A stretch of 64,000 bases of DNA from Candidatus Latescibacterota bacterium (GCA_965248265.1 CBDFJF010000002.1:1184001-1248000), one strand, 5' to 3'. Positions 1 through 64,000 are shown, numbered from the stretch's first letter. A program made the numbers and translations. The notes: a model not told the origin generated them from the letters alone.

Positions 1-957
1 AGGTGGCGGTATTCCCGAAACCGGTTTTCGGATCGTCAACCACGGCATCTTCAGCAACGTCGGTGAAGGTACCGTCTCCATCGTTGCGGTACAGCCTGTT
101 TGGTCCGCCGTTGTTGACCACATACAGATCCAGGTCGAGGTCGTTATCGAAATCGCCCCACGCCACCCCACGCGACAGCCCACTGGATCCTACACCGGCG
201 GTGGCACCGACCTCGGTGAAGTCGCCATTCCCGTTATTGCGGTATAGCCTGCTGGGTTGGGGCACAGTACTACCATCATTCTCGAACTCGGAAGCGACAT
301 AGAGGTCCTGATCACCGTCACCGTCGTAGTCCCCCCATGCTGCCCCCAGGCCATGGTCACTGCCTCCTATGCTCGGCCACGTATCGGTGAACGTGCCGTT
401 CCCATTGTTCCGGTAGAGACGACTCGGTGGAGATTCAAAATCTGGACGAACGTTGACGACGAGCAGGTCGAGATCGCCGTCGTTGTCGTAGTCAGCCCAT
501 GCTGCAGCCCTTACGTTGTCAAGATCTCCACTCTGGGCCATTCCCGAAGCCTGTCCCACTTCGGTAAAGGTTCCATCGCCATCGTTGTGGTAAAGCAGTT
601 TTGCAACAGTTTCTGGATCGAGCGATCCCCCGGTCACTGACAAATCGAGATACCCATCGTTGTCGTAGTCTCCCAAACGGCCGTCCATGCAAAGGGGGCA
701 TCCATGATACCCGAGGTGGCTGCAACATCGGTGAAACCGCCAACTGTCGCCTGCCGGTAAAGTCGGTCGGCAGTCCCTCCATTCGTTACGTAGAGGTCCA
801 GATTGCCATCGTTGTCATAGTCTCCCCAGGCAGAGCCACGAGCACTACTATCGTCGGCCACGCCAAGCTCGACCGCTACATCAGTGAACACCTGTGCCTG
901 GAGATCGTGCACTTCGAAAAAGGCCAGTGCAACACCGATCGCTATTGAAATCCGCAT
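1..957 (-). pseudogene. Secreted FG-GAP/VCBS repeat (CRTAC1/ASPIC-UnbV-like) protein with a frameshift near 672-674; runs off the window start
   Basis: Signal peptide MRISIAIGVALAFF..., then WGDYDNDGNLDLYV repeats. After TGGGAGACTAC (one G short of TGG GGA GAC TAC) the repeats continue in another frame: DYDNDGYLDL, WADYDNDGDLDL, WGDYDGDGDQDLY, WGDFDNDLDLDLY. May be a homopolymer sequencing error. Confidence 0.8.
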
Positions 958-986
958 GCCAACGCTCCTAACTATAGAGATGAAGA

Positions 987-2561
987 TTACGACTCAAAGA
1001 CTTGGATACGGCCTGAGTCGTCAGCAATGTAGATCGTACCCTTGGAGTCGACGACGATTGCTCCACCAACAGCCGAGGAGATCTTGAATTGCCCGTCACC
1101 CGATCCGAATTCGCCCCACTGGGTGACGAACCGTGAGAAATCGGTCATCGCTTCAAACACAAGCACCCGTCCCTGCTCTTCCAGTGCCAGCAGCCTCGAA
1201 CGCTGAGGGTCGAAGGCGAGTGCGACCGTGGTCTGGCTCATTCCCCGATCGTGCCCGACACCGCGGTCGATCGCGTCCAGTACTGTAAACAATAGGCCAG
1301 GCGTATCCTCGGTTGTGTTGCCTGACATCAACCGGTTGGCACGGCTATTCGGCAAGGAGAGGAAGATGCGGTCCATGCTGCGATCCACTGTCGCCGGCCC
1401 AACAGAGGCATCCACCACATCCGGAAAGCCGAATATGAACCGTCTCTGTGGCACTTCCTCATTATCTGATCGCAGTTGATAGCGCCATCCTCGGCTGTCG
1501 AACATGACAAGGTCTCCACTACTCACGAGATCCAGTCCGACGGGAGAGGCCCTCGCGGTCGCGATCGTGGTAGTCCACGCCACCTCACCCTGATGATCGA
1601 GTGCCCAGATACGACTTGTGCCATCATCCAGACCCACGGCGGCATAGACCTGTCCCCCGCCCGCTGCCATCTGAACCGTGGATTGCAGATCGGGACGTTC
1701 ACTGCCGGTTGACAGAGAGATGCACTCTGCGTCTGGCAAACAAGCCCAGACTGCGGCCGTCAAAGTCGGGACTCCGAAGCCGCTGGTACTGAGTTCCGAA
1801 ATGGTGGACGAGCCGACGAAGAGATCGTCCAGCTCATCCACGGCGAGTCCTATGGCGTACGGTTGCAGATTCTGTGGCAGTGGTACCACCATGACTTGCT
1901 GCAGTCCGTGGAACATGCCCGACTGCAGATTGCTCCCCACCCCCGTGGCTTCTCCCCAGATGCTGCGGACGTAAACCTGGTAGGTGTATTCGGTGTTCCC
2001 GTCCAAGCTGGTATCGACAAAAGCAGTCGTGCCCACATCCGCGAGTTCCATCACCACTCCCTCCGACAATCCGTCAGCACTTCTGTGGATCTCGTAGGCA
2101 TCAAAACCAGGGCCACCATAGGCAGACCAGAACAGGTCTGCCGAGGCCGAGTCACTGCTGAACGAGACGGCGTCGAGATGAACGGGCGGTAGACTGAACT
2201 CTCTCGCTGTCACTTCCTCCGATGAAACCGTGAACGCCGACTGGTTTTCAGTCAGGACTCGAAAGCTGTATGAAATTTCGGGTTCGAGAGAAGTGAGAAA
2301 CGACGTCTCGGCCGGATCGGTGATGGTGGCGAGTGTATCGACGGAGTCCACTCCAGCCACCTTGCGCAATACGCGATACGATGCGAAAGCCGCTTTCCCT
2401 GAATATGGCGTCCACGTCAGCGTAGCCGTTCCAAGCGTGTCGTTGAGGGCAACTTGGAGTTGTGACGCTGGCGTCAGGTTCGGATCGAAAGGGTTCTCGC
2501 GCTGCGCGTCGTGGCAGGATGCCAGCAGAGCCAGCAGAAGTAGGAGACAGAATGGTGCCAT
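987..2561 (-). CDS. Lipoprotein with fibronectin type III-like domains and C-terminal NHL-type beta-propeller
   Basis: Likely start MAPFCLLLLLALLASC (lipobox LASC), followed by RENPFDP; Fn3-like LxWxxY...YxYxV motifs; C-terminal WGEFGSGDGQF...IVVDSKGTIYIAD. Confidence 0.7.
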   Translation of the reverse strand: MAPFCLLLLLALLASCHDAQRENPFDPNLTPASQLQVALNDTLGTATLTWTPYSGKAAFASYRVLRKVAGVDSVDTLATITDPAETSFLTSLEPEISYSFRVLTENQSAFTVSSEEVTAREFSLPPVHLDAVSFSSDSASADLFWSAYGGPGFDAYEIHRSADGLSEGVVMELADVGTTAFVDTSLDGNTEYTYQVYVRSIWGEATGVGSNLQSGMFHGLQQVMVVPLPQNLQPYAIGLAVDELDDLFVGSSTISELSTSGFGVPTLTAAVWACLPDAECISLSTGSERPDLQSTVQMAAGGGQVYAAVGLDDGTSRIWALDHQGEVAWTTTIATARASPVGLDLVSSGDLVMFDSRGWRYQLRSDNEEVPQRRFIFGFPDVVDASVGPATVDRSMDRIFLSLPNSRANRLMSGNTTEDTPGLLFTVLDAIDRGVGHDRGMSQTTVALAFDPQRSRLLALEEQGRVLVFEAMTDFSRFVTQWGEFGSGDGQFKISSAVGGAIVVDSKGTIYIADDSGRIQVFES

Positions 2562-3023
2562 AGGTAACGGTCCGGCCTGTAGGGGTGGTTGTCTCCGAAC
2601 CGTCCAGAACTTCAGAATCGGCTCGCCGTTCTGTCCGGAATCTTGGACGAAGTCAGCGATCACCAGCGGCGGCGTCGCGACGGAGTGCCGCATACTCCCG
2701 ACAAACCGTGGGCGCGAAGTGCCAGACGACTTGGTGGGGGCACGTGCGACTGGCGAAGGGCTGTTCCAGCCCATTCCATACCGAGTCTTGAGCATGTCTC
2801 GGTTAACGACGCGCGTTAAGCGTATACGGGGAGGTGGCTGGCCGCAAGCCTTCGCGTTGAAGCGATTTAGCCCCGTTAAGAAAGATTGCGAGGGGGCTGA
2901 GGCCGGTTTACCTCGAAAGCATCATCGCTGGCACCGCGGGTGTGGGTTGGGCAGTTAGACTCGCCAGCAAGGCCGACGGCATCTTCCCCGGTGTAACAAC
3001 AGGGTCCTCGCTAAGCAGCTCGT

Positions 3024-4628
3024 CTAGAGCCGGTAGGCGAACAGTTTCGCCTGAAACATCTTCACGCGTATGGCCGCCATCTCACCGACGCGGGAGATAT
3101 CACTGGTTCCTTTCCAGGTGACGACCTGGTCTTCCTCGTCTCCCGTCAGTCGGTCGCACTCCTCGAAGGAGTACCCTGTGAGGGGATTGGCGTCCGGAGC
3201 CAGCATGGTAGGGATCAGCGGCAGTAGCTCGACCTCGATCCAACCGCCCGGTGCGCAGCGGTAGTTGAGGCGCAGTTCGTTCTCCAGGCGAAAGACCGTG
3301 GGAATGGTGAAGCTACCCTCCGAGTCAGCCTGCACGCCGCAAAGACGGTGGGGCCGCCAGCGCGCCCACCGGTTCTGCAGTGGCCCCATCTGCGGGAAAA
3401 GCGCGGGTTGACGTTCCTCTTCAACCGTGTGCAAGACCGAGTGGCCCTGGTACGGGACGGCCCAATGGCCATCGGGGAGCTCCACCAGGCCGTTGCGCCA
3501 CACGTGAATCTGGGCATCCTCGCCACTTCCCGGTGGACCCAGGCCGGCAACGGGCCGGCGCTCCGGCCGGGTCCATACCAGCCCGTCGCGGCTGAAGGCG
3601 ATCTGCAGGTCCACGTGATCGGTGACCTGGTGAAAAACCGGTAGGATCATCGCGTGCAGGTCCTGCCGGCCCGGGTAGGGGAAATAGCACGCCCCGTAGA
3701 AGGAGATGTCCAGCGGATCCTGCGCGTCGGGATGGAGCAGGAGCTTGGCCGCCGGCCAATGGCGGAAATCCTTGGTCCGCGTCAGCCCGACAGCGCGGCG
3801 CACGACCTCGGTCTCGGGGATACCCGCTCCCATGCCCACAGGCTCGTCCGGGGCACAGCCCTGGGGCTGGATGTAGGCGTAATAGCACTTGTTGTCCTCG
3901 TCATACCCGGTGCTGATGCCGCCGTTTACGGAATAGTGGGCGAGGGGTTCTTCGATCCGTGCCCAAGAGAAGAGGTCGGGGGAGGTCCAACCCACCATCC
4001 GACCCTTGAGAACCACCTTGCGACCGCTGTAGGCTGCCCCCTCATACTGTTCGGCGCGCCAGCATTTGTCCGCCTCCACCCCATCCACCTCCTCACCCGA
4101 GTCGCGATCCTTCCAGAACCCTTGTGCCTCCAGGATTTTGAAGCGCTCGGCAGGCGGCGCCGAGGGATCTTCCAGGATGCTGCCGGGAGGTGTCGCGGTC
4201 TTGAGGATGTTGTTATCAGTGGAACCGTTGAACTCCGTCTGATTCAGCGCCGGCCGCTGCCAATGATAGCCGTCACCGCTGGTGGCATAGCAGGAGTGTT
4301 TTCCGGCTTCGTACAGCATGTGAAGTTGTCCGTCTTCATGCCAGAAATAGACAGGGTCCAAACGGTCGCCCGCCTCCCATTCTCGTTTGGGAGTCTGAAA
4401 CAGTTCGCGTCGGTCTGCCTCCTCCACCCGCAACTGCACGCCGATCGGGCCGTCGAACATTTCATAGCGTCCATCCTTCGTGATGCTTCTGTGGCCGGTA
4501 AAGATCTCGGCCACGTCAACCATGGCCATCCACGTACCGGGATTGAATCGCGGTCGCACCCAATCACCGGGGAAGTAACTACCGCGCTCCAGAATCTTCT
4601 GTCGTTGGTCTGTCATTGGCTTATCCAC
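3024..4628 (-). CDS. Uncharacterised GH32/43-like beta-propeller plus beta-sandwich protein
   Basis: 534-aa ORF with YATSGDGYHWQRP..NN, FSRDGLVWTRP and C-terminal IEVEL..GYSFEEC..LTGD..VTWKG; paralogous to 20973 and 46522. Confidence 0.7.
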   Translation of the reverse strand: MDKPMTDQRQKILERGSYFPGDWVRPRFNPGTWMAMVDVAEIFTGHRSITKDGRYEMFDGPIGVQLRVEEADRRELFQTPKREWEAGDRLDPVYFWHEDGQLHMLYEAGKHSCYATSGDGYHWQRPALNQTEFNGSTDNNILKTATPPGSILEDPSAPPAERFKILEAQGFWKDRDSGEEVDGVEADKCWRAEQYEGAAYSGRKVVLKGRMVGWTSPDLFSWARIEEPLAHYSVNGGISTGYDEDNKCYYAYIQPQGCAPDEPVGMGAGIPETEVVRRAVGLTRTKDFRHWPAAKLLLHPDAQDPLDISFYGACYFPYPGRQDLHAMILPVFHQVTDHVDLQIAFSRDGLVWTRPERRPVAGLGPPGSGEDAQIHVWRNGLVELPDGHWAVPYQGHSVLHTVEEERQPALFPQMGPLQNRWARWRPHRLCGVQADSEGSFTIPTVFRLENELRLNYRCAPGGWIEVELLPLIPTMLAPDANPLTGYSFEECDRLTGDEEDQVVTWKGTSDISRVGEMAAIRVKMFQAKLFAYRL

Positions 4629-4634
4629 ACTGAT

Positions 4635-5576
4635 TTACCCACATTGGGCCCATTCTTCGGAAAGTCGGTCGAACCTATCGTGCAGCGCATCGACCGCCGC
4701 CGACGGGATCGGCAGACTGCTGTTGACCATCTCTACGTTCGACTCCAGGTGATGGCGGCGCTCCGTGCCGACGATGGCCACATCGACTTCGTCATGCGCC
4801 AGCACGAATCCCAAGGCCGTCAGGATGCGGTCCTCCGGTTCGGACGGCAGCGGACCTTCAGCCTGCAGCACGCCCGTCCGGCGGAAATACTCCTCCGTGT
4901 AGCTGGGAATGTGCTCATATGGCCTCGGGTCTTTGGGGGCTCCCCACACTGCATTGCCGATCGGCCGCTTGACGATGACGCCCATTCCCTGTTGCTCTGC
5001 CTTGTGGAGGAGTGTGGTGCGAGCTTTCTGGTCTACGAGGTTGAACGAGGTCTGCAGGGTATCGAAGACTCCCGAATCGACCGCCCATTCTGCGTGTTCG
5101 TTGTCGCCCGAGTAACCGATGAATCTGGTTTTGCCGGCCGCTTTCGTCTTCTGCAACGCCTCGATTACCTCGCCGCGCTCCAGCACCTCCACCTTGCAGG
5201 AGTGGAGTTGCAGGATGTCCACGTGGTCCGTCTTCATCCGTTGCAATGAGCGGTCGATGCTTTCATCGATGACCTCGGTAGTCCAGTCTTCTCCCTCTCC
5301 CCGGGGCAGGTAGTGCCCGCACTTGGTGGCGAGGATGAACTCGTCGCGCCGATCCGACACGGCAGCGCCAACCCACTCTTCGCTCAGCGCGTAGCAGGCC
5401 GCCGTATCCAGGAAGTTGATGTTCTGATCGAGCGCGGCATTGAGCACGTCCTGCACCTGCTGCTCGGAACCCTCGGGCACGTTGTAGCCGATTTCGGACA
5501 GGCCGAAGCCAAGTCGACTCACTTCGAGGCCGGTCTTGCCGAGGACTGTCGTCTGCATGATAGGTCTCTCTTTCAT
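4635..5576 (-). CDS. Aldo/keto reductase
   Basis: LGKTGLEVSRLGFG, FLDTAACY, ILATKCG, SLQRMKTDHVDILQLH. Confidence 0.92.
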   Translation of the reverse strand: MKERPIMQTTVLGKTGLEVSRLGFGLSEIGYNVPEGSEQQVQDVLNAALDQNINFLDTAACYALSEEWVGAAVSDRRDEFILATKCGHYLPRGEGEDWTTEVIDESIDRSLQRMKTDHVDILQLHSCKVEVLERGEVIEALQKTKAAGKTRFIGYSGDNEHAEWAVDSGVFDTLQTSFNLVDQKARTTLLHKAEQQGMGVIVKRPIGNAVWGAPKDPRPYEHIPSYTEEYFRRTGVLQAEGPLPSEPEDRILTALGFVLAHDEVDVAIVGTERRHHLESNVEMVNSSLPIPSAAVDALHDRFDRLSEEWAQCG

Positions 5577-5855
5577 TGGATGGATTGAACCGCAGCGCCC
5601 GGAAATATATCACATCTGAACACCGAATCCATCGCCGGAGCGCCAGGTGTCGGACTCGGGCCAGCGGCGCCAGGTGGCTGTGCCCGCCATTGACTGTTGA
5701 TGTCGGCGATGTCGAAGTTCAGTTGAGTGTGAATGACAGTACACCGGTAGTACATCGGCGCAGTGCATCAGGCAGTCATTGAGCCAACATCAGAGAGTGC
5801 CCGAGAGCGCCCGATTTTCGGAAGCTGCTGAATCACGTAAAGAAAGCGAACAATT

Positions 5856-6659
5856 GTGAAGCTCGGCGCATCGACCATTCCGTTCATGCAGGAGCCACTC
5901 ACCAGCGACGTGCTGGCGACTTACAGCGAGGCGGGCATTCAGTCGCTGGAACTGTCCGATTACCACCCGAACTTCTCCTTCTCCGACGCCGGGTTCAGCG
6001 CCTTCCTGAAGCAGGGGTTGCGGGACATGGAGTTCCACCTCAACTCCATCCACATTCACATGATCCATCGCGATCCGGCCAGCGATCTGGCGAGTCTGGA
6101 TCCGACTCATCGAGATAAGGCGCTGGGTGATCACAAGCAGGCTGTTGATCTGGCTGCCGATCTCGGGGGCTGTATTCTGGTGACGCACGACATCGCCATT
6201 CCCGAGCCGGACGCAGAGTTCGGGCTGGAAAAGCGCGCGGCTTTCGTGCAGGGCATGGGGGAGGTAGCCGAGTACGCCGCACCGGCTGGCGTGCGGTTGG
6301 CATTGGAGAACACGGGCAGGAGCGGGTACACCGGCAATCCGGAACGCCTCGTCGCCCTCATGCAAGACCTCGGTGCCCCGAACGTGGGCGTCGTCATCGA
6401 CACCGGTCACCGCAATCTCACCGGCGACCCGGCCGCTGCCCTGCGCACCGTCGGGGACCACCTGATCACACTCCACCTTCACGACAACCATGGCGAGCGC
6501 GACGAGCATCTGTTGCCGGGACGCGGCAATATTGCCTGGGGCGAAGTGGGTGAGGCGCTGAAGGATGTCGGCTATGACGGGGTGTTCATGTACGAGATCA
6601 ACCGGACTGAGGATGTGCGGGAACTGGCGGCAAACGCCGCCTGGGTCCAGGGACTGTGA
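5856..6659 (+). CDS. Sugar phosphate isomerase/epimerase (AP endonuclease 2 TIM barrel)
   Basis: LALEN, DTGH, LHLHDN..DEHLLPGRG, MYE metal-binding motifs. Confidence 0.9.
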   Translation: MKLGASTIPFMQEPLTSDVLATYSEAGIQSLELSDYHPNFSFSDAGFSAFLKQGLRDMEFHLNSIHIHMIHRDPASDLASLDPTHRDKALGDHKQAVDLAADLGGCILVTHDIAIPEPDAEFGLEKRAAFVQGMGEVAEYAAPAGVRLALENTGRSGYTGNPERLVALMQDLGAPNVGVVIDTGHRNLTGDPAAALRTVGDHLITLHLHDNHGERDEHLLPGRGNIAWGEVGEALKDVGYDGVFMYEINRTEDVRELAANAAWVQGL

Positions 6660-6725
6660 GGCATACGGGCCTCACGTTTCGATGCCCGGATCAGGACCAC
6701 CGCCCACTGAGGCGCTGCGGAACCT

Positions 6726-7538
6726 TCATGCTGAAGCGGCGTACTCGCCCCTGGCATTCCAGCCCGGGTACTGCTCCTCCAAACGCGCCAGAGTCTGACT
6801 GTCATAGTAGGAATGCCCCGCGGGAGGAAATCTGAAGAATTCTCGCTGCCTCGCCGTCAGCGAACCGATGAACTTCGCGAAACGCTCTTTCATCCCCAAG
6901 CTGGTATAGCAGAACATCCCCTCCCAGTAGTGGTCGGCGCGCCCGTAGATGCGGGTGACGGAATACCGTTGCCCCTCTTTGCCGTTGAACACGGTCGCTG
7001 AATGCCACAAATGGGCATTGAAGATCATCAGCGTCCCCGCCGGCACCACCAGCAAGACCTTCTTGGTCAAATCCTTGCCGTAGGGCTTGGGAATGATCCG
7101 CATGGGTGCCTGGTCTTCGCTTACTCCCTCGGGAAAGTACCATGAGCTGATCTGCGCGTACCTCTTGTTGTCGCAGGGAGGCAGAAGCGAGTTGTTGACA
7201 TTATCTATGTGCAGCCCCGGCTGTGTCGCCTCCGGGACGGGATACTTGGCCCAATTGTGGGCGTAACGGAAGTGAATATCTTCACTGTCGAGAGCCCGTT
7301 GCACAAAGTCGATGAGGTCCTCATCGACGGTGAGTTGGTTGAACAGCTGCTCGCCGTAGGGAAAGTCGTCGTCCCCGATGCCGCTTTCCGGCGGATCGTC
7401 CTTGATCTCTTCCCAGGGGGGGATGGTCTCGCGTAGCGCGGCGGCAATGCGCGCTCTCTTCTCTTCCTCATAGAAGTTCTCGACGACTACGAATCCCTGT
7501 TCTGCAAATGTATTCAACTGATCATCTGACAGCTTCAT
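6726..7538 (-). CDS. PhyH-like Fe(II)/2-oxoglutarate dioxygenase
   Basis: F.EQGFVVVE N-terminus, LHID, AGTLMIFN..LWHSA, distal Arg. Confidence 0.88.
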   Translation of the reverse strand: MKLSDDQLNTFAEQGFVVVENFYEEEKRARIAAALRETIPPWEEIKDDPPESGIGDDDFPYGEQLFNQLTVDEDLIDFVQRALDSEDIHFRYAHNWAKYPVPEATQPGLHIDNVNNSLLPPCDNKRYAQISSWYFPEGVSEDQAPMRIIPKPYGKDLTKKVLLVVPAGTLMIFNAHLWHSATVFNGKEGQRYSVTRIYGRADHYWEGMFCYTSLGMKERFAKFIGSLTARQREFFRFPPAGHSYYDSQTLARLEEQYPGWNARGEYAASA

Positions 7539-7559
7539 GGGGAACTCCAGTTGTCGCGT

Positions 7560-8444
7560 TCACTCGTCCTTGTGCGGGGGACGATGAGGCGCCGGTTCTT
7601 GCCCGGGGTGCACGAGGGTCGCTCCATCGTCCTCCAGCAGGGGGCGGTCGTACATGTAGGCCGGCTCCAGGACGGCGCGTTGCACATCGGTCAGTTCGCC
7701 CACCCACTCGGGTTGAGTGGTTCCGATGTATTCCTGGTGACAATTGAGGTACTTGGGGCCGTAGCGGTAGAAGAGAGAACGCCGGTTGTGCTCCGCTGTC
7801 CACGGCAGGGCTCCGTGGATGGTAGCTTCGAGAAAGATCGCCATGTCACCTGCTTTGCCGGCGACGTTGTGCACGATGTCTGTGTTGGCGCTGTAGAGCA
7901 TGATATCTTTCGGGCACTTGAAATTCGCCTTGTGACTGCCCGGGATAACGGCCAGCCCGCCGTCTCCGGGATTAATGTCCGCCAGTTGGAACTGGAATAC
8001 GGCCAGCCCTGCGCGTATCTCACCGTTGGCGTAATGGTAGAACTGAGCCCCATCGAAAATTCGGCTGGTGACACCGTGCAAGCCGTGACCGCCCGTGCCT
8101 TTCCTGGCAAAGCTGATAAACGGCAGGTGGTCCATTCGCCAGCCGCGACCGAAGAGGGTATTGAGGTACGGGATGAGTTTCGGATGGGCGATCATGTCGC
8201 GGAAGGGCTGACACCACGGCTGCTCCCAGGTGAGCATTCCCGCGGCATTGCCTTTGCCGAACTGTCCGTCCATGCCGCCGCCATACTGGGAGCCCTCGGG
8301 AAAGAAACCCTCTGCATTCTCATCGACATTGGCATCCACCGCCTGGTTCAGGGCCTGCACTTCCCTGGCAGTCAGGAAGTCTTTTACGTGCAGAAATCCC
8401 TGCAGATCCAGGAGGAACTTCTCGCGCTCGCTCATTTCTATCAT
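7560..8444 (-). CDS. PhyH-like dioxygenase with atypical metal motif (HGV rather than HxD)
   Basis: LDLQGFLHVKD, GGLAVIPGSHK, AGDMAIFLEATIHG, RRSL; start chosen at MIEMSE after a GGGG purine tract. Confidence 0.85.
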   Translation of the reverse strand: MIEMSEREKFLLDLQGFLHVKDFLTAREVQALNQAVDANVDENAEGFFPEGSQYGGGMDGQFGKGNAAGMLTWEQPWCQPFRDMIAHPKLIPYLNTLFGRGWRMDHLPFISFARKGTGGHGLHGVTSRIFDGAQFYHYANGEIRAGLAVFQFQLADINPGDGGLAVIPGSHKANFKCPKDIMLYSANTDIVHNVAGKAGDMAIFLEATIHGALPWTAEHNRRSLFYRYGPKYLNCHQEYIGTTQPEWVGELTDVQRAVLEPAYMYDRPLLEDDGATLVHPGQEPAPHRPPHKDE

Positions 8445-8638
8445 GACCTGTCCCCTATCCAGTTCAACGCCCATACTCGTCAGCTACGGATTCTATCTGA
8501 GTCGCGGCATGCGCACAAGGCACGATCCCATGTCCGAGCGGGTTGAGTCCCATGGATCAGAAAGGTTTAGTATAGAGATCGAGTTGCGCAGTTGGAGGTA
8601 CTCGCAAAGAAGTGACCTGATGTGGGAGGTTTGAAGAG

Positions 8639-9754
8639 ATGAAAAATGCGATATGGCGTGCGTACGTGGGCGGCGGAGCAATCCTCGCTGGCCTGGCGCT
8701 TCCCGTTTCGGCTCTGGCGGAGGGGGAGCAGCTCGTCCTGCAGGGAAAAGAGGCGCAGGTAACTGTCGAGGTGAATGGAGGTGCGATCACCGAGTTCCGC
8801 ATGTCGGGAAACGACGTGAATCCCCTAGACGTCGACTGGTCGGAGGTGGCCACGACCCTGTTCGGGTTCGACCTCATCTATCCCTGGCGGGGGCACTTTG
8901 TGTGTCTCGATCGATTCGGCTACCCGTCCGAACGGGAGCTCGAGAACGGCATGGTGTTCCACGGCGAGGCATCGCAGGTGCAATGGGAGGTCACGGCGCA
9001 ACCAGCGACAGGTGAGGGCGCGGTCGAAGCCCGGATGGCGTGCACGTTGCCGATGGCTGGCCTGGAGTTGCAGCGGACTATGCGCCTGAGTGAGGACGCG
9101 GCGGTGCTGCGCGTACACGAGGCGATCACGAACACGAACGCTCTCGGAAGACTCTACAACAATGTCCAGCACGCGAATATCCAAGCGCCATTTCTCGACG
9201 AAACGGTTATCCTGGACTGCAACGCTACAACGGGTTTTCTGTACCAGGAACCTATTCCCGAAGAGGTCGATACCTTTCGTTGGCCGGTTATCGAGCACAA
9301 AGGAAAAACAATCGACCTGCGGCTTCAGACGGCCAACGCCGACACCTTCGGAGTCTTCCTGGCCGTAGACGAGCAGGCTGAACATGGATGGGTGACGGCG
9401 TGCAACCCCAGCCAGGGATTGATGCTGGGGTACTTGTGGAGCCCGACGGAGTACCCCTGGCTGCTGGTGTTCCGGATGCCGAAGCACGGTCAGCCCGCCT
9501 GGCTGACCTTCGAGCCCTCTACCGGGTACCTCGGGCCCAACAAGCACCTCGTGGCCAGAGGCCGGGTCCTCGATCGCTCGCTCGTCGCCTACATCGACGC
9601 CGGCGAGACCATCAGTACCGACTACACGGCGTTTCTCGCGATGATTCCGGGGGACTACGCGGGTGTAGAGGACGTGCGGTATGAGGACGGCGAGATCGTG
9701 ATCAGAGAGCGCGGGTCCGATGCGTCGAGGGATTTGGGCTGGCGCGTTGACTAG
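8639..9754 (+). CDS. Secreted aldose-1-epimerase/galactose-mutarotase-like fold protein
   Basis: Signal peptide ending ALA; GHFVCLDRFG.PS..E, FHGEAS, NNVQH, FEP motifs; GGAGG RBS. Confidence 0.6.
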   Translation: MKNAIWRAYVGGGAILAGLALPVSALAEGEQLVLQGKEAQVTVEVNGGAITEFRMSGNDVNPLDVDWSEVATTLFGFDLIYPWRGHFVCLDRFGYPSERELENGMVFHGEASQVQWEVTAQPATGEGAVEARMACTLPMAGLELQRTMRLSEDAAVLRVHEAITNTNALGRLYNNVQHANIQAPFLDETVILDCNATTGFLYQEPIPEEVDTFRWPVIEHKGKTIDLRLQTANADTFGVFLAVDEQAEHGWVTACNPSQGLMLGYLWSPTEYPWLLVFRMPKHGQPAWLTFEPSTGYLGPNKHLVARGRVLDRSLVAYIDAGETISTDYTAFLAMIPGDYAGVEDVRYEDGEIVIRERGSDASRDLGWRVD

Positions 9755-9919
9755 TTCAACCACAGGCGGGCCCATCCAGTCTGGTGAGCCCCGAAAAAAA
9801 GGAAGGCCCACTCGACAGGAACCACCCAACCGATCTAGACTATGGTAACGGGTAAGGCCTTGACGCCTGGCCGCCGCCGCGATCTATCGAGCACCTCCGT
9901 CCTTCGGGAAACATAGGCT

Positions 9920-10678
9920 GTGAACGTCCTCACCGACTTCGACCACGAATTCTTTTACCAGCATGGCTTTGTCGTTCTGGAGGGTCTGCTGACGCGCGAC
10001 GAGTTGCGCGAATACCTCGAGCTCTTCGAGGAAGACCGCCGCAAAGTGAAACTGCGCTGGCCCCTCCGCGGCACTCAGAGATGCAACTGTGACGCCCTCA
10101 TCACCACGCCCGAGTTTGACCGCGTCATTCGCCACCCGTTGATATTGGGGGCGACCGTCGAGCTCATGGGCGGTCCCGTCTGTTTTGGCGAGCTGTGCGC
10201 GCGCCAGATGGACCCGCTCGTACGTGCAACAAAAAAGGGCTGGCACCGCGACAAGCCGCATTGGCCCGAGCATCCGCTGCGCATGGATTTCATTCAGCTG
10301 ATGCTCTACCTGACGGATGTCGACGAGACCACACACTGCTTCTCGATCTCACCGGAAGCAGTCGACGAGCCGATTCTCGACGACAATGCCCGACAGGTCA
10401 AGCACCGCGGTGCCATCGACATTCATGGTCCGGCGGGCACGGTCTGCCTGTTCAACGTGTCGGTCCTGCACCGCGCCAACGTCCGCAAGGCCGGCGGGGA
10501 GCGCAAATCCCTGCAGGCCTATTACGGCCATCGGCATCGTCCCTACCTGGCTAATGACTCCATTGTCCCCCCGATGTTCTTCAACGACCCCGATCCGGAA
10601 GCACGTGCCTTCTACGGCAATATCAATGAGATCACCCGCATCTACCTGCGCGGGTTTGGAATGGAAGAGCCCAAATAA
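9920..10678 (+). CDS. PhyH-like dioxygenase
   Basis: FFYQHGFVVLE, GWHRD, GPAGTVCLFNVSVLH, ERKS. Confidence 0.88.
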   Translation: MNVLTDFDHEFFYQHGFVVLEGLLTRDELREYLELFEEDRRKVKLRWPLRGTQRCNCDALITTPEFDRVIRHPLILGATVELMGGPVCFGELCARQMDPLVRATKKGWHRDKPHWPEHPLRMDFIQLMLYLTDVDETTHCFSISPEAVDEPILDDNARQVKHRGAIDIHGPAGTVCLFNVSVLHRANVRKAGGERKSLQAYYGHRHRPYLANDSIVPPMFFNDPDPEARAFYGNINEITRIYLRGFGMEEPK

Positions 10679-11506
10679 ATGAGCGAACATCCGACCTTCA
10701 CTCCCGATCAGAAAAACGAATCTCTCGATTTCTTCGTCGATCAGAACTATGTCGTCGTCACCGACGCCCTGCCGCCGGCGAACCTGGAAGTCCTGCGCGC
10801 GTTCGTCGACCGCTCCGAGCGTGACACCTCGCGCGAGTGGGGTCCCGACAAGCTCGGCTGCCGCTCGCACGCCCAGATCCTGGTCTATCACCCCGAGCTC
10901 GACGAGCACGTGCGCCCGGTGGTCGCCCAGGGCCTGGTCGACGAGATCATGGGGCCGGACACGCGTTTTGCCCAGTTCGACTTCCGCGATCTCTGGGAGG
11001 GAGTGACCGAAGGCCAACCGATGCGCTGGCATGGAGACCGCCCCTACGTCCCGCGCGACGCCGACGACCCCAACACCCGCTACGACTGCAACTACGTTTG
11101 CGCAATCCACTACTTGTTCGATGTCGGTGACGAGCAGCCCTGTTTCGGCCTGGTGCCCAACAGCCACCACTGCACCAGCTTCGACGAGGCCCAGGAGAAG
11201 ATGGGAGACGCTTTCCGGATTGTGCCCATCCGTGGACCGGCGGGAACGGTCGTCCTCTACAACATCGCCATTCAGCACACCCGCATGCTGGGCCGGGGCC
11301 GCCGCCTGACTCAGCACAACTACTTCAGCCGCGAGCAGAGCAAGTCGCTGACCAACTGGGTCATGCTGCCCAGGCGCCTGACCGAGCACGACGACCCTGA
11401 GATGCGCACCTTCTACAGTCAGTGGACGGACGCCACGCGAGCTTTTGCTGCATCCGGATACGCCGACGAATACTATGAGGCCAATGTCCTGGACAAGCCC
11501 ACATGA
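10679..11506 (+). CDS. PhyH-like dioxygenase
   Basis: Abuts the previous stop; RWHGD, LVPNSH, GPAGTVVLYN..IQH. Confidence 0.88.
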   Translation: MSEHPTFTPDQKNESLDFFVDQNYVVVTDALPPANLEVLRAFVDRSERDTSREWGPDKLGCRSHAQILVYHPELDEHVRPVVAQGLVDEIMGPDTRFAQFDFRDLWEGVTEGQPMRWHGDRPYVPRDADDPNTRYDCNYVCAIHYLFDVGDEQPCFGLVPNSHHCTSFDEAQEKMGDAFRIVPIRGPAGTVVLYNIAIQHTRMLGRGRRLTQHNYFSREQSKSLTNWVMLPRRLTEHDDPEMRTFYSQWTDATRAFAASGYADEYYEANVLDKPT

Positions 11507-11559
11507 TCATGGATGTGATCACTTCGTGATCACATCTGAGCGAAGGAGAGACCGCAGAG

Positions 11560-12444
11560 ATGGCGATGGTGAGCATGACCCAGGTCAGACCGCTGGAAGA
11601 CTCGACCTATCTGCTGGGTGATCCCGCTGCTCTGAGGTCGCGAGCTGAGGAGGAAGGGGCGCTGTTTTTCCGCGGACTCCTCGACAACGACTCCGTCCTC
11701 AGTGTCCGGCGTCAGATTCTCGAAGTGTGTGCATCACACGGCTGGGTGAATCCAGGATCCGACCCGATGCAGGGAATCGCCAATCCCAACGTGACAGTGG
11801 GAGAGAGTCAGGATCCGCGGTGGCGCGCCTTCTATGGGGATGTTCAGAAATTGCGCGACTTCCACGCTCTCGCACTGCATTCGGCCATAATCGGGGTCCT
11901 CGAGACCTTGTTCGGCGAGTCGGTCCTACCCCACAGCCGAAACATCTGCCGGCTGGTTTTTCCCGGTTCGGCGGAATTCTCGACGCCACCCCATCAAGAC
12001 AACCTCTATATAGGAGGCTCGCAACAAACCTGGACGGTGTGGATACCAGGAGGAGACTGTCCCGTGGCTCTCGGGGGATTGGCCTTTGCGACCGGTTCGC
12101 ACACGGCGGGCCAATTGGCAACACGGGCGGCCGTCGGACCGGGTGGGAGCCAGGTCGACGTCGATGAGGAGACCGCGTGGATGGGTGGCGATTATTTAGC
12201 GGGCGATGCCGTGTTCCTTCACAGTCTTGCCATCCACCAGGGGCGGGACAACGACTCCGGCAATCTCCTGCGGGTTTCGTGCGACTACAGGTATCAGCCG
12301 CGATCGCATCCGGTGCGGGAGGATTCCCTCCTGCCACACATGGGTTGGCAGTCCTGGGAGGAGATCTATTCGAACTGGGACCAAGACGATTCGATGAAGT
12401 ACTACTGGAATGACTGGAATCTGGATGTGGTTGCCAGGGGGTGA
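11560..12444 (+). CDS. PhyH-like dioxygenase
   Basis: EEGALFFRGLL, TPPHQD, WTVWIP, GSH, GDAVFLHSLAIH, RVSCDYRYQ. Confidence 0.92.
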   Translation: MAMVSMTQVRPLEDSTYLLGDPAALRSRAEEEGALFFRGLLDNDSVLSVRRQILEVCASHGWVNPGSDPMQGIANPNVTVGESQDPRWRAFYGDVQKLRDFHALALHSAIIGVLETLFGESVLPHSRNICRLVFPGSAEFSTPPHQDNLYIGGSQQTWTVWIPGGDCPVALGGLAFATGSHTAGQLATRAAVGPGGSQVDVDEETAWMGGDYLAGDAVFLHSLAIHQGRDNDSGNLLRVSCDYRYQPRSHPVREDSLLPHMGWQSWEEIYSNWDQDDSMKYYWNDWNLDVVARG

Positions 12445-12528
12445 GTCAGCCTGGCATCCATGGATGACAGATGGCCTTGGCCGGGATTCCTGATCTCGCC
12501 ACATTAGATGTATGAAAACGACAGATGC

Positions 12529-12732
12529 ATGAAAACGACAATTGATATTCCCGAAGAGCTTCTCTGAGAAGCTATGGAGTTCACGGGCGCCAAAACCAAG
12601 CGGGAGGCCATCGTAACCGCCGTCAAGGATTACAACGACCGGAGAAAGATGGCCAGTCTCGTCAAACATCTCGGAACCTGTGAAGACCTGATGACCCCCA
12701 CTGAACTCGACCAGCTCAGGTTTAAGGACTGA
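12529..12732 (+). pseudogene. vapB: VapB-type antitoxin with in-frame TGA at codon 13
   Basis: Manual translation MKTTIDIPEELL*EAMEFTGAKTKREAIVTAVKDYNDRRKMASLVKHLG... Confidence 0.8.
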
Positions 12733-12734
12733 TC

Positions 12735-12839
12735 CACACCATTCCGCCAACGGATCTGGTCATTGCCGCCTGTGCCCGCCGCCACGGCGTCGAGCTCGAA
12801 CACCATGATTCTCATCTGGAGGCTGTCCAGGCCCTGTAG
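12735..12839 (+). pseudogene. vapC: C-terminal remnant of VapC PIN-domain toxin
   Basis: Manual translation HTIPPTDLVIAACARRHGVELEHHDSHLEAVQAL* matches the PIN C-terminal D.LIAA.A..H..L...D.H pattern; N-terminal part absent. Confidence 0.75.
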
Positions 12840-12860
12840 CCCGGTTCTCTCGCAAGGCAC

Positions 12861-12977
12861 ATGCTGAATGTAGAAATACTTGAACTGGGTGATGTTGAAA
12901 GAGCGGCAAGCGTGTTTCATCGCGACGGATTCGTCTGCGTCGCCACGTGGGCAGCAGTTGTGTCGATTCATCGTTGA
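12861..12977 (+). pseudogene. 5' stub of a PhyH-like dioxygenase
   Basis: MLNVEILELGDVERAASVFHRDGFVCV resembles PhyH N-termini (F.RDGF..V) and then stops. Confidence 0.6.
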
Positions 12978-12989
12978 AGACTAGTCCCC

Positions 12990-13544
12990 ATGCAGGAAGA
13001 CAACATCGCAGTGAAGATGGTCCGCCCCGATTTGGACCACCTGCCCAGCTACGAGACCCCCAGCCCCTTCAGCATTCGGCGCTACCGCCCCGGGGACGAG
13101 CAGGCGTGGCGGCAGATCCACATCGAGGCCGATGCCTACATGGCTTTTCCGGACTCCAGGTTTGTTGAGCAGTTCGGCATTGACGAAGATCGCATTCGCG
13201 AGAACCAGTTTTACCTGTGCGATGCTTCGGGATGTCCGGTGGGCACGGCAACTGCATGGCACTGCCGTGAGGAGGGACGAGCCCGGGATGACGGCCTGGT
13301 ACACTGGGTGGCCATCGTTCCGTCCCATCAGGGCAAGGGACTGTCCAGGCCGCTGCTTGTTGCCGTATGCCACCGGTTGCGTGAACGCGGCTTCGAGCGA
13401 GCATACCTCGACACTTCCTCGGCGCGGATCGCGGCACTGGCGCTCTACTTGTCCTTCGGCTTTACTCCCGATATCCGCGAGCCATCTCACCGGGCGGTGT
13501 GGACGCGGATATTGGACCGGCTAGGCAGACCGGGCCAGTTGTGA
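12990..13544 (+). CDS. GNAT family N-acetyltransferase
   Basis: VHWVAIVPSHQGKGL acetyl-CoA motif A; ALYLSFGF. Confidence 0.9.
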   Translation: MQEDNIAVKMVRPDLDHLPSYETPSPFSIRRYRPGDEQAWRQIHIEADAYMAFPDSRFVEQFGIDEDRIRENQFYLCDASGCPVGTATAWHCREEGRARDDGLVHWVAIVPSHQGKGLSRPLLVAVCHRLRERGFERAYLDTSSARIAALALYLSFGFTPDIREPSHRAVWTRILDRLGRPGQL

Positions 13545-13577
13545 TGTGACGTGGAGGCGCCTCCCTGAGGGGCTCAC

Positions 13578-14489
13578 TCACGAGGCGTGAGAGTCGGCGC
13601 GGTTCGAGCGATCGCGTAACTGGCTCAGACGGCGACCGAGCACGCGTAACTCCTCTTCGATCAGACCGATTTCATCGCCGACCGTGATCTGCCCGTCGTG
13701 CTCCAGATGTCGGCGTCGGTCTTCGGCCTCACGCTCCGCCTGGGCTTCCTCCATCGAATTGATGATGACGCCGATGAACAGATTCAGCATGATCATCGTA
13801 CCCAGCAGGACGAAAGAGACGAAGTAGGCGGCCCCGAGCAACGGCCGGGCGACGGACACTTCGACCTGATCGGCCAGGGCGAAGTCGGCGTATCCGGGGT
13901 ACACGGCACTGCCATACATCTGGATGTACATCACATCCGTCCAGTCCTCGAGCGTGACAACACGAAACAGGGTCAGCAGCGCGGTCGACAGAGCGTCGAA
14001 GTGCACCGGATCGTTGCCGCGAAACAGGAACACGCCGACAACGGCGTAGATGTAGAACAAGACGGTCAACAGCAGGCCGACATAGGCAAGCGATGGAATG
14101 GACTTGAGCAACGAGCCCACGAGCAGCTGCAATCGGGGTATGGCCGTGATCAGACGTAGTGCGCGCAGCACCCGGGCCAACCGGAACACGGCCGCATACT
14201 GGCCGCCGACAGGCAGGAAGCAGAACACGACGATGGCGAAATCGAACAGGTTCCAGGGGTCGGTGAAATACAGGTACCAGCGTCGTCCGTGCCGCAGGAT
14301 CTTGAGCGCCGCCTCGACGACGAACATCCACAGGACCACGGCATCGAGGGCATGCAGGATGTCGCCGTAGCGGACGACGAGATCGCGCGACGTCTCGAGC
14401 CCGATGAGAACGGCGGCCAGCATGATCACCGCCAGGATGAAGTTCTGGAACCCGCTGGAATCTACGAACTGCCCGAGTCGTACCGTCAT
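13578..14489 (-). CDS. Bacterial voltage-gated cation channel (BacNav-like, selectivity filter TLEDWTD)
   Basis: Six TM segments, WNLFDF, S4 FRLARVLRALRL, LFRVVTLEDWTD, NLFIGVII; GGAG upstream of MTVRLG. Confidence 0.92.
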   Translation of the reverse strand: MTVRLGQFVDSSGFQNFILAVIMLAAVLIGLETSRDLVVRYGDILHALDAVVLWMFVVEAALKILRHGRRWYLYFTDPWNLFDFAIVVFCFLPVGGQYAAVFRLARVLRALRLITAIPRLQLLVGSLLKSIPSLAYVGLLLTVLFYIYAVVGVFLFRGNDPVHFDALSTALLTLFRVVTLEDWTDVMYIQMYGSAVYPGYADFALADQVEVSVARPLLGAAYFVSFVLLGTMIMLNLFIGVIINSMEEAQAEREAEDRRRHLEHDGQITVGDEIGLIEEELRVLGRRLSQLRDRSNRADSHAS

Positions 14490-14685
14490 CTCACTCTCCG
14501 ACAAGCGTGGGCGAAAGAAGATACCCGCTGGCGACAACAGGGCAATGGCGATCCCTGTCCGGTCACCCACATGGCGCGATGCCGGTTGCATGACCGCCGT
14601 GGATTGACCTGGCCACTCTGGCCGTTGCAGGTTTGTGCAACCCGTCACGTCAGTGTGACTACTGTTTTCGAACCCGGAGGCACCT

Positions 14686-15567
14686 ATGGCAAGTTATTGG
14701 ATGGTCGGCATAGTTACCATGGAGGCGACCCCCTGGGCGCAAGAGGAGAATTTCGGGCGCATGGAGGAGTACGTCGGTGAAGCCGTCAGGCGCCGGGCGC
14801 AACTGGTGGTCGCACCCGAATCCGTGCTGGACGGTTACGTCTGTGGTGCGGATCCCGAGGTGACCAGGGAGCGCATGCTCGAGATTGCCCAGACGGTACC
14901 CGATGGCCCTTACCTTGCCCGCGGTGCCGAGTTGAGCCGCGAGTTGGGCATCGATCTCGTCTTCGGATTCCTGGAGCTGGACGGCGATGACCTGTTCAAT
15001 AGCTGCGTCCTGTTCGATCCGCAGGGACAGCTGATCGCCAAACACAGAAAGGTGCACACCGCGGGCGAAGCGTTTATCACGCCGGGTGGCGAACTCAGGC
15101 CGTTCGATACGCCCATGGGACGCATCGGATTCCTCATCTGCAAAGACCGGGAAGTGCCGGACAACTTCAATATGCTCGGCGTGCAGGGAGTGGATGCCGT
15201 GATCCTTCCGATGGACGGCTCGGGGGGCAAGGAGAACACGAGGAAATTGATCCAACGCGCCCAGGACAACTGCTGCTGGATCGTTGTGGCCAACACCTGG
15301 AGTGCCATCATCATCAGCCCCAGCGGCGAGGTCATGCTGGAGAAATACGAGTCGGAGTGCGTCAGTGTGCAGCGGGCCGATTTCAAGAGCCCACTCGATG
15401 GGCCTGGCCGAACGCGATTCAGTGAGCGTCGTTTCGACCTGTACTCTACCCTGGCGCAGTCGTTCGAAGCGGAGAAGTACTACGATGCCGAAGGCCGAGC
15501 GACTGACCTGGCCGAGGAATTCGGTCAGGAACATCGCAAGCAATTGAGAGAGCGAGCCGAACGATAG
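14686..15567 (+). CDS. Carbon-nitrogen hydrolase (nitrilase superfamily)
   Basis: E-K-C triad in APE, HRKVH, GFLICKD. Confidence 0.9.
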   Translation: MASYWMVGIVTMEATPWAQEENFGRMEEYVGEAVRRRAQLVVAPESVLDGYVCGADPEVTRERMLEIAQTVPDGPYLARGAELSRELGIDLVFGFLELDGDDLFNSCVLFDPQGQLIAKHRKVHTAGEAFITPGGELRPFDTPMGRIGFLICKDREVPDNFNMLGVQGVDAVILPMDGSGGKENTRKLIQRAQDNCCWIVVANTWSAIIISPSGEVMLEKYESECVSVQRADFKSPLDGPGRTRFSERRFDLYSTLAQSFEAEKYYDAEGRATDLAEEFGQEHRKQLRERAER

Positions 15568-15741
15568 CACGGAACCGTTTAGGCGTTATCAGGGTGTTTA
15601 TTGCTTATACTCCGTTCCGCACGGGCGACGTTCGCTGAAGGCTGAATGAGGCACGTCGCATCGAGGCTGACGGCTTGCTGATTCTGTGACCATACTGTTC
15701 GGTGCTGAACTGCGTGGTATAGCGGTTCCAGACCGCTGTTT

Positions 15742-17628
15742 ATGACGGGAAAAACCATGGGACGATCTAGCACATACGCTCTCTGCGTCTGGTTTTGCGT
15801 GGCCGGAGCGTCCACAGCATCGTCTGATCCAAAAGATGAGTTGGAGCTGTTCGAAGAGCTGCCCACGGTGATAACGGCGGCCCAGAGGGAACAGAAAATG
15901 GCGGAGGCACCGTCGACCATAGAGGTCTACGACCGCCAGTTCATCGACGAGACAGGCGTTGTGACGCTCGGCGAGCTTCTCCGTCTGGTTCCCGGTGTCG
16001 ACGTGCTGCTCGCCGAGGGCGGCTTGAGAGACGTCGTTCACATCAGAGGCGGTGGCGGCCGAGGTGCTTCCATGCTACTGATGGTCGATGGCGTAATCCT
16101 CAACCACCCCTATACCGCAATTGCCTACCTCGATGCCCGACTCCCGCTGGTTCAGGTCCAACAGATAGAGGTTGTTAGAGGCCCCGGCTCGTCGCTCTAT
16201 GGTGCCAACGCGACAGCCGGCATCGTCCATGTCATTACCCGAGGCTTTCCCGAAGTAGCGGAGCGCAACTTGTCAGCTTCGTACGGAGGGTTCGGTTCCG
16301 CTCACCTGAACGCTTCCTATGCACAGAACCGGTCCGTGACCCGGTTGAGTCTCAATCGCTCAGATGGCTATGCGGGAAATCGTATCAGCAAACGGGACAA
16401 ATTCGAGAGTCTCAGTGTCGCGACGCGTGTGGGTCTGAGCCCTGACATAACCGTTTCTGGGGGCCTTACGGCCGGAGAGATCGGTGTTCCCGGGATCGCA
16501 TCGGGGCCGCTGGAGAGGACGAAAGAGCAGCATGGAGACGGCTTTCTCAGCATGGCGTACAAACGCGACTGGACGAAGGCCATGTCATTGCACAGTGACA
16601 TCTACTACGCCCATTTCACGTCAACGTACTTCAGGGATGACGGAGAAGAGCGCGACACCGACGAAGGGCGCGGAGCGGCCAACTTGCGCCTCCACTACGA
16701 CTTGATGCCGACTCAGTCTGTGATGGTTGGAGTCGAGTACCGCACCGAGTCGGCCGAGTCGGACCTCGGGCCGGCAAACCGTGAGACCACAGGGAACGTG
16801 GCCCTTTTTGTGCAGGATGAGCTGCGGCTGGCCGACGATCGTATCTACGTCACCGCCGGCGGCCGCTGGGACCACCACAGCGTCTACGGCAGTGAGGTGT
16901 CCCCGCGGGCGGCGGCCATCTACTACGCAAGGCCCGATCTGTCCCTCAAAGCATCGTACGACCGCGCCTTCCGGGCGCCGTCTCTGTCCAACCTCTACAT
17001 CGACGATGCCATCTCACCAACCGTTACTCTCAAAGGCAACGAAGAGCTACAGCCTGAGCACATCGAGATGATCGACCTGGGGATCCGATTTCAACCGTAC
17101 GTGACGACGCTCCTCGAGACGTCCGTTTTTCTGACCGACGGATCGGACATTATCGGGATTGAGACGGAAGGCGACAGAAATGCGTTGATGGGTACCACGG
17201 TCAATAGAGACGAGATCGAGATAAAGGGGGCAGAGTTCAGTGTCCGACACCGACTGAGTGAGGACTTCAAGCTCAGAGTCAACTACACGTTCCTCGACGC
17301 AATGGATGTCACCCGCGACGCTGAGTTCTCAGATGTTGCCCGTCACAAAGCTCAGATCATCGGGACCGCGAAATTCGCCTCTCCGGTGCAGGCCACCGCC
17401 ACTATAAAGGCTCGCTATGTAGGGGCGAGGGATTTCGTGTTGAGAGGGGGTGCGCGCCAAAACAGCGATGCGTTCACCGCACTCGATTTGTTCGCGCGCG
17501 TGACTCCGATCGCCGATGTCCACGTCACGCTACAGGTCCGCAATCTCACGAACGCCGACTATCAGGAGTTCCTCGACCTGCCCCTTCCCCGCAGAACCTT
17601 CGAAATCGGACTCGAGTACGACTTCTGA
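15742..17628 (+). CDS. TonB-dependent receptor
   Basis: Plug motifs LLRLVPGV, LLMVDG, IEVVRGPGSSLYGANA; FRAPS; RNLTN..Y; C-terminal YDF. Confidence 0.93.
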   Translation: MTGKTMGRSSTYALCVWFCVAGASTASSDPKDELELFEELPTVITAAQREQKMAEAPSTIEVYDRQFIDETGVVTLGELLRLVPGVDVLLAEGGLRDVVHIRGGGGRGASMLLMVDGVILNHPYTAIAYLDARLPLVQVQQIEVVRGPGSSLYGANATAGIVHVITRGFPEVAERNLSASYGGFGSAHLNASYAQNRSVTRLSLNRSDGYAGNRISKRDKFESLSVATRVGLSPDITVSGGLTAGEIGVPGIASGPLERTKEQHGDGFLSMAYKRDWTKAMSLHSDIYYAHFTSTYFRDDGEERDTDEGRGAANLRLHYDLMPTQSVMVGVEYRTESAESDLGPANRETTGNVALFVQDELRLADDRIYVTAGGRWDHHSVYGSEVSPRAAAIYYARPDLSLKASYDRAFRAPSLSNLYIDDAISPTVTLKGNEELQPEHIEMIDLGIRFQPYVTTLLETSVFLTDGSDIIGIETEGDRNALMGTTVNRDEIEIKGAEFSVRHRLSEDFKLRVNYTFLDAMDVTRDAEFSDVARHKAQIIGTAKFASPVQATATIKARYVGARDFVLRGGARQNSDAFTALDLFARVTPIADVHVTLQVRNLTNADYQEFLDLPLPRRTFEIGLEYDF

Positions 17629-17631
17629 TTC

Positions 17632-18606
17632 ATGACTGACCTCTTACCAGCATTTGGCGACTCCATGAAGGGCGCATTGAAACACTCTGCCATGCGACTC
17701 TGCTGTGCCGTTGCCATCGTCATCTGCCTCGTAGTTCCGCTCCGCGCAGAGCAGTCGGTACTGGTGCTCAAGGAGGACGTCCCTCAATACAACGCCACGC
17801 TACAGAGTATCGAAGATGCTCTCTCCGAAACAACCGGAGAGTTTTCACTCGTCGTCGTCGATGTCGACACACTCGACACCGAGCTCGCCTCGTCTTACAC
17901 CGATCGGACCAGCGGTCCGATTCTGTCCATCGGAACTGAGCCCTCCGTATTCGCTGCCCAGACTTTTCCGGACCGCCCCCTCATCTACGCTATGGTCTTG
18001 AACCCGGGGCGGGATGAGCTTCTTGCGCTCGACGACGAACGGGTGATAACGGGCGTTTCGGCACGAGTCGATCCCTCAAGTCTCATCGAGTGCGTCGTGC
18101 GACTGAACGTCGGCCTGGAGACGATCGGCCTCGTCTACACGCCCGATTACTTCCAACAGTACGTGTCAGACTTGAGATCAGCCGCCGCGGAAGTGGAAAT
18201 TGGCATGGTGGCTCTTGAAGTCGAATCAAAAGACGAGTTCGTCGATCGATTCAACGAGGTCCTCAACTCCGGCATCGATTGCTTCGTGATCCTGCCGGAT
18301 TTCGACATTTACGAGCCGAGCACCATCGAGTATGTCCTCATCAACACATTCAGGCGAGATGTGCCCTGCCTGGGACCGTCACACGCCGTTGTGGAATCGG
18401 GCGCGCTGTGGGGATTGAGCATTCATCCCCCCAGCATCGGTAGACAGGCGGTGGGGATGCTGATCAGATACCTTGCGGGCGAACCAGTCCCGCCGGAGTA
18501 CTCGAAGCGCAATGTGTTCAGCTTCAATCCACTGACAGCGGAGAGTCTGGGCGTCCGGATCGGGATTGCCGATCTCGATGGGACCAGCGCGATACTGCCT
18601 GAATAG
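17632..18606 (+). CDS. Periplasmic ABC-type substrate-binding-like protein
   Basis: Hydrophobic signal segment, PLIYAMVLNP, ITGVS, IGLVY, FNPLTAESLGV; true start may be slightly downstream. Confidence 0.75.
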   Translation: MTDLLPAFGDSMKGALKHSAMRLCCAVAIVICLVVPLRAEQSVLVLKEDVPQYNATLQSIEDALSETTGEFSLVVVDVDTLDTELASSYTDRTSGPILSIGTEPSVFAAQTFPDRPLIYAMVLNPGRDELLALDDERVITGVSARVDPSSLIECVVRLNVGLETIGLVYTPDYFQQYVSDLRSAAAEVEIGMVALEVESKDEFVDRFNEVLNSGIDCFVILPDFDIYEPSTIEYVLINTFRRDVPCLGPSHAVVESGALWGLSIHPPSIGRQAVGMLIRYLAGEPVPPEYSKRNVFSFNPLTAESLGVRIGIADLDGTSAILPE

Positions 18607-18619
18607 GGGCATTTGAAAC

Positions 18620-20905
18620 GTGAGACTCTGGATAAAGCAATCGCTGTTGATATCCGTGTTCATCTTCTCTACGGCGACGTTGCTGGGCTGGTTGTTCCTC
18701 AGGTACGAGGTGGACATCATCGAAAACGCCCTGCGCGAAAAAGGAAAATCCCTGGCTGATAGCTTCTCGCGCAGCAGCGAATTTGGCATCGCCTTTCGCC
18801 ACACCGACCAGCTCGAAAAGCTCGCCTCCGGGCTCACCAAAGAGAGAGACGTCGTCTACGCACTGGTACTCGACGACGAGGGCAAGCTGCTGTCGGGGGC
18901 GTACAATGACGTTCTGTCGGTTGATGGGCGAAACGAGATCGAGTCCTTCGACCGCAGTGTCCCGACACTGACCATCACCCGTTTCACGCTCGGCCAGACA
19001 GAGGAAGAGATTCTCGACATCGCGGCCCCCGTGCACATGCAGAAGTTCGCACAGCGCAAAGCGGAGCTCGATCCTCTGGCCGGCGGTGAAGATGCCGTCC
19101 TCCGCGAAGACCAGCAGATCGGCCAGATCGCGATCGGATTTTCGCTAACCTTGATGCACGAGGCCATCGCCGCAGCAACAAGGCGAGTCATCTTGCTCAC
19201 GGCGCTGATCACAGCTCTGGCGATCGCCCTGTCGATCGCCCTGTCGGCCTTGATCACGCGACCGATCGGTGACCTGGTTCGCGGCACGCAGGTAGTATCC
19301 ACGGGCAACTTCGACTACGTCATCCCTGCCGCAAGCAACGACGAGATCGGTGAGCTGGCGGAGTCTTTCAACGACATGACTGCGAACTTGAAGGAAACGA
19401 CTGTCTCTCGCGACTACGTCGACAACATCCTCCGTTCCATGAATGAGAGCTTGATCGTCGTCTCCCATCAAGAACAGATGATACAAACCGTAAACCCGGC
19501 CACTTGCTCCCTGCTGGGGTACGCTCAGCAGGAGCTCGTAGGCCAGTCGCTCGAACGCATAATCCCCAACGTCGGGCAGATCGACGTTCCGGGGTATGCA
19601 GAGGCTTCGGAAACGGGAGTCGGGCCCACCGAGAGCGTTTACCTGAGCAAGGCCAGCGAAGAGATACCGGTGTTGCTCTCCACTGCCGCCCTGCGGGGGC
19701 GCGACGGAGAGATCCTGGGGATCGTGTGTCTGGCACAGGACATCAGAGAGCGCAAGTTTCTGGAGGAGCAGCTGCTGGGCGCTCAGAAGATGGAAGCCAT
19801 CGGCCAGCTCACCGCCGGTGTTGCCCACAACTTCAACAACATGCTGCAAGGAATCTCAGGCTGCTTGGAAGTTGCTTTGCTCGATGGAGACGCGAAGACT
19901 GAAACGCCGCTGAAACGCGCGCAGGAAGCGTCCATGCGCGCTGCTGAGATGATCCAGCAATTGCTGCTGTTCTCACGCCGCGAAATCGTGAGCACTGCCG
20001 AGCCAATTGAGATTCCGCCGCTGCTCTCCGAGACCGCGGAAATGTGTCGAAGGACGTTCGACCGGAGAATCGAGATCGATCTCGTGCCCCTGTCGCGTGA
20101 AGTCCCGAAGGTCCTGGGAGACGGCGCCAAACTCGAACAGGTCTTCCTCAATCTGTTGATCAATGCAAGAGATGCCGTGGCCGGCAATCCCGGCCGCGCT
20201 TCGATCGACATCGCCGTCGATTCGTTGGACATATCGCGCGATGCGTCTCCACCGGGTATCGCTTCGGGGTGTTTTGTCCGAGTCAGCATCGCCGACAATG
20301 GCGTCGGCATGGACTCGGAGACGAAGCCGCGTGTGTTCGAACCCTTCTTCACCACGAAAGAGGTCGGTAGGGGCACGGGTCTGGGGTTGACGACTGCTTT
20401 CGCCATAGTGCAGCAGCTGGGAGGATGGATCGAGTTCGACAGCGAGCCTCAGGCGGGGACCAATTTCCGTGTACTCCTGCCGCAGGTCGAAGCGGACACA
20501 AAAGACGTAAGCTCGGCGGCACCATCACCACCGCGATCCGGGCTCGCGACCGGAACTGTTCTGGTCGTAGAGGACGAAGACGTCGTCAGGGAAATCACGG
20601 TGGAGATTCTCGAACGCAGTGGTCACGAGGTGCTCGCCGCTGCCGACGGCGTCGAGGGGCTACGCCTGTTCGAGACCGAGGGGGGCCGCATCGACGTGGT
20701 GCTTCTCGACCTGTCCATGCCGCACATGTCTGGAACCGAAGTGATTGAACGGCTGCAATCCTCACCGAAGCCGCCGCAAATCGTCGTTTTCACCGGCTAC
20801 GGATTCGACCAGGATCTGGCGGAACAGGTTTACGATGTGGTTCAGAAGCCCTTGAGGAAGGACGATCTGCTCAGGAAAGTGGGCAACGCCCTGAGTGCCA
20901 CCTGA
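18620..20905 (+). CDS. Hybrid sensor histidine kinase (TM-HAMP-PAS-HisKA-HATPase-REC)
   Basis: DEIGELAESFN HAMP; GVAHNFNN H-box; NARDA, DNGVGM, FEPFFTTK, GTGLGL; receiver VEDE...LLDLSMP...KP. Confidence 0.95.
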   Translation: MRLWIKQSLLISVFIFSTATLLGWLFLRYEVDIIENALREKGKSLADSFSRSSEFGIAFRHTDQLEKLASGLTKERDVVYALVLDDEGKLLSGAYNDVLSVDGRNEIESFDRSVPTLTITRFTLGQTEEEILDIAAPVHMQKFAQRKAELDPLAGGEDAVLREDQQIGQIAIGFSLTLMHEAIAAATRRVILLTALITALAIALSIALSALITRPIGDLVRGTQVVSTGNFDYVIPAASNDEIGELAESFNDMTANLKETTVSRDYVDNILRSMNESLIVVSHQEQMIQTVNPATCSLLGYAQQELVGQSLERIIPNVGQIDVPGYAEASETGVGPTESVYLSKASEEIPVLLSTAALRGRDGEILGIVCLAQDIRERKFLEEQLLGAQKMEAIGQLTAGVAHNFNNMLQGISGCLEVALLDGDAKTETPLKRAQEASMRAAEMIQQLLLFSRREIVSTAEPIEIPPLLSETAEMCRRTFDRRIEIDLVPLSREVPKVLGDGAKLEQVFLNLLINARDAVAGNPGRASIDIAVDSLDISRDASPPGIASGCFVRVSIADNGVGMDSETKPRVFEPFFTTKEVGRGTGLGLTTAFAIVQQLGGWIEFDSEPQAGTNFRVLLPQVEADTKDVSSAAPSPPRSGLATGTVLVVEDEDVVREITVEILERSGHEVLAAADGVEGLRLFETEGGRIDVVLLDLSMPHMSGTEVIERLQSSPKPPQIVVFTGYGFDQDLAEQVYDVVQKPLRKDDLLRKVGNALSAT

Positions 20906-20972
20906 GAGTCCTACGGCTCGTCCTCCACCAATCGCACAGCTGTCATGTACCGAAGCAACGGAGCAATGTGTC

Positions 20973-22508
20973 ATGATCGTCCAAAACGGCGGACCCCACA
21001 CCAGCCTCGAAGAGGCAGCTCTCTTCCCATTTGACGATCACAGCGTTCCATTTAGCTACCGTCTTCAGTGCGGCCTGGTGCCGGCGGCCAGTCCCTATGA
21101 GGGCCACATAAAGGTTATGGGAAATGGCCAGCAGGGAGCTCCGGACAGCGAAAACATCAAATACTATGGAAGCGTCATCCGCATCGAAGACGAGTTCAGG
21201 ATGTGGTACATCGGCGTGGACGATCTGCCGCCGGACAAGGCTCTGGACGGGGCGATTCTGCAGGGAACGGGCCCCGGGGCGGGAAGTGGTCGAGTCTGCT
21301 ACGCGGTGAGCCGGGATGGCATCCACTGGGAGCGACCAGCGCTCGGCCTGGTAGAGTACGGCGGCAACGCGCAGAACAACCTCGTGGACCTGGACAAGAG
21401 GGGGTTGACGATCTGCCTGGTCCTGCACGATCCCGAAGAGCCCGATCCTGCAAGGCGATACAAGATGATCTATGAGATCAACCCATTCGATATCGGCGCC
21501 GCCTTCAGCCCGGACGGTCTGTGCTGGGTAGACTCTCCCCACAATCCTGTTTTGAAACACAACGCTCTTGAGCCCGGGGGGCTGGCCCGGTTCAACGGGT
21601 GCTATTACCTCAACGGACAGGGCGCCGACCACCACCTGCGGCTGCAGAAGCGAAGGCTCATCACCTATGTGTCGTATGACTTCGACCATTGGGTTGAGGC
21701 GGCAGCACCCGGCTTCAAGCGGGATGACCCTCCCCGCGAGCAAGTCGCGGGAGTGCACAGAGGTGAACAGGTCCACGAAGGGGTGAACCTGTGGAACAGG
21801 GGCAACGTCATCCTCGGTCTGTACGACCAGTGGCACGGCACGTCCACGGATGCGCTGGGCACCATAAACGAGGGGTTCATCGCGATGGATCTGGGATTCG
21901 TCGTCAGCAATGACGCCATCCACTTTCGAGAGCCGCTTCCCGATTACCCGATGATTCCCTCTGACGGCATCTGGACAGCCTCCGCATCGCAGCCACTTCA
22001 CGTGGCGCCATCTCTGACGAAGGGCCAAGGGTGGGTCAATCACGAGGATGTGACTCTGACCTGGTATGCCCACTTTTGGGGAGGGGTTGTCTGCGTGGCC
22101 CGGTGGCCGCGCGATCGCCTCGGTTATTTCGAAGTGGTCCCGCGCCTCGATCCAGGCACATTGATACCGAGCCTGCAGACAAAACTGGACCCACACTTCA
22201 CGTCATGTGCGATCCAACTGGAGCAAGCGGATACTCAAGTCTACGTGAATGCCGACGGTCTCTGTGAGGGCAGCTCGATCAAGGTCGAGATTCTGGACGA
22301 GCAATTCACGCCCTTGCCGGCCTATTCGGGGGACGATTGCATTCCGCTTTCAGAATCGGGTCTGCGGCAGCCCGTCGCCTGGCGCGGCAGGAGTACGCTC
22401 AAGAAATGGGACCACCCCATCCGTGTGAATGTGAGCTGGGAGGGCTCGAGGCCTGAGGACGCCTTTGTATACACAGTCTATCTGGTCGAAGGAGAGGACA
22501 CACGGTAG
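20973..22508 (+). CDS. Uncharacterised GH32/43-like beta-propeller plus beta-sandwich protein
   Basis: YAVSRDGIHWERPALGLVEYGGN..NN, FSPDGL.W, RDRLG, VEILDE; GGAG upstream of MIVQ. Confidence 0.7.
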   Translation: MIVQNGGPHTSLEEAALFPFDDHSVPFSYRLQCGLVPAASPYEGHIKVMGNGQQGAPDSENIKYYGSVIRIEDEFRMWYIGVDDLPPDKALDGAILQGTGPGAGSGRVCYAVSRDGIHWERPALGLVEYGGNAQNNLVDLDKRGLTICLVLHDPEEPDPARRYKMIYEINPFDIGAAFSPDGLCWVDSPHNPVLKHNALEPGGLARFNGCYYLNGQGADHHLRLQKRRLITYVSYDFDHWVEAAAPGFKRDDPPREQVAGVHRGEQVHEGVNLWNRGNVILGLYDQWHGTSTDALGTINEGFIAMDLGFVVSNDAIHFREPLPDYPMIPSDGIWTASASQPLHVAPSLTKGQGWVNHEDVTLTWYAHFWGGVVCVARWPRDRLGYFEVVPRLDPGTLIPSLQTKLDPHFTSCAIQLEQADTQVYVNADGLCEGSSIKVEILDEQFTPLPAYSGDDCIPLSESGLRQPVAWRGRSTLKKWDHPIRVNVSWEGSRPEDAFVYTVYLVEGEDTR

Positions 22509-22545
22509 GAGGATTCGATAAATACTACCGGAATGATTGGCCGGG

Positions 22546-23598
22546 CTACGCCTTCAGAACCTCGCCCACGATTGCCGCCGCCGCGTCGATATCGTCGTCG
22601 CCGAGGCCATGGTGGGTTATGAACTTGACGGATCCAGCGTCGAGTACGCTTACCCCAACTCCTTTACCTAGCACGCGCTCCGTGAATTCGGCTGGGGTCA
22701 TACAATTGATCTCCACACGCACGATGTTGGTTTGGACCGTCTCCATATCCACGCTGATACCTTCCATGGCAGACAGCAGCTCGGCCAGGCGCCTGGCGCG
22801 GGCGTGATCTTCCGCCAGCCTCGGTATCATCGTTTCCAGGGCGACGATGGCGGCGGCGGCGGACATGCCCTCTTTGTGAATGGAGTGCGAGCCGAGCATG
22901 CGGTGGTTGTCCCGCGCTCCCTCGATGAGGGATGCGGAGCCGCACAACAGAGATCCGTAGGGCGCCCCGATCCCCTTGTTCAGGCTCAGACTCAGCGCAT
23001 CGACGGGTGCCGCCAGCTCACTCAGCGAAAGACCGAGCGCTACGGCGGCGTTGAAGAAGCGAGCCCCATCCACGAACAGGGCCGCATCGTGGCTGTGAGC
23101 CACCTGCGAGACCTGGGTGAGGTAATCCAGGGACAGGGCGATGCCGCCCGCCACGTTGTGGGTGTTTTCGAGACAGACTAGAGGCGTGCAGGGGCGAAAC
23201 CCGTAGGGGCAATCGCTGAAGGCGGCCTCGATGTCGGCGATGGCCATTTCGCCGAACTTGTTGCCGCGGATGAGCCGGGGTGCCGCAGCGGCATGGGCGG
23301 CGATATTGCGTTCCTCCACCCACCACAGATGGCACCGCTCCTCCATGATGGCCACGTCACCGCGGCTGCAAAACCCCATCATGGCGAGCAGGTTGGCCAC
23401 ATTCGTCGTCGGGCACAGAAGGGCCGCTTCTTTCCCCGTCAGCTCCGCCCCCATCTTCTGCAACTGGGTCACGTACGGGTCCTCGTCCCATGATGGCCAG
23501 CCGATGTCGGCGGAACGCATCGCCTCCCACATCGCGTCGGTGGGCTTCAGCAGGAATTCACCCCGCGTGTCAATCTCCGGCTTTCTGCGGTCCGGCAT
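22546..23598 (-). CDS. Low-specificity L-threonine aldolase-like PLP enzyme (divergent)
   Basis: EDPYV..L, GKEAAL, CLENTHN..GG, DGARFFNAA, LNKGIGAP.GS, RLAEDHARA. Confidence 0.85.
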   Translation of the reverse strand: MPDRRKPEIDTRGEFLLKPTDAMWEAMRSADIGWPSWDEDPYVTQLQKMGAELTGKEAALLCPTTNVANLLAMMGFCSRGDVAIMEERCHLWWVEERNIAAHAAAAPRLIRGNKFGEMAIADIEAAFSDCPYGFRPCTPLVCLENTHNVAGGIALSLDYLTQVSQVAHSHDAALFVDGARFFNAAVALGLSLSELAAPVDALSLSLNKGIGAPYGSLLCGSASLIEGARDNHRMLGSHSIHKEGMSAAAAIVALETMIPRLAEDHARARRLAELLSAMEGISVDMETVQTNIVRVEINCMTPAEFTERVLGKGVGVSVLDAGSVKFITHHGLGDDDIDAAAAIVGEVLKA

Positions 23599-23615
23599 GA
23601 GCCTCTCCCGTTGGT

Positions 23616-24965
23616 CTAGCCTATGCTGCCCGAGTTGATGTCCTGCAGGGCAGTTTCAATCCGATTCAGCGCTTCGTCGATGTCCTCAGGCGTGTGGGCG
23701 GCCGAAAAACCGTGATGACCGGTAACCAGCTTGCCGTAGCCGTGGAAGTAAACACCCCTTTTGGCGCAGGCTCGATTGAACCGGTCTGCCATGTCGGCAT
23801 CCTCATCGAAGGTCTGCTCGAAGCGATCCACCGGCTTGGTGAGCCCGAAATGAATTCCGAAGCGCGCCCCCAACCCCTGAACATACGCGGTGATCCCCGC
23901 GCGCTGAAAGAGCTCCGTCAAACCACCGTACAGAGTGTCGGCGGTGGCGTATATGTGATTATAAAATCCGGGCTTCGTGATCTCCTCTATCGAGGCCAGC
24001 GCCGCCATGACGGCGAGGGTGTTGCCGGAGAACGTGCCGCTGTGGGCAACCTCCCCGGTGGGACTGACCTGATCCATGACGTCAGCCTTGCCGGCGATGA
24101 CGACGATGGGGGCGCCGTTGGCGACGGCCTTGCCGATCACGCAGACATCGGGAGCGACTCCGTAGTATCCCTGGCCACAATCCGGTCCTGTCCTGAAGGC
24201 CGACAGAACCTCATCGTAGATGAGGACGATGTTGTTGGCCGTGGCCACATCCCGAACCAGCTGCATGTACTCCGGAGTGGCGACGATACAGCCCTGGTTG
24301 TAGTTGATGGGCTCCATGATGATGCCGGCGATCTCGTGGCCGTGTTCACGCACCGCCCGTTCCAGTGCCTCCTCGTCTTTCCAGGGGATCACCAACACCA
24401 GATCGTCCAGCTCGGCCGGCATCCCTGACGACTCACTGCAGACCTCCACATAACTGCCCGGCTGGACAGGGTGTAGTGGACTGTGGGCATTGTACATGAC
24501 GTAGTCGTGCATGCCGTGAAAGTGCCCCCAGAACTTGAGCAGCTTCTTCTTGCCGGTGAACGCTCTGGCCAGCCGCAAGGCGACCTGGGTTCCTTCCGAA
24601 CCGGTGTTGCCAAGGCGCACGCGTTCGGCGCAGGGAATGATTTCGGTGATTTTTCTGGCCAGCCGGGTGTGTGCATCGATTTCGTAGCCGGCCAGGATGC
24701 CTGTGTCCAGCGCCGACAGGATGGCCTGGTGTGTGGCCGGGTGATTATGGCCCAGGAAGGTGGCCCCATGGGACAGATTGAAGTCGATGTACTCGGTGCC
24801 ATCCACCTCGAAGAGCCGACAGCCATCAGCTGAGCGCAGATAGAGCGCCCGTCCGATGGATGGATTGAACCGGGCCGAGGCGCACACGCCAGCGGGCATG
24901 TACTGTTCCGCTTCGCGTTGAAGCTCGCTCAGCCCTGACGTCTTCACGGGGTCTTTGGTGCTCAT
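23616..24965 (-). CDS. Class III aminotransferase, glutamate-1-semialdehyde aminomutase-like
   Basis: DGTEYID, NTGSE, HFHGMHD, IMEP, YDEVLSAFR, IGK (PLP Lys), HSGTFSGN. Confidence 0.9.
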   Translation of the reverse strand: MSTKDPVKTSGLSELQREAEQYMPAGVCASARFNPSIGRALYLRSADGCRLFEVDGTEYIDFNLSHGATFLGHNHPATHQAILSALDTGILAGYEIDAHTRLARKITEIIPCAERVRLGNTGSEGTQVALRLARAFTGKKKLLKFWGHFHGMHDYVMYNAHSPLHPVQPGSYVEVCSESSGMPAELDDLVLVIPWKDEEALERAVREHGHEIAGIIMEPINYNQGCIVATPEYMQLVRDVATANNIVLIYDEVLSAFRTGPDCGQGYYGVAPDVCVIGKAVANGAPIVVIAGKADVMDQVSPTGEVAHSGTFSGNTLAVMAALASIEEITKPGFYNHIYATADTLYGGLTELFQRAGITAYVQGLGARFGIHFGLTKPVDRFEQTFDEDADMADRFNRACAKRGVYFHGYGKLVTGHHGFSAAHTPEDIDEALNRIETALQDINSGSIG

Positions 24966-25807
24966 GGCTTTGTCGCCGGAAGGTCGTCCAGGATTGCCAT
25001 GGTCTCATCCAATGAGATCTGGTCGCGCCCCTCGGTTTGTTTCAGGTATTCCCGGGACAGGTTATTGAGATTGCCGTAGAAACCGCGTGTCTCCTCGTCC
25101 GGATGGTCCCGCCACAGAGAGGGGGGTATGTAGGTGTGATCGCTGTGGTAGTCCCGGTGCCGGTGGCCGTAGTAGACGCCGACGGTTTTCCGTTCAGCCT
25201 GGGTTGGGCGGATGCAGACCGTGTGCAGGTGTGAGATATTGAACAGCACCGCTGTTCCCGCAGGGCCCTGAAGGTCGTGGATTCCGCACTGCTCCACCTG
25301 GGCTTCCTTGTTTATGATTTCATCATCGATCGATTGTGGCGAGATGGCGAAGCTGTGGGTTGCATCGCTGACGTCGGACAGATAGAGTTGCTGTCTCATG
25401 TAGCCGATGCGCAGCGGATGTTCCCGCCACATCAGACTATGCCCTCCGTCACGATGCCAGCGGCGGCCGACGGGTCCATCCCACGTCGTCATCGCGGGAA
25501 CCGGCTCCTCACCGTCATACGGCCCCATGTTGTTGAGACAGATCTGCCCGAAACTGGGATCATCGCCCATCAGCGCCCGCAGCGGCTCCATGATCTTGGG
25601 GTGCCGGATAATTTCATCGAACTCCGGCGCCGTCATCAGCGACTGGCAGTATTGGGTCTGCCAGATGCCGTTGTTCGTCCAGAAGCGGGCCAGGTCTCTC
25701 CGTTCGCGTTCGAAAATTTCGAGATAACGTCCTACCTCGTCAGGGGTCAAGACCTGGATAATGAGGTAGCCGTTCTGCTTGAAGAAATCGAGATCTTCCT
25801 GTTTCAT
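24962..25807 (-). CDS. PhyH-like dioxygenase
   Basis: FFKQNGYL, RWHRD, GPAGTAVLFN..LH; close paralog of 9920; stop overlaps the aminotransferase start (ATGA). Confidence 0.88.
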   Translation of the reverse strand: MKQEDLDFFKQNGYLIIQVLTPDEVGRYLEIFERERRDLARFWTNNGIWQTQYCQSLMTAPEFDEIIRHPKIMEPLRALMGDDPSFGQICLNNMGPYDGEEPVPAMTTWDGPVGRRWHRDGGHSLMWREHPLRIGYMRQQLYLSDVSDATHSFAISPQSIDDEIINKEAQVEQCGIHDLQGPAGTAVLFNISHLHTVCIRPTQAERKTVGVYYGHRHRDYHSDHTYIPPSLWRDHPDEETRGFYGNLNNLSREYLKQTEGRDQISLDETMAILDDLPATKP

Positions 25808-25941
25808 CGGGAGTGCCTTTGGTTCGGTGTCGGGCCGGGTCAGGATTTCAACGACAAGCCACACTATATTGCGGACTCGCCGTCGAAGCAATGCATCCAG
25901 AATCTCACCCGGAATCTCACTCCTAGTGGAGTACCTGAATC

Positions 25942-27174
25942 ATGAAGATCGAGCACATAGAACAGATACCGATAGCCATGCCCTTTGCGCGGCGCTACGA
26001 CAACCACGCCGGCCGCATGCGCATGTACGACATGGACCAGCATCTCGTCATCAAGGTCCACGCAGACAATGGCCTGGTCGGGTACGGAGACTACGAAGAC
26101 TACCCCGATCCGCTGCCTCAGGATTTCATCGATTCGCTGATCGGCAGAGACCCCTTCGACTTTCTGCACAACAATTTCAACATGGCCCTGGGGATGGCGC
26201 TCTACGACCTGATGGGCAAGCATCTGGAAGTCCCGGCATACAAATTGATGGGTCAGAAAGTGCGAGACTCCGTACCGTACGGTGCCTGGACGCGGCCATG
26301 TCCGCCGGATGTTTTCGCCGAGGAAGTGCAGCGCGCCGTTGAGCACGGTTATCGCGTTTTCAAGATGCACTCCGATTCCCGCTACGACGTAATCGAGCAG
26401 ACCCTGGCTGCTGAGAAGGTGGCGCCGCCGGGTTTCAAGCTGCACTGGGACCTCAACCACAACCGCACCATGGGAACGATTCTGCCCCTGATCGTTGAAC
26501 TCGAGAAATTTCCGCTCGTCGGTTTCTTCGAGGATCCCCTGATCTGGCACGACATCGATGGCTGGCGAACTCTAAGAGAGAAGACCAGAGTGCCGTTGAT
26601 CATGCACATGCCGCAGCTGGGCGGTCTGCAGGAAGTCATTCACGGCGTCGCCGACATCTACATGATCGGCGGTAAAATTGGTGAGACGCTGATGTCGGGC
26701 TTTGCCTACGGCAAGGCCAACATCCAATGCCTGATCCAGCAGTCGGGCAATACCCTGATGCAGGCCATGACCTTGCACCAGGCTGCCGTGCTGCCGACCG
26801 CCTCAGCACACTCGATGACCTGTACGGATCAATACGAGGGCGATATCACGACCGAGACCTTACCGGTGATCGAAGGGTCCGTGCCGGTGCCGGAAGGACC
26901 GGGGCTGGGCGTAGAAGTCGACGAACAGAAGTTGGCAGAGGCCGCGGAGCGTGCTCATCTGCCACTACCCGAATTCATCGGCATCCTGCACATGCCCGGC
27001 GGGCACAAGGCGTACAGCCTAGGCCAGCCGCATGTCGATCGACTGACAGGGACCGAGGAGGGGCGCATCGTGGGTCTCAACTTCGAGCATTGGGAAAATG
27101 ACGGATCCGAAGAGTTCGCACGCGTGTTGAAGCGTTTGCAGGATGAGGGATCATTCGTCGAAGGAAGCCGTTGA
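25942..27174 (+). CDS. Mandelate racemase/muconate lactonising enzyme family
   Basis: NGLVGYG, MALYDLMGK..VPAYKLMG, WDLN, FEDP, PEGPGLGVEVD. Confidence 0.88.
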   Translation: MKIEHIEQIPIAMPFARRYDNHAGRMRMYDMDQHLVIKVHADNGLVGYGDYEDYPDPLPQDFIDSLIGRDPFDFLHNNFNMALGMALYDLMGKHLEVPAYKLMGQKVRDSVPYGAWTRPCPPDVFAEEVQRAVEHGYRVFKMHSDSRYDVIEQTLAAEKVAPPGFKLHWDLNHNRTMGTILPLIVELEKFPLVGFFEDPLIWHDIDGWRTLREKTRVPLIMHMPQLGGLQEVIHGVADIYMIGGKIGETLMSGFAYGKANIQCLIQQSGNTLMQAMTLHQAAVLPTASAHSMTCTDQYEGDITTETLPVIEGSVPVPEGPGLGVEVDEQKLAEAAERAHLPLPEFIGILHMPGGHKAYSLGQPHVDRLTGTEEGRIVGLNFEHWENDGSEEFARVLKRLQDEGSFVEGSR

Positions 27175-27419
27175 TGATAAAGCTGTAACCCGTGCCGTGC
27201 AGAAACAAGGCCGCTAAGAACCAGGGCCACGCCAGGTGCGCGGAGGCGTACCTGGCCGTCGCGCCGGTGGCCGTGAGCGTGCCGAGGTAGCCGAGGGTTT
27301 GCAGCATACCCAAGGCGTCGCTCTCACGGTTCAGCTCGGCGAGGACCTGGCGGTCGAGGCGCGTGCGGTACCAAGCGATCTTCCGCCGCGAGTTCAGGGT
27401 CCTGCTGCTGAGGTGACAA
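27164..27419 (-). pseudogene. 5' stub of a membrane fatty-acid-desaturase-like gene
   Basis: Manual translation KIAWYRTRLDRQVLAELNRESDALGMLQTLGYLG...LFLHGTGYSFIINGF; breaks off where the first His box is expected and collides with the end of the convergent gene. Confidence 0.65.
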
Positions 27420-27436
27420 TCGGGGTCCTTTGGCCG

Positions 27437-28264
27437 TCAGGACCAGACGAAGATCTCGTCGTCGTCGGGGGAGGTCGCGAAGAAGCTGGCCAATACCGCA
27501 CGCGGACTGTCGCCAACCACGTGCGGCACCTCGTGGACATTCTCCGAAGAGAAGAAGTACAAATCCCCCGGTTCAAGGTGCACCTGAACACGCTCGATCC
27601 CGTTCTCGGCGACGTGCTCCCGGAAGGCCTCGGTCACCAGGATGGGCTGCAGCTCGGGTGTCCCCTGGCAGTTGTAGAGAAAAGGCTCGCCCGTGTCGCC
27701 GGCCGTGGCCGAGTTTTGGAAACAGAGCACCCCAGCGAACTGCTGCTTGAAACGGGAAACGTCCCAGTCGAAGGCCTTCGAGCGCCTGACCACCGAGTCG
27801 TAGTGGGGGCCGTGACCGAGCTCCTCGTGGTAGATGCGGAAGATGGCAGGACCGTACTGCCGGCCATCCGGCTCGTGCGCCGTCATCACTTTTTTGTTCG
27901 GTGCCAACCGCGCCAGCGCATCGTACATCGTGCGGACTGGATTGCGGTAGCCATCGAAGAGCGTCGAGAACAGCTCGTGGGTCTGTTGCGCGTGGGCGAA
28001 GAACGCTTCACGATCGACGCGGTGGGAACCGAAGCTGGTACCGATGTCGACCCGGGTCTTGCCAGCCGCCGACTCGTCCGGTGAGTGGAGCAGGCCTCGC
28101 TCGCGGAAGCGCTCCATCAGGGCACGACAGTGGTCGGACGGGTAGATGCCGCGCAGGACGAAGGCGGGCACCTCGCGCTGGGCAAGCGCCTCAAGGGGTT
28201 GCGGGTAGCGCTCGAGGATCTCTTCGGGCGTGCCCTCTACGGGAGTCCAGGCAGTCGTCATCAT
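27437..28264 (-). CDS. Fe(II)/2OG dioxygenase (PhyH-like)
   Basis: PAIFRIY, GPHYD, LEPGDLYFF..ENVHEV, PRAVLA; start codon overlaps the end of the repeat element. Confidence 0.82.
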   Translation of the reverse strand: MMTTAWTPVEGTPEEILERYPQPLEALAQREVPAFVLRGIYPSDHCRALMERFRERGLLHSPDESAAGKTRVDIGTSFGSHRVDREAFFAHAQQTHELFSTLFDGYRNPVRTMYDALARLAPNKKVMTAHEPDGRQYGPAIFRIYHEELGHGPHYDSVVRRSKAFDWDVSRFKQQFAGVLCFQNSATAGDTGEPFLYNCQGTPELQPILVTEAFREHVAENGIERVQVHLEPGDLYFFSSENVHEVPHVVGDSPRAVLASFFATSPDDDEIFVWS

Positions 28265-28558
28265 GATGTAAAGAACGATAAGGGCCCGTTATAGGGAGTC
28301 AAGATCGCTTGCGGCTTGGTGTCGAATGAAAACTTGAGGTTTTTTGAGGGGTGGCGATGTGCGTTTTCGCTTAGCTCGTCGGGCATGATGGTCTTGGATT
28401 CAGGGCTGAGGATGGTTTTTTTGGCGTTTTTGCTGATCCGCAAGGTCGATTCAGGCCCATCGGTCCCGTCGGATCAGGCGGTACCCGCTCGAATCAGGCT
28501 GCGTATTCGAGCTCAGATTGCTGAGAAAGCCGTGCCGGTGCGATGGGTGGTGGCCGAG
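28261..28558 (-). repeat. Non-coding dispersed element, copy 1 (~300 bp)
   Basis: Near-identical to 33277-33573; begins (+ strand) TCATGATGTAAAGAACGATAAGGGCCCGTTATAGGGAGTCAAG. Confidence 0.95.
28275..28302 (-). promoter_or_regulatory. Putative sigma70-like promoter within the element (TTGACT-N16-TATCGT), pointing into the adjacent gene
   Basis: Minus strand reads TTGACT ccctataacgggccct TATCGT; both hexamers and the spacing are kept in copies 2 and 3. Confidence 0.45.
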
Positions 28559-28701
28559 TTTGCCGGACATATCCATATTTTCATCTCTAAGATGAGGAGG
28601 AAAGCAACTGGTGACGAGTGAACCTGTTGTCGATACTATCCCTGACGGCCAGATGACGTGGAGATGTGAGGCAATCGAAATGAGGCTCGAAGTAGAGCAC
28701 A

Positions 28702-29445
28702 ATGAGCACTGATACGAGTCGAGCACTTGTGACGGGCGCAGCAAGCGGGATCGGTCGAGCCGTCGCCGAGAATCTGATCGCAAAGGGCATAGCAGTTACT
28801 GCCGTCGACATCGACGGGAGTGGAATGCAGAAGGCGTTTAAAGGCGACGCCGAAATTCTGCCGGCAGACCTCGGTGATATCGAGCAGCGCGAGGCCGTGT
28901 GCGAGGCCGGGATCGGCTGCGACTACCTCGTGAACGCCGCGGGCATCCTGCGTTTGAAGCCGATCACGGAAATCACCGTCGACGACTGGAGGAACGTGAT
29001 GCGGATAAATGGCGAGAGCACCTTCTTCCTGTGCCAGAAGATCGGCCCGAGCATGTCTGCCGGCGGGTCGATCGTGAACTTGTCGTCCGCCTCCGCAAAG
29101 CTCGCCGACACAACCGAGGCCGCTGTCTACGCCGCATCGAAAACGGCGATCCTGTCGGTGACGCGTTCTTTCGCCTACGCGCTGGCGCACATACCGGTGC
29201 GCGTCAACGCCATATGCCCCGGCATCATCGATACGTCCATGCAGGAGCAGATTCTGGAACGCGTGTCGCCTATGAGGGGGATGACGGTGGAGGAATTGAA
29301 GCGGGTTCGCCACGCGAACATACCGCTGGGCCGCAGCGCCGCTCCTGAGGAGCTCGCCGGTTACATATGGTTTCTGCTCTCGCCCGAAGCCGGCTACATT
29401 ACCGGCCAGGCGCTGAACTATGGAGGAGGCACCATCACATGGTGA
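28702..29445 (+). CDS. Short-chain dehydrogenase/reductase
   Basis: TGAASGIG, LVNAAG, YAASK, VNAICPG. Confidence 0.93.
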   Translation: MSTDTSRALVTGAASGIGRAVAENLIAKGIAVTAVDIDGSGMQKAFKGDAEILPADLGDIEQREAVCEAGIGCDYLVNAAGILRLKPITEITVDDWRNVMRINGESTFFLCQKIGPSMSAGGSIVNLSSASAKLADTTEAAVYAASKTAILSVTRSFAYALAHIPVRVNAICPGIIDTSMQEQILERVSPMRGMTVEELKRVRHANIPLGRSAAPEELAGYIWFLLSPEAGYITGQALNYGGGTITW

Positions 29446-29469
29446 GGGTGTGCAGCCCGACCCTCGCGG

Positions 29470-29946
29470 CTAGCACGCCGTCGCGCCCGGCGGTGGCGGG
29501 TCACGCTCGACGAACTCCAGCCAGTTGCCGTCGGGGTCCTGCAGGTAACAGGCCTTTTTCGCCCAGGGATACTCTGCGTCGGGACGGACCGCAGGCGGAT
29601 TGACGAACCTGATTCCCGACGACGACAACGTTTGATGGAACGCGTCCACATCGTCCACAATGAATGCGAGATGAGCTGTGCCGATTTCGTTCAGCTCCCG
29701 CGGCTCCGCTTCGATTCCTGCAGGATTGAGATACTGCAGCAATTCGATGGAGTGTCTCATGTCTCCGATTCCCAGGCAGACAGCGTGGAGCTTGGCGTCC
29801 TGAAACCCCGTGAGTTTGGAGATTCTCTCCCCTTCGATGACGGCGCTTCTCTCTTCTACGAAACCGAGGGTGTCGCGGTAGAAAGCGAGTGCCTGATCCA
29901 TATTGCGAACAACGAAGCTGGTGTGAAACATCCATTCCACTTTCAC
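29470..29946 (-). CDS. VOC/glyoxalase family protein
   Basis: HTSFVVRNM..ALAFY, IELLQY, HLAFIVDD, YLQDPDGNWLEF. Confidence 0.9.
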   Translation of the reverse strand: MKVEWMFHTSFVVRNMDQALAFYRDTLGFVEERSAVIEGERISKLTGFQDAKLHAVCLGIGDMRHSIELLQYLNPAGIEAEPRELNEIGTAHLAFIVDDVDAFHQTLSSSGIRFVNPPAVRPDAEYPWAKKACYLQDPDGNWLEFVERDPPPPGATAC

Positions 29947-30032
29947 GATCGCCTCCTGTGCCGGTCGTGCGGTCTCCGTGAGTCAGCCGATTGCGCTGAG
30001 ATCGTCGAGCCAGCTGGAAAGTCGATGTTGCG

Positions 30033-30286
30033 ATGAGCGTCGACAAGACCACCCTCACCTGTGATCCACACTTCCATATGTGGGACCTCCCCAATCGACC
30101 CAATCCGAACCTCGGCGAGGCGACGTTCGAGCGATTGCCCACCTATGTGGCCTCGGAGCATTGGCCGCACTCCCCAACATCTACGTGAAGTTGTCCATGC
30201 TCTGGTTTGCCCGGGATGGCTACCACCAGGCCCCGGCGAAAGAGGCCATAGTGCGGGATCGACCGATCGTCGAGATCACCTGGTAA
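30033..30286 (+). pseudogene. Internally deleted amidohydrolase (Amidohydro_2-like)
   Basis: N-terminal piece MSVDKTTLTCDPHFHMWDL...PTY joined out of frame to a late piece ALAALPNIYVKLSML. Confidence 0.7.
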
Positions 30287-30302
30287 CCGAGAGAGTACGT
30301 GA

Positions 30303-31349
30303 ATGGAAACCTACCGCGCCGTCATCGTTGGACTGACCGGCATCGGTGCCCGTCGACCGCCAGAGCCAACAGACCTGCCGCTCTACGGTGCCATGCCGGC
30401 GTCGCACGCCGCCTCATACCATCGCTATCCACAGACCGAGGTCACGGGCGTGTGCGACGTCCGCCAGGAGGCCCTGGATGAATTCAGGGAAAACTGGGCC
30501 GACGTGTGGCCTCAAGTGAGTTACTACACCGACTACCGCGAGATGTTCGAGAAGGAGCGCCCTGACCTGGTCAGTGTCGTGACGTCGGACCACCTCCACG
30601 CCGACATCACCGCCGCCGCCGCCGAAAGCAGCGCCCGCGGCATCCTGTGCGAGAAGCCGATCGCCACGACTTTGGCCGACGCCGACCGCATGATCGCTGC
30701 TGCCGAGGCCAACGATGTGGTGCTGTCGATCGAACATACCCGGCGCTGGAACGCCGAGCATCACAAAGTCCGGGAGCTCATCCGCAGCGGCGAGATCGGC
30801 CCTTTGCGGACCGTCGTCGCCACCTTACTTAGTCCGCGCGCCATGCTGTTCCGCAACGGGACCCACACCATCGACACGATCTGTTTCTTTGCCGAATCGG
30901 ACCCGGTCTGGGTGTCTGCGGAGCTGGAGGAGGGGTTCGAACACTTCACCGAATACAATACCGGGGGTGGCCGCGATCCGGGGGCCGATCCGGCAGCTTC
31001 CGCCTACATCCGCTTCGCCAATGGGGTGCGCGCTTTCTACAACGGCGTCAAGACTCAGATGCTGGGCTCGCAGCTCGAGCTGCAATGCGACGATGGGCGC
31101 ATCGAGGTGTCGGAACGGGGGGCGGCCCTCGTCCAGTCCGATTCGCACGTCGCCTGGACACGGCGGGAGTTACGGCCTGATCGCTACATGTACACGCAGC
31201 AGCTGGGCGCCGTCGCGGAGCTCGTCGACGCCGTCGAGAACGGCAGTGAGCTGGTCTCGCCGGCGCGCGAAGCCCGAAAGACACTGCAGATCATACTGGC
31301 TATCCTGAAATCGCACGGGGGCGGCAACACCAGGATCGATCTCTCGTAG
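30303..31349 (+). CDS. Gfo/Idh/MocA oxidoreductase
   Basis: VGLTGIG, PDLVSV.T..HLH, ILCEKP, NGTHTID. Confidence 0.92.
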   Translation: METYRAVIVGLTGIGARRPPEPTDLPLYGAMPASHAASYHRYPQTEVTGVCDVRQEALDEFRENWADVWPQVSYYTDYREMFEKERPDLVSVVTSDHLHADITAAAAESSARGILCEKPIATTLADADRMIAAAEANDVVLSIEHTRRWNAEHHKVRELIRSGEIGPLRTVVATLLSPRAMLFRNGTHTIDTICFFAESDPVWVSAELEEGFEHFTEYNTGGGRDPGADPAASAYIRFANGVRAFYNGVKTQMLGSQLELQCDDGRIEVSERGAALVQSDSHVAWTRRELRPDRYMYTQQLGAVAELVDAVENGSELVSPAREARKTLQIILAILKSHGGGNTRIDLS

Positions 31350-31389
31350 AAGAGTCGATCACCTTCACGTCGAGCTGCGCCGGAGAGGG

Positions 31390-32082
31390 CTACTCGAATC
31401 CATCAACGACCTGGCGCAGCAGCAACGGATCGTCGCCGATGACACCTCCGACGCCGTTGGCCACGGCGCGGCGCAGGCGCTGGGGATCGCAGCTGCCATC
31501 CTTCCCGGTCACGACGAACGCGGGGGCACCCAGGTCAGCGGCCCGGGTTGCGACTTCGGCGTCGACGAGATGATCGCGGGCGATCAGCAGGCGCCTGTGC
31601 TCGTCAGCGACGCAAAAGGCCAGGCGGCCGCGACTGCAGCCGATGCTGGCGACTTGCCGTGACTGCAGATCGAGCTGGCTCTCAGACAGGTGGTTGAACA
31701 GGTACGCGCGCTCGGCCAGGCCAGCCGCGCTCACGGCTTCGCCGACCCGCTCCTGCTGACCTGCCGCCTTGAGCTCGAACAGGATCCACGTCAGCTGCGT
31801 CGCGACCAGGAAGTCGAGGATCTCCGCCAGGGCTGGCACGGCCTCACCACCCGATCCGCGCAAACGGCGCATCTGCTCGAGCGTCAACTCGCTCACCGAA
31901 CCGCTGCCATCCGTCGTGCGTCCGACGGTCTCGTCATGCATCGCCACGATGTGGCCATCCCTCGTCATGCGGAGGTCGAGTTCCAGCCCGCTCGCGCCTT
32001 CATCAATGGCAAGCTGGAAAGCAGCCAGGGTGTTTTCCGTCTTCTTCAGCATGGCCCCACGGTGGGCGATGACGTCGGTCAT
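31390..32082 (-). CDS. Glycerophosphodiester phosphodiesterase family
   Basis: IAHRGA, ENTLAAF, ELDLRMTRDG..V.MHD, FELK. Confidence 0.88.
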   Translation of the reverse strand: MTDVIAHRGAMLKKTENTLAAFQLAIDEGASGLELDLRMTRDGHIVAMHDETVGRTTDGSGSVSELTLEQMRRLRGSGGEAVPALAEILDFLVATQLTWILFELKAAGQQERVGEAVSAAGLAERAYLFNHLSESQLDLQSRQVASIGCSRGRLAFCVADEHRRLLIARDHLVDAEVATRAADLGAPAFVVTGKDGSCDPQRLRRAVANGVGGVIGDDPLLLRQVVDGFE

Positions 32083-32447
32083 GCTCTCAATACAGCATGA
32101 TCAGAGGGTCCTCGCAAGTACAGCCGCCCCAAAATGTTCAATCCCGGCTCCTATCGACCATAGCACACCGGCGAAGTCAGGTTGCGGAGCGCCTTGATGA
32201 CGGTAAGGGAACGTCGGCGCTCGTGCTGGGATTCTGCTTGGTGGGCACGCCCTTCCAGAAAACGGGAACCGCTACTGGCAGGCCCTTCTACCCGGACTTC
32301 GTCGTCCGCAGTCGCTCGAATCCCGACTCCGTGCTGACCGACTACGCTGAATGGGCGCGGATGTGGGGGGCGATCCATCGAAGTCGAAGCTTGCCGCCGG
32401 CGGAACTTGCTCGGCGCCTGGCATCCGCGTCCTGGCTGATCGCGCCC

Positions 32448-33236
32448 TCACGGAGCCTCATCCTCGAACAGAGATGGGAAGAACCGGTGCGGATGGCCCG
32501 GATTGTGGAACAGAATCTTCTGTTGACAGGTAAGCTCCTGGGTTGCCGGCTCTTGCACATGGCGGGGCCTCCAGGCCAGGTGAGAGATGCAGTACTTGTA
32601 GAACAGGGACCTCCGTTGGCAGGGACCGCGCCACGCCGTGGTGCCGTGTGTCAGTGACTCGGTGAACACGATGGCTGAGCCGGCCGGCGCTGGAGGCACC
32701 ACCACGCAGGGGGCATCTTCGCGGGCTTCCGCTATCTCCCGCGGCACCCGGTAGTGGCTCTTGTGACTCCCTGGGACACAGCAGAATCCGCCGACATCTG
32801 GGCCGAGATCCGACAGGGCCCAGCTCACGACTGCGTATCCCTCGGCGATTTCCAACTCGGGAAACGAGTAGTACTCGCCCGGTCCGTTGGGAGTGTGATT
32901 GGCCGAAGCACCGAAATCGGCGTGGAGGGGGCGACTAGGCATCCCCGGGTTCATGTGAATGCCGTAGATGCGGTCGAGTAGAAAACAGTCGCCCAGACGG
33001 AGGCGAAGGATCGGCATGACTCTCGGATGCGTCAGCAGCTGACAGAAAGGCGCGCCCCACTCCAGGAAACCAGCACCGTCAGGGGCGCGGCCGAACTTCA
33101 GCCGCTCCTCTGGCGGCGGCAGTGGCTGCCGATCGAGCAGCGAGTTGAGCGCCGCAACCTCGCCGGTGCTCAAGACGTTTTCGATTACGACATAGCCGTT
33201 TAAGTCGAAGAGGTACTTCAGCGTTTCATCATCCAT
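32448..33236 (-). CDS. PhyH-like dioxygenase
   Basis: YLFDLNGYVVIE, LHAD, GGFCCVPGSHK, FTESLTHG, RRSL; GGAGG before MDDE. Confidence 0.9.
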   Translation of the reverse strand: MDDETLKYLFDLNGYVVIENVLSTGEVAALNSLLDRQPLPPPEERLKFGRAPDGAGFLEWGAPFCQLLTHPRVMPILRLRLGDCFLLDRIYGIHMNPGMPSRPLHADFGASANHTPNGPGEYYSFPELEIAEGYAVVSWALSDLGPDVGGFCCVPGSHKSHYRVPREIAEAREDAPCVVVPPAPAGSAIVFTESLTHGTTAWRGPCQRRSLFYKYCISHLAWRPRHVQEPATQELTCQQKILFHNPGHPHRFFPSLFEDEAP

Positions 33237-33276
33237 CAGACCTCCCACAGCAACCTCCGTTTGACGCAGACAATGG

Positions 33277-33573
33277 TCATTATGTATAAGAACGATAAGG
33301 GCCCGTTATAGGGAGTCAAGATCGCTTGCGGCTTGGTGTCGAATGAAAAACTTGAGGTTTTTTGAGGGGTGCGATGTGCGTTTCGCTTAGCTCGTCGGGC
33401 ATGATGGTCTTGGATTCAGGGCTGAGGATGGTTTTTTGGCGTTTTTGCTGATCCGCAAGGTCGATTCAGGCACATCGATCCCGTCGGATCAGGCGGCACC
33501 CGCTCGAATCAGGCTGCGTATTCGAGCTCAGATTGCTGAGAAAGCCGTGCCGGTGCGATGGGTGGTGGCCGAG
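33277..33573 (-). repeat. Non-coding dispersed element, copy 2 (~300 bp)
   Basis: By eye differs from copy 1 by about 4 substitutions and 5 single-base indels. Confidence 0.95.
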
Positions 33574-33769
33574 CCGGCAGGATGCTGGCTCCAAGCCAGG
33601 CAAGTGCAGCGCGAATCGTGTCGGTGTGAGCCAGTGCGTGCGCGGTGACGAGAGTCAGCGCGATCTGTGCCATGAAGGTAAGGAGCCCCTTGAGTCCCTC
33701 ACCCCATGCGACGGGAACTTCCGCCGGTCCAGCTTCAGTCAGCCCCAGCCCCAGCGCCATCAGCTCCAC
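33574..33769 (-). pseudogene. Fragment of short-chain fatty acid transporter (AtoE-like)
   Basis: GLTEAGP..V.VAWGEGL.GLLTFMAQIALTLVTAHALAHT; ends at the boundary of repeat copy 2. Confidence 0.6.
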
Positions 33770-33951
33770 GAGTGTACGGGAGTGCCCAAGACGGGAGAGA
33801 TTTTTGGAAGGCCAGGGGAAGATTCGATATATTACCTGACAGCAGAGCCGCGAACTCGCTTACCGACGTATGCTGAGGCCACCGACTGCACCTGAAGTAA
33901 CCGGAACGATGGCTGGACACTTGCGAGGTTTCCTAAGAACTGGAGGGGAGG

Positions 33952-36810
33952 ATGAAAAAGACACTGCTTTTCTCGTTGACGCTTTTCTCGTTAGCCAACG
34001 CCCAGACAGACTACGACTATGTATCGCCAAAACCTGGTGCGATACTGGTCACAAACCAGACAAACATAATATTGCGACACGCAGATCAGCTTGATGCGGC
34101 GACGATATCTGATGATTTAATCAAGGTGGTTGGCGCTAAGTCCGGATTGCACAAAGGCGAGCTAGTTCTCTCCGCCGACGGTCAGACCGTTGTTTTCAAT
34201 CCGCATACCGCTTTTTCTGAAGACGAAGATGTAACCGTCCAAATTCGAAACGGGATGAAAACGCAGACGGGGGTCGGCATAAATGACTTTTCATTTCATT
34301 TTGAGACGGCACCTGGCGGGATAGTGCAAAGATACGTACCCGCGTTTTCTGGTTACACAACAGCTGACGTCATCCCTGAAACTCAAAAAAAACTTGCCCA
34401 AAGTGAGCTGCTTCCGGCACCGCCAATAACGGTTCACTCGGTCAATAATCCCTCTCCGGGCCATATCTTCATGACGGCCTGGGATCGCAATAATCCCCAT
34501 GTGTACGGCAATTTTCTATTTATCCTCGATCACAGAGGGACCATCGTGGACTCGGTGAGAGTCGATGGCGCGCCTTTTGATTTTAGGGTTCAACCAAATG
34601 GTCTTCTGTCCTACTCAAAGGGTGATTTCGCGGGCAATGTTCCCGGGGCGGGAGAGGAACAGCGGCAGATCGTACTCGATAATACTCTTGCGGTAGTGGA
34701 TAGTTTCAAAACGGGGAATGGATACAATACGGATTTTCATGAATTCAGGATGTTGCCCAATGGCAACGCAATGCTGATGTCATATCATCCGGTTACATAC
34801 GATATGAGCAAACTGATCGAAGGCGGAAAAGTCGATGCATCACTCATACTCAACGTAATTCAAGAACAGGATCGGGATAAAAATGTGGTGTTTGAATGGC
34901 GCAATATCGATCACCTTCCGATTACCGATACTGTCATAGACTTGACTCTCCCTCGAATCAACTATGCAACCTTGAATGCTTTTTCTATTGACGACGACGG
35001 AAACATTCTCACCTCTTTTAGAAATATGGGTGAATTGATGAAAATCAATCGTGCAACCGGTGAGGTGATGTGGAGGATGGGAAGTCCGCGCGGAGAATTC
35101 ACCTTTATCGGAGAGAACGAAGAAAACGCCCCCTATTATTTTTCCCATCAGCATCACATAGTCAGGCTCCCGAATGGTAATGTTTCCTTCTTCGATAACG
35201 GAAATTTTCATTCTCCACCGTACTCTCGCGCGGTTGAGTACGCCCTTGATGAAGACAACAAGACAGCAACATTGGTTTCAGAATGGCGCTATCCTGGTGA
35301 AGACATTTTCGCTGCCTTCGCCGGTAACGCCCAGAGACTTCAAGACGGTGGCTGGTTAATTGGATATGGAATCCTATCCCCCCAAAGCCCCGTAAAGAGA
35401 AACGTAGTAGAGACCCATGCAGACGGAACCATCGCTCTGGAGATCTCCTTGCCTGAAAACGTAATCTCATACCGGACATACAAGTTTCCTTGGAAGGACT
35501 CTGTGGTCCGAGCCTCAGTTAGCCATTTCGATTTATTTGAGGGGAATTCATACTCTTTTGATGATGAATTCAATAGGACCGGCGTTACCGTACATTATAC
35601 CGCTTTAAGCTCTGGTACATACAATGAAGCGACAGTTACGAGAGTTCCTCTCGCTCCGTTAGAGCCGGAGTTTCTGGAAAGTCCTCCAACGATGTATCCC
35701 GTTTCAATCGTTTACAGCGGATCCGCTATTACATCTCATATTGTAGAAGTCCGTCTGGATTTGGGTGCGTATCCGGAGATCAAACATCCGGCAACGAGCT
35801 CACTGTACTGGAGGGAGTTTCCGGGCAACGGATTGTTCTTGCCGGTGGAAACTGCCTACGATAGTGGGACCAATGAGCTGATTGCTACGGTCAACGGATT
35901 TGGCGAGTTGGCTGTTGGAAATACTGGAAATGAGTACGGTGCCAACCCACCGATTCTGTTCGAGCCTTTAGACAATGATAGATTGCTGCTGGAGGATTCA
36001 ACGCCGCTCCGTTGGAGCGGGAGGGGATCAGCTGATGCGTTCCAGATTCAAGTCTCGACCGACAGCGAATTCAATACGCTCCTGGTAGATTTCCAGATCA
36101 GACAATCGATTTTTGATGTTGAGGAACTGGCCAACAATACCAGGTATTATTGGCGTGTCCGAGCGATGGTAGGTGCAGAGGAAAGTGCCTGGTCTCCTGT
36201 TTGGAGTTTTGAAACGACCGATCCCTTTATTGATTTGACATTCCCGAGTGCCGTTGAGGGATTGTTTTTCTTGGGATCGGTCAGAGTTTTGCGTTGGGAA
36301 ACCAACATATTGGACACAGTGACAATCGATCTGTTCGCGGACGGCCAACATGCAATGGCCATTGGGGAAATTGCCGGAAACATCGAAGCATTCGCATGGG
36401 AGATACCAGCTGATCTGAGTACTTCGTCGGCATATACGATTCAAATTACAAGCTTGGCAGACGCAGGTCTTTCCGTTTCCAGTCAGGGATTCAGTCTCAT
36501 CGACAGTGATATGACTGCCATCACCGAATCCGGTGATGCCCTCCCTTATAAGTTTTCCTTACGTCAGAATTATCCGAATCCGTTTAATTCGGAGACGGTT
36601 ATTGCCTTCGAAGTGCCTAGGGATTCATATGTGACGTTGAAGGTTTATTCACTAAGTGGTGCGACGGTAGCCGCTCCGATACAGCGGCACATGTCAGCTG
36701 GTCAACACCAGGTCAGCTTTTCAGGGGAGGGGTTGGCTTCGGGGGTCTACGTTTATTCACTGGAGAGTGGCGATTTTGGACAGGTTAACAAGATGCTTTT
36801 GTTGAAATAG
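33952..36810 (+). CDS. Secreted arylsulfotransferase (ASST)-like protein with Ig-like, Fn3 and C-terminal secretion/FlgD-type domain
   Basis: Signal peptide; DFHEF, SFRN, HQH, FDNG, SRAVEY, GNAQRL; YYWRVRA; QNYPNPFN...KMLLLK; visibly more AT-rich than its flanks. Confidence 0.85.
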   Translation: MKKTLLFSLTLFSLANAQTDYDYVSPKPGAILVTNQTNIILRHADQLDAATISDDLIKVVGAKSGLHKGELVLSADGQTVVFNPHTAFSEDEDVTVQIRNGMKTQTGVGINDFSFHFETAPGGIVQRYVPAFSGYTTADVIPETQKKLAQSELLPAPPITVHSVNNPSPGHIFMTAWDRNNPHVYGNFLFILDHRGTIVDSVRVDGAPFDFRVQPNGLLSYSKGDFAGNVPGAGEEQRQIVLDNTLAVVDSFKTGNGYNTDFHEFRMLPNGNAMLMSYHPVTYDMSKLIEGGKVDASLILNVIQEQDRDKNVVFEWRNIDHLPITDTVIDLTLPRINYATLNAFSIDDDGNILTSFRNMGELMKINRATGEVMWRMGSPRGEFTFIGENEENAPYYFSHQHHIVRLPNGNVSFFDNGNFHSPPYSRAVEYALDEDNKTATLVSEWRYPGEDIFAAFAGNAQRLQDGGWLIGYGILSPQSPVKRNVVETHADGTIALEISLPENVISYRTYKFPWKDSVVRASVSHFDLFEGNSYSFDDEFNRTGVTVHYTALSSGTYNEATVTRVPLAPLEPEFLESPPTMYPVSIVYSGSAITSHIVEVRLDLGAYPEIKHPATSSLYWREFPGNGLFLPVETAYDSGTNELIATVNGFGELAVGNTGNEYGANPPILFEPLDNDRLLLEDSTPLRWSGRGSADAFQIQVSTDSEFNTLLVDFQIRQSIFDVEELANNTRYYWRVRAMVGAEESAWSPVWSFETTDPFIDLTFPSAVEGLFFLGSVRVLRWETNILDTVTIDLFADGQHAMAIGEIAGNIEAFAWEIPADLSTSSAYTIQITSLADAGLSVSSQGFSLIDSDMTAITESGDALPYKFSLRQNYPNPFNSETVIAFEVPRDSYVTLKVYSLSGATVAAPIQRHMSAGQHQVSFSGEGLASGVYVYSLESGDFGQVNKMLLLK

Positions 36811-36864
36811 GTGCGTATTGACGAATACGGATGGAATCTGAAAGGAGTGTGACGTAAACAGGCA

Positions 36865-39800
36865 ATGTTGCAGGGTTCCCCGAGTACTCTACGCAATCAA
36901 AGGCGGCCCCTTTGGTTGTTGTGTGTTATCGGTTTGTGCATCAGCTGGAACGGTGACCTGGCCCATGCGGTGACCGGCTCCTTCCGCACCATTCAGGGCG
37001 TTGCCGTACCCAGCGATTTCCCCGCAGTAACGACTCACATCAACGATTCGCCGGACCCAGGGTTTATTTATTTGAGCACCTTGGGCAGCGTGCCTTATGT
37101 CTTGATGCTGGACAATGCTGGCACCCCACTGTTTTACAAGAAGCTCAACCAGCTGAAATCTGTGGAGCAGGAACCCTTCGACTTCAAGGCACAGCCCAAC
37201 GGCTTTTGGACCTATTACGACAGAGGTTACCCCGCCCATATTGTGATGGATTCAACCTATACCGTTGTCGATACCATCAGGGCTGGAAACGGGTACTGGC
37301 CCAATGCCCACGAGTTGCGACTGTTGGCAAACGGCCATGCGCTCATCATCGGCAGCAGGCATATGGCTGTTGATATGAGCAGGATCGTGGATGGGGGCAA
37401 CCCGAAGGCGATAGTCAGGACCGATGTCGTGCAGGAACTGGATCGAGAGAGGAACGTCATCTTTGAATGGCGTGCGTGGGATCACTTTGAGATCACCGAT
37501 GCCGTGCACGAGAACCTGAGGGCATCTTTCATCGACTATTGCCACATGAATTCAATCGATGTGGATACTGACGGGCATCTGCTCATCTCCAGCCGGCATT
37601 TGAGCGAAATCACAAAGATCCATCGCAGATCCGGGCGAATCATCTGGCGCTTCGGGGGAGTTAACAACCAGTTTAGGCTGGTAAACGATGATCGGGGCAT
37701 TTCGTACCAGCACAGCATCCATGGCCTGGGAGACGGTCGCTATCTCCTCTTCGACAACGGCAATCACCACTCGCCACCCTACTCAAGGGCCGTCGAGTAC
37801 CATCTGGATGAAGCGACGAGAAGGGCCACGCTGGTGTGGGAATACGATGGGGGAGGCGAATACCTTTCGCGGTCATTGGCCAACGTCCAGCGCCTGCCCA
37901 GCGGCAACACGCTTATCAACTGGGCCTACCCCCACATTCCCAAACTGACCGAAGTGCGCCCAGACTGCACGCTGGTTTACGAGCTCGATTTTGACGACTA
38001 TGCCTTTACATACCGGACCTTCCGCTTCCCCCAGCAGGGCCAGGCGGAAGTACCTTATTTGATCGCTGAACCCCACGCCGATCACGTTCTCTTGGTTTTT
38101 AATCAATTCGGAGAGGCCCCGGTAGCCCGTTACAATATTTACGGCGGTACCTCCCCTCACCCCCAGGCCCGAATCGCCTCGACGGAAGACAACGCCATCG
38201 AATTATCCGAGCTGCAGAACCTGAGGAAGTACTATTTTCGTACAACTGCGGTCGATGACCAGGGACGTGAAAGCGGGTACTCGAACGAAGTTGCCGTATT
38301 CGTCCACTTCATGGATCCAAGTTCCGATAGGGTCCTCAACGGAGATTTTTCTCAGGGTGACAACTTCTGGCAACTCAAAACGAGCGACCAGGCCGTTGCC
38401 AGTAGGAGGATCAGCGACAGTGGGGTTTATCACCTGGGTATCGAGAACGGAGGCAGCGCCCAGGGAAGCGTTCAGCTTATCCAGGAACCCATCGAGCTAA
38501 TTGAAGGAGTGTCCTATGTTCTCGAACTTGAAGCCTACGCCGCTACCAGCCGGCCGTTTTCGGCCAAAGTGCGGAGGATCTCCGGTCATTCGCCCGACTA
38601 TCTCCGGTTAGGATCGAAGCCGTTAAGCTCAACGCCGACGAAACACTCCTTCCCTTTCTTGATGGAAAAACAGTCAGACCACGAGGCCCGGCTTGTACTG
38701 GAATTTGGCTCTCTGGACGTGGACGTCTTCCTGCAGAATGTCTCCCTCAAGATTTCAAACCCATCAGCCGCCGCCGAAGGCGTCGTGGGCGCGCTGGATG
38801 TCGACGACTCTGGCACGGGCAGACTGCAATTCACATCATCGCAAGGCCCGGTAGAGCTATTACAGCCGGTGGAGTTCGTCGATGCTGATGGTAACGCCGT
38901 AGATCCAAATACGATTGAGGAGGGTACTGGTCTGTCTATGGGGATACGGCGGAGGAGTACGGGTGAGGTACAGGCGTACGAGGTGGTAGTGGGCGGAGCT
39001 CTTGGCGGTGGTGAGTCGTTTAATATGCACTTCGGCGGTTTCGGAACCACAGCCGGTGGTGGCGTAACAATCCTTCCTCAGGTTGACGAATACGAGATGA
39101 AACCCGAAACGCTGGTTAAGCCTTTCGGGAGCTTGGAGACCGTTTCGTTTTCTGCGGTGTCCGCGGAAGACGTGTTGGGATACAGCGTAGAGTTGTGGTA
39201 CACGACGGATGAATCGGGGGTACGGGTAGTGACGGAGGTGCATGTGTGCGGGCTGCCAGAGGACCCGGAGCCGGACCAATACAGTAACAGGCGATTGTCG
39301 GCATATGCGGTCGACCCAGAGACGGGCGTAATTCGGCGGCAAATCATGTCTATTCTACATGAATTTGCTGTTTGGCAGGACACCCAGGGCAACACAGTGG
39401 ATCCGCAGACGGTGGTGGAGGGTACGCGGCTGGTGAACTACGGTCGGGTGGTGCGGGTTAAAGCAGAAGGAGACTTCGTCGAGGCTCGGGAGCGGGGGTT
39501 CATTCGCTTCGAGGACGGTATACTGTACACGTATCCGTTGTTTTCTGAGCAGATGCGCGTGGCGTCGGATGTGGTGTTGGTGGATGAATCCACAGGGGAG
39601 GACGTAACGGCCAATGGCCTTTCTCAGGTTGACGGCTTGGTGCGGATACAGACCTTGCTTCCTGGCCGCTTTCCGAACGATCTGATCGTGCGGATCGCTC
39701 TGAATCCGCAGGATGGGAAAAAGGTCGGCGAGGTTGCCGCCCTGGAGTTGAATGAAGATGACGTGCTGATATTGCGATTCAAGTCGGATCCGGTGCCATT

Positions 39801-42800
39801 GACGTCGGCCGTCGAATTTGTCGATGTCAGTGGAAACGTGGTAGATCCGTCAACGATCGCGTCAGGAGCCAATTTGGCGCTGGAGGTGTCGGAGACAGGC
39901 GCCGGTGAAGTAGAGGCCGCAAAAGTGATAGTGGGACTATCTGGTGAAGCAAGTCCATCGTTAGTGAGAATACTGTTTGGCGGGTTTGAGACACTGTCAG
40001 ATGGACGCGAGGCGATTGTGCCGCAGCGGCGTCCGTTTGAGGTGGATCCGGCGGCGTCGATTTCTCTGCCTTGGTCCCGGCCAGATCTCGTACCGGTCTC
40101 CTCCATATTGTGTCCGGATGATGACATCGTGGGTCGCGACGTGACAGTGGACCTGGCAGCGAACGAGTCGAATGAGCCGGTGGGACAGTCGATCGTTGTG
40201 CATGGTTCGGCAGAGACTGGGCTAGCTCAGGGGCTTGTGAATGCCATGGTGTTGGATGAAGCAGGCGGTGGTACCCTACGGTTGGCGCCAGTCAGACCCG
40301 TGGCGGTGAGTGAGATCACGGAATACGTGAATGCAGAAGGCAATACGGTAGAGCCGGGCTCGATTGGGATCGGCACCCAGGTAACGGCGCGTGTATGGTG
40401 GACGACCGGCGGCGAGCCTCAGGCGTACATGGTGCGCGTAGGGGGTGAGCCGGCGACTGGAGTTTCGTCGTTGTCGTTCAAGTTTGGCGGATTCGAGATG
40501 CTGGAGGACGGTCGCGAGGTGATCGTGCCGCAGGCGGCGGATGATTTCGTCGTAGCCCCGGATCAGTTGGTATGGATGGGGAACGGCGATGGTTCTGTGC
40601 CGTTTTCGTCACTGTCCGCCGAGGATGTACTGGGTTTTCCAGTGAACGTTAATTGGTCGGAGGGACCGTGTGGTACAAACGTAGTTGCAGATTTGACTGT
40701 GCATGAAGCGGTCGAGATACCGCCGGAATTTCAAGATAGGTTTGTTTCCGTATCTGTTGTGGATGAAGCACGCAGACTGATCGTGTTGAACCCTACTCTC
40801 AAAGTAGATGAGTCGACGGAATGGGTGGACATCGACCCGTCGCTGTTGCAGCCAGACTCAGAGCTGGTCATCGAGACGGCGTTCATCGAGGACTCGGCGA
40901 TCCAGTTTGTTGTAGACGAATCGTCGGATTGGTCGGGCATCGATCCGTCGTCGTTGCAGCCGGACACGGAGCTGGTCATCCAGGCGGTGGCGATCCCAAA
41001 CGCCGAAGGCCGGTTGCTAGAGCACGCCAGGCGGGTGGAGGTGACGGACGAAGACGTTGATTATTCTCCGCCGTATGGGGACGGTCTCAGGGTGCTTTTC
41101 GGCGGGTATGTCTCCTTTGATGGAGTGCAGTTGGTGGTGGACGCGGAATCCCCTCGCTCGGTACAGCAAGCCAGCCGTGTGTGGTTGAAGGAGGAAGGAG
41201 CGGATTACTCTCATCTGACCGATTGGATTTTCGCCGGGTTCCTGTCCTTTGACGGCGAGGCGTTGGTCACGTATGACTTGAACGCGGTGACGATTGCAAC
41301 TGGTTCTCCCGTCCTGGCCTTGGACGCCCGGTTGACGGACGACCGCACCGGCGCTGATGTCACGGCTGGCGGACTTCCAGCCGAGTTCTCACAAAAGTCA
41401 CGTCTGCGGATGATATCGCTTCCTCCCGCGGAGAATAGACCTGCGCTTCTGGTTGCGGAGATCGGCTTGAATGTGCCAGGAAACAACGCCGAGACCGCTG
41501 CCGCCCTCGATCTGGACCCGGAGCCCGGGCCCCAGGGCGTCGTCCGGCAACGAACCACAGCCGGCGAGTCCATTCAGTTGTCGGTTTATCTGTCTGGTTT
41601 GGCCGAAGTGACCGGCATAACCGTCGACGTCGTCTACGACCCGGCGCAGGTCCTTCTCGAAGGCGCTTCACCAGGGGAGGGTGGCTTGGAAGAGAATGTT
41701 CTGGGGAGTGGAGCTGTCTTCACTTCTGAAGGGGACGAAGAGGGTGTCGTCAGGTACACGGGAACTCTCCCGAGCTTCTTCGGAGGCGGAGTTGCGGCAC
41801 GGCAGGGTCTGTTTGTCGTACTCGAGTTCCACACCTTGCCAGGATTTACTCGTGCCGACTTTACGCTCGGACGCGTAGCGCTGAATTCCTCGAGTGGCTC
41901 GAACATCCTCAAGCCAAGTTTGGTCGCCCAGCTGATCGGCGACACAGGAGCGGATTTCAATTTCGATGGATTCGTAGGTTGGGCTGATCTGTTCCTGTTC
42001 GCAGATGCCTGGTTGATCGATGACTTCGATCCGATTTACGATCTGAACTGGGACGGGGAGCTCGACGAGCTCGATCTGTCCATGTTCCACCAGCAATGGG
42101 GTCAGGTGGTGGGTGGTGACCCGGCAAAGCTGTTGGCCCGCCGCGAGCCGCCGGCAAAGGCTGGCGTCATGCAACTCCAAACAGGTCGCGATGACGAGGA
42201 AGAAGTAGAGCTTCTCCTCCGGGTTGATGAGGCGAGTGTTCTCGCCTACGGTGCTTCTCTCATCTACAACCGCAGCGCCTGGCGCCTGAAAAGCATCGCC
42301 GACGTGCGCGAAGGATCCACGCCGGCGCGGCGACAGACGCATGTGAGTGGCGAGCGCCCTGATGAAATCCTCCTAGTTGGTGGTACAGTCGATGGTGCGG
42401 AGGTCGAAGGGGTGCTGGCACGGTTGGTTTTCGAACGTTTGGCACCAGACGCCGTGGGTAGCTTTCAGATCGCCGAGGCTGCGCTACGCCTGACAGATGG
42501 CACCGTGGTGCAACCGCGTCGCAACATCCACGCCGAAATAGGGCGGATCCCAAAGGGTTTTGCTCTTGACCACAACTACCCGAATCCATTCAACCAGTCA
42601 ACGAAGATTCCGTACCGACTGGCTGCATCTTCGACTGTGCAACTGGAGGTCTTCGACGTTGCCGGTCGCAAGGTGCGAACCATCCTCACCGAACGCCAGG
42701 AAGCTGGTTTCCGCGAAGCGAGGTGGGACGGACGCGACGAGGACGGTGTCGGCGTCGCCAGTGGAGTCTACTTCTATCGATTGACGGCATCGCCATCTAT

Positions 42801-42867
42801 GGAGGATGGAGCCAGTTCTGCGCAGCGCGAGTTCGTCGAGGTGCGGAAGCTGATGTTGCTCCAGTAG
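36865..42867 (+). CDS. 2000-aa secreted multidomain protein: ASST - Fn3 - CBM4/9-like - acidic repeats - cohesin-like - dockerin-like - cohesin-like - FlgD/secretion tail
   Basis: AHEL, DYCHMNS, SSRH, YQH; NGDFSQG..W; repeated EFVD..GN.VDP; ADFNFDGFVGWADLFLFAD / YDLNWDGELDELD; NYPNPFN, WDGRDEDG..VASGVYFYRL. Confidence 0.8.
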   Translation: MLQGSPSTLRNQRRPLWLLCVIGLCISWNGDLAHAVTGSFRTIQGVAVPSDFPAVTTHINDSPDPGFIYLSTLGSVPYVLMLDNAGTPLFYKKLNQLKSVEQEPFDFKAQPNGFWTYYDRGYPAHIVMDSTYTVVDTIRAGNGYWPNAHELRLLANGHALIIGSRHMAVDMSRIVDGGNPKAIVRTDVVQELDRERNVIFEWRAWDHFEITDAVHENLRASFIDYCHMNSIDVDTDGHLLISSRHLSEITKIHRRSGRIIWRFGGVNNQFRLVNDDRGISYQHSIHGLGDGRYLLFDNGNHHSPPYSRAVEYHLDEATRRATLVWEYDGGGEYLSRSLANVQRLPSGNTLINWAYPHIPKLTEVRPDCTLVYELDFDDYAFTYRTFRFPQQGQAEVPYLIAEPHADHVLLVFNQFGEAPVARYNIYGGTSPHPQARIASTEDNAIELSELQNLRKYYFRTTAVDDQGRESGYSNEVAVFVHFMDPSSDRVLNGDFSQGDNFWQLKTSDQAVASRRISDSGVYHLGIENGGSAQGSVQLIQEPIELIEGVSYVLELEAYAATSRPFSAKVRRISGHSPDYLRLGSKPLSSTPTKHSFPFLMEKQSDHEARLVLEFGSLDVDVFLQNVSLKISNPSAAAEGVVGALDVDDSGTGRLQFTSSQGPVELLQPVEFVDADGNAVDPNTIEEGTGLSMGIRRRSTGEVQAYEVVVGGALGGGESFNMHFGGFGTTAGGGVTILPQVDEYEMKPETLVKPFGSLETVSFSAVSAEDVLGYSVELWYTTDESGVRVVTEVHVCGLPEDPEPDQYSNRRLSAYAVDPETGVIRRQIMSILHEFAVWQDTQGNTVDPQTVVEGTRLVNYGRVVRVKAEGDFVEARERGFIRFEDGILYTYPLFSEQMRVASDVVLVDESTGEDVTANGLSQVDGLVRIQTLLPGRFPNDLIVRIALNPQDGKKVGEVAALELNEDDVLILRFKSDPVPLTSAVEFVDVSGNVVDPSTIASGANLALEVSETGAGEVEAAKVIVGLSGEASPSLVRILFGGFETLSDGREAIVPQRRPFEVDPAASISLPWSRPDLVPVSSILCPDDDIVGRDVTVDLAANESNEPVGQSIVVHGSAETGLAQGLVNAMVLDEAGGGTLRLAPVRPVAVSEITEYVNAEGNTVEPGSIGIGTQVTARVWWTTGGEPQAYMVRVGGEPATGVSSLSFKFGGFEMLEDGREVIVPQAADDFVVAPDQLVWMGNGDGSVPFSSLSAEDVLGFPVNVNWSEGPCGTNVVADLTVHEAVEIPPEFQDRFVSVSVVDEARRLIVLNPTLKVDESTEWVDIDPSLLQPDSELVIETAFIEDSAIQFVVDESSDWSGIDPSSLQPDTELVIQAVAIPNAEGRLLEHARRVEVTDEDVDYSPPYGDGLRVLFGGYVSFDGVQLVVDAESPRSVQQASRVWLKEEGADYSHLTDWIFAGFLSFDGEALVTYDLNAVTIATGSPVLALDARLTDDRTGADVTAGGLPAEFSQKSRLRMISLPPAENRPALLVAEIGLNVPGNNAETAAALDLDPEPGPQGVVRQRTTAGESIQLSVYLSGLAEVTGITVDVVYDPAQVLLEGASPGEGGLEENVLGSGAVFTSEGDEEGVVRYTGTLPSFFGGGVAARQGLFVVLEFHTLPGFTRADFTLGRVALNSSSGSNILKPSLVAQLIGDTGADFNFDGFVGWADLFLFADAWLIDDFDPIYDLNWDGELDELDLSMFHQQWGQVVGGDPAKLLARREPPAKAGVMQLQTGRDDEEEVELLLRVDEASVLAYGASLIYNRSAWRLKSIADVREGSTPARRQTHVSGERPDEILLVGGTVDGAEVEGVLARLVFERLAPDAVGSFQIAEAALRLTDGTVVQPRRNIHAEIGRIPKGFALDHNYPNPFNQSTKIPYRLAASSTVQLEVFDVAGRKVRTILTERQEAGFREARWDGRDEDGVGVASGVYFYRLTASPSMEDGASSAQREFVEVRKLMLLQ
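40804..40980 (+). repeat. In-frame tandem duplication with a 108-bp period
   Basis: VDESTEWVDIDPSLLQPDSELVI vs VDESSDWSGIDPSSLQPDTELVI, also similar at DNA level. Confidence 0.8.
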
Positions 42868-42876
42868 TCCGCCGCC

Positions 42877-45800
42877 ATGGCGTCTCCCATCCGTCTCATC
42901 GTCCGAAATGTGTTCATCGGCTTATTAGCCGCAGCTCTTGCGGGTGACGCGGCGGCTGGCCGGGAGCACCTGCCGCTACCGGTAATGACTCCAGTCATGG
43001 CCGTCGATGACGAGGTCTTCGTCTGTGCCGGAAGTGGGCGACCTTCCGATCCGCGCTTCGGGGTTTCATCTCACATCGCAGGCAAGGCCACAGCTGCGGC
43101 AGCAAGCACGACTACCGGTACGCTCAGCGCCCTCGTCATTTTCGCCAAATTCCGTGGTGAGGCAACGTCAGTGAACACGAAGCCGGTTTGGGCGGATGAC
43201 CTCTTTGACGCGAATCTGCCCGGAAGCTTCACGCACTTCTATCGCGAGATGTCTGGTGGCCAGTTGGAGATTTCCGGCAGCGTTCTGCCCACGCGCTACA
43301 CCTCGCGGTCACGGGCGTCCGCGTACGTGGCGGACCAACCGGGGACAATAGGCAAGTTCGCCCTCTTCAACCTCGAGATCCTCGAGCAGGCGGATGGTGA
43401 CGTCGATATGGGCCAGTTCGACAATGACGGTCCCGACGGTGCGCCCAACTCGGGAGATGATGACGGCTACGTCGACGTCGTCTTCATCAACCTGCTCAGC
43501 GTGCCGCGCGATTTCTTCAGGAGCGGCGCGAGCGGTTTCGGCTCTCTTGGACTGGAGACCGACTTCGTGACAGACGACGCCGCCGCCGGTGGGGGCGCCA
43601 TCCGCATCCGGAGCAGGTATTCCGGTTTCGGCGGCACCACCCAACGCGGCCATGTGTTCACGGTGACCGCCGCGACCATGTGTCACGAATTCGGTCATGT
43701 TCTGGGATTACCCGACCTGTACGATCAATCTTCGCAGGTTGCCGGTGAGCTCGATCCGGAGATCGACAGCGCCGGTATCGGCAGATGGGGTCTGATGGGG
43801 TTGGGGACCCTCGGATGGGGCATAGAGAACGGACCCAACGCGTTCTGTGCCTGGTCGCTGGCGCAGTTGGGCTGGCTCGGATCGGGCAATGAACGTCTCG
43901 AGGTCATCGAGGAGAGCCGGAGCGATATCGTACTCGAGCAGATCGACCGCGACGGACGCGTTCTCAAGGTGCCGATTTCGCGCGACGAATACTTCCTCAT
44001 CGAAAATCGGCAGGCTTCGGGCAGTTTTTACAATCGCGAGATCCCCGGCCGTGGACTGCTGTTGTGGCACGTGGACGAATGGGCTGACAACGACGAAGAG
44101 CGCCACAAGCGGGTCGATCTCGTCTGCGCCGACGGACTCTACGATGACGCCGGTTTTCCCGGATCCCGTCCGAATCCCGTCAGCGGTGGCGACAACCTCG
44201 ATTTCCACTCTCGCGATACCGCCTACAACGACGAGCACAACGGCAACCAGGGCGATGCCACGGACCCGTTCGACGGCATCCGTTTCAGGCGCTTCGCCCA
44301 CGACACCAACCCGGGGGCACGCGCATACAGCGGAGCCAGTCGCGGTTTGCCGCTGGGGTTCGCACTCGAAAACATCGCCGATTTGGGTGACGGAAGGATG
44401 AGTCTCGACGTCCTTCTGAGACAGCCCGTGCCGGGCAATATCGCCGAATCGACGATGTGGTCAGGTGAGATCGACGTGAGCGGTGACGTGGTGGTTGAAC
44501 GCGGCGCCACCCTTACAATACAAGAAGGCACGACCGTTCGTTTTTCCACTGACGACGAACGCGGTGCGGGGTTCGACCCAGATCGCTGCGAGCTCGTCGT
44601 TTACGGCGACCTCGTACTTCCGACCGGCGGCGCCACAACCTCCATGATTTCGGCTGCGACGCGGCCACGTGGAAGCGACTGGTTGGGCGTGTTCCTGATG
44701 GATGGCCAGGCTCCCGACGTCGAAGCAGCGATCGCCTCAGGCGTCTTGCAGGTGGCCAACAGCAGCCACGGCGTCGTGCGCCTCGTCCTGCCCGCCGGCC
44801 GCACGGTATGGGGCCGCGGCCGCCGGGTGATTCCGTCAGATCTGATCGTGCCCGCCGATGCCGAGCTGTTCGTCGAGGCCGGTGCGAATGTGCGCTTCAG
44901 CGCGGGGGATCTCAGTCTGCGCGGGAGGAGCCCGGGCCTCGTCGAGCTCGTCATCGCCGGCACCTTGGCCGGGGGCGGCGACGAGAGCTCGATGGCGCGG
45001 TTCACGATCGATTCGGCTGGCACTGACGATGCATGGTACGGGATCACCGCGCAGCCTGGGTCGGTGGTCGACCTGAGCTTTACCGAGATCTTCCAGTGTC
45101 TGGTCGCCCTGTCAGGCGAGGTGCCCGAGGGTGCTACCGTGCGCCTGACGGATAGCCTCATCAGGCGAGTATTCCTGGGTCTGTTGTTCAACCTGTTCGG
45201 CGAGTTGCAGGTCGACGGCACTCGGTTCGAGGCGGTGACCTCGAACGCCATTCAAGTGCGCGGCACAGGGATCGCCCGCATTCGCGGGTCGACGTTGGAC
45301 GCCATCGGCGAGGAGGGAATCTCATCCTCTAACTGTAACATCGAGGCCATCGACGTCCTGATCGAGGGCAGTGGTTCGCGCGATGCCGAGGACCCGCGCT
45401 CAGGGTTGATCGCTACCGGCGGTCGCGGACAACGCATCGATTTGTGGCGCAGTACCATATCGGACAACACCTTGTATGGTCTGGATCTGACCGCATGGCA
45501 GGGGATCGTCGAGGTCCACGGAAGCGAGATCAGCGCCAACAAGTCGCATGGCGTAGTTGCGGCCGGCCTGGAGCGGCTGGTGTTCGAAGACAACGCAGTC
45601 GTGCGCAACCTCGGCCACGGTGCGCACATCGGCGACACGGTGGTCGAGATTTGGACGACGGAGTTCGAGGACAACATCGGCTCGGGTCTGCTTCTTGACG
45701 ATGGCGCTACGGGCGTCATCGAGATGAGTCTGTTTCGCAACGGCACCGGGTTGGCACTGCAGGGACTCAGGACGATGATCCTGCGGTCGAATCGCTTCGA

Positions 45801-46395
45801 AAACACGGCCGTTGGACTCGATTCGGACAACTCGGCGCCCTCCCTAGTCCAGAACCGGTTCGACAACAACATCACCGCGATCCGGGTAGACGGCGGTCGT
45901 ATCCCCGTGCAGATCAGCGACAACTCGTTCGTCGGCAACACCACGGCGATACAGAATTTGACGCGGCGGGTTCTTCAGGCCCAGGGCAACTTCTGGGGCA
46001 CGTCAGACAGCAGCGCAATCGCCAGTCAGCTGGAAGGACAAATCGAGTGGACGCCTTTTCTGGATGGAGAACCGGGGATGACGGCCGTCGGCGAAGCTGG
46101 CGGCCCCCCTCTTCCGGAGCGATTCGCCGTTCACCAGAATCACCCCAACCCCTTCAACAGCCTTACCGTCATACCGTTCGATCTACCTCATGATGCCATC
46201 GTTGAGGTGACGATATACGACGTTCTGGGCAGGCGGGTCAGGCGTCTGTTGTCGCAGCGTCTGGCAGCCGGGTACCACCGACTGGTATGGGACGGGAGGG
46301 ACGAGAGCGACCAGAGCGTCGGTTCCGGCCTCTATTTTTATTTTTTCAGGGCGGATCAGCTCACGCAGAGCGGTCGCATGCTGCTACTTCAATAA
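42877..46395 (+). CDS. Secreted M6 (immune inhibitor A-like) metalloprotease with beta-helix repeats and FlgD/secretion tail
   Basis: HEFGHVLGLPDLYD, GIGRWGLMG, EYFLIENRQ, GLLLWHVD; ISDN/ISAN/FEDN repeats; NHPNPFN, WDGRDE. Confidence 0.88.
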   Translation: MASPIRLIVRNVFIGLLAAALAGDAAAGREHLPLPVMTPVMAVDDEVFVCAGSGRPSDPRFGVSSHIAGKATAAAASTTTGTLSALVIFAKFRGEATSVNTKPVWADDLFDANLPGSFTHFYREMSGGQLEISGSVLPTRYTSRSRASAYVADQPGTIGKFALFNLEILEQADGDVDMGQFDNDGPDGAPNSGDDDGYVDVVFINLLSVPRDFFRSGASGFGSLGLETDFVTDDAAAGGGAIRIRSRYSGFGGTTQRGHVFTVTAATMCHEFGHVLGLPDLYDQSSQVAGELDPEIDSAGIGRWGLMGLGTLGWGIENGPNAFCAWSLAQLGWLGSGNERLEVIEESRSDIVLEQIDRDGRVLKVPISRDEYFLIENRQASGSFYNREIPGRGLLLWHVDEWADNDEERHKRVDLVCADGLYDDAGFPGSRPNPVSGGDNLDFHSRDTAYNDEHNGNQGDATDPFDGIRFRRFAHDTNPGARAYSGASRGLPLGFALENIADLGDGRMSLDVLLRQPVPGNIAESTMWSGEIDVSGDVVVERGATLTIQEGTTVRFSTDDERGAGFDPDRCELVVYGDLVLPTGGATTSMISAATRPRGSDWLGVFLMDGQAPDVEAAIASGVLQVANSSHGVVRLVLPAGRTVWGRGRRVIPSDLIVPADAELFVEAGANVRFSAGDLSLRGRSPGLVELVIAGTLAGGGDESSMARFTIDSAGTDDAWYGITAQPGSVVDLSFTEIFQCLVALSGEVPEGATVRLTDSLIRRVFLGLLFNLFGELQVDGTRFEAVTSNAIQVRGTGIARIRGSTLDAIGEEGISSSNCNIEAIDVLIEGSGSRDAEDPRSGLIATGGRGQRIDLWRSTISDNTLYGLDLTAWQGIVEVHGSEISANKSHGVVAAGLERLVFEDNAVVRNLGHGAHIGDTVVEIWTTEFEDNIGSGLLLDDGATGVIEMSLFRNGTGLALQGLRTMILRSNRFENTAVGLDSDNSAPSLVQNRFDNNITAIRVDGGRIPVQISDNSFVGNTTAIQNLTRRVLQAQGNFWGTSDSSAIASQLEGQIEWTPFLDGEPGMTAVGEAGGPPLPERFAVHQNHPNPFNSLTVIPFDLPHDAIVEVTIYDVLGRRVRRLLSQRLAAGYHRLVWDGRDESDQSVGSGLYFYFFRADQLTQSGRMLLLQ

Positions 46396-46399
46396 AGAC

Positions 46400-46490
46400 C
46401 GCATTGGAGGGCAGGCCCTTCGAAGAGGAAATCGTCGAGGAGACCGACAAGTATTACGTCTGGCGCGGGCGGGGGATCTTGCGCAAGGAC
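46400..46490 (+). pseudogene. Internal gene fragment, possibly UroD/MetE-like
   Basis: PFEEEIVEETDKYYVWR..GILRKD resembles a segment of UroD-like proteins; no start codon or continuation. Confidence 0.35.
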
Positions 46491-46521
46491 GTAATCAGCC
46501 CTATTCCTGTGGAATGCTGAC

Positions 46522-48036
46522 GTGCGCCAGAACCCCATAATGACTCTTACTGTGGCAGTGGAGAACGTCTTGGCAGAGCAGGCCAGCGGCGAGGGTTCCC
46601 TGGACATCGACTCCCGATTGGAGCTGTTCGTTGATGACTACCTGATAGACGAGCTGCACGGGACTCGACTCGTCCTCCACCACCCTCGTCCGGCAGAGGT
46701 GGCCCTGAGATTCGATCGGCCCTGGGAGGGTGCCTTCTGTGCCTACGTGACCGTGCTCCACGACGGTGACATCTACCGCATGTACTACCGGGGACAGCCC
46801 AACGCCATGCCGGACGGAAGCCTTGACGAGGTGACCTGTTACGCCGAGAGCCGTGACGGGATCCACTGGGAGAAGCCCGATCTGGGGCTGTTCGAGGTCG
46901 CAGGGACGCGGAAGAACAACGTCGTTCTGGGCTCCGAGTATGCGCCCGTACCCCACAACTTCATTGCGTTCGTGGACACTCGACCCGGGATTCCTTCCTC
47001 CCAGAGATACAAGGGCCTGGGGGGCCTCTTCCCCATATCCGAGGAGCGGCGCTTTAGCAACGGCCTCCTGGGCTTCACCTCCGAGGACGGGATTCGATGG
47101 AGGAAGATCCAGCAGGCACCACTGATCGGTCCCTCGCTCCACGTCTTCACCGACACCAGTCCCAGCCCGACCTTCTGGTCGCCACACGAAGGTCGCTACG
47201 TTTGCTACGTCCGGGCCTGGAGTAGGGATCCGAAGGAACCTCCCCACTTCGAAGGTTGGACCGGGAACGTGCGCTGGGTCGGTCGTACCACCTCCGAGGA
47301 CTTCCTCAACTGGACTCCGGTACAGATGATGGACGCCGGGGACTATCCGTTGGAGCACATCTACACCAATCAGACCAGCCCCTACTTCCGGGCTCCCCAC
47401 ATCTACCTCGGCGTGGCTGCTCGCTTCCTGCCAGGCCGTCAGGTGGTGAGTCAAGAGCAGGCTCGGAAGCTCCAGGTTGACCCCAAGTATTTCCAAGACT
47501 GCTCGGATGCTGTCCTGCTCACGAGCCGGGGCGGAACCCGCTACCAGCGTGCCTTCCTAGAGGCTTTCATGCGCCCGGGCATCGGTCTGCAAAACTGGAC
47601 GTCCCGTACCAACTACCCTTCTCTGAATCTGGTCCCCACAGGAGCTGAGGAAATCTCCCTCTACGTCCAGCACAAGTACGGCCAACCTGGCCACCAGCTC
47701 AGGCGATACACTCTGAGAACAGACGGCTTAGTGTCGGTAAATGCACCCTACGGGGGAGGAGAGTTTCTGACCCGAACCCTGAGATTCAGTGGAAGCGAAC
47801 TGGTCGTAAACTTCTCGACCTCTGCTCCCGGTGGCCTCCGGGTGGAAATCCAGAGTCCAGGTGGCCGGCCGATTACCGGTTATGCCCTCGATGACTCGGA
47901 CCAACTCATAGGAAATGAGATCGAACGGGTCGTCACTTGGAAGGGCAACCAGGATGTGGGGCCGCTCGCTGGCAAGCCGGTCCGCTTGCGCTTCGTGATG
48001 AAGGACGCAGATCTGTACTCCCTGAGGTTCAGATAG
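46522..48036 (+). CDS. Uncharacterised GH32/43-like beta-propeller plus beta-sandwich protein
   Basis: RLELFVDDYLI, YAESRDGIHWEKP.LG, SEDGIRW, LRTDG, NFSTSA.G..RVEI, DADLYSLRF. Confidence 0.78.
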   Translation: MRQNPIMTLTVAVENVLAEQASGEGSLDIDSRLELFVDDYLIDELHGTRLVLHHPRPAEVALRFDRPWEGAFCAYVTVLHDGDIYRMYYRGQPNAMPDGSLDEVTCYAESRDGIHWEKPDLGLFEVAGTRKNNVVLGSEYAPVPHNFIAFVDTRPGIPSSQRYKGLGGLFPISEERRFSNGLLGFTSEDGIRWRKIQQAPLIGPSLHVFTDTSPSPTFWSPHEGRYVCYVRAWSRDPKEPPHFEGWTGNVRWVGRTTSEDFLNWTPVQMMDAGDYPLEHIYTNQTSPYFRAPHIYLGVAARFLPGRQVVSQEQARKLQVDPKYFQDCSDAVLLTSRGGTRYQRAFLEAFMRPGIGLQNWTSRTNYPSLNLVPTGAEEISLYVQHKYGQPGHQLRRYTLRTDGLVSVNAPYGGGEFLTRTLRFSGSELVVNFSTSAPGGLRVEIQSPGGRPITGYALDDSDQLIGNEIERVVTWKGNQDVGPLAGKPVRLRFVMKDADLYSLRFR

Positions 48037-48191
48037 GAGCAGAGCCGCCCACTCGTCCCGGGGCTCCTCCTCTTGTCGCAGTACGGAGCCTACCTTCTCA
48101 TTGCCAGGCGAAGTGCTCAGGCTGACAAACATGCCGGAAACTCCGTCCCAGCCCATGAGACCCACCTGGCCTCAAGCATCCGAGCCCCGGG

Positions 48192-49070
48192 TCAGCGGAA
48201 GACGGGCTCGTATCGCTGCTTCGCAGACTCGTACCGTTCGGCGTACGACTGGCGCGCGCCGATCGCGTCGAAATGCTCCCGCTCGGCCTCGGTCCTGGCC
48301 CTCAGCTCCGCGAGCGGGTCGATTATCGCCCTGATGCGGGGGTTGTCGCTGCTCGCAAAGGGCTCGACGGGATCGTAGATGCTGCCCCTGTGGTCGTACC
48401 GCATGAAGGACGCGATCTCCTCGTCCGTCTCTGGCCATGCGGCGAAACGCAGCTTGAGATAGCGCCGGCCGGGCTGCATGCCGTACACGCCGTGGTAGAT
48501 CTTCTGGGTGAAGAAGACGATATCACCCGGGTCGGACTCTACGACAACTCCGGGGATGTCCGTGGGACTGAGCCCGTAGACCTTCTCAGTGGTGTCCTCT
48601 CCCTGCTCGTTCAGCAGAAGGAGGTCGTCATAAAGGGAGGGTCTGTGTGACCCCGGGATGAGACGAAGCGCCCCGGTGTCACCCCTGAGCTTTTCGAGGT
48701 AGAGGTGGAAGCTGTATGTAGTGGAGTGAGGCTCGCCGGGTCGGTCCGAGTGCCATCGATGCTCGCCGTTACCGGTTACCCCTGTATAGGACAGGCTACC
48801 GCCAGACCCGTTCCAGACAAAACGCGGTCCCAGTAGCTCCTCGACCGTGCCGAATATCCGGTCGTCAACGAGCATCCGTGTCCCCACCGGGCTCTTCTCT
48901 ATAATGTCCTCAAGGCCCTGGTTCTGTCCTGGCGGTCCACCTCCCCTCTGCTCCGCGAACAGCTTGTCCACTTCGTGGCTGAGCGACTCCATCTCGTCGG
49001 CCGAAAACTCCTGCCTCAAGCGGATGAACCCAAAGTCGTAGAAGTGGGCCTTCTGCTGTGGTGTGATCAT
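48192..49070 (-). CDS. PhyH-like dioxygenase
   Basis: FYDFGFI, RWHSD, GALRLIPGSH, PGDIVFF..IYHG, RR; AAGGAG RBS. Confidence 0.9.
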   Translation of the reverse strand: MITPQQKAHFYDFGFIRLRQEFSADEMESLSHEVDKLFAEQRGGGPPGQNQGLEDIIEKSPVGTRMLVDDRIFGTVEELLGPRFVWNGSGGSLSYTGVTGNGEHRWHSDRPGEPHSTTYSFHLYLEKLRGDTGALRLIPGSHRPSLYDDLLLLNEQGEDTTEKVYGLSPTDIPGVVVESDPGDIVFFTQKIYHGVYGMQPGRRYLKLRFAAWPETDEEIASFMRYDHRGSIYDPVEPFASSDNPRIRAIIDPLAELRARTEAEREHFDAIGARQSYAERYESAKQRYEPVFR

Positions 49071-49115
49071 GTCTCTGCTCCTTCGGGGCTGTAGCGAACG
49101 TGCGAAGTTCGATTT

Positions 49116-49147
49116 GTCAGCCCCTGCGACAAGCCGGGGGATTGACT
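49116..49147. repeat. REP/IS200-IS605-end-like imperfect hairpin
   Basis: GTCAGCCCCTGCGACAAGCCGGGGGATTGAC; minus strand AGTCAATCCCCCGGC... resembles IS200/IS605 subterminal palindromes; no tnpA present. Confidence 0.35.
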
Positions 49148-49245
49148 GAGAGCCAGCCCCGGGGATAACGAAGGCGAAGCGAATTCAGCAACAGACCGGC
49201 TTAGTGTTACCAATCCTACCCACTCTCGTTTCCAAGCCCGATCTG

Positions 49246-49530
49246 CCACTTACCTGCGAGTTATAAACGGGTCGGTAGTCAGTCAAGTTCGGATGTTCGG
49301 CTTTTCGAACCATGGACCGGGTTAGGCGGGATGTGTGGTCGGTGCGGCTATGGTGTGAAGGCAGCTATTTCGGGTTTGCGGCGGTGAGGACGCGGCTGGT
49401 TCGCGGTGGCGTCGACGGGTCTCGATTTAGGCCGCGGACGCTGCGAGCAGCGTTTCCACCCCTGCCGCTCGAAGCGAATGCAAGTGAGGTGCGGATCTGG
49501 GAAACGGATGAGGGGAGACGGCTGGGTGTG
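49246..49530 (-). repeat. Divergent member of the ~300-bp element family
   Basis: Shares collinear blocks (minus strand) TTCGAGCGG, GGCCTnAATCGA, TTCGA..AAGCCG, CGAnCTTGACTnnCTA, CCC.TTAT with copies 1-3; boundaries approximate. Confidence 0.6.
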
Positions 49531-49637
49531 TGCTCGGGGCAATGAGTGCGGCACCAAGCCCTTCGATCCGCGCGCCCAGCGCATGAGCTTCCGTGCCCGG
49601 ATTGTCGTCGGAGGCCTCCGGATGCTGCTTCGGTCAT
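49531..49637 (-). pseudogene. Multiply deleted tandem paralog of the upstream beta-helix gene
   Basis: Pieces MT.. / QHPEASDDNPGTE / LMRWARGSKGLVPHSLPRA match QHPEAADDNPGTE and VMRWARWSKAEVAHSLPRA of 49660-51426. Confidence 0.85.
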
Positions 49638-49659
49638 GACTCTCTGTTCTCCGATCGTG

Positions 49660-51426
49660 TTAAAGGTCCAATAGTCTCAGTCGGCGGCACACGGCCCCCC
49701 AGCCTTCGATGAACGGACCCACGGGGATTTCATCGCCGGGATACGGACGACCAAAATAGTCGAGACTCAACAGCTCGTCACGGGGCACCGTGCGGACCGC
49801 ATCGGTTTGGGACGACCAGGCCAGGCTCTGGTCCTCGGGATCGATCACCAGGTCGAGCTGGGCCATAGTGCTGTGGGTGTCCAGACCGGACGCCTGCCAG
49901 TCGCCCAGGCTGAAGCCCTCGCCCATGCCGGAGAGGATGTTGTAATCCGAGACATTCTCCATGACTTCGTAGTCGAATGCCACTGCGCACTGCACGATGA
50001 TGTTGTTGATGACGCGGTTGTGTTTGCAGAGGCCCACCCGGTCCCGGGTCGTCGTCTTCCGCATACGAACCCCGGCAAAACTGCAATTCAGTATCAGATT
50101 GTGGGCAATCAGCAGCTCGTCACAGTCCCGTTGGTAGATGCCGCTGCCCACTTCCACGTTGTAGACGATATTGTGGTCGACCACGTTGAGGACATCCGAT
50201 GCCTCGAAGAAGATCGCCCCGTTGCCAGCCGTGATGTCGTGCAGCAGATTCCGGCATACGCGCGAATTGTGGATCTTGAAATCGATCCAGATTCCGGTAG
50301 CAGCAACACAACGGTGGATGTGATTGCACTGCACCACACAGTCGATCGCGTAGAGGATCTTGATCCCTGCCGTCTCCAGATAGGACTGGATTTCCTGCCA
50401 GCCGCAATCGTGGACGTGGTTGCCAGTCATCAGGCTCCGTGCGACGACGGTTCCCTGAATGCCTCCTGTGCCGCAGTCGTATACATGATTGCCCCGCACC
50501 AGGTGGTCACCCGTGGTCTCGTACAGCTGCTGATAGTGTTTCTCGGCGCCCTCGTCGACGAACCCGCCGATCTCGATGCCCACAGAATTGATGTGACGGA
50601 CGGTGTTGTCCTCGATAATCCAGTGGTTGCCACCCCACGTCGCCACCGCGCCTTTTCCGGAGCGGATGAACCCATTGCCCGCATGCTCGAAAGTCAACCC
50701 CCTGATCCGGATGTAGCCCAACCCCTTCACCAGCGGGTTGAAGAGGTACTGCCGCGTCGTCACCTCGACTTCACAGGTGTTGGGATCGGCGCGGTCGAAG
50801 GGATGCACGAGCAGCCGATGGTTCTCTGCGTCGATCCAGAAGGCACCGGGGATCCGGGACAACACATCACACGTGGCGAGCTGGGTCAGACGCCGGCCGT
50901 TATGGAAGACGATGGCACGGGGCAAGGAGTGCGCGACCTCTGCTTTGGACCAACGGGCCCAGCGCATGACCTCGAAGTCCTCTTCGGTGGTGTTGACCAC
51001 GGCAAAAGGATGATCGCCTTCGAAGAACGTCTCGGGCAGATCGGTCATCCAAACTCTTGGCGAGCTCGGGAAGTCCGAATTCGTCCACGTCGCGCTCAGC
51101 AGGTCGGAACCGCGGATGATGGCTTCGGCGCCCGGCGCGGCCTCATAGCTGATCATCCCATCCGGCCCCGTGCCGCCGCGGCGAGGTTGGACCAACTCGC
51201 GGTAGATGCCTGACTTGATCAGCACCTTCTCCCGCGGCCCGACGACCTCGGCGGCGGCCTGAATGGTGAGGAACGGCGCCTCTTCGGTGCCCGGGTTGTC
51301 GTCGGCCGCCTCCGGATGCTGCTGATCCACGTAGTAGGCCTTCGCGTACTCCGTCTCGTCCTCCCAGACTGGGAACTGAGTCCCGTCCGGAAGAAGGATC
51401 GGTGAATCGTCATTCGGCATTGTCAT
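49660..51426 (-). CDS. Right-handed parallel beta-helix (pectin lyase-like, DUF1565-type) protein
   Basis: DDNPGT.EAPFLTIQAAA, GIYRE, WIIEDN, GIKI, GIWID; repeated N-ladders. Confidence 0.85.
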   Translation of the reverse strand: MTMPNDDSPILLPDGTQFPVWEDETEYAKAYYVDQQHPEAADDNPGTEEAPFLTIQAAAEVVGPREKVLIKSGIYRELVQPRRGGTGPDGMISYEAAPGAEAIIRGSDLLSATWTNSDFPSSPRVWMTDLPETFFEGDHPFAVVNTTEEDFEVMRWARWSKAEVAHSLPRAIVFHNGRRLTQLATCDVLSRIPGAFWIDAENHRLLVHPFDRADPNTCEVEVTTRQYLFNPLVKGLGYIRIRGLTFEHAGNGFIRSGKGAVATWGGNHWIIEDNTVRHINSVGIEIGGFVDEGAEKHYQQLYETTGDHLVRGNHVYDCGTGGIQGTVVARSLMTGNHVHDCGWQEIQSYLETAGIKILYAIDCVVQCNHIHRCVAATGIWIDFKIHNSRVCRNLLHDITAGNGAIFFEASDVLNVVDHNIVYNVEVGSGIYQRDCDELLIAHNLILNCSFAGVRMRKTTTRDRVGLCKHNRVINNIIVQCAVAFDYEVMENVSDYNILSGMGEGFSLGDWQASGLDTHSTMAQLDLVIDPEDQSLAWSSQTDAVRTVPRDELLSLDYFGRPYPGDEIPVGPFIEGWGAVCRRLRLLDL

Positions 51427-51442
51427 CTATGCCCCCCCTCTC

Positions 51443-51567
51443 TCATGATGTATAAGAACGATAAGGGCCCGCTATAGGGAGTCAAGATCGGTTGCGGCTT
51501 TGGTGTCGAACTAAACTCGAGGCTTTTTTGAGGGGCGGGATGGGTATATTGGGGTTTGTGGGGCATA
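51443..51567 (-). repeat. Non-coding dispersed element, copy 3 (short, ~125 bp)
   Basis: TCATGATGTATAAGAACGATAAGGGCCCGCTATAGGGAGTCAAGATCGGTTGCGGCTTTGGTGTCGAA...TTTTTTGAGGGG; similarity fades after ~51540. Confidence 0.9.
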
Positions 51568-51681
51568 GCGAGGGTGAAGCATGGCCCGGGCCATTCGACC
51601 ATCGTTTATCGGGACCTCAGCGTCGTGCAGGGCGAAAGAGGAGCGACGCTCATCTGCCTCCTTCGATCGCAACCAGGTCCA

Positions 51682-52827
51682 TTACCAATTCGTGACCGAT
51701 CCGTCGCGGCGACGCAGGCTAAACTCACGGGTGGAGTCCGACGGCGGCCTCAGGAGTGACTCGTCCACCTCCACGCCCAGTCCCGGCGCGTCGGGCACCA
51801 GCATGTTGGGACCGTCCGCCACCGGCTGCACCGGGTAGACCGCCTTGTCGTACCGGTCCACGTGCTCGGTTGGCGATTCGCGAATCTCCAGCCACGACAC
51901 GTTCGGAACGGCGGCGGCCAGATGGACCGTGGCGGCGGTGCAAAGTGGTCCCAGTGGGTTGTGCGGCATGAGATCGATGTAATGGGCCTCCGCTATGGCG
52001 GCGATCTTGACCGCTTCGGTAAGACCACCCACGATGCACACATCCGGGCGCGCGAAGTTCATGATGCCGCGCTCCAGGTACGGCAGGAAGTCCCACTTGC
52101 TGGTAAACTCTTCGCCGATAGCAAAGGGAACGTCCACCATGGCGCGGAGTGATTCGTACGCTTCGGGGGTCTCGGCGCGGATCGGTTCCTCCAGAAAATC
52201 GAGCGTCCCGGGAGGCATGCGGTGGCAGAGGGAGGCGGCTTCGGCCACGGTCAACCGGTGGTGATAGTCGACGCCGATGACCGCCTCTGAACCGACGGCT
52301 TCGCGCAATCGCGTGAGCCATTCGGCGGTCAGCGCTATCGACTCCCGCGGTTCGAACCGCCCTCCGGCCTCGAGCTCACCGAAGCCTATCCAGGTGCGAA
52401 TGACCTTCCAGCCGCGATCCATCAGCAGCTGTCCATCGGCGATCAGCTGATCCAGGGTGGGGGCCAGGGTGGTGGCAAAACAAGGAACGCAATCCCGCTG
52501 TTTCCCACCCAGGAGTTGATATACCGGCACCCCCAGCGCCTTGCCCGCCAGGTCGTGCAAGGCTATGTCGATGCCGGACATGGCTGCCGCAAGCACGCGG
52601 CCGCCTTCGCTGTAATGACTCCGATAGAGACGCTGCCAGTGCTCTCCGATAGCCATGGGATCCTCACCCAGCAACAGCCGGCGAAAGTGCTGCACCGCGC
52701 CGTCGACGGCCAGGGCCCGAATCCCGAATCCGGCTTCGCCCCAACCGTAGAGATCCGAATCTGTCTCCACCTTGACCAGGAACTGTTCGCACGGGCCGGT
52801 GTAGGTCTTGATGTCGGTGATTCTCAT
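51682..52827 (-). CDS. Mandelate racemase family, galactonate dehydratase-like
   Basis: LVKVETD..YGWGE, GIDIALHDL.GK, DYHHR, FLEEP, IGEE, PHNPLGP. Confidence 0.9.
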   Translation of the reverse strand: MRITDIKTYTGPCEQFLVKVETDSDLYGWGEAGFGIRALAVDGAVQHFRRLLLGEDPMAIGEHWQRLYRSHYSEGGRVLAAAMSGIDIALHDLAGKALGVPVYQLLGGKQRDCVPCFATTLAPTLDQLIADGQLLMDRGWKVIRTWIGFGELEAGGRFEPRESIALTAEWLTRLREAVGSEAVIGVDYHHRLTVAEAASLCHRMPPGTLDFLEEPIRAETPEAYESLRAMVDVPFAIGEEFTSKWDFLPYLERGIMNFARPDVCIVGGLTEAVKIAAIAEAHYIDLMPHNPLGPLCTAATVHLAAAVPNVSWLEIRESPTEHVDRYDKAVYPVQPVADGPNMLVPDAPGLGVEVDESLLRPPSDSTREFSLRRRDGSVTNW

Positions 52828-52847
52828 CGTTCACTCGAACTCCATGC

Positions 52848-55187
52848 TCAGTGACACGTCCATCCTCCGTCCACCATCTCGATGATCGCTGATTCGCCAT
52901 CTGTCGTCATGCGATCGGGCGGGACCATACTGCCATTGACCTCCACCTGCATCCCGCTGCACCCGTGCAGGACAAGAGTGTGCTCCATGGCTGTGCTGCC
53001 GAGATCGACGCTGACGGTCTCGCCGTCAACGGCAGTACGAATCTCGCAGCTTGTGTAGTCATCCCGATAGGTGAATGCGGACCTGCCATCCGGATAGATA
53101 TCCAGGAGCAACTTCTCGAGAGGCTTGTCTTCGATGTATGGCACTTCCTCCTGCATCGGAATGATAGCACCGGATTTGACAAACAGCGGCAGTACATCGA
53201 GCGGTGCGTCATAGTGATAGACCCGCCCGCCCGCGTAGGGCTCCTTTGTCCAGTAGTCGATCCACTTCCCTTCCGGGAGGTACAGATCGCGTGAGTCCAC
53301 GGCCGAGAAGACGGGCGCCGCCAGGAAGCTGTTCCCGAAGATGTATTCGTCATCTATCTCCTGAGCGATAGGATCGTCCTGGTACTCGAGCACGAGAGGC
53401 TTGATGAACGGGAGATCCATCTCCATGCATTCCCAGGCGCATGAGTATATGTAGGGAATGAGCGAGTATCGAAGCCTGTCGAACTTCCTGAATATCTCCT
53501 CCGCCAGGGCGCCGAAGTGCCACGGCTCCTTAGGGTACAATCCGTGGCATCTGGTATGTGAGGTGAACATGCCAAACTGCATCCATCGCAGATAGAGTCG
53601 TGCGTCCGGTACCACGGGGGCGGTGCCCCCTATGTCGTGGCTCCAGAACGCGACGCCGGTGAGAGCCAGCGAAAGGCCGCCGCGCAGGACCTCGCGCATG
53701 GCTTCCCAGGTCACCTGCGGGTCGCCGGCCCAGCATATGGGGTAGCGGTGCAGTCCGGTCCAACCGGAGCGAATCAGACAGATGGGCGGCTCAGACCTTC
53801 GCTCTTTCATGAAATCATATACCGACGAAGCGTAGAGCGAGGAATATACGTTGTGCATCTCCTTGCCGGTCTTGCCGTTGAAGAAGTGGGTATCTTCGGG
53901 TATGTCTTCGCCGAAATCGCACATGATCACCCCCGCGCCCCAATCTATCAGGAACGCGAGCTTGGACAGAAACCAGTCGATCGCCCCTGGATTGGTGAAG
54001 TCAACGATACCGGCCTGCGGTTGTATGCCGAGGGCTTCGATGTCAATCTTCGAGAAATCAATATCCTCCACATCCTCGGGTTGATTGGGCAGTGGGCACT
54101 GCCATAGATAGGTCTCTCCAGCGCCGTCTTGCAGGAAGAACCCCTTCCGGTCACCCTCCGCGAACATCTCCGTTTTGACGGAGACCGCGGGCTGGATCCA
54201 CACCCGCGTCTTGAAGCCTTTCTCGCGTAGCGCGGTGAACATCTGCCGAGGGTTGGGAAACTTCCTCTCGTTGAAGACGAAGTCGCAGTAGTGTCCGTTC
54301 TCGAGCCAGAACGGATCGATGCCGAGGACATCAGCCGGTATGTTCCGTTCCCTCAGAGCTGCTCCCGTCGCCTCAACCTGCTCCCTGGAGGTGTACCCGT
54401 ACCGACTCATCCACAATCCGAAGGACCACTTGGGAGGCAAGACCTCCATGCGGCCGGTGAGATCCATATAGTGGGAGATGATCTCCTTGAAGGACCCCCC
54501 GGCGATGAAGTAGAAGTCGAGACGACTATCCTCTACCGCGATGGAGTAGGCGTCAAAAGACCGTGTGGCGAGGGAGTAGTTAATCCTGGATGTGGTGTTT
54601 ATGAGAACGCCGTAGTTCTTTGAGTTCATGAAGAAGGGGATGTTCTTGTATGCCCGGTCGGAGCCGACGCCCCTGGCATCGCAGTTCCAGGCCTCCATAT
54701 TCAGGCCGCGCTTGTTGATGGGGGAGAATTTCTCACCGAAACCGTAGAGCTTTTCCTCGTGCTCGAGGGCGAAAGAGTCTATCACCGACCGAATCCGGCC
54801 GTCCTGCTGCACGAATGTGAGCGCGTCGGTGTAGCGATCGCCCACGATATCCTTGTCGTCAATCGCCTCCTTCAGGAGGGCTCGGCCGCTACTGCGTATC
54901 TCGTAGTAGTAGGGATCTCTGGAGATGTACACTTCCAGGCAACCATTGGAGGCAGTGAGTCCGTCCTCCTCCTCGCTGGCCTCTATGGGGGGAGCGTCAC
55001 TCGATGCTGCTGCTGCCTCGACATCCCGTACGTCATCGGGTGCGCCACAGGTGATGTTGATCACCTCCCTGGACACAAAGCGGAACGACATGCCAACGTC
55101 GTCCGTGTCGAACACCAGGCGCACGAGCCCCTTGCCTTCCTCCACCTGGAATGATCTCACGGCCGCAGGACACAGTCTCGTTTCCAT
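52848..55187 (-). CDS. Glycoside hydrolase family 31 (alpha-xylosidase YicI-like)
   Basis: YGFGEKF, YKNIPF, PPKWSFGLWMS, DFGE nucleophile, WAGD, WSHDIGG, RWMQFG. Confidence 0.92.
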   Translation of the reverse strand: METRLCPAAVRSFQVEEGKGLVRLVFDTDDVGMSFRFVSREVINITCGAPDDVRDVEAAAASSDAPPIEASEEEDGLTASNGCLEVYISRDPYYYEIRSSGRALLKEAIDDKDIVGDRYTDALTFVQQDGRIRSVIDSFALEHEEKLYGFGEKFSPINKRGLNMEAWNCDARGVGSDRAYKNIPFFMNSKNYGVLINTTSRINYSLATRSFDAYSIAVEDSRLDFYFIAGGSFKEIISHYMDLTGRMEVLPPKWSFGLWMSRYGYTSREQVEATGAALRERNIPADVLGIDPFWLENGHYCDFVFNERKFPNPRQMFTALREKGFKTRVWIQPAVSVKTEMFAEGDRKGFFLQDGAGETYLWQCPLPNQPEDVEDIDFSKIDIEALGIQPQAGIVDFTNPGAIDWFLSKLAFLIDWGAGVIMCDFGEDIPEDTHFFNGKTGKEMHNVYSSLYASSVYDFMKERRSEPPICLIRSGWTGLHRYPICWAGDPQVTWEAMREVLRGGLSLALTGVAFWSHDIGGTAPVVPDARLYLRWMQFGMFTSHTRCHGLYPKEPWHFGALAEEIFRKFDRLRYSLIPYIYSCAWECMEMDLPFIKPLVLEYQDDPIAQEIDDEYIFGNSFLAAPVFSAVDSRDLYLPEGKWIDYWTKEPYAGGRVYHYDAPLDVLPLFVKSGAIIPMQEEVPYIEDKPLEKLLLDIYPDGRSAFTYRDDYTSCEIRTAVDGETVSVDLGSTAMEHTLVLHGCSGMQVEVNGSMVPPDRMTTDGESAIIEMVDGGWTCH

Positions 55188-55384
55188 GAGTACGACCTTC
55201 CGTTGTTTCTCCAATTTCAGGAGATCAATAGTATCAGTCGACGACCGGGCCGTGTCGAGCGGCGTTTTTCGGGGCGTGCGTGCCGGCTGGGACCCGGTGG
55301 AGCCTACGGGGTACGAGGCGATATTCGCTTTTGCAAAGAGAAGATCTGTAGAGTGGGGAGACCAATATGGACTCGCAGCGAATT

Positions 55385-55483
55385 CTAGAGAAGGTCTGTC
55401 AGGCGATCGACCCAGGCATCAGCGGGCTTGTCGTACCACAGCCGCTGAGATCCGCTCGTGGTCTGTGCTGAAGTATCTGCCAT
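55385..55483 (-). pseudogene. 5' stub of a GH95 alpha-fucosidase-like gene
   Basis: MADTSAQTTSGSQRLWYDKPADAWVD matches the GH95 N-terminal LWY.KPA..W motif, then stops. Confidence 0.6.
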
Positions 55484-56144
55484 CAAAGTCGCGTCTTCAT
55501 TCGTCTTGGTCTCGTGCCCCCAAGCGGAGCAGCCATCGCCTGTCCGAGATGTCCGTTACCTTGCGAACCAGAGTTTCATTCCTTCGGGTGACAGCCCGAA
55601 CAGCTCCACCAGCGCCCACATGGCAATCCTCCAAGGCCAGTGACCACGTCGAGCTCTGAAATGCCAGATTGCGTAACCTCCACGATGCTCACCTATCCTC
55701 CGAATGTAGGCATCCCCAAAGGGTGTCGGACTTCTGGCCGAGGTTCCACAGAGATGCTAGACCCGCATGGCCACGAGTGAATGGCTGACTCAGTACCGGC
55801 CACCTGATACCGAATAGCAATCGGCGAGCGCTGCGCTCGCACCGCGAAACAGGAGCGGGTTTTGCACGATCGACAACGGTGCTGATACAACCTACTCTTG
55901 CCGTTGTAGCCCTGGCCGATACCGACGACAAAGGCCGGGCCAGCGCCCTTGAGCGGACCGGCGCACAGAGAGGGTGCGTCGACTATTCGAGCTGGTTCAG
56001 GGCGAGAATACCTTGCTGCACACCGGGATGGCGATGATGGCCCACGCCGCCCACATCTCCGTAACGAAATCCTCAGACGTCTTACGCTGTGGGCTTTGCG
56101 CTTGGCATACCCATCTGAATGGCAACGCCGGGGAGACACTTCTG

Positions 56145-56894
56145 ATGCCCTATCTTACATCTGACGACAAAGCCACCTTTGAAGAGAACGGCTATCTGGT
56201 CAAGCACGACACCCTCACCGAGGAACAGCTTCAGAATGCGCTCGATGTGATCTGGGAGCATCTCGAATGCGACCGGGACGACCCCGGAACCTGGATCGAC
56301 TCCGGCCCGCGCAATCCTCCCGTCGGAGACCATCCGGCAATCCTGGCCACCCTATACGAGTCCCCCATCTTCGACATGGCCGAAGAGATCGTCGGCAAGG
56401 GGAAACTCCGCAGAGACGGAAGACCGGGGCCCCACTTCCGGTTTCCGACAGGCAGAACTGACTGGAAACCCGCCTCGGGAGGCCACCTGGACGGCTACTA
56501 CACCCCGACCAACGGCGTGCCGGAAGGCACCGTGGACAAATTCAGCCTGGGCACCACCCTCTACCTGAACCACGTCGAACCCAGGGCCGGCGGCTTCACC
56601 CTGTTCCCCGGCACCCACAGGCAGGCCGCAGAGTATTTCAAGACCCACGCCCTGCCCAGCCTGAAGGGCGGCAACGCCACCTGCGACATCTTCGACATGC
56701 CCGAAGCGGTCGAGGTCACCGGCCCGCGCGGAACGGTCTGCTTCTGGCACGGACAGCTGGTGCACACCGGCAGCCAGAACTACGGCAAAGAGATCCGGAT
56801 GGCCCTCATCAGCCGCCTGCACCGGATCGACAACGACGACATCCTTTTCGAAAGCCACGACGACATCTGGGAATACTACGAAGGGATCGAATAA
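56145..56894 (+). CDS. PhyH-like dioxygenase
   Basis: FEENGYLV, GHLDGY, GGFTLFPGTH, GTVCFWHG.LVH, RMAL; GGAG before MPYL. Confidence 0.88.
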   Translation: MPYLTSDDKATFEENGYLVKHDTLTEEQLQNALDVIWEHLECDRDDPGTWIDSGPRNPPVGDHPAILATLYESPIFDMAEEIVGKGKLRRDGRPGPHFRFPTGRTDWKPASGGHLDGYYTPTNGVPEGTVDKFSLGTTLYLNHVEPRAGGFTLFPGTHRQAAEYFKTHALPSLKGGNATCDIFDMPEAVEVTGPRGTVCFWHGQLVHTGSQNYGKEIRMALISRLHRIDNDDILFESHDDIWEYYEGIE

Positions 56895-56956
56895 ACCGAT
56901 CATGGTTCAAGGGGTCGCCCGCCCGGTCACCTCTACGGCCTTTCACAGGAGCTACC

Positions 56957-57736
56957 ATGAACCTGAGCTTCAGCCCGACCGTCTGTCCAGAAGCTCTCCT
57001 CTCCGACGCCCTCGAAATGGCCAAAAACGCCGGCTTTGACAGAATCGGACTCTTCCGGGCCTGGACCGAAAGCAGTCCGATCCATCCCGACACCTCGGTC
57101 CGGGTGGTCCGCGAATGCCTTCAAGCGGCCGGTGTCACTCTCACCGGCCTGAACGTCCGCAATCTCACCGGCCGCAAAGCCGATTCGGACGAACGCAACC
57201 TGCACTACAACCTGCGGCAGGTGGAGTGGGACATCCACCTGGCCCGGGCGCTCGGCCTAAAAACCGCCAATCTCAAAGGGGGCGCCCGAACGCAGGAAGC
57301 CCAGGAGGACCTGATCGAAGGTGTCAACCAGCTCCTGGAACGGGTCCCGGACGTCACTCTGAACCTGGGAAACCACATGGGCAACCGCCTGCAGGATCTG
57401 GCCGATTACCAGACCGTCATGCCCCACCTGGACAGCCGCGTCAGAATCCTCCTCGACACCGGACAGCTCCTCTCCGCCGCCGGTGACATCCTTCAATTTG
57501 CCGAAACCTTTGCCGACCGAATCGGCCTGGTCCACCTCAGGGACCAGCAGGGAGATCAACCGGTGCCCTTCGGAGAAGGCGACCTTCCCTTCGAAGGTCT
57601 GATTCGCACCCTGAAAGGGGCCGGCTACGACGGCACCCTCGTCGTCGAACTCGAAGGCGTCACCTGGGCCGACCCGGCAGAGGCGGCCCGAACGGCACGC
57701 GAATATGTCGAAACGATCCTGGCGGCCTCCCGATGA
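56957..57736 (+). CDS. Sugar phosphate isomerase/epimerase TIM barrel (several usual metal ligands substituted)
   Basis: AGFDRIGL, LGNH, LDTGQ, VHLRD, PFGEG, GYDG..VVELE; AGGAG RBS. Confidence 0.8.
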   Translation: MNLSFSPTVCPEALLSDALEMAKNAGFDRIGLFRAWTESSPIHPDTSVRVVRECLQAAGVTLTGLNVRNLTGRKADSDERNLHYNLRQVEWDIHLARALGLKTANLKGGARTQEAQEDLIEGVNQLLERVPDVTLNLGNHMGNRLQDLADYQTVMPHLDSRVRILLDTGQLLSAAGDILQFAETFADRIGLVHLRDQQGDQPVPFGEGDLPFEGLIRTLKGAGYDGTLVVELEGVTWADPAEAARTAREYVETILAASR

Positions 57737-57836
57737 AGGAATTCGTCGAAGTGGAAGATGGAGGTCCGATGTCGGCGGCCGGGCCGCAGCGTGTTCACTC
57801 TGATCCTAACCCTACTCACACACCGACATAACTGCG

Positions 57837-58080
57837 ATGGAATATCGACAACTTGGAACCGACGGACTAGAGATACCCGTCATCGGCCTGGGCGGCGGCC
57901 CCTCGGCGGCGGCATGGGCGCCATGGACGATCGGACCGCGATCGATATCGTGCGCAGTGCCATCGACGAAGGCGTCACCCTCGTCGACGCGGCGCAGGGT
58001 CCGCACTAGTGAAGAGCGCGTCGGCAGAGCTTTGAAGGACGGCTACCGCGACCGCTGCTTCCTCGCCAGCAAGGTCAGTA
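57837..58080 (+). pseudogene. Truncated, frameshifted aldo/keto reductase
   Basis: MEYRQLG..GLEIPVIGLG / PLGGGMG..AIDEGVTLVD / SEERVGRAL..FLASKV with two frame switches; cut at the AT-rich island. Confidence 0.85.
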
Positions 58081-58081
58081 G

Positions 58082-58134
58082 GAGGCCACTGATGCCAGAG
58101 AGAAGAAAATTGGAAAAAGAGCGAGAGATAACAC
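58082..58134 (-). pseudogene. 5' stub of a third membrane/spermidine-synthase paralog
   Basis: VLSLALFPIF(F)LSGISGL after restoring one base, vs FALFAIFFFSGISGL in the intact gene. Confidence 0.6.
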
Positions 58135-58141
58135 GAGGACC

Positions 58142-60760
58142 TCACTGACCTGGATGCCTAAAAAGGCGTTTAATATAGGGTCTTCTTAAAATTCCATGGG
58201 CCACCATCTTTGGAGGCAAGACCATTTTCAATTTTGAAAAATCAAATGTTTCTGCGCTCCAACGGACATTCCTAAAAACATCACTTTTATAAATCTGATT
58301 GAGGACATACATATAGTGGCCAGCCTCGGTGAGCATGGGGAGCATCTTTCGATCCTTGACACAAGTTGGGCACCAGGCCGTCAAACCCTGATAATCCATA
58401 AAATCATCTGAAGTATTCCAATGATTAAAAGTAGATTTTCCATACTCCATGGTGGGCCAATTATCGCTCACTGGCCTGGCCCCCTGGGTAGCTTTTTCAA
58501 GTGTGGCTGAATTGGCAACAAAAGAGCCCACAATCTGAGTCACACCGTTCATCTCAACATTTTCTAGATCTTTAGCTACTGCAGGAAGGGAGTTGATTCT
58601 CGTTTCCAACTCAAAAGGGTCTATGGTGTTGCCGGCGTCTTTTCTTCCAATAAGAATAAATTGATCAAAGGCGCCAGCCACCATCACCGCATTTGAGAAA
58701 TTATCCACAAAGGCCCGGACTAGTTCTCGAACTGTGTCAGCCGGAAGCTGGCGAATGGGCAGCCACTGACTCAGAAATCCTCCAGACTTCAATCGCCGAC
58801 GTGCCAATTTATAGAATTCCGTTGAGTAAAGAGATGAAACACCGGCATGGGAAAGAGGGGGCGGTTCCAAGGTCACCAAATCATATTTTTCGTCGGAACC
58901 CATTCGAAGATGCTGTCTTCCGTCGTTTATAAAAACTCGAACTCTAGGATCTAACAGAACATTCTTATTGGATTCAGCAAAAAGAGGGGCTTGTCCCAAA
59001 ACATGCTTGGATAAATCAGCGATTTCAATATTTTTAACAGTGGGATGGAGTGAAGCAGCGTGAACGGTATTGCCCACACCAAAACAAATAACGAGGACCG
59101 ATTCAGGGCTTTCCATTTGTAAAAGAGGAATATGAGAAAAAGCCCTCATATACCTTTGAGACCCCATACTAGTTGAAGACATAACATGGCCATTGGTCCA
59201 AAGGATTCTATACCCACTCACCTTTTCTTGGGTGACGACAATGGTTTCCAAAATTCCTTCACTCACCCGAATCGCGGGCCCATCGACCAGAGCCGCTTGA
59301 TTGGGAAAGCTTTTGTACAAAAGAGTTCCAGGAGGAACCCTCGTCCACAAATAGAAGCCAATCATGAGGGAAATAGCAGGGACCCCGTTCACAAGAACGG
59401 GTATCAAACTAAATTTGAATGATCCCGCTTTCACAAATGCCCACGTGACAATGGGAAGACAAGCGATGGCCCCCGCCATTGCCATAATCAAGGTGACTTT
59501 CTGCATTCCAAATTCAGGGAGGAGATAAAACCCAACGAGAAGAGTCCCCAGGACCCCCCCCAAGCAATTCCACAAATAAATCAAGCCAGCTCTGCGCCCA
59601 ACCTCCAAATTTTGATGTTGAACCAAACCATTCAACAAAGGGAAGAGCATTCCCATCATCAATGCCGGCACACCTAAAACCTGGGTTATATATTTGATGT
59701 ACTGGACATTCCCTACAAAGGACCTAAAGAAGGGGGGGGCCCCCTCCATGGCTAAGTTAAAACTTGGAGCTGCCAGGGACTCGTGAGAGGCTGAATAAAT
59801 AGTCAAAAGAACTCCCCCCGAGAACGCCATCAGGACCAGCACGACCATTTGTTCGTGATTTTTAAACTTACGAGATAGGACGGAGCCGAAAATGGCTCCA
59901 CAAAAAATGGCGAGTAAAATCACCGTAAGGAGCAAAGAAAAAACAGCCCTTGAGTTTCCAAGGGTCCCAACTAAATACCGAAACCAAAGAACCTCCATCC
60001 CCATACTTGCTAGACCAGCAAGACAAGCGGTCAATGGAATCAGGTAAATCCAAGGGCCTTCAGAATGGGAGCCATGCTTTAATCTGCTATCGACAATATC
60101 TCCGTTATCAGGTAGCCTTCCTAGCAAGGAAACAGCGGCGAGAGCCGAAAATACATTTAAGCCTGCCGCAACCAACTGAGCCCCAAACAAGCCGAGATTT
60201 GGAATAAACAAAAAGTCGCTTAAAAATGCCCCACTAGCGGCCCCCAAAGTGTTGAAGGCATAGAGCATTCCGATAGTCCAGGAAGCATGATTTAGATTGG
60301 TGCGTACGAGAGTCCGAACGAGAAATGTGAGTGTGCAACCCATCAAAAATGAAAGGGGGGCGATAGACAGGGTAGCCACGAGGTATCTAAAGAAATAAGA
60401 GGAAAAGGTCAGTTCCCAGTATCCATTTTCGCCAATGCGATAGGAAGAGAAAAGGGCAGAAATTTTTTCAAGATCGGAAAAGAAGAGAGCCAAAGCCATG
60501 GCACCCAATGCAATCCCAATTTCACAACGGGCGTAGTATTTCAGGGGCACCCGAGGGGACAAGTTGAGTTTCTTATCTGATAGTCTCCCTGCGAAGTAGG
60601 CTCCTAGCCCCAAACAGGAGATAAAAACTCCTGTAACCAGAGAGGCTGAATAAACCGTATTGCCAAAGACCTGCCCGAACTCACGGACCCATATCACCTG
60701 GTAAACAAGACCGCTGATCCCGGAGAAAAAGAAAATAGCAAAAAGTGCAAATGCCGTCAT
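58142..60760 (-). CDS. Fused MFS-like membrane domain / spermidine-synthase-like SAM-binding protein
   Basis: SGISGLVYQVIW, LYAFNTLGAA.G, VLVICFGVGNT, NDGRQHL, YDLVTLEPPP, LYSTEFY, GG..SQWLP; markedly AT-rich. Confidence 0.9.
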   Translation of the reverse strand: MTAFALFAIFFFSGISGLVYQVIWVREFGQVFGNTVYSASLVTGVFISCLGLGAYFAGRLSDKKLNLSPRVPLKYYARCEIGIALGAMALALFFSDLEKISALFSSYRIGENGYWELTFSSYFFRYLVATLSIAPLSFLMGCTLTFLVRTLVRTNLNHASWTIGMLYAFNTLGAASGAFLSDFLFIPNLGLFGAQLVAAGLNVFSALAAVSLLGRLPDNGDIVDSRLKHGSHSEGPWIYLIPLTACLAGLASMGMEVLWFRYLVGTLGNSRAVFSLLLTVILLAIFCGAIFGSVLSRKFKNHEQMVVLVLMAFSGGVLLTIYSASHESLAAPSFNLAMEGAPPFFRSFVGNVQYIKYITQVLGVPALMMGMLFPLLNGLVQHQNLEVGRRAGLIYLWNCLGGVLGTLLVGFYLLPEFGMQKVTLIMAMAGAIACLPIVTWAFVKAGSFKFSLIPVLVNGVPAISLMIGFYLWTRVPPGTLLYKSFPNQAALVDGPAIRVSEGILETIVVTQEKVSGYRILWTNGHVMSSTSMGSQRYMRAFSHIPLLQMESPESVLVICFGVGNTVHAASLHPTVKNIEIADLSKHVLGQAPLFAESNKNVLLDPRVRVFINDGRQHLRMGSDEKYDLVTLEPPPLSHAGVSSLYSTEFYKLARRRLKSGGFLSQWLPIRQLPADTVRELVRAFVDNFSNAVMVAGAFDQFILIGRKDAGNTIDPFELETRINSLPAVAKDLENVEMNGVTQIVGSFVANSATLEKATQGARPVSDNWPTMEYGKSTFNHWNTSDDFMDYQGLTAWCPTCVKDRKMLPMLTEAGHYMYVLNQIYKSDVFRNVRWSAETFDFSKLKMVLPPKMVAHGILRRPYIKRLFRHPGQ

Positions 60761-61106
60761 CGCGTATCGTATGGTTTGGGGGTCGTCAAAAAGCCTTCTG
60801 CCAGTAATTTTGTCGGCAAATGAACTTGCATCGTTTCATTTCCATAACTATTGGCTCCCCACCACTTTACCTTTTGAAAAAATTTACTTTTGTAAATCCT
60901 GTGCAAAACCAACGAATAATCTGAGGCTGCCTTATACTGTGGCAAACGATGACCTCCCTCACACTCTCAGCAGAGAGCTGGCGAATGGGAAGACACTGGG
61001 TGAGAATCCCCCCTTGCTTCAGTCTGCTTCGGGCCAATCTATAAAATTCCGTAGAACAGAGCGAGGAACCCTCAGCATGGATCAGTGGAGGTGGCTCCAA
61101 GGCCAG
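60757..61106 (-). pseudogene. Internally deleted 3' remnant of an upstream spermidine-synthase-like paralog
   Basis: LEPPPLIHA..SSLCSTEFYRLARSRLKQGG..Q.LPIRQL joined to LVLHRIYKSKFFQKVKW...; stop overlaps the start of the intact gene (ATGA). Confidence 0.8.
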
Positions 61107-61135
61107 CATCAGCGGATATCGGAGTGCAGGTAGAG

Positions 61136-61234
61136 ATGACGACGCAATCGACACGAGGTTCACCGATCATTCTTACGGACGGGTCGGAATTCCCGATCTG
61201 GCAGGACGAGACCGAATACCGGAAGGTGTACTAT
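61136..61234 (+). pseudogene. 5' stub of another beta-helix paralog
   Basis: SPIILTDGSEFPIWQDETEYRKVYY vs SPILLPDGTQFPVWEDETEYAKAYY in 49660-51426. Confidence 0.8.
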
Positions 61235-61275
61235 GGGGCGGAACTGCCCTACACATCGACAACTGAGGTGGCACT

Positions 61276-62100
61276 ATGGACTTGAGCGGCAAGGTCGCGT
61301 TGGTAACCGGCGCAGGCAGTGGGATCGGCAAGGCATCGGCCCTGGTGATGGCGGGCGCGGGAGCCGATATGGTCGTCAACGACGTGGACGAGGCGAAGGC
61401 AAGCGCCGTGACAGCCGCCGTCGAGGAGATGGGCCGGCGGGCGCTGACGAAGGTCGCCGATGTCTCCGACCCCGACGCCGTCGACGGCATGGTCGATGAA
61501 GTGGTGGACGGCGATGGCGGACTCGGTGCGATCGATATTCTCGTCAACAACGCCGCGATCTATATACGTCACGACGGGGAGGTCGGCACGTTGCCCCACG
61601 AGGCCTGGCATGGAGTGCTCGACGTCAACCTGCACGGCGTGTTCTATTGCACGCAGGCGGTGTTGCGCCACATGATACCGCGCAAAGCGGGCGGTAAGAT
61701 CATCAACCTGAGTTCCGTGCTGTCGCAGACGGCGCACTTCGAGACATCGTCCTACCACGTTTCCAAGGCAGGGGTCAACGCCCTGACCCGGTGTCTGGCC
61801 GTCGACCTGGCTCCCTACAAGATCAACGTGAACGCCGTCGGCCCCGGAGCTATCGCTACCGAAGGACTCGGCGCCAGCATCGACGAAGCCGTGATTGCCG
61901 GGTACCGGCGCCGGATCCCGATGGGTGCTCGTGGCCGTCCCGAGGACATCGCCAACACGGTCGCCTTCCTGGCCTCCGACGAGGCGCGCTACATCACCGG
62001 ACAGATCATCTACGTCGATGGGGGATATCTCGTCGACAGCACTCCCGAAGACATCAAGAGACAGGACCATCCGGTACCGCCGGACGATCCCGACGCCTGA
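61276..62100 (+). CDS. Short-chain dehydrogenase/reductase
   Basis: TGAGSGIG, ILVNNAA, YHVSK, VNAVGPG, YITGQ..VDGG. Confidence 0.93.
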   Translation: MDLSGKVALVTGAGSGIGKASALVMAGAGADMVVNDVDEAKASAVTAAVEEMGRRALTKVADVSDPDAVDGMVDEVVDGDGGLGAIDILVNNAAIYIRHDGEVGTLPHEAWHGVLDVNLHGVFYCTQAVLRHMIPRKAGGKIINLSSVLSQTAHFETSSYHVSKAGVNALTRCLAVDLAPYKINVNAVGPGAIATEGLGASIDEAVIAGYRRRIPMGARGRPEDIANTVAFLASDEARYITGQIIYVDGGYLVDSTPEDIKRQDHPVPPDDPDA

Positions 62101-62131
62101 AGGTTCCAGGTGCAACCACAAGGTGAATAAT

Positions 62132-63160
62132 ATGAAAGCTCTCGTTAAGACGGCCAAAGGCATCGGCAACCTGGAGGTCCTCGAGATGCCTGAACCGGTT
62201 CCGGCGCCGGACCAACTCAAGATCGAAGTCAAGGCTGGAGCGATCTGCGGCACCGACCTCCATATTCACGACGACGAGTATGTGAATTGTCCGCCGATGG
62301 TGCTGGGGCATGAGATGTCCGGCGTCGTGGTCGAAGTCGGCGATGCCGTTACGCGCTTCAGCGTCGGTGATCGTGTGACCTCCGAAACCTTCAAGTTTAC
62401 CTGCGGCCAATGCCGGTTTTGCCAGACTGGGTTGATTGGACTCTGCGTCAATCGCGACAGTATGGGCGTTCATGTCGACGGCGCGTTCGCGAACTATGTC
62501 TGTCAGCGCGAAGAGAGTCTTCACAAACTGCCGGACAACGTCGATTTCGAGGCTGGCTCGATGTCTGAGCCGACTGCGGTCGCTGTGCGAGCAGTGTACG
62601 AGCGTGCCAGGATTTCACCTGGTGACACCGTGTTCGTCTCTGGGCCGGGGCCGGTGGGGCTGCTTTGTCTGCAGGCAGCGAAATCGATTGGCGCAACCGT
62701 TGTGCTGGCTGGTGCAGCGGGTGATAAGAATCGCCTTGCTCTTGGTAAGAATCTGGGAGCAGATGCCATTGTGAATGTCGCCAATGATTCCTTCGACACA
62801 CTTCTTGATATGACCGATGGACTCGGTGCCGATGTCGTCATCGAATGTGGCGGTTCAAAGGCGTCGCTCGATCAGTGCATCGCACAGGCGCGCAAAGGCG
62901 GACAACTCGTGCTGGTCGGTCTGTTCGGCGGCGAGATTGCGGTCGGTCTGGACACCGCGATCATCAAAGAGTTGACGATTCTGCCGAGCTTTGCTTATCG
63001 CCACAGGACGTGGGAGCGCACGATGCGGTTGCTGGGCGAAGGCAAGATAAAAACCGGGCCGCTGGTCAGTGGTCGGTTTCCGATAACCGAATGGGAAAAT
63101 GCGTTCGAAACCGTCCGTTCCCGTCAAGGCAACAAGTATCTGCTGTTGCCGGTTGACTGA
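62132..63160 (+). CDS. Zinc-dependent alcohol/polyol dehydrogenase
   Basis: ICGTD, LGHE.SG, CGQCRFC...C, GPGPVG. Confidence 0.93.
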   Translation: MKALVKTAKGIGNLEVLEMPEPVPAPDQLKIEVKAGAICGTDLHIHDDEYVNCPPMVLGHEMSGVVVEVGDAVTRFSVGDRVTSETFKFTCGQCRFCQTGLIGLCVNRDSMGVHVDGAFANYVCQREESLHKLPDNVDFEAGSMSEPTAVAVRAVYERARISPGDTVFVSGPGPVGLLCLQAAKSIGATVVLAGAAGDKNRLALGKNLGADAIVNVANDSFDTLLDMTDGLGADVVIECGGSKASLDQCIAQARKGGQLVLVGLFGGEIAVGLDTAIIKELTILPSFAYRHRTWERTMRLLGEGKIKTGPLVSGRFPITEWENAFETVRSRQGNKYLLLPVD

Positions 63161-63254
63161 CTGTCTATCACGAACCAAAGGAGTTTATCAATGGCGATTC
63201 TCAACGGCGATCCCTTGCGTTTCTCGAATGCTGCGGAGAGTACGCAGGCAGGAG

Positions 63255-64000
63255 TCAGACGTTTACCGCTGGACTCCAATATTTCCAGAGGTTCTGTGGC
63301 ACGTCGTATCGGCTGAGTTTCCGGCCTGGGTGATCCGCTGGTAGAAACCCTGTCGCCGTCGCGAGCTCGTCATCCTCGTGCGGTGATGATGTCGGTGGGC
63401 GTGACCATGGCGTGCCGTCTTTATCGGGAAACATGACGATCGGTGCCTGCTCGCGCATTTCCCTGTGGGAGTACCGTGCAAACTGCGCCACGCGCGGTTG
63501 CTGCGACGCCGCCGCGTTGGCCGAGCCGATGTGCATGGTGAGGCCGTGCAGCAGCAATGCGTCGCCAGCCCGCCCCGTCATGCATACCACCTCGCCCACG
63601 CTGGGGTCGCCGTCCAACAGCGCCCGGTGTCCACCGCTTCGCACAGGCTCTGTGAAGAGGTAGGAGCCGTCGAATTGCTCGGGGTGCTCGAGGAAATACC
63701 GGTGGTTCGCCAGGTGCGATCTCGGCCAGTAGGCCGTGCCACCGCCTCTGGGACTGCTGACGTCCCAGAGCAGTACGGCGAAGAACGCCATGAACCCACC
63801 GCCCCAGCGTGACGCGTACCCATCGAGGTGACCGTCAACCGGGGAGCTCCACTCCGTCCCCGGCTCGCTCGGCAGGATCACCCGTGTCATCGGTATCGGC
63901 ATCGACCACGGCTGCCCGGCCGGGTGGGTGGGGGCGAAGGCGCCCCCACCGATTTGCTCCACGATGGATTGCAGGCTTTCCAACTCGTACAGGATGGGGC
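63255..64000 (-). CDS. PhyH-like dioxygenase (5' end outside the window)
   Basis: GHLDGY, GGGTAYWPRSH, AGDALLLHG..MH, PRVA. Confidence 0.78.
   Translation of the reverse strand, partial: PILYELESLQSIVEQIGGGAFAPTHPAGQPWSMPIPMTRVILPSEPGTEWSSPVDGHLDGYASRWGGGFMAFFAVLLWDVSSPRGGGTAYWPRSHLANHRYFLEHPEQFDGSYLFTEPVRSGGHRALLDGDPSVGEVVCMTGRAGDALLLHGLTMHIGSANAAASQQPRVAQFARYSHREMREQAPIVMFPDKDGTPWSRPPTSSPHEDDELATATGFLPADHPGRKLSRYDVPQNLWKYWSPAVNV

Follow-up and report, generated by a model that had tools for sequence, protein, structure and literature searches.

A recurrent element upstream of intact genes in a Candidatus Latescibacterota genome corresponds to the oriIS end of an ISCR-like insertion sequence

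Within the window, the whole 64,000-nucleotide stretch of DNA that was analysed (C2:1184001-1248000), a sequence of up to about 300 bp recurs on one strand upstream of intact genes, raising the question of what this element is and why it faces the starts of genes. An earlier note had described it as a family of non-coding ends of a rolling-circle or integrase-mobilised element, a candidate portable promoter or gene-capture system, and had placed its copies at the junctions of gene modules, a placement that we confirm (Table 1).

Table 1. Elements, neighbouring genes and candidate promoter matches; positions are those of the window unless prefixed with C2
Feature	Position	Strand	Remarks
Copy 1	28266-28567	-	Transposase-gene 3' remnant 28494-28567 and 228-nt IS tail 28266-28493
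Copy 2	33282-33590	-	Transposase-gene 3' remnant 33509-~33590 and 227-nt tail 33282-33508
Copy 3	51448-51592	-	Only the tail is present (positions 146-287 of the family model), with the end ...TTATCGTTCTTATACAT
Degenerate relic (fourth copy)	~49250-49460	-	Approximate coordinates
WelO5-like Fe(II)/2OG enzyme	27437-28264	-	Downstream of copy 1; full length, Pfam profile 9-277 of 277
PhyH dioxygenase	32448-33248	-	Downstream of copy 2; profile 1-212 of 213
Right-handed beta-helix protein	49660-51426	-	Downstream of copy 3; 88% DNA identity to a gene of relative G011
PhyH dioxygenase	48192-49070	-	Downstream of the relic by about 180 nt; 93% DNA identity to genes of relatives G021 and G002
Broken AtoE/short-chain-fatty-acid transporter gene	33591-33769	-	N-terminal fragment adjoining copy 2
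Beta-helix paralogue fragments	49532-49629	-	Repeats D7 and D8, adjoining the relic's ragged end
Sigma-70-like match TTGACT-16-TATCGT	28275-28302	-	Copy 1 tail, outward to the gene; 9/12, consensus match only
Sigma-70-like match TTGACT-16-TATCGT	33292-33319	-	Copy 2; 9/12, consensus match only
Transposase gene of the intact IS	C2:1842384-1843835		Tail directly after it on the same strand, running to 1844059
Further transposase genes	C2:1138204 and C2:1156736		Ahead of the window by 27-46 kb, in the same direction as all four window copies

Identity and anatomy of the element

The repeat family claimed for the window is real. The repeat search aligned 28271-28366, 33288-33383 and 51454-51549 without gaps (89% and 75%), as well as 28417-28567 with 33432-33582 (95%) and 28365-28430 with 33381-33446 (94%), and blastn gave 97% identity between copies 1 and 2 over 300 nt. 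The family is no chance effect, since the genome holds 34 BLAST matches and 88 iterated nhmmer matches. The three close copies all lie on the minus strand and share a sharp end, ...TTATCGTTCTT(A)TACAT, which is 1, 33 and 21 nt away from the start codons of the downstream genes (28264, 33248 and 51426), as had been noticed earlier. The sharp end had, however, been extended to CATGA, which in copy 3 lies outside the element and belongs to the gene downstream as native 5'-UTR. The fourth copy, originally placed at ~49246-49530, is a degenerate relic that the family HMM does not match and whose weak similarity is to the tail of another subfamily, with local alignment scores of 45-58 versus shuffle means of 29-31, a 30-nt patch resembling the 3' end of a B-type transposase gene (27/30) and a patch resembling an A-type tail, CTTGACTGACTACCGA (16/16).

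The element had been taken for non-coding, but its first ~70 nt are the final 21-24 codons of a transposase gene from the IS91 family, followed by ~227 nt of the IS 3' non-coding tail. In the alignment, the 5' part corresponds to the transposase C-terminus and then TGA, and the remnant translations (...LPARPPPIAPAR...) share 12 residues identical to the intact protein. The window copies retain the last 0 to 24 transposase codons plus the tail: the remnant of copy 1 reads ...RPPPIAPARLSQQSELEYAA and then a stop, with the tail ending at the oriIS terminus ...TTATCGTTCTTTACAT, and the remnant of copy 2 reads ...LPARPPPIAPARLSQQSELEYAA and then a stop, with the tail ending ...TTATCGTTCTTATACAT.

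Element copies are found directly 3' of Y2_Tnp genes and on the same strand when the Pfam matches (PF04986, 16 in the genome) are compared with the nhmmer matches. An intact copy of 1753 bp elsewhere in the genome (C2:1842307-1844059) is composed of a short left (terIS-side) end, a gene for a 483-residue HUH transposase and a ~225-nt non-coding tail to the oriIS terminus, bearing out the proposal that the repeats represent the ends of an IS91/ISCR-type element with rolling-circle transposition. The transposase (L031:2009-3457, 483 aa) matches the Pfam domains Y2_Tnp (E 2.7e-28) and Zn_Tnp_IS91 (E 3.6e-19). Its LCRY motif has a single tyrosine, which is the mark of ISCR, two being that of IS91, and in this it differs from IS91 proper. 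The genome contains at least two subfamilies that share about 69% DNA identity.

With the element identified as transposase-gene end plus tail, its sharp end corresponds to the oriIS terminus, and its ragged end marks the point beyond which the remainder of the IS is missing. Such truncation prevails among the 58 termini in the genome: a near-full transposase gene is present in only 3-4, short C-terminal remnants in 17 (two of which match the gene of a neighbouring copy) and the tail alone in 37. The 54 termini without a near-complete gene are mostly stubs shorter than about 450 nt. The 5' ends of the copies are ragged and start anywhere from position 1 to 244 of the family model.

The ISCR-like terminus is formed by the last 23 nt, ...TTATCG(G/T)TCCTATAC(G/A)T, and not by TTGACTCCCTATA, which had been read as an oriIS-like word. 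For comparison we used a plasmid ISCR-like element beside sul2 (NZ_CP070541.1, L103), which is presumably ISCR2-related and comes from a different phylum. Its "IS91 family transposase" is 40% identical to the one described here over 497 columns, nearly the full length, with HxH and LCRY in both, and a co-oriented dihydrofolate reductase gene lies downstream. The plasmid tail (230 nt) ends GGTGCTTTATACTTCCTATACTC and the tail here (224 nt) ends GGTGCTTTATCGGTCCTATACGT; outside the terminal 23 nt, where the plasmid terminus and the intact IS agree at 18 positions, the tails are unalignable. The plasmid terminus was set empirically, most of 25 records among the matches listed (41 matched) stopping at query 230-232.

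A 4-bp ATAA-N5-9-TTAT core is found in 41/58 copies. A subterminal hairpin is expected at IS91-family oriIS ends; folding the terminal 50 nt as DNA did not support one (median z 0.13; z < -1.5 in 3/58). IS91, IS801 and IS1294 are described (PMC13181058) as having an HUH rolling-circle transposase with Zn_Tnp_IS91 and Y2_Tnp, distinct oriIS and terIS ends, and neither inverted repeats nor target duplication, all of which resembles the element studied here, and one-ended transposition is given as their route to mosaics. Unlike in these elements, no convincing subterminal hairpin and no conserved GTTC/CTTG-type tetranucleotide adjoins the terminus here: among the 58 termini no 4-mer follows more than twice, and GTTC, CTTG, GTCC or CTCG lies within +/-2 nt in 12.

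Junctions, neighbouring genes and orientation

Both ends of copy 1 are bridged by independent unitigs from two runs, probably of the source sample (27517-28300 and 28529-29400), so these junctions are no assembly artefact, a possibility that the earlier note had wished to see checked. Two observations point to insertion. The homology of the beta-helix gene downstream of copy 3 to relative G011 begins at the IS terminus, which lies 21 nt ahead of the start codon with the ribosome-binding site intact, and the WelO5-like gene, whose start codon is 1 nt past the terminus of copy 1, is present with its 5' end in a contig of a different seawater study where the IS is absent. The far ends are ragged and adjoin broken genes, as had been described, namely an AtoE fragment at copy 2 and beta-helix fragments at the relic. 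The AtoE/SCFA_trans fragment covers profile positions 36-87 of 453 (E 4e-6, slightly below the Pfam cut-off) and is in frame with the transposase remnant of copy 2, giving a joint ORF at 33509-33769. It is true that three of the four downstream genes encode dioxygenases (WelO5-like, PhyH and PhyH), but with at least 153 PhyH matches in the genome this chiefly reflects the base rate.

The orientation lock extends genome-wide, although as a strong bias. With gene calls from a home-made ORF and codon-score caller instead of a curated annotation, the downstream neighbour is co-oriented with the element in 45/55 cases where about 55% is expected (p about 6e-5 against a null of 0.553), compared with only 28/53 for the upstream neighbour and 58% for genes within 20 kb. 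Between same-direction gene pairs the element lies in sense 24 times versus 6 in antisense, and it is found in 19 divergent and 3 convergent contexts. Of the 52 cases classified, the terminus points to the 5' end of a gene in 43 and to a 3' end in 9. A rough test in relatives replicated the bias in one of two, with 15/18 in G018 and 10/17 in G015.

Candidate promoter and the ISCR1 precedent

The sigma-70-like matches in the tails are part of 3 such sites found in a 6-kb region, compared with 1.4 +/- 0.9 in shuffles, and a second candidate hexamer pair, TCGACA-17-T(A/T)(A/G)ACT, was read by eye. The sequence with which the hexamers overlap shows family-wide conservation, which probably serves transposition. 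Co-orientation is independent of the TTGAC variant, being 14/20 for tails with TTGAC-type hexamers, 22/29 for TA(A/G)AC-type hexamers and 7/7 for tails with neither.

For ISCR1, Lallement et al. (2018, PMC6218425) report a same-direction adjacent gene in 84% of 1127 copies, and outward promoters PCR1-1 and PCR1-2 in the 232-bp oriIS region that raise reporter activity 13- to 15-fold. The likeness to ISCR1 is close: in both, a non-coding tail of ~230 nt follows the transposase gene and ends at oriIS with variable sequence beyond, most adjacent genes share the element's direction (84% of 1127 versus 45/55 here), and the tail carries outward sigma-70-like hexamers, the promoter here being predicted and ISCR1 being set alongside by description. 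ISCR1 has resistance genes in class 1 integrons as its cargo or neighbours, whereas here, in an uncultured marine bacterium, these are ordinary metabolic genes, and most copies here, unlike ISCR1, are transposase-less stubs. The repeat is no new kind of element, the same pattern being already known from ISCR1, and from the hexamers and this analogy we infer that the tail may act as an outward promoter.

Explanations of the pattern

The best explanation for the observed identity, anatomy, genome-wide copy set and orientation bias, to which we give a probability of roughly 0.8, is that each copy is a stub, shortened from the 5' side, of an IS91-family insertion sequence of ISCR type, with its orientation kept by selection for a substitute promoter. 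IS copies would have inserted just upstream of genes, and their left parts would then have been lost by deletion, by nested insertion, or in rolling-circle events that were aborted or read through. An insertion severing a gene from its promoter would survive chiefly where the tail, reading outward, provided a replacement, and the strong preference of termini for pointing into the 5' end of co-oriented genes would be the trace of that selection. The stubs are immobile by themselves because they are without left end and transposase. At least three co-oriented downstream ORFs (L066, L079 and L080) are 5'-truncated fragments, so that their co-orientation is unexplained by selection for expression.

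It is unlikely that the stub and the downstream gene or genes moved together instead, a complete, like-oriented IS further downstream having missed its terIS, read through the gene and ended inside an older IS, the stub, gene and IS having transposed as one piece by a "sandwich" or one-ended route, and the ragged end being the termination point with the adjoining broken gene as the new target. One-ended transposition is given for 1-14% of IS91/IS1294 events (PMC13181058), and for ISCR28 a sandwich is described in which a resistance gene lies between two oriIS ends in succession (PMC12772301). The shared direction of the four window copies and the two transposase genes before the window, the closest relatives of genes flanking a stub (88-93% DNA identity) lying at unlinked loci in other genera, the broken genes at the ragged ends and the strongly skewed stub lengths would all fit such movement. 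This mechanism, however, does not predict that stub and captured gene run in the same direction; no identical pair of stub and gene was found at two places, no empty site with both flanks contiguous was found, also via the gene adjoining MR_MLE, and copies 1 and 2, despite their 97% identity, precede genes of different families.

Somewhat more doubtful still is a purely mechanistic origin of the bias, in which the transposase would insert its single-stranded circle preferentially, and in one orientation, where DNA is single-stranded at promoters or at 5' ends of transcribed genes; the bias would be there from insertion onward, with no promoter function needed. IS91 is described to integrate as a bottom-strand single-stranded circle (PMC13181058), and the predominance of gene 5' ends, the co-orientation of the truncated fragments (3/3) and the indifference of the bias to the promoter-like variant agree with this. 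Against it, the available parts of the same source describe no such targeting for IS91, and the termini have no conserved target word, the four candidate words near 12/58 of them included. A version based on the replication strand is excluded because upstream neighbours and genes within 20 kb are unbiased.

Compared with selection on inserted stubs, the two remaining readings are very improbable. A tyrosine-recombinase, dif-like or integron-like cassette exchange site, the first two of which the earlier note had considered, has in its favour only the likeness of CAT(T/G)A-TGTATA to a recombinase half-site and the location of copies at module junctions; it is disfavoured, as the 18 Phage_integrase matches all lie outside both the window and the zones rich in the element (1.13-1.24 and 2.2-2.8 Mb), and the sequence is fully explained by the transposase 3' end and the IS tail. 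The intergenic position upstream of genes and the high copy number would also suit a structured RNA, a riboswitch or leader, or a classical MITE, but Rfam gave no match (best E 0.69, for an archaeal snoRNA model) and folding is no better than in shuffles, while a MITE, already doubted by the earlier note, is disfavoured by the ragged 5' ends and by the one intact copy examined, where terminal inverted repeats are absent (aligning the left 50 nt with the reverse-complemented right 50 nt gives a score of 5, shuffle mean 6.2) and the flanks, AAGCAGGTGTTG and AGAAGCCGCGCG, show no target duplication; the 5' part is instead a coding remnant.

Repeat family and its link to an IS91-type transposase

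The repeats in which the earlier note had seen a portable promoter or gene-capture element are shown here to be stubs, the oriIS-side ends of an ISCR-type insertion sequence (IS), pointing into gene starts. The repeat search found three co-linear blocks common to 28271-28567 and 33288-33582 (89 to 95% identity without gaps) and a third repeat copy at 51454-51549 (75%), and blastn gave 97% identity for copy 1 against copy 2 in an alignment of 300 nt. All three close copies lie where they had been described, on the minus strand upstream of ORF starts, with long minus-strand ORFs starting at 28264, 33248, and 51426, being 1, 33, and 21 nt past the sharp ends of copies 1, 2, and 3. The minus-strand ends read ...CTTGACTCCCTATA(A/G)CGGGCCCTTATCGTTCTT(A)TACAT.

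The source genome is near-complete (7.32 Mb, 2 contigs, 59.6% G+C) and contains 34 BLAST matches to the element, rising with iterated nhmmer from 34 to 72 and 88, which places the family well above chance. The summed unitig depth over 28271-28337 in sequencing run X2 is about 330 versus 13 in the flanks (about 25-fold), consistent with a high copy number. The terminal 75 nt of the element is found at 90 to 95% identity in a 2183-nt contig that comes from a separate study of seawater, so marine populations other than this one have the IS family too.

The genome has 16 matches to the Pfam domain Y2_Tnp (PF04986), and element copies follow Y2_Tnp genes directly on the 3' side and on the same strand, as judged from nhmmer and Pfam positions. 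Aligned to these transposase-linked copies, the first ~70 nt of the window copies are the last transposase codons, where the remnant translations of copy 1 (...RPPPIAPARLSQQSELEYAA) and copy 2 (...LPARPPPIAPARLSQQSELEYAA) match the stretch ...GLPARPPPIAPARP... of the intact transposase. The tail from the transposase stop codon to the sharp end measures 227-228 nt in copies 1 and 2. The description of the element as noncoding holds for the tail and fails for the first ~70 nt. At copy 2, an 86-aa chimeric ORF joins the N-terminal fragment of a broken AtoE gene in frame with the last 21 transposase codons.

The search for a full-length version yielded an intact transposase (L031:2009-3457, 483 aa; gene at C2:1842384-1843835) with matches to Y2_Tnp (2.7e-28) and Zn_Tnp_IS91 (3.6e-19). 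Its identity to the "IS91 family transposase" genes of thousands of plasmids is ~41% across 93% of the protein and, in a pairwise comparison with the transposase adjoining sul2 on NZ_CP070541.1, 40%, with common motifs HIHVLFLDG/HYHMLFLDG and LCRYVARPA/LCRYISRPA (intact/plasmid). The complete IS is 1753 bp long, its left boundary being set by a 99% left-end copy elsewhere and by a paralogous flank which stops there and does not resume past the right end. Neither inverted termini nor a target duplication was found in this intact IS, which disposes of a MITE, in agreement with the earlier note.

Features of the source genome (G000; contigs C1 and C2) and of the window, with matches in relatives' genomes (G002, G011, G021)
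Feature	Location	Strand	Match or evidence
Copy 1, upstream of WelO5-like gene	window 28266-28567	-	
Copy 2, upstream of PhyH gene	window 33282-33590	-	
Copy 3, upstream of beta-helix gene	window 51448-51592	-	
Fourth copy (putative relic)	window ~49250-49460	-	
Chimeric ORF	window 33509-33769	-	
PhyH gene	window 48192-49070		G021:C4, G002:C1
Beta-helix gene	window 49660-51426		G011:C18
MR_MLE (enolase-type) gene	window 51682-52827		G011:C135
PhyH examples	window 7779-8408, 9953-10504, 11647-12264, 32610-33209, 48489-49040, 56178-56804		Pfam
Beta-helix paralogues	G000:C2:1073986, 1295802, 1297609, 1343964, 2282581		
Complete IS	C2:1842307-1844059		
Transposase gene, then element	C2:1842876-1843526, then 1843755-1844054	+	Y2_Tnp and nhmmer
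Transposase gene, then element	2466489-2466767, then 2466996-2467280	+	Y2_Tnp and nhmmer
Paralogous flank of complete IS	C1:1258091-1258822		
Internally deleted derivative	G000:C2:1836990-1837709		
IS110-family genes or fragments	G000:C2:2689744-2691018, C2:2786795-2788084, C2:2659403-2659774		

The genome holds 58 termini, of which 37 are tail-only. Among the rest, a single terminus still follows an intact transposase gene, two or three follow near-full genes that are broken, one belongs to an internal-deletion derivative, and 17 more keep short C-terminal remnants, mostly of 30-80 codons (two of these match the gene of a neighbouring copy). Since the copies start at family-model positions ranging from 1 to 244, the far end is really ragged, as it had appeared in the window. 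The idea of a pseudo-terIS word common to the ragged ends was set aside: a break near CTCG is seen in copy 1 as well as copy 2, but these two are near-identical, and the model positions at which the remaining copies begin are scattered. The other 30 nhmmer matches are confined to the 3' end of the transposase gene plus the proximal tail and belong to a second subfamily with a different distal tail, the two subfamilies (A- and B-type) being ~69% identical in DNA. Outside the window, a ~720-bp internally deleted B-type derivative retains 126 nt of left end, which match the intact copy at 99%, together with some of the transposase 3' region and an oriIS tail, and may be a non-autonomous mini-IS.

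The divergent fourth copy proposed at ~49246-49530 stands only in part. This interval has no match to the family HMM but contains two element-like patches, one of 30 nt resembling the B-type transposase 3' end (27/30) and one resembling the A-type tail, including CTTGACTGACTACCGA (16/16), with local alignment scores of 45-58 against shuffle means of 29-31. We treat it as a degenerate relic.

Terminus, insertion alleles, and relatives

In the 58 copies reaching the family-model end, similarity ends after ...TTATCG(G/T)TCCTA(T/A)(A/C)C(G/A)T. The terminus of the plasmid element was placed empirically by searching with the 631 nt after the NZ_CP070541.1 transposase stop; 41 records matched, and among the 25 listed the match breaks off in most at position 230-232 after the stop. 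The plasmid terminus (GGTGCTTTATACTTCCTATACTC) and that of the intact copy (GGTGCTTTATCGGTCCTATACGT, 224 nt past the transposase stop) are identical at 18/23 positions, with the same tail length (224 versus ~230 nt), and PMC6218425 gives 232 bp for the ISCR1 oriIS region. This comparison identifies the sharp end as the oriIS terminus. Together with the Y2_Tnp-linked copies and the transposase 3' remnant, it bears out the rolling-circle (IS91/ISCR) origin proposed earlier, whereas the tyrosine-recombinase or dif-like site offered beside it was discarded, with no integrase gene near. The word TTGACTCCCTATA, previously taken as oriIS-like, lies ~25 nt inside the terminus and is not the ISCR-like word. 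Folding gave no signal of a stable terminal hairpin, and an Rfam search of the element found no known RNA family.

The sharp end had also been drawn to include CATGA, which a comparison with relatives corrects for copy 3. Homology of the beta-helix gene to relatives begins at the terminus, the leader running in relatives from ...CAA into CATGATGGGAGAGG...ATG and in the window from ...TACAT into CATGAGAGAGGGG...ATG, so CATGA is the native leader, with the ribosome-binding site kept. Genes around the stubs have 88-93% DNA identity to other genera of the same family, at unlinked places, and the PhyH, beta-helix, and MR_MLE neighbours suggest that members of the family have exchanged genes recently. 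On the same contig lie at least five paralogues of the beta-helix gene (76-77% DNA identity).

An allele lacking the IS is provided by a contig from another study of seawater, in which the 5' part of the WelO5-like gene extends to 28267 and is followed by unrelated sequence. For copy 1, separate unitigs in runs X1 and X2, which probably come from the source sample, bridge the junctions on both sides; these junctions are not the assembly artefacts that had been considered. The search for an empty site with contiguous flanks yielded none: the gene following MR_MLE in the relative G008 has its orthologue at another place in the source genome (C2:888720-889592, 66% aa), with no remainder near any stub. 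A search of 40 relatives recovered no element DNA; many of their assemblies are fragmented, a state in which repeats frequently drop out. On the relatives' tails the family HMM gave weak partial matches only, with the strict terminal motif in 4/35 loci and termini not exactly placeable. The transposase is present in 15/24 same-family genomes sampled, with up to 41 matches in one. By our own reading of the match table, same-family fragments keeping the C-terminal end outnumber those keeping the N-terminal end by ~63 to 12, so that oriIS-side retention looks like a trait of the lineage.

Orientation toward downstream genes

Gene calls came from a purpose-written program based on ORFs and codon scores, which gave 5790 genes covering 87% of the genome. 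The orientation lock first described in the window extends genome-wide as a bias: counting only genes of 100 aa or more, the first one past the terminus is co-oriented in 45/55 cases (three termini lie inside ORFs), or in 43/53 without two genes counted twice. The null is not 0.5, because the downstream gene in divergent intergenic regions is always co-oriented; against the value from random intergenic points (0.553), p is 6e-5 and, de-duplicated, 1.4e-4. A replication-strand effect is excluded, since co-orientation is seen in 28/53 upstream neighbours and in 58% of the genes lying within 20 kb. The contexts comprise same-direction pairs with the element sense (24) or antisense (6), divergent pairs (19), and convergent pairs (3), for random expectations of 0.28, 0.28, 0.28, and 0.17, respectively; the terminus thus faces a gene 5' end in 43/52 classified cases. 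The median distance to the start is 158 nt, with 28/45 below 200 nt.

A rough test in two single-contig relatives reproduced the bias in one (G018, 15/18 co-oriented) but not in the other (G015, 10/17), based on 35 C-terminal transposase fragments and the first ORF past an assumed 230-nt tail, with clustered loci, approximate termini, and a codon model borrowed from the source genome.

Downstream genes include PhyH, WelO5-like, TonB receptor, GH2, GFO/IDH/MocA, and IS110 transposase genes, among others (38/56 neighbours with a Pfam match at 1e-5), and at least three co-oriented ORFs are 5'-truncated fragments (L066, L079, L080). An enrichment of dioxygenases was rejected as base rate, given how strongly PhyH genes are expanded: their Pfam matches number at least 153 (~2.6% of genes), and the 64-kb window alone has seven or more.

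Possible mechanism and place among known systems

According to PMC13181058, IS91-family transposition runs from oriIS to terIS and integrates via a single-stranded circle, and termination fails in 1-14% of events, moving adjacent DNA. For ISCR1, PMC6218425 reports a same-direction adjacent gene in 84% of 1127 copies and two promoters in the oriIS region, which raise reporter activity 13- to 15-fold and are required for cefotaxime resistance from blaCTX-M-9. By analogy, insertions upstream of genes would survive mainly where an outward promoter in the tail substitutes for the displaced one, and the left parts of the inserted copies would be lost afterwards. A scan of the 6-kb region gave, in copies 1 and 2, a candidate promoter TTGACT-16-TATCGT (9/12 consensus match; 3 sites in the scan versus 1.4 +/- 0.9 expected), and a second candidate, TCGAC(A/T)-17-T(A/T)(A/G)ACT, was read by eye, with TCGAC(A/T) in 47/58 copies. 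Both overlap sequence conserved family-wide, and the orientation bias is independent of the TTGAC variant (14/20, 22/29, 7/7), leaving promoter supply by the tail plausible but unproven. Alternatively, stub-plus-gene units might be captured by read-through between same-direction copies, as PMC12772301 describes for the ISCR28 "sandwich", or the insertion mechanism might itself be orientation-specific.

In its transposase domains, its repeat position, its terminal motif, and the absence of both inverted repeats and a target duplication, the element has the defining features of the IS91/ISCR family that were tested. The tetranucleotide target of IS91 proper is not shown by the element, which is closest to the ISCR group. 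ISCR and IS91 proper are distinguished as one-tyrosine and two-tyrosine elements, respectively. The orientation bias is as strong as for ISCR1, but the genes concerned are not resistance genes. PMC6218425 portrays ISCR elements as studied almost only as carriers and drivers of antibiotic resistance, with transposition shown for none.

The element kind is already known; the present analysis adds a census of the whole genome, an orientation test with controls, the comparison of termini, and the insertion-free allele. A single environmental genome brings together one or more intact copies, stubs by the dozen, a derivative with an internal deletion, and a strong orientation bias. The related transposases in same-family genomes make this lineage a natural system for asking whether the ISCR1 same-direction rule comes from selection for promoter supply or from the insertion mechanism, how stubs originate, and what share rolling-circle elements have in mosaic islands outside the clinic. 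It is doubtful, at about one chance in four, that in this family of uncultured marine bacteria the stubs are kept by selection across the genome as mobile outward promoters that also bound modules, with rolling-circle read-through from one same-direction copy to another shuffling metabolic genes between loci and genera, each module with its own promoter-bearing stub. The genes shuffled would be PhyH and WelO5 oxygenases, beta-helix enzymes, and TonB receptors, and ISCR-style capture and expression would then be a general engine of niche adaptation beyond clinical resistance plasmids. For annotation, it is best to mask such ~300-nt repeats as remnants of an IS instead of calling them new regulatory elements.

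IS110-family transposase genes or fragments lie 190-320 nt past three oriIS termini, and IS110-type elements may target these IS ends.
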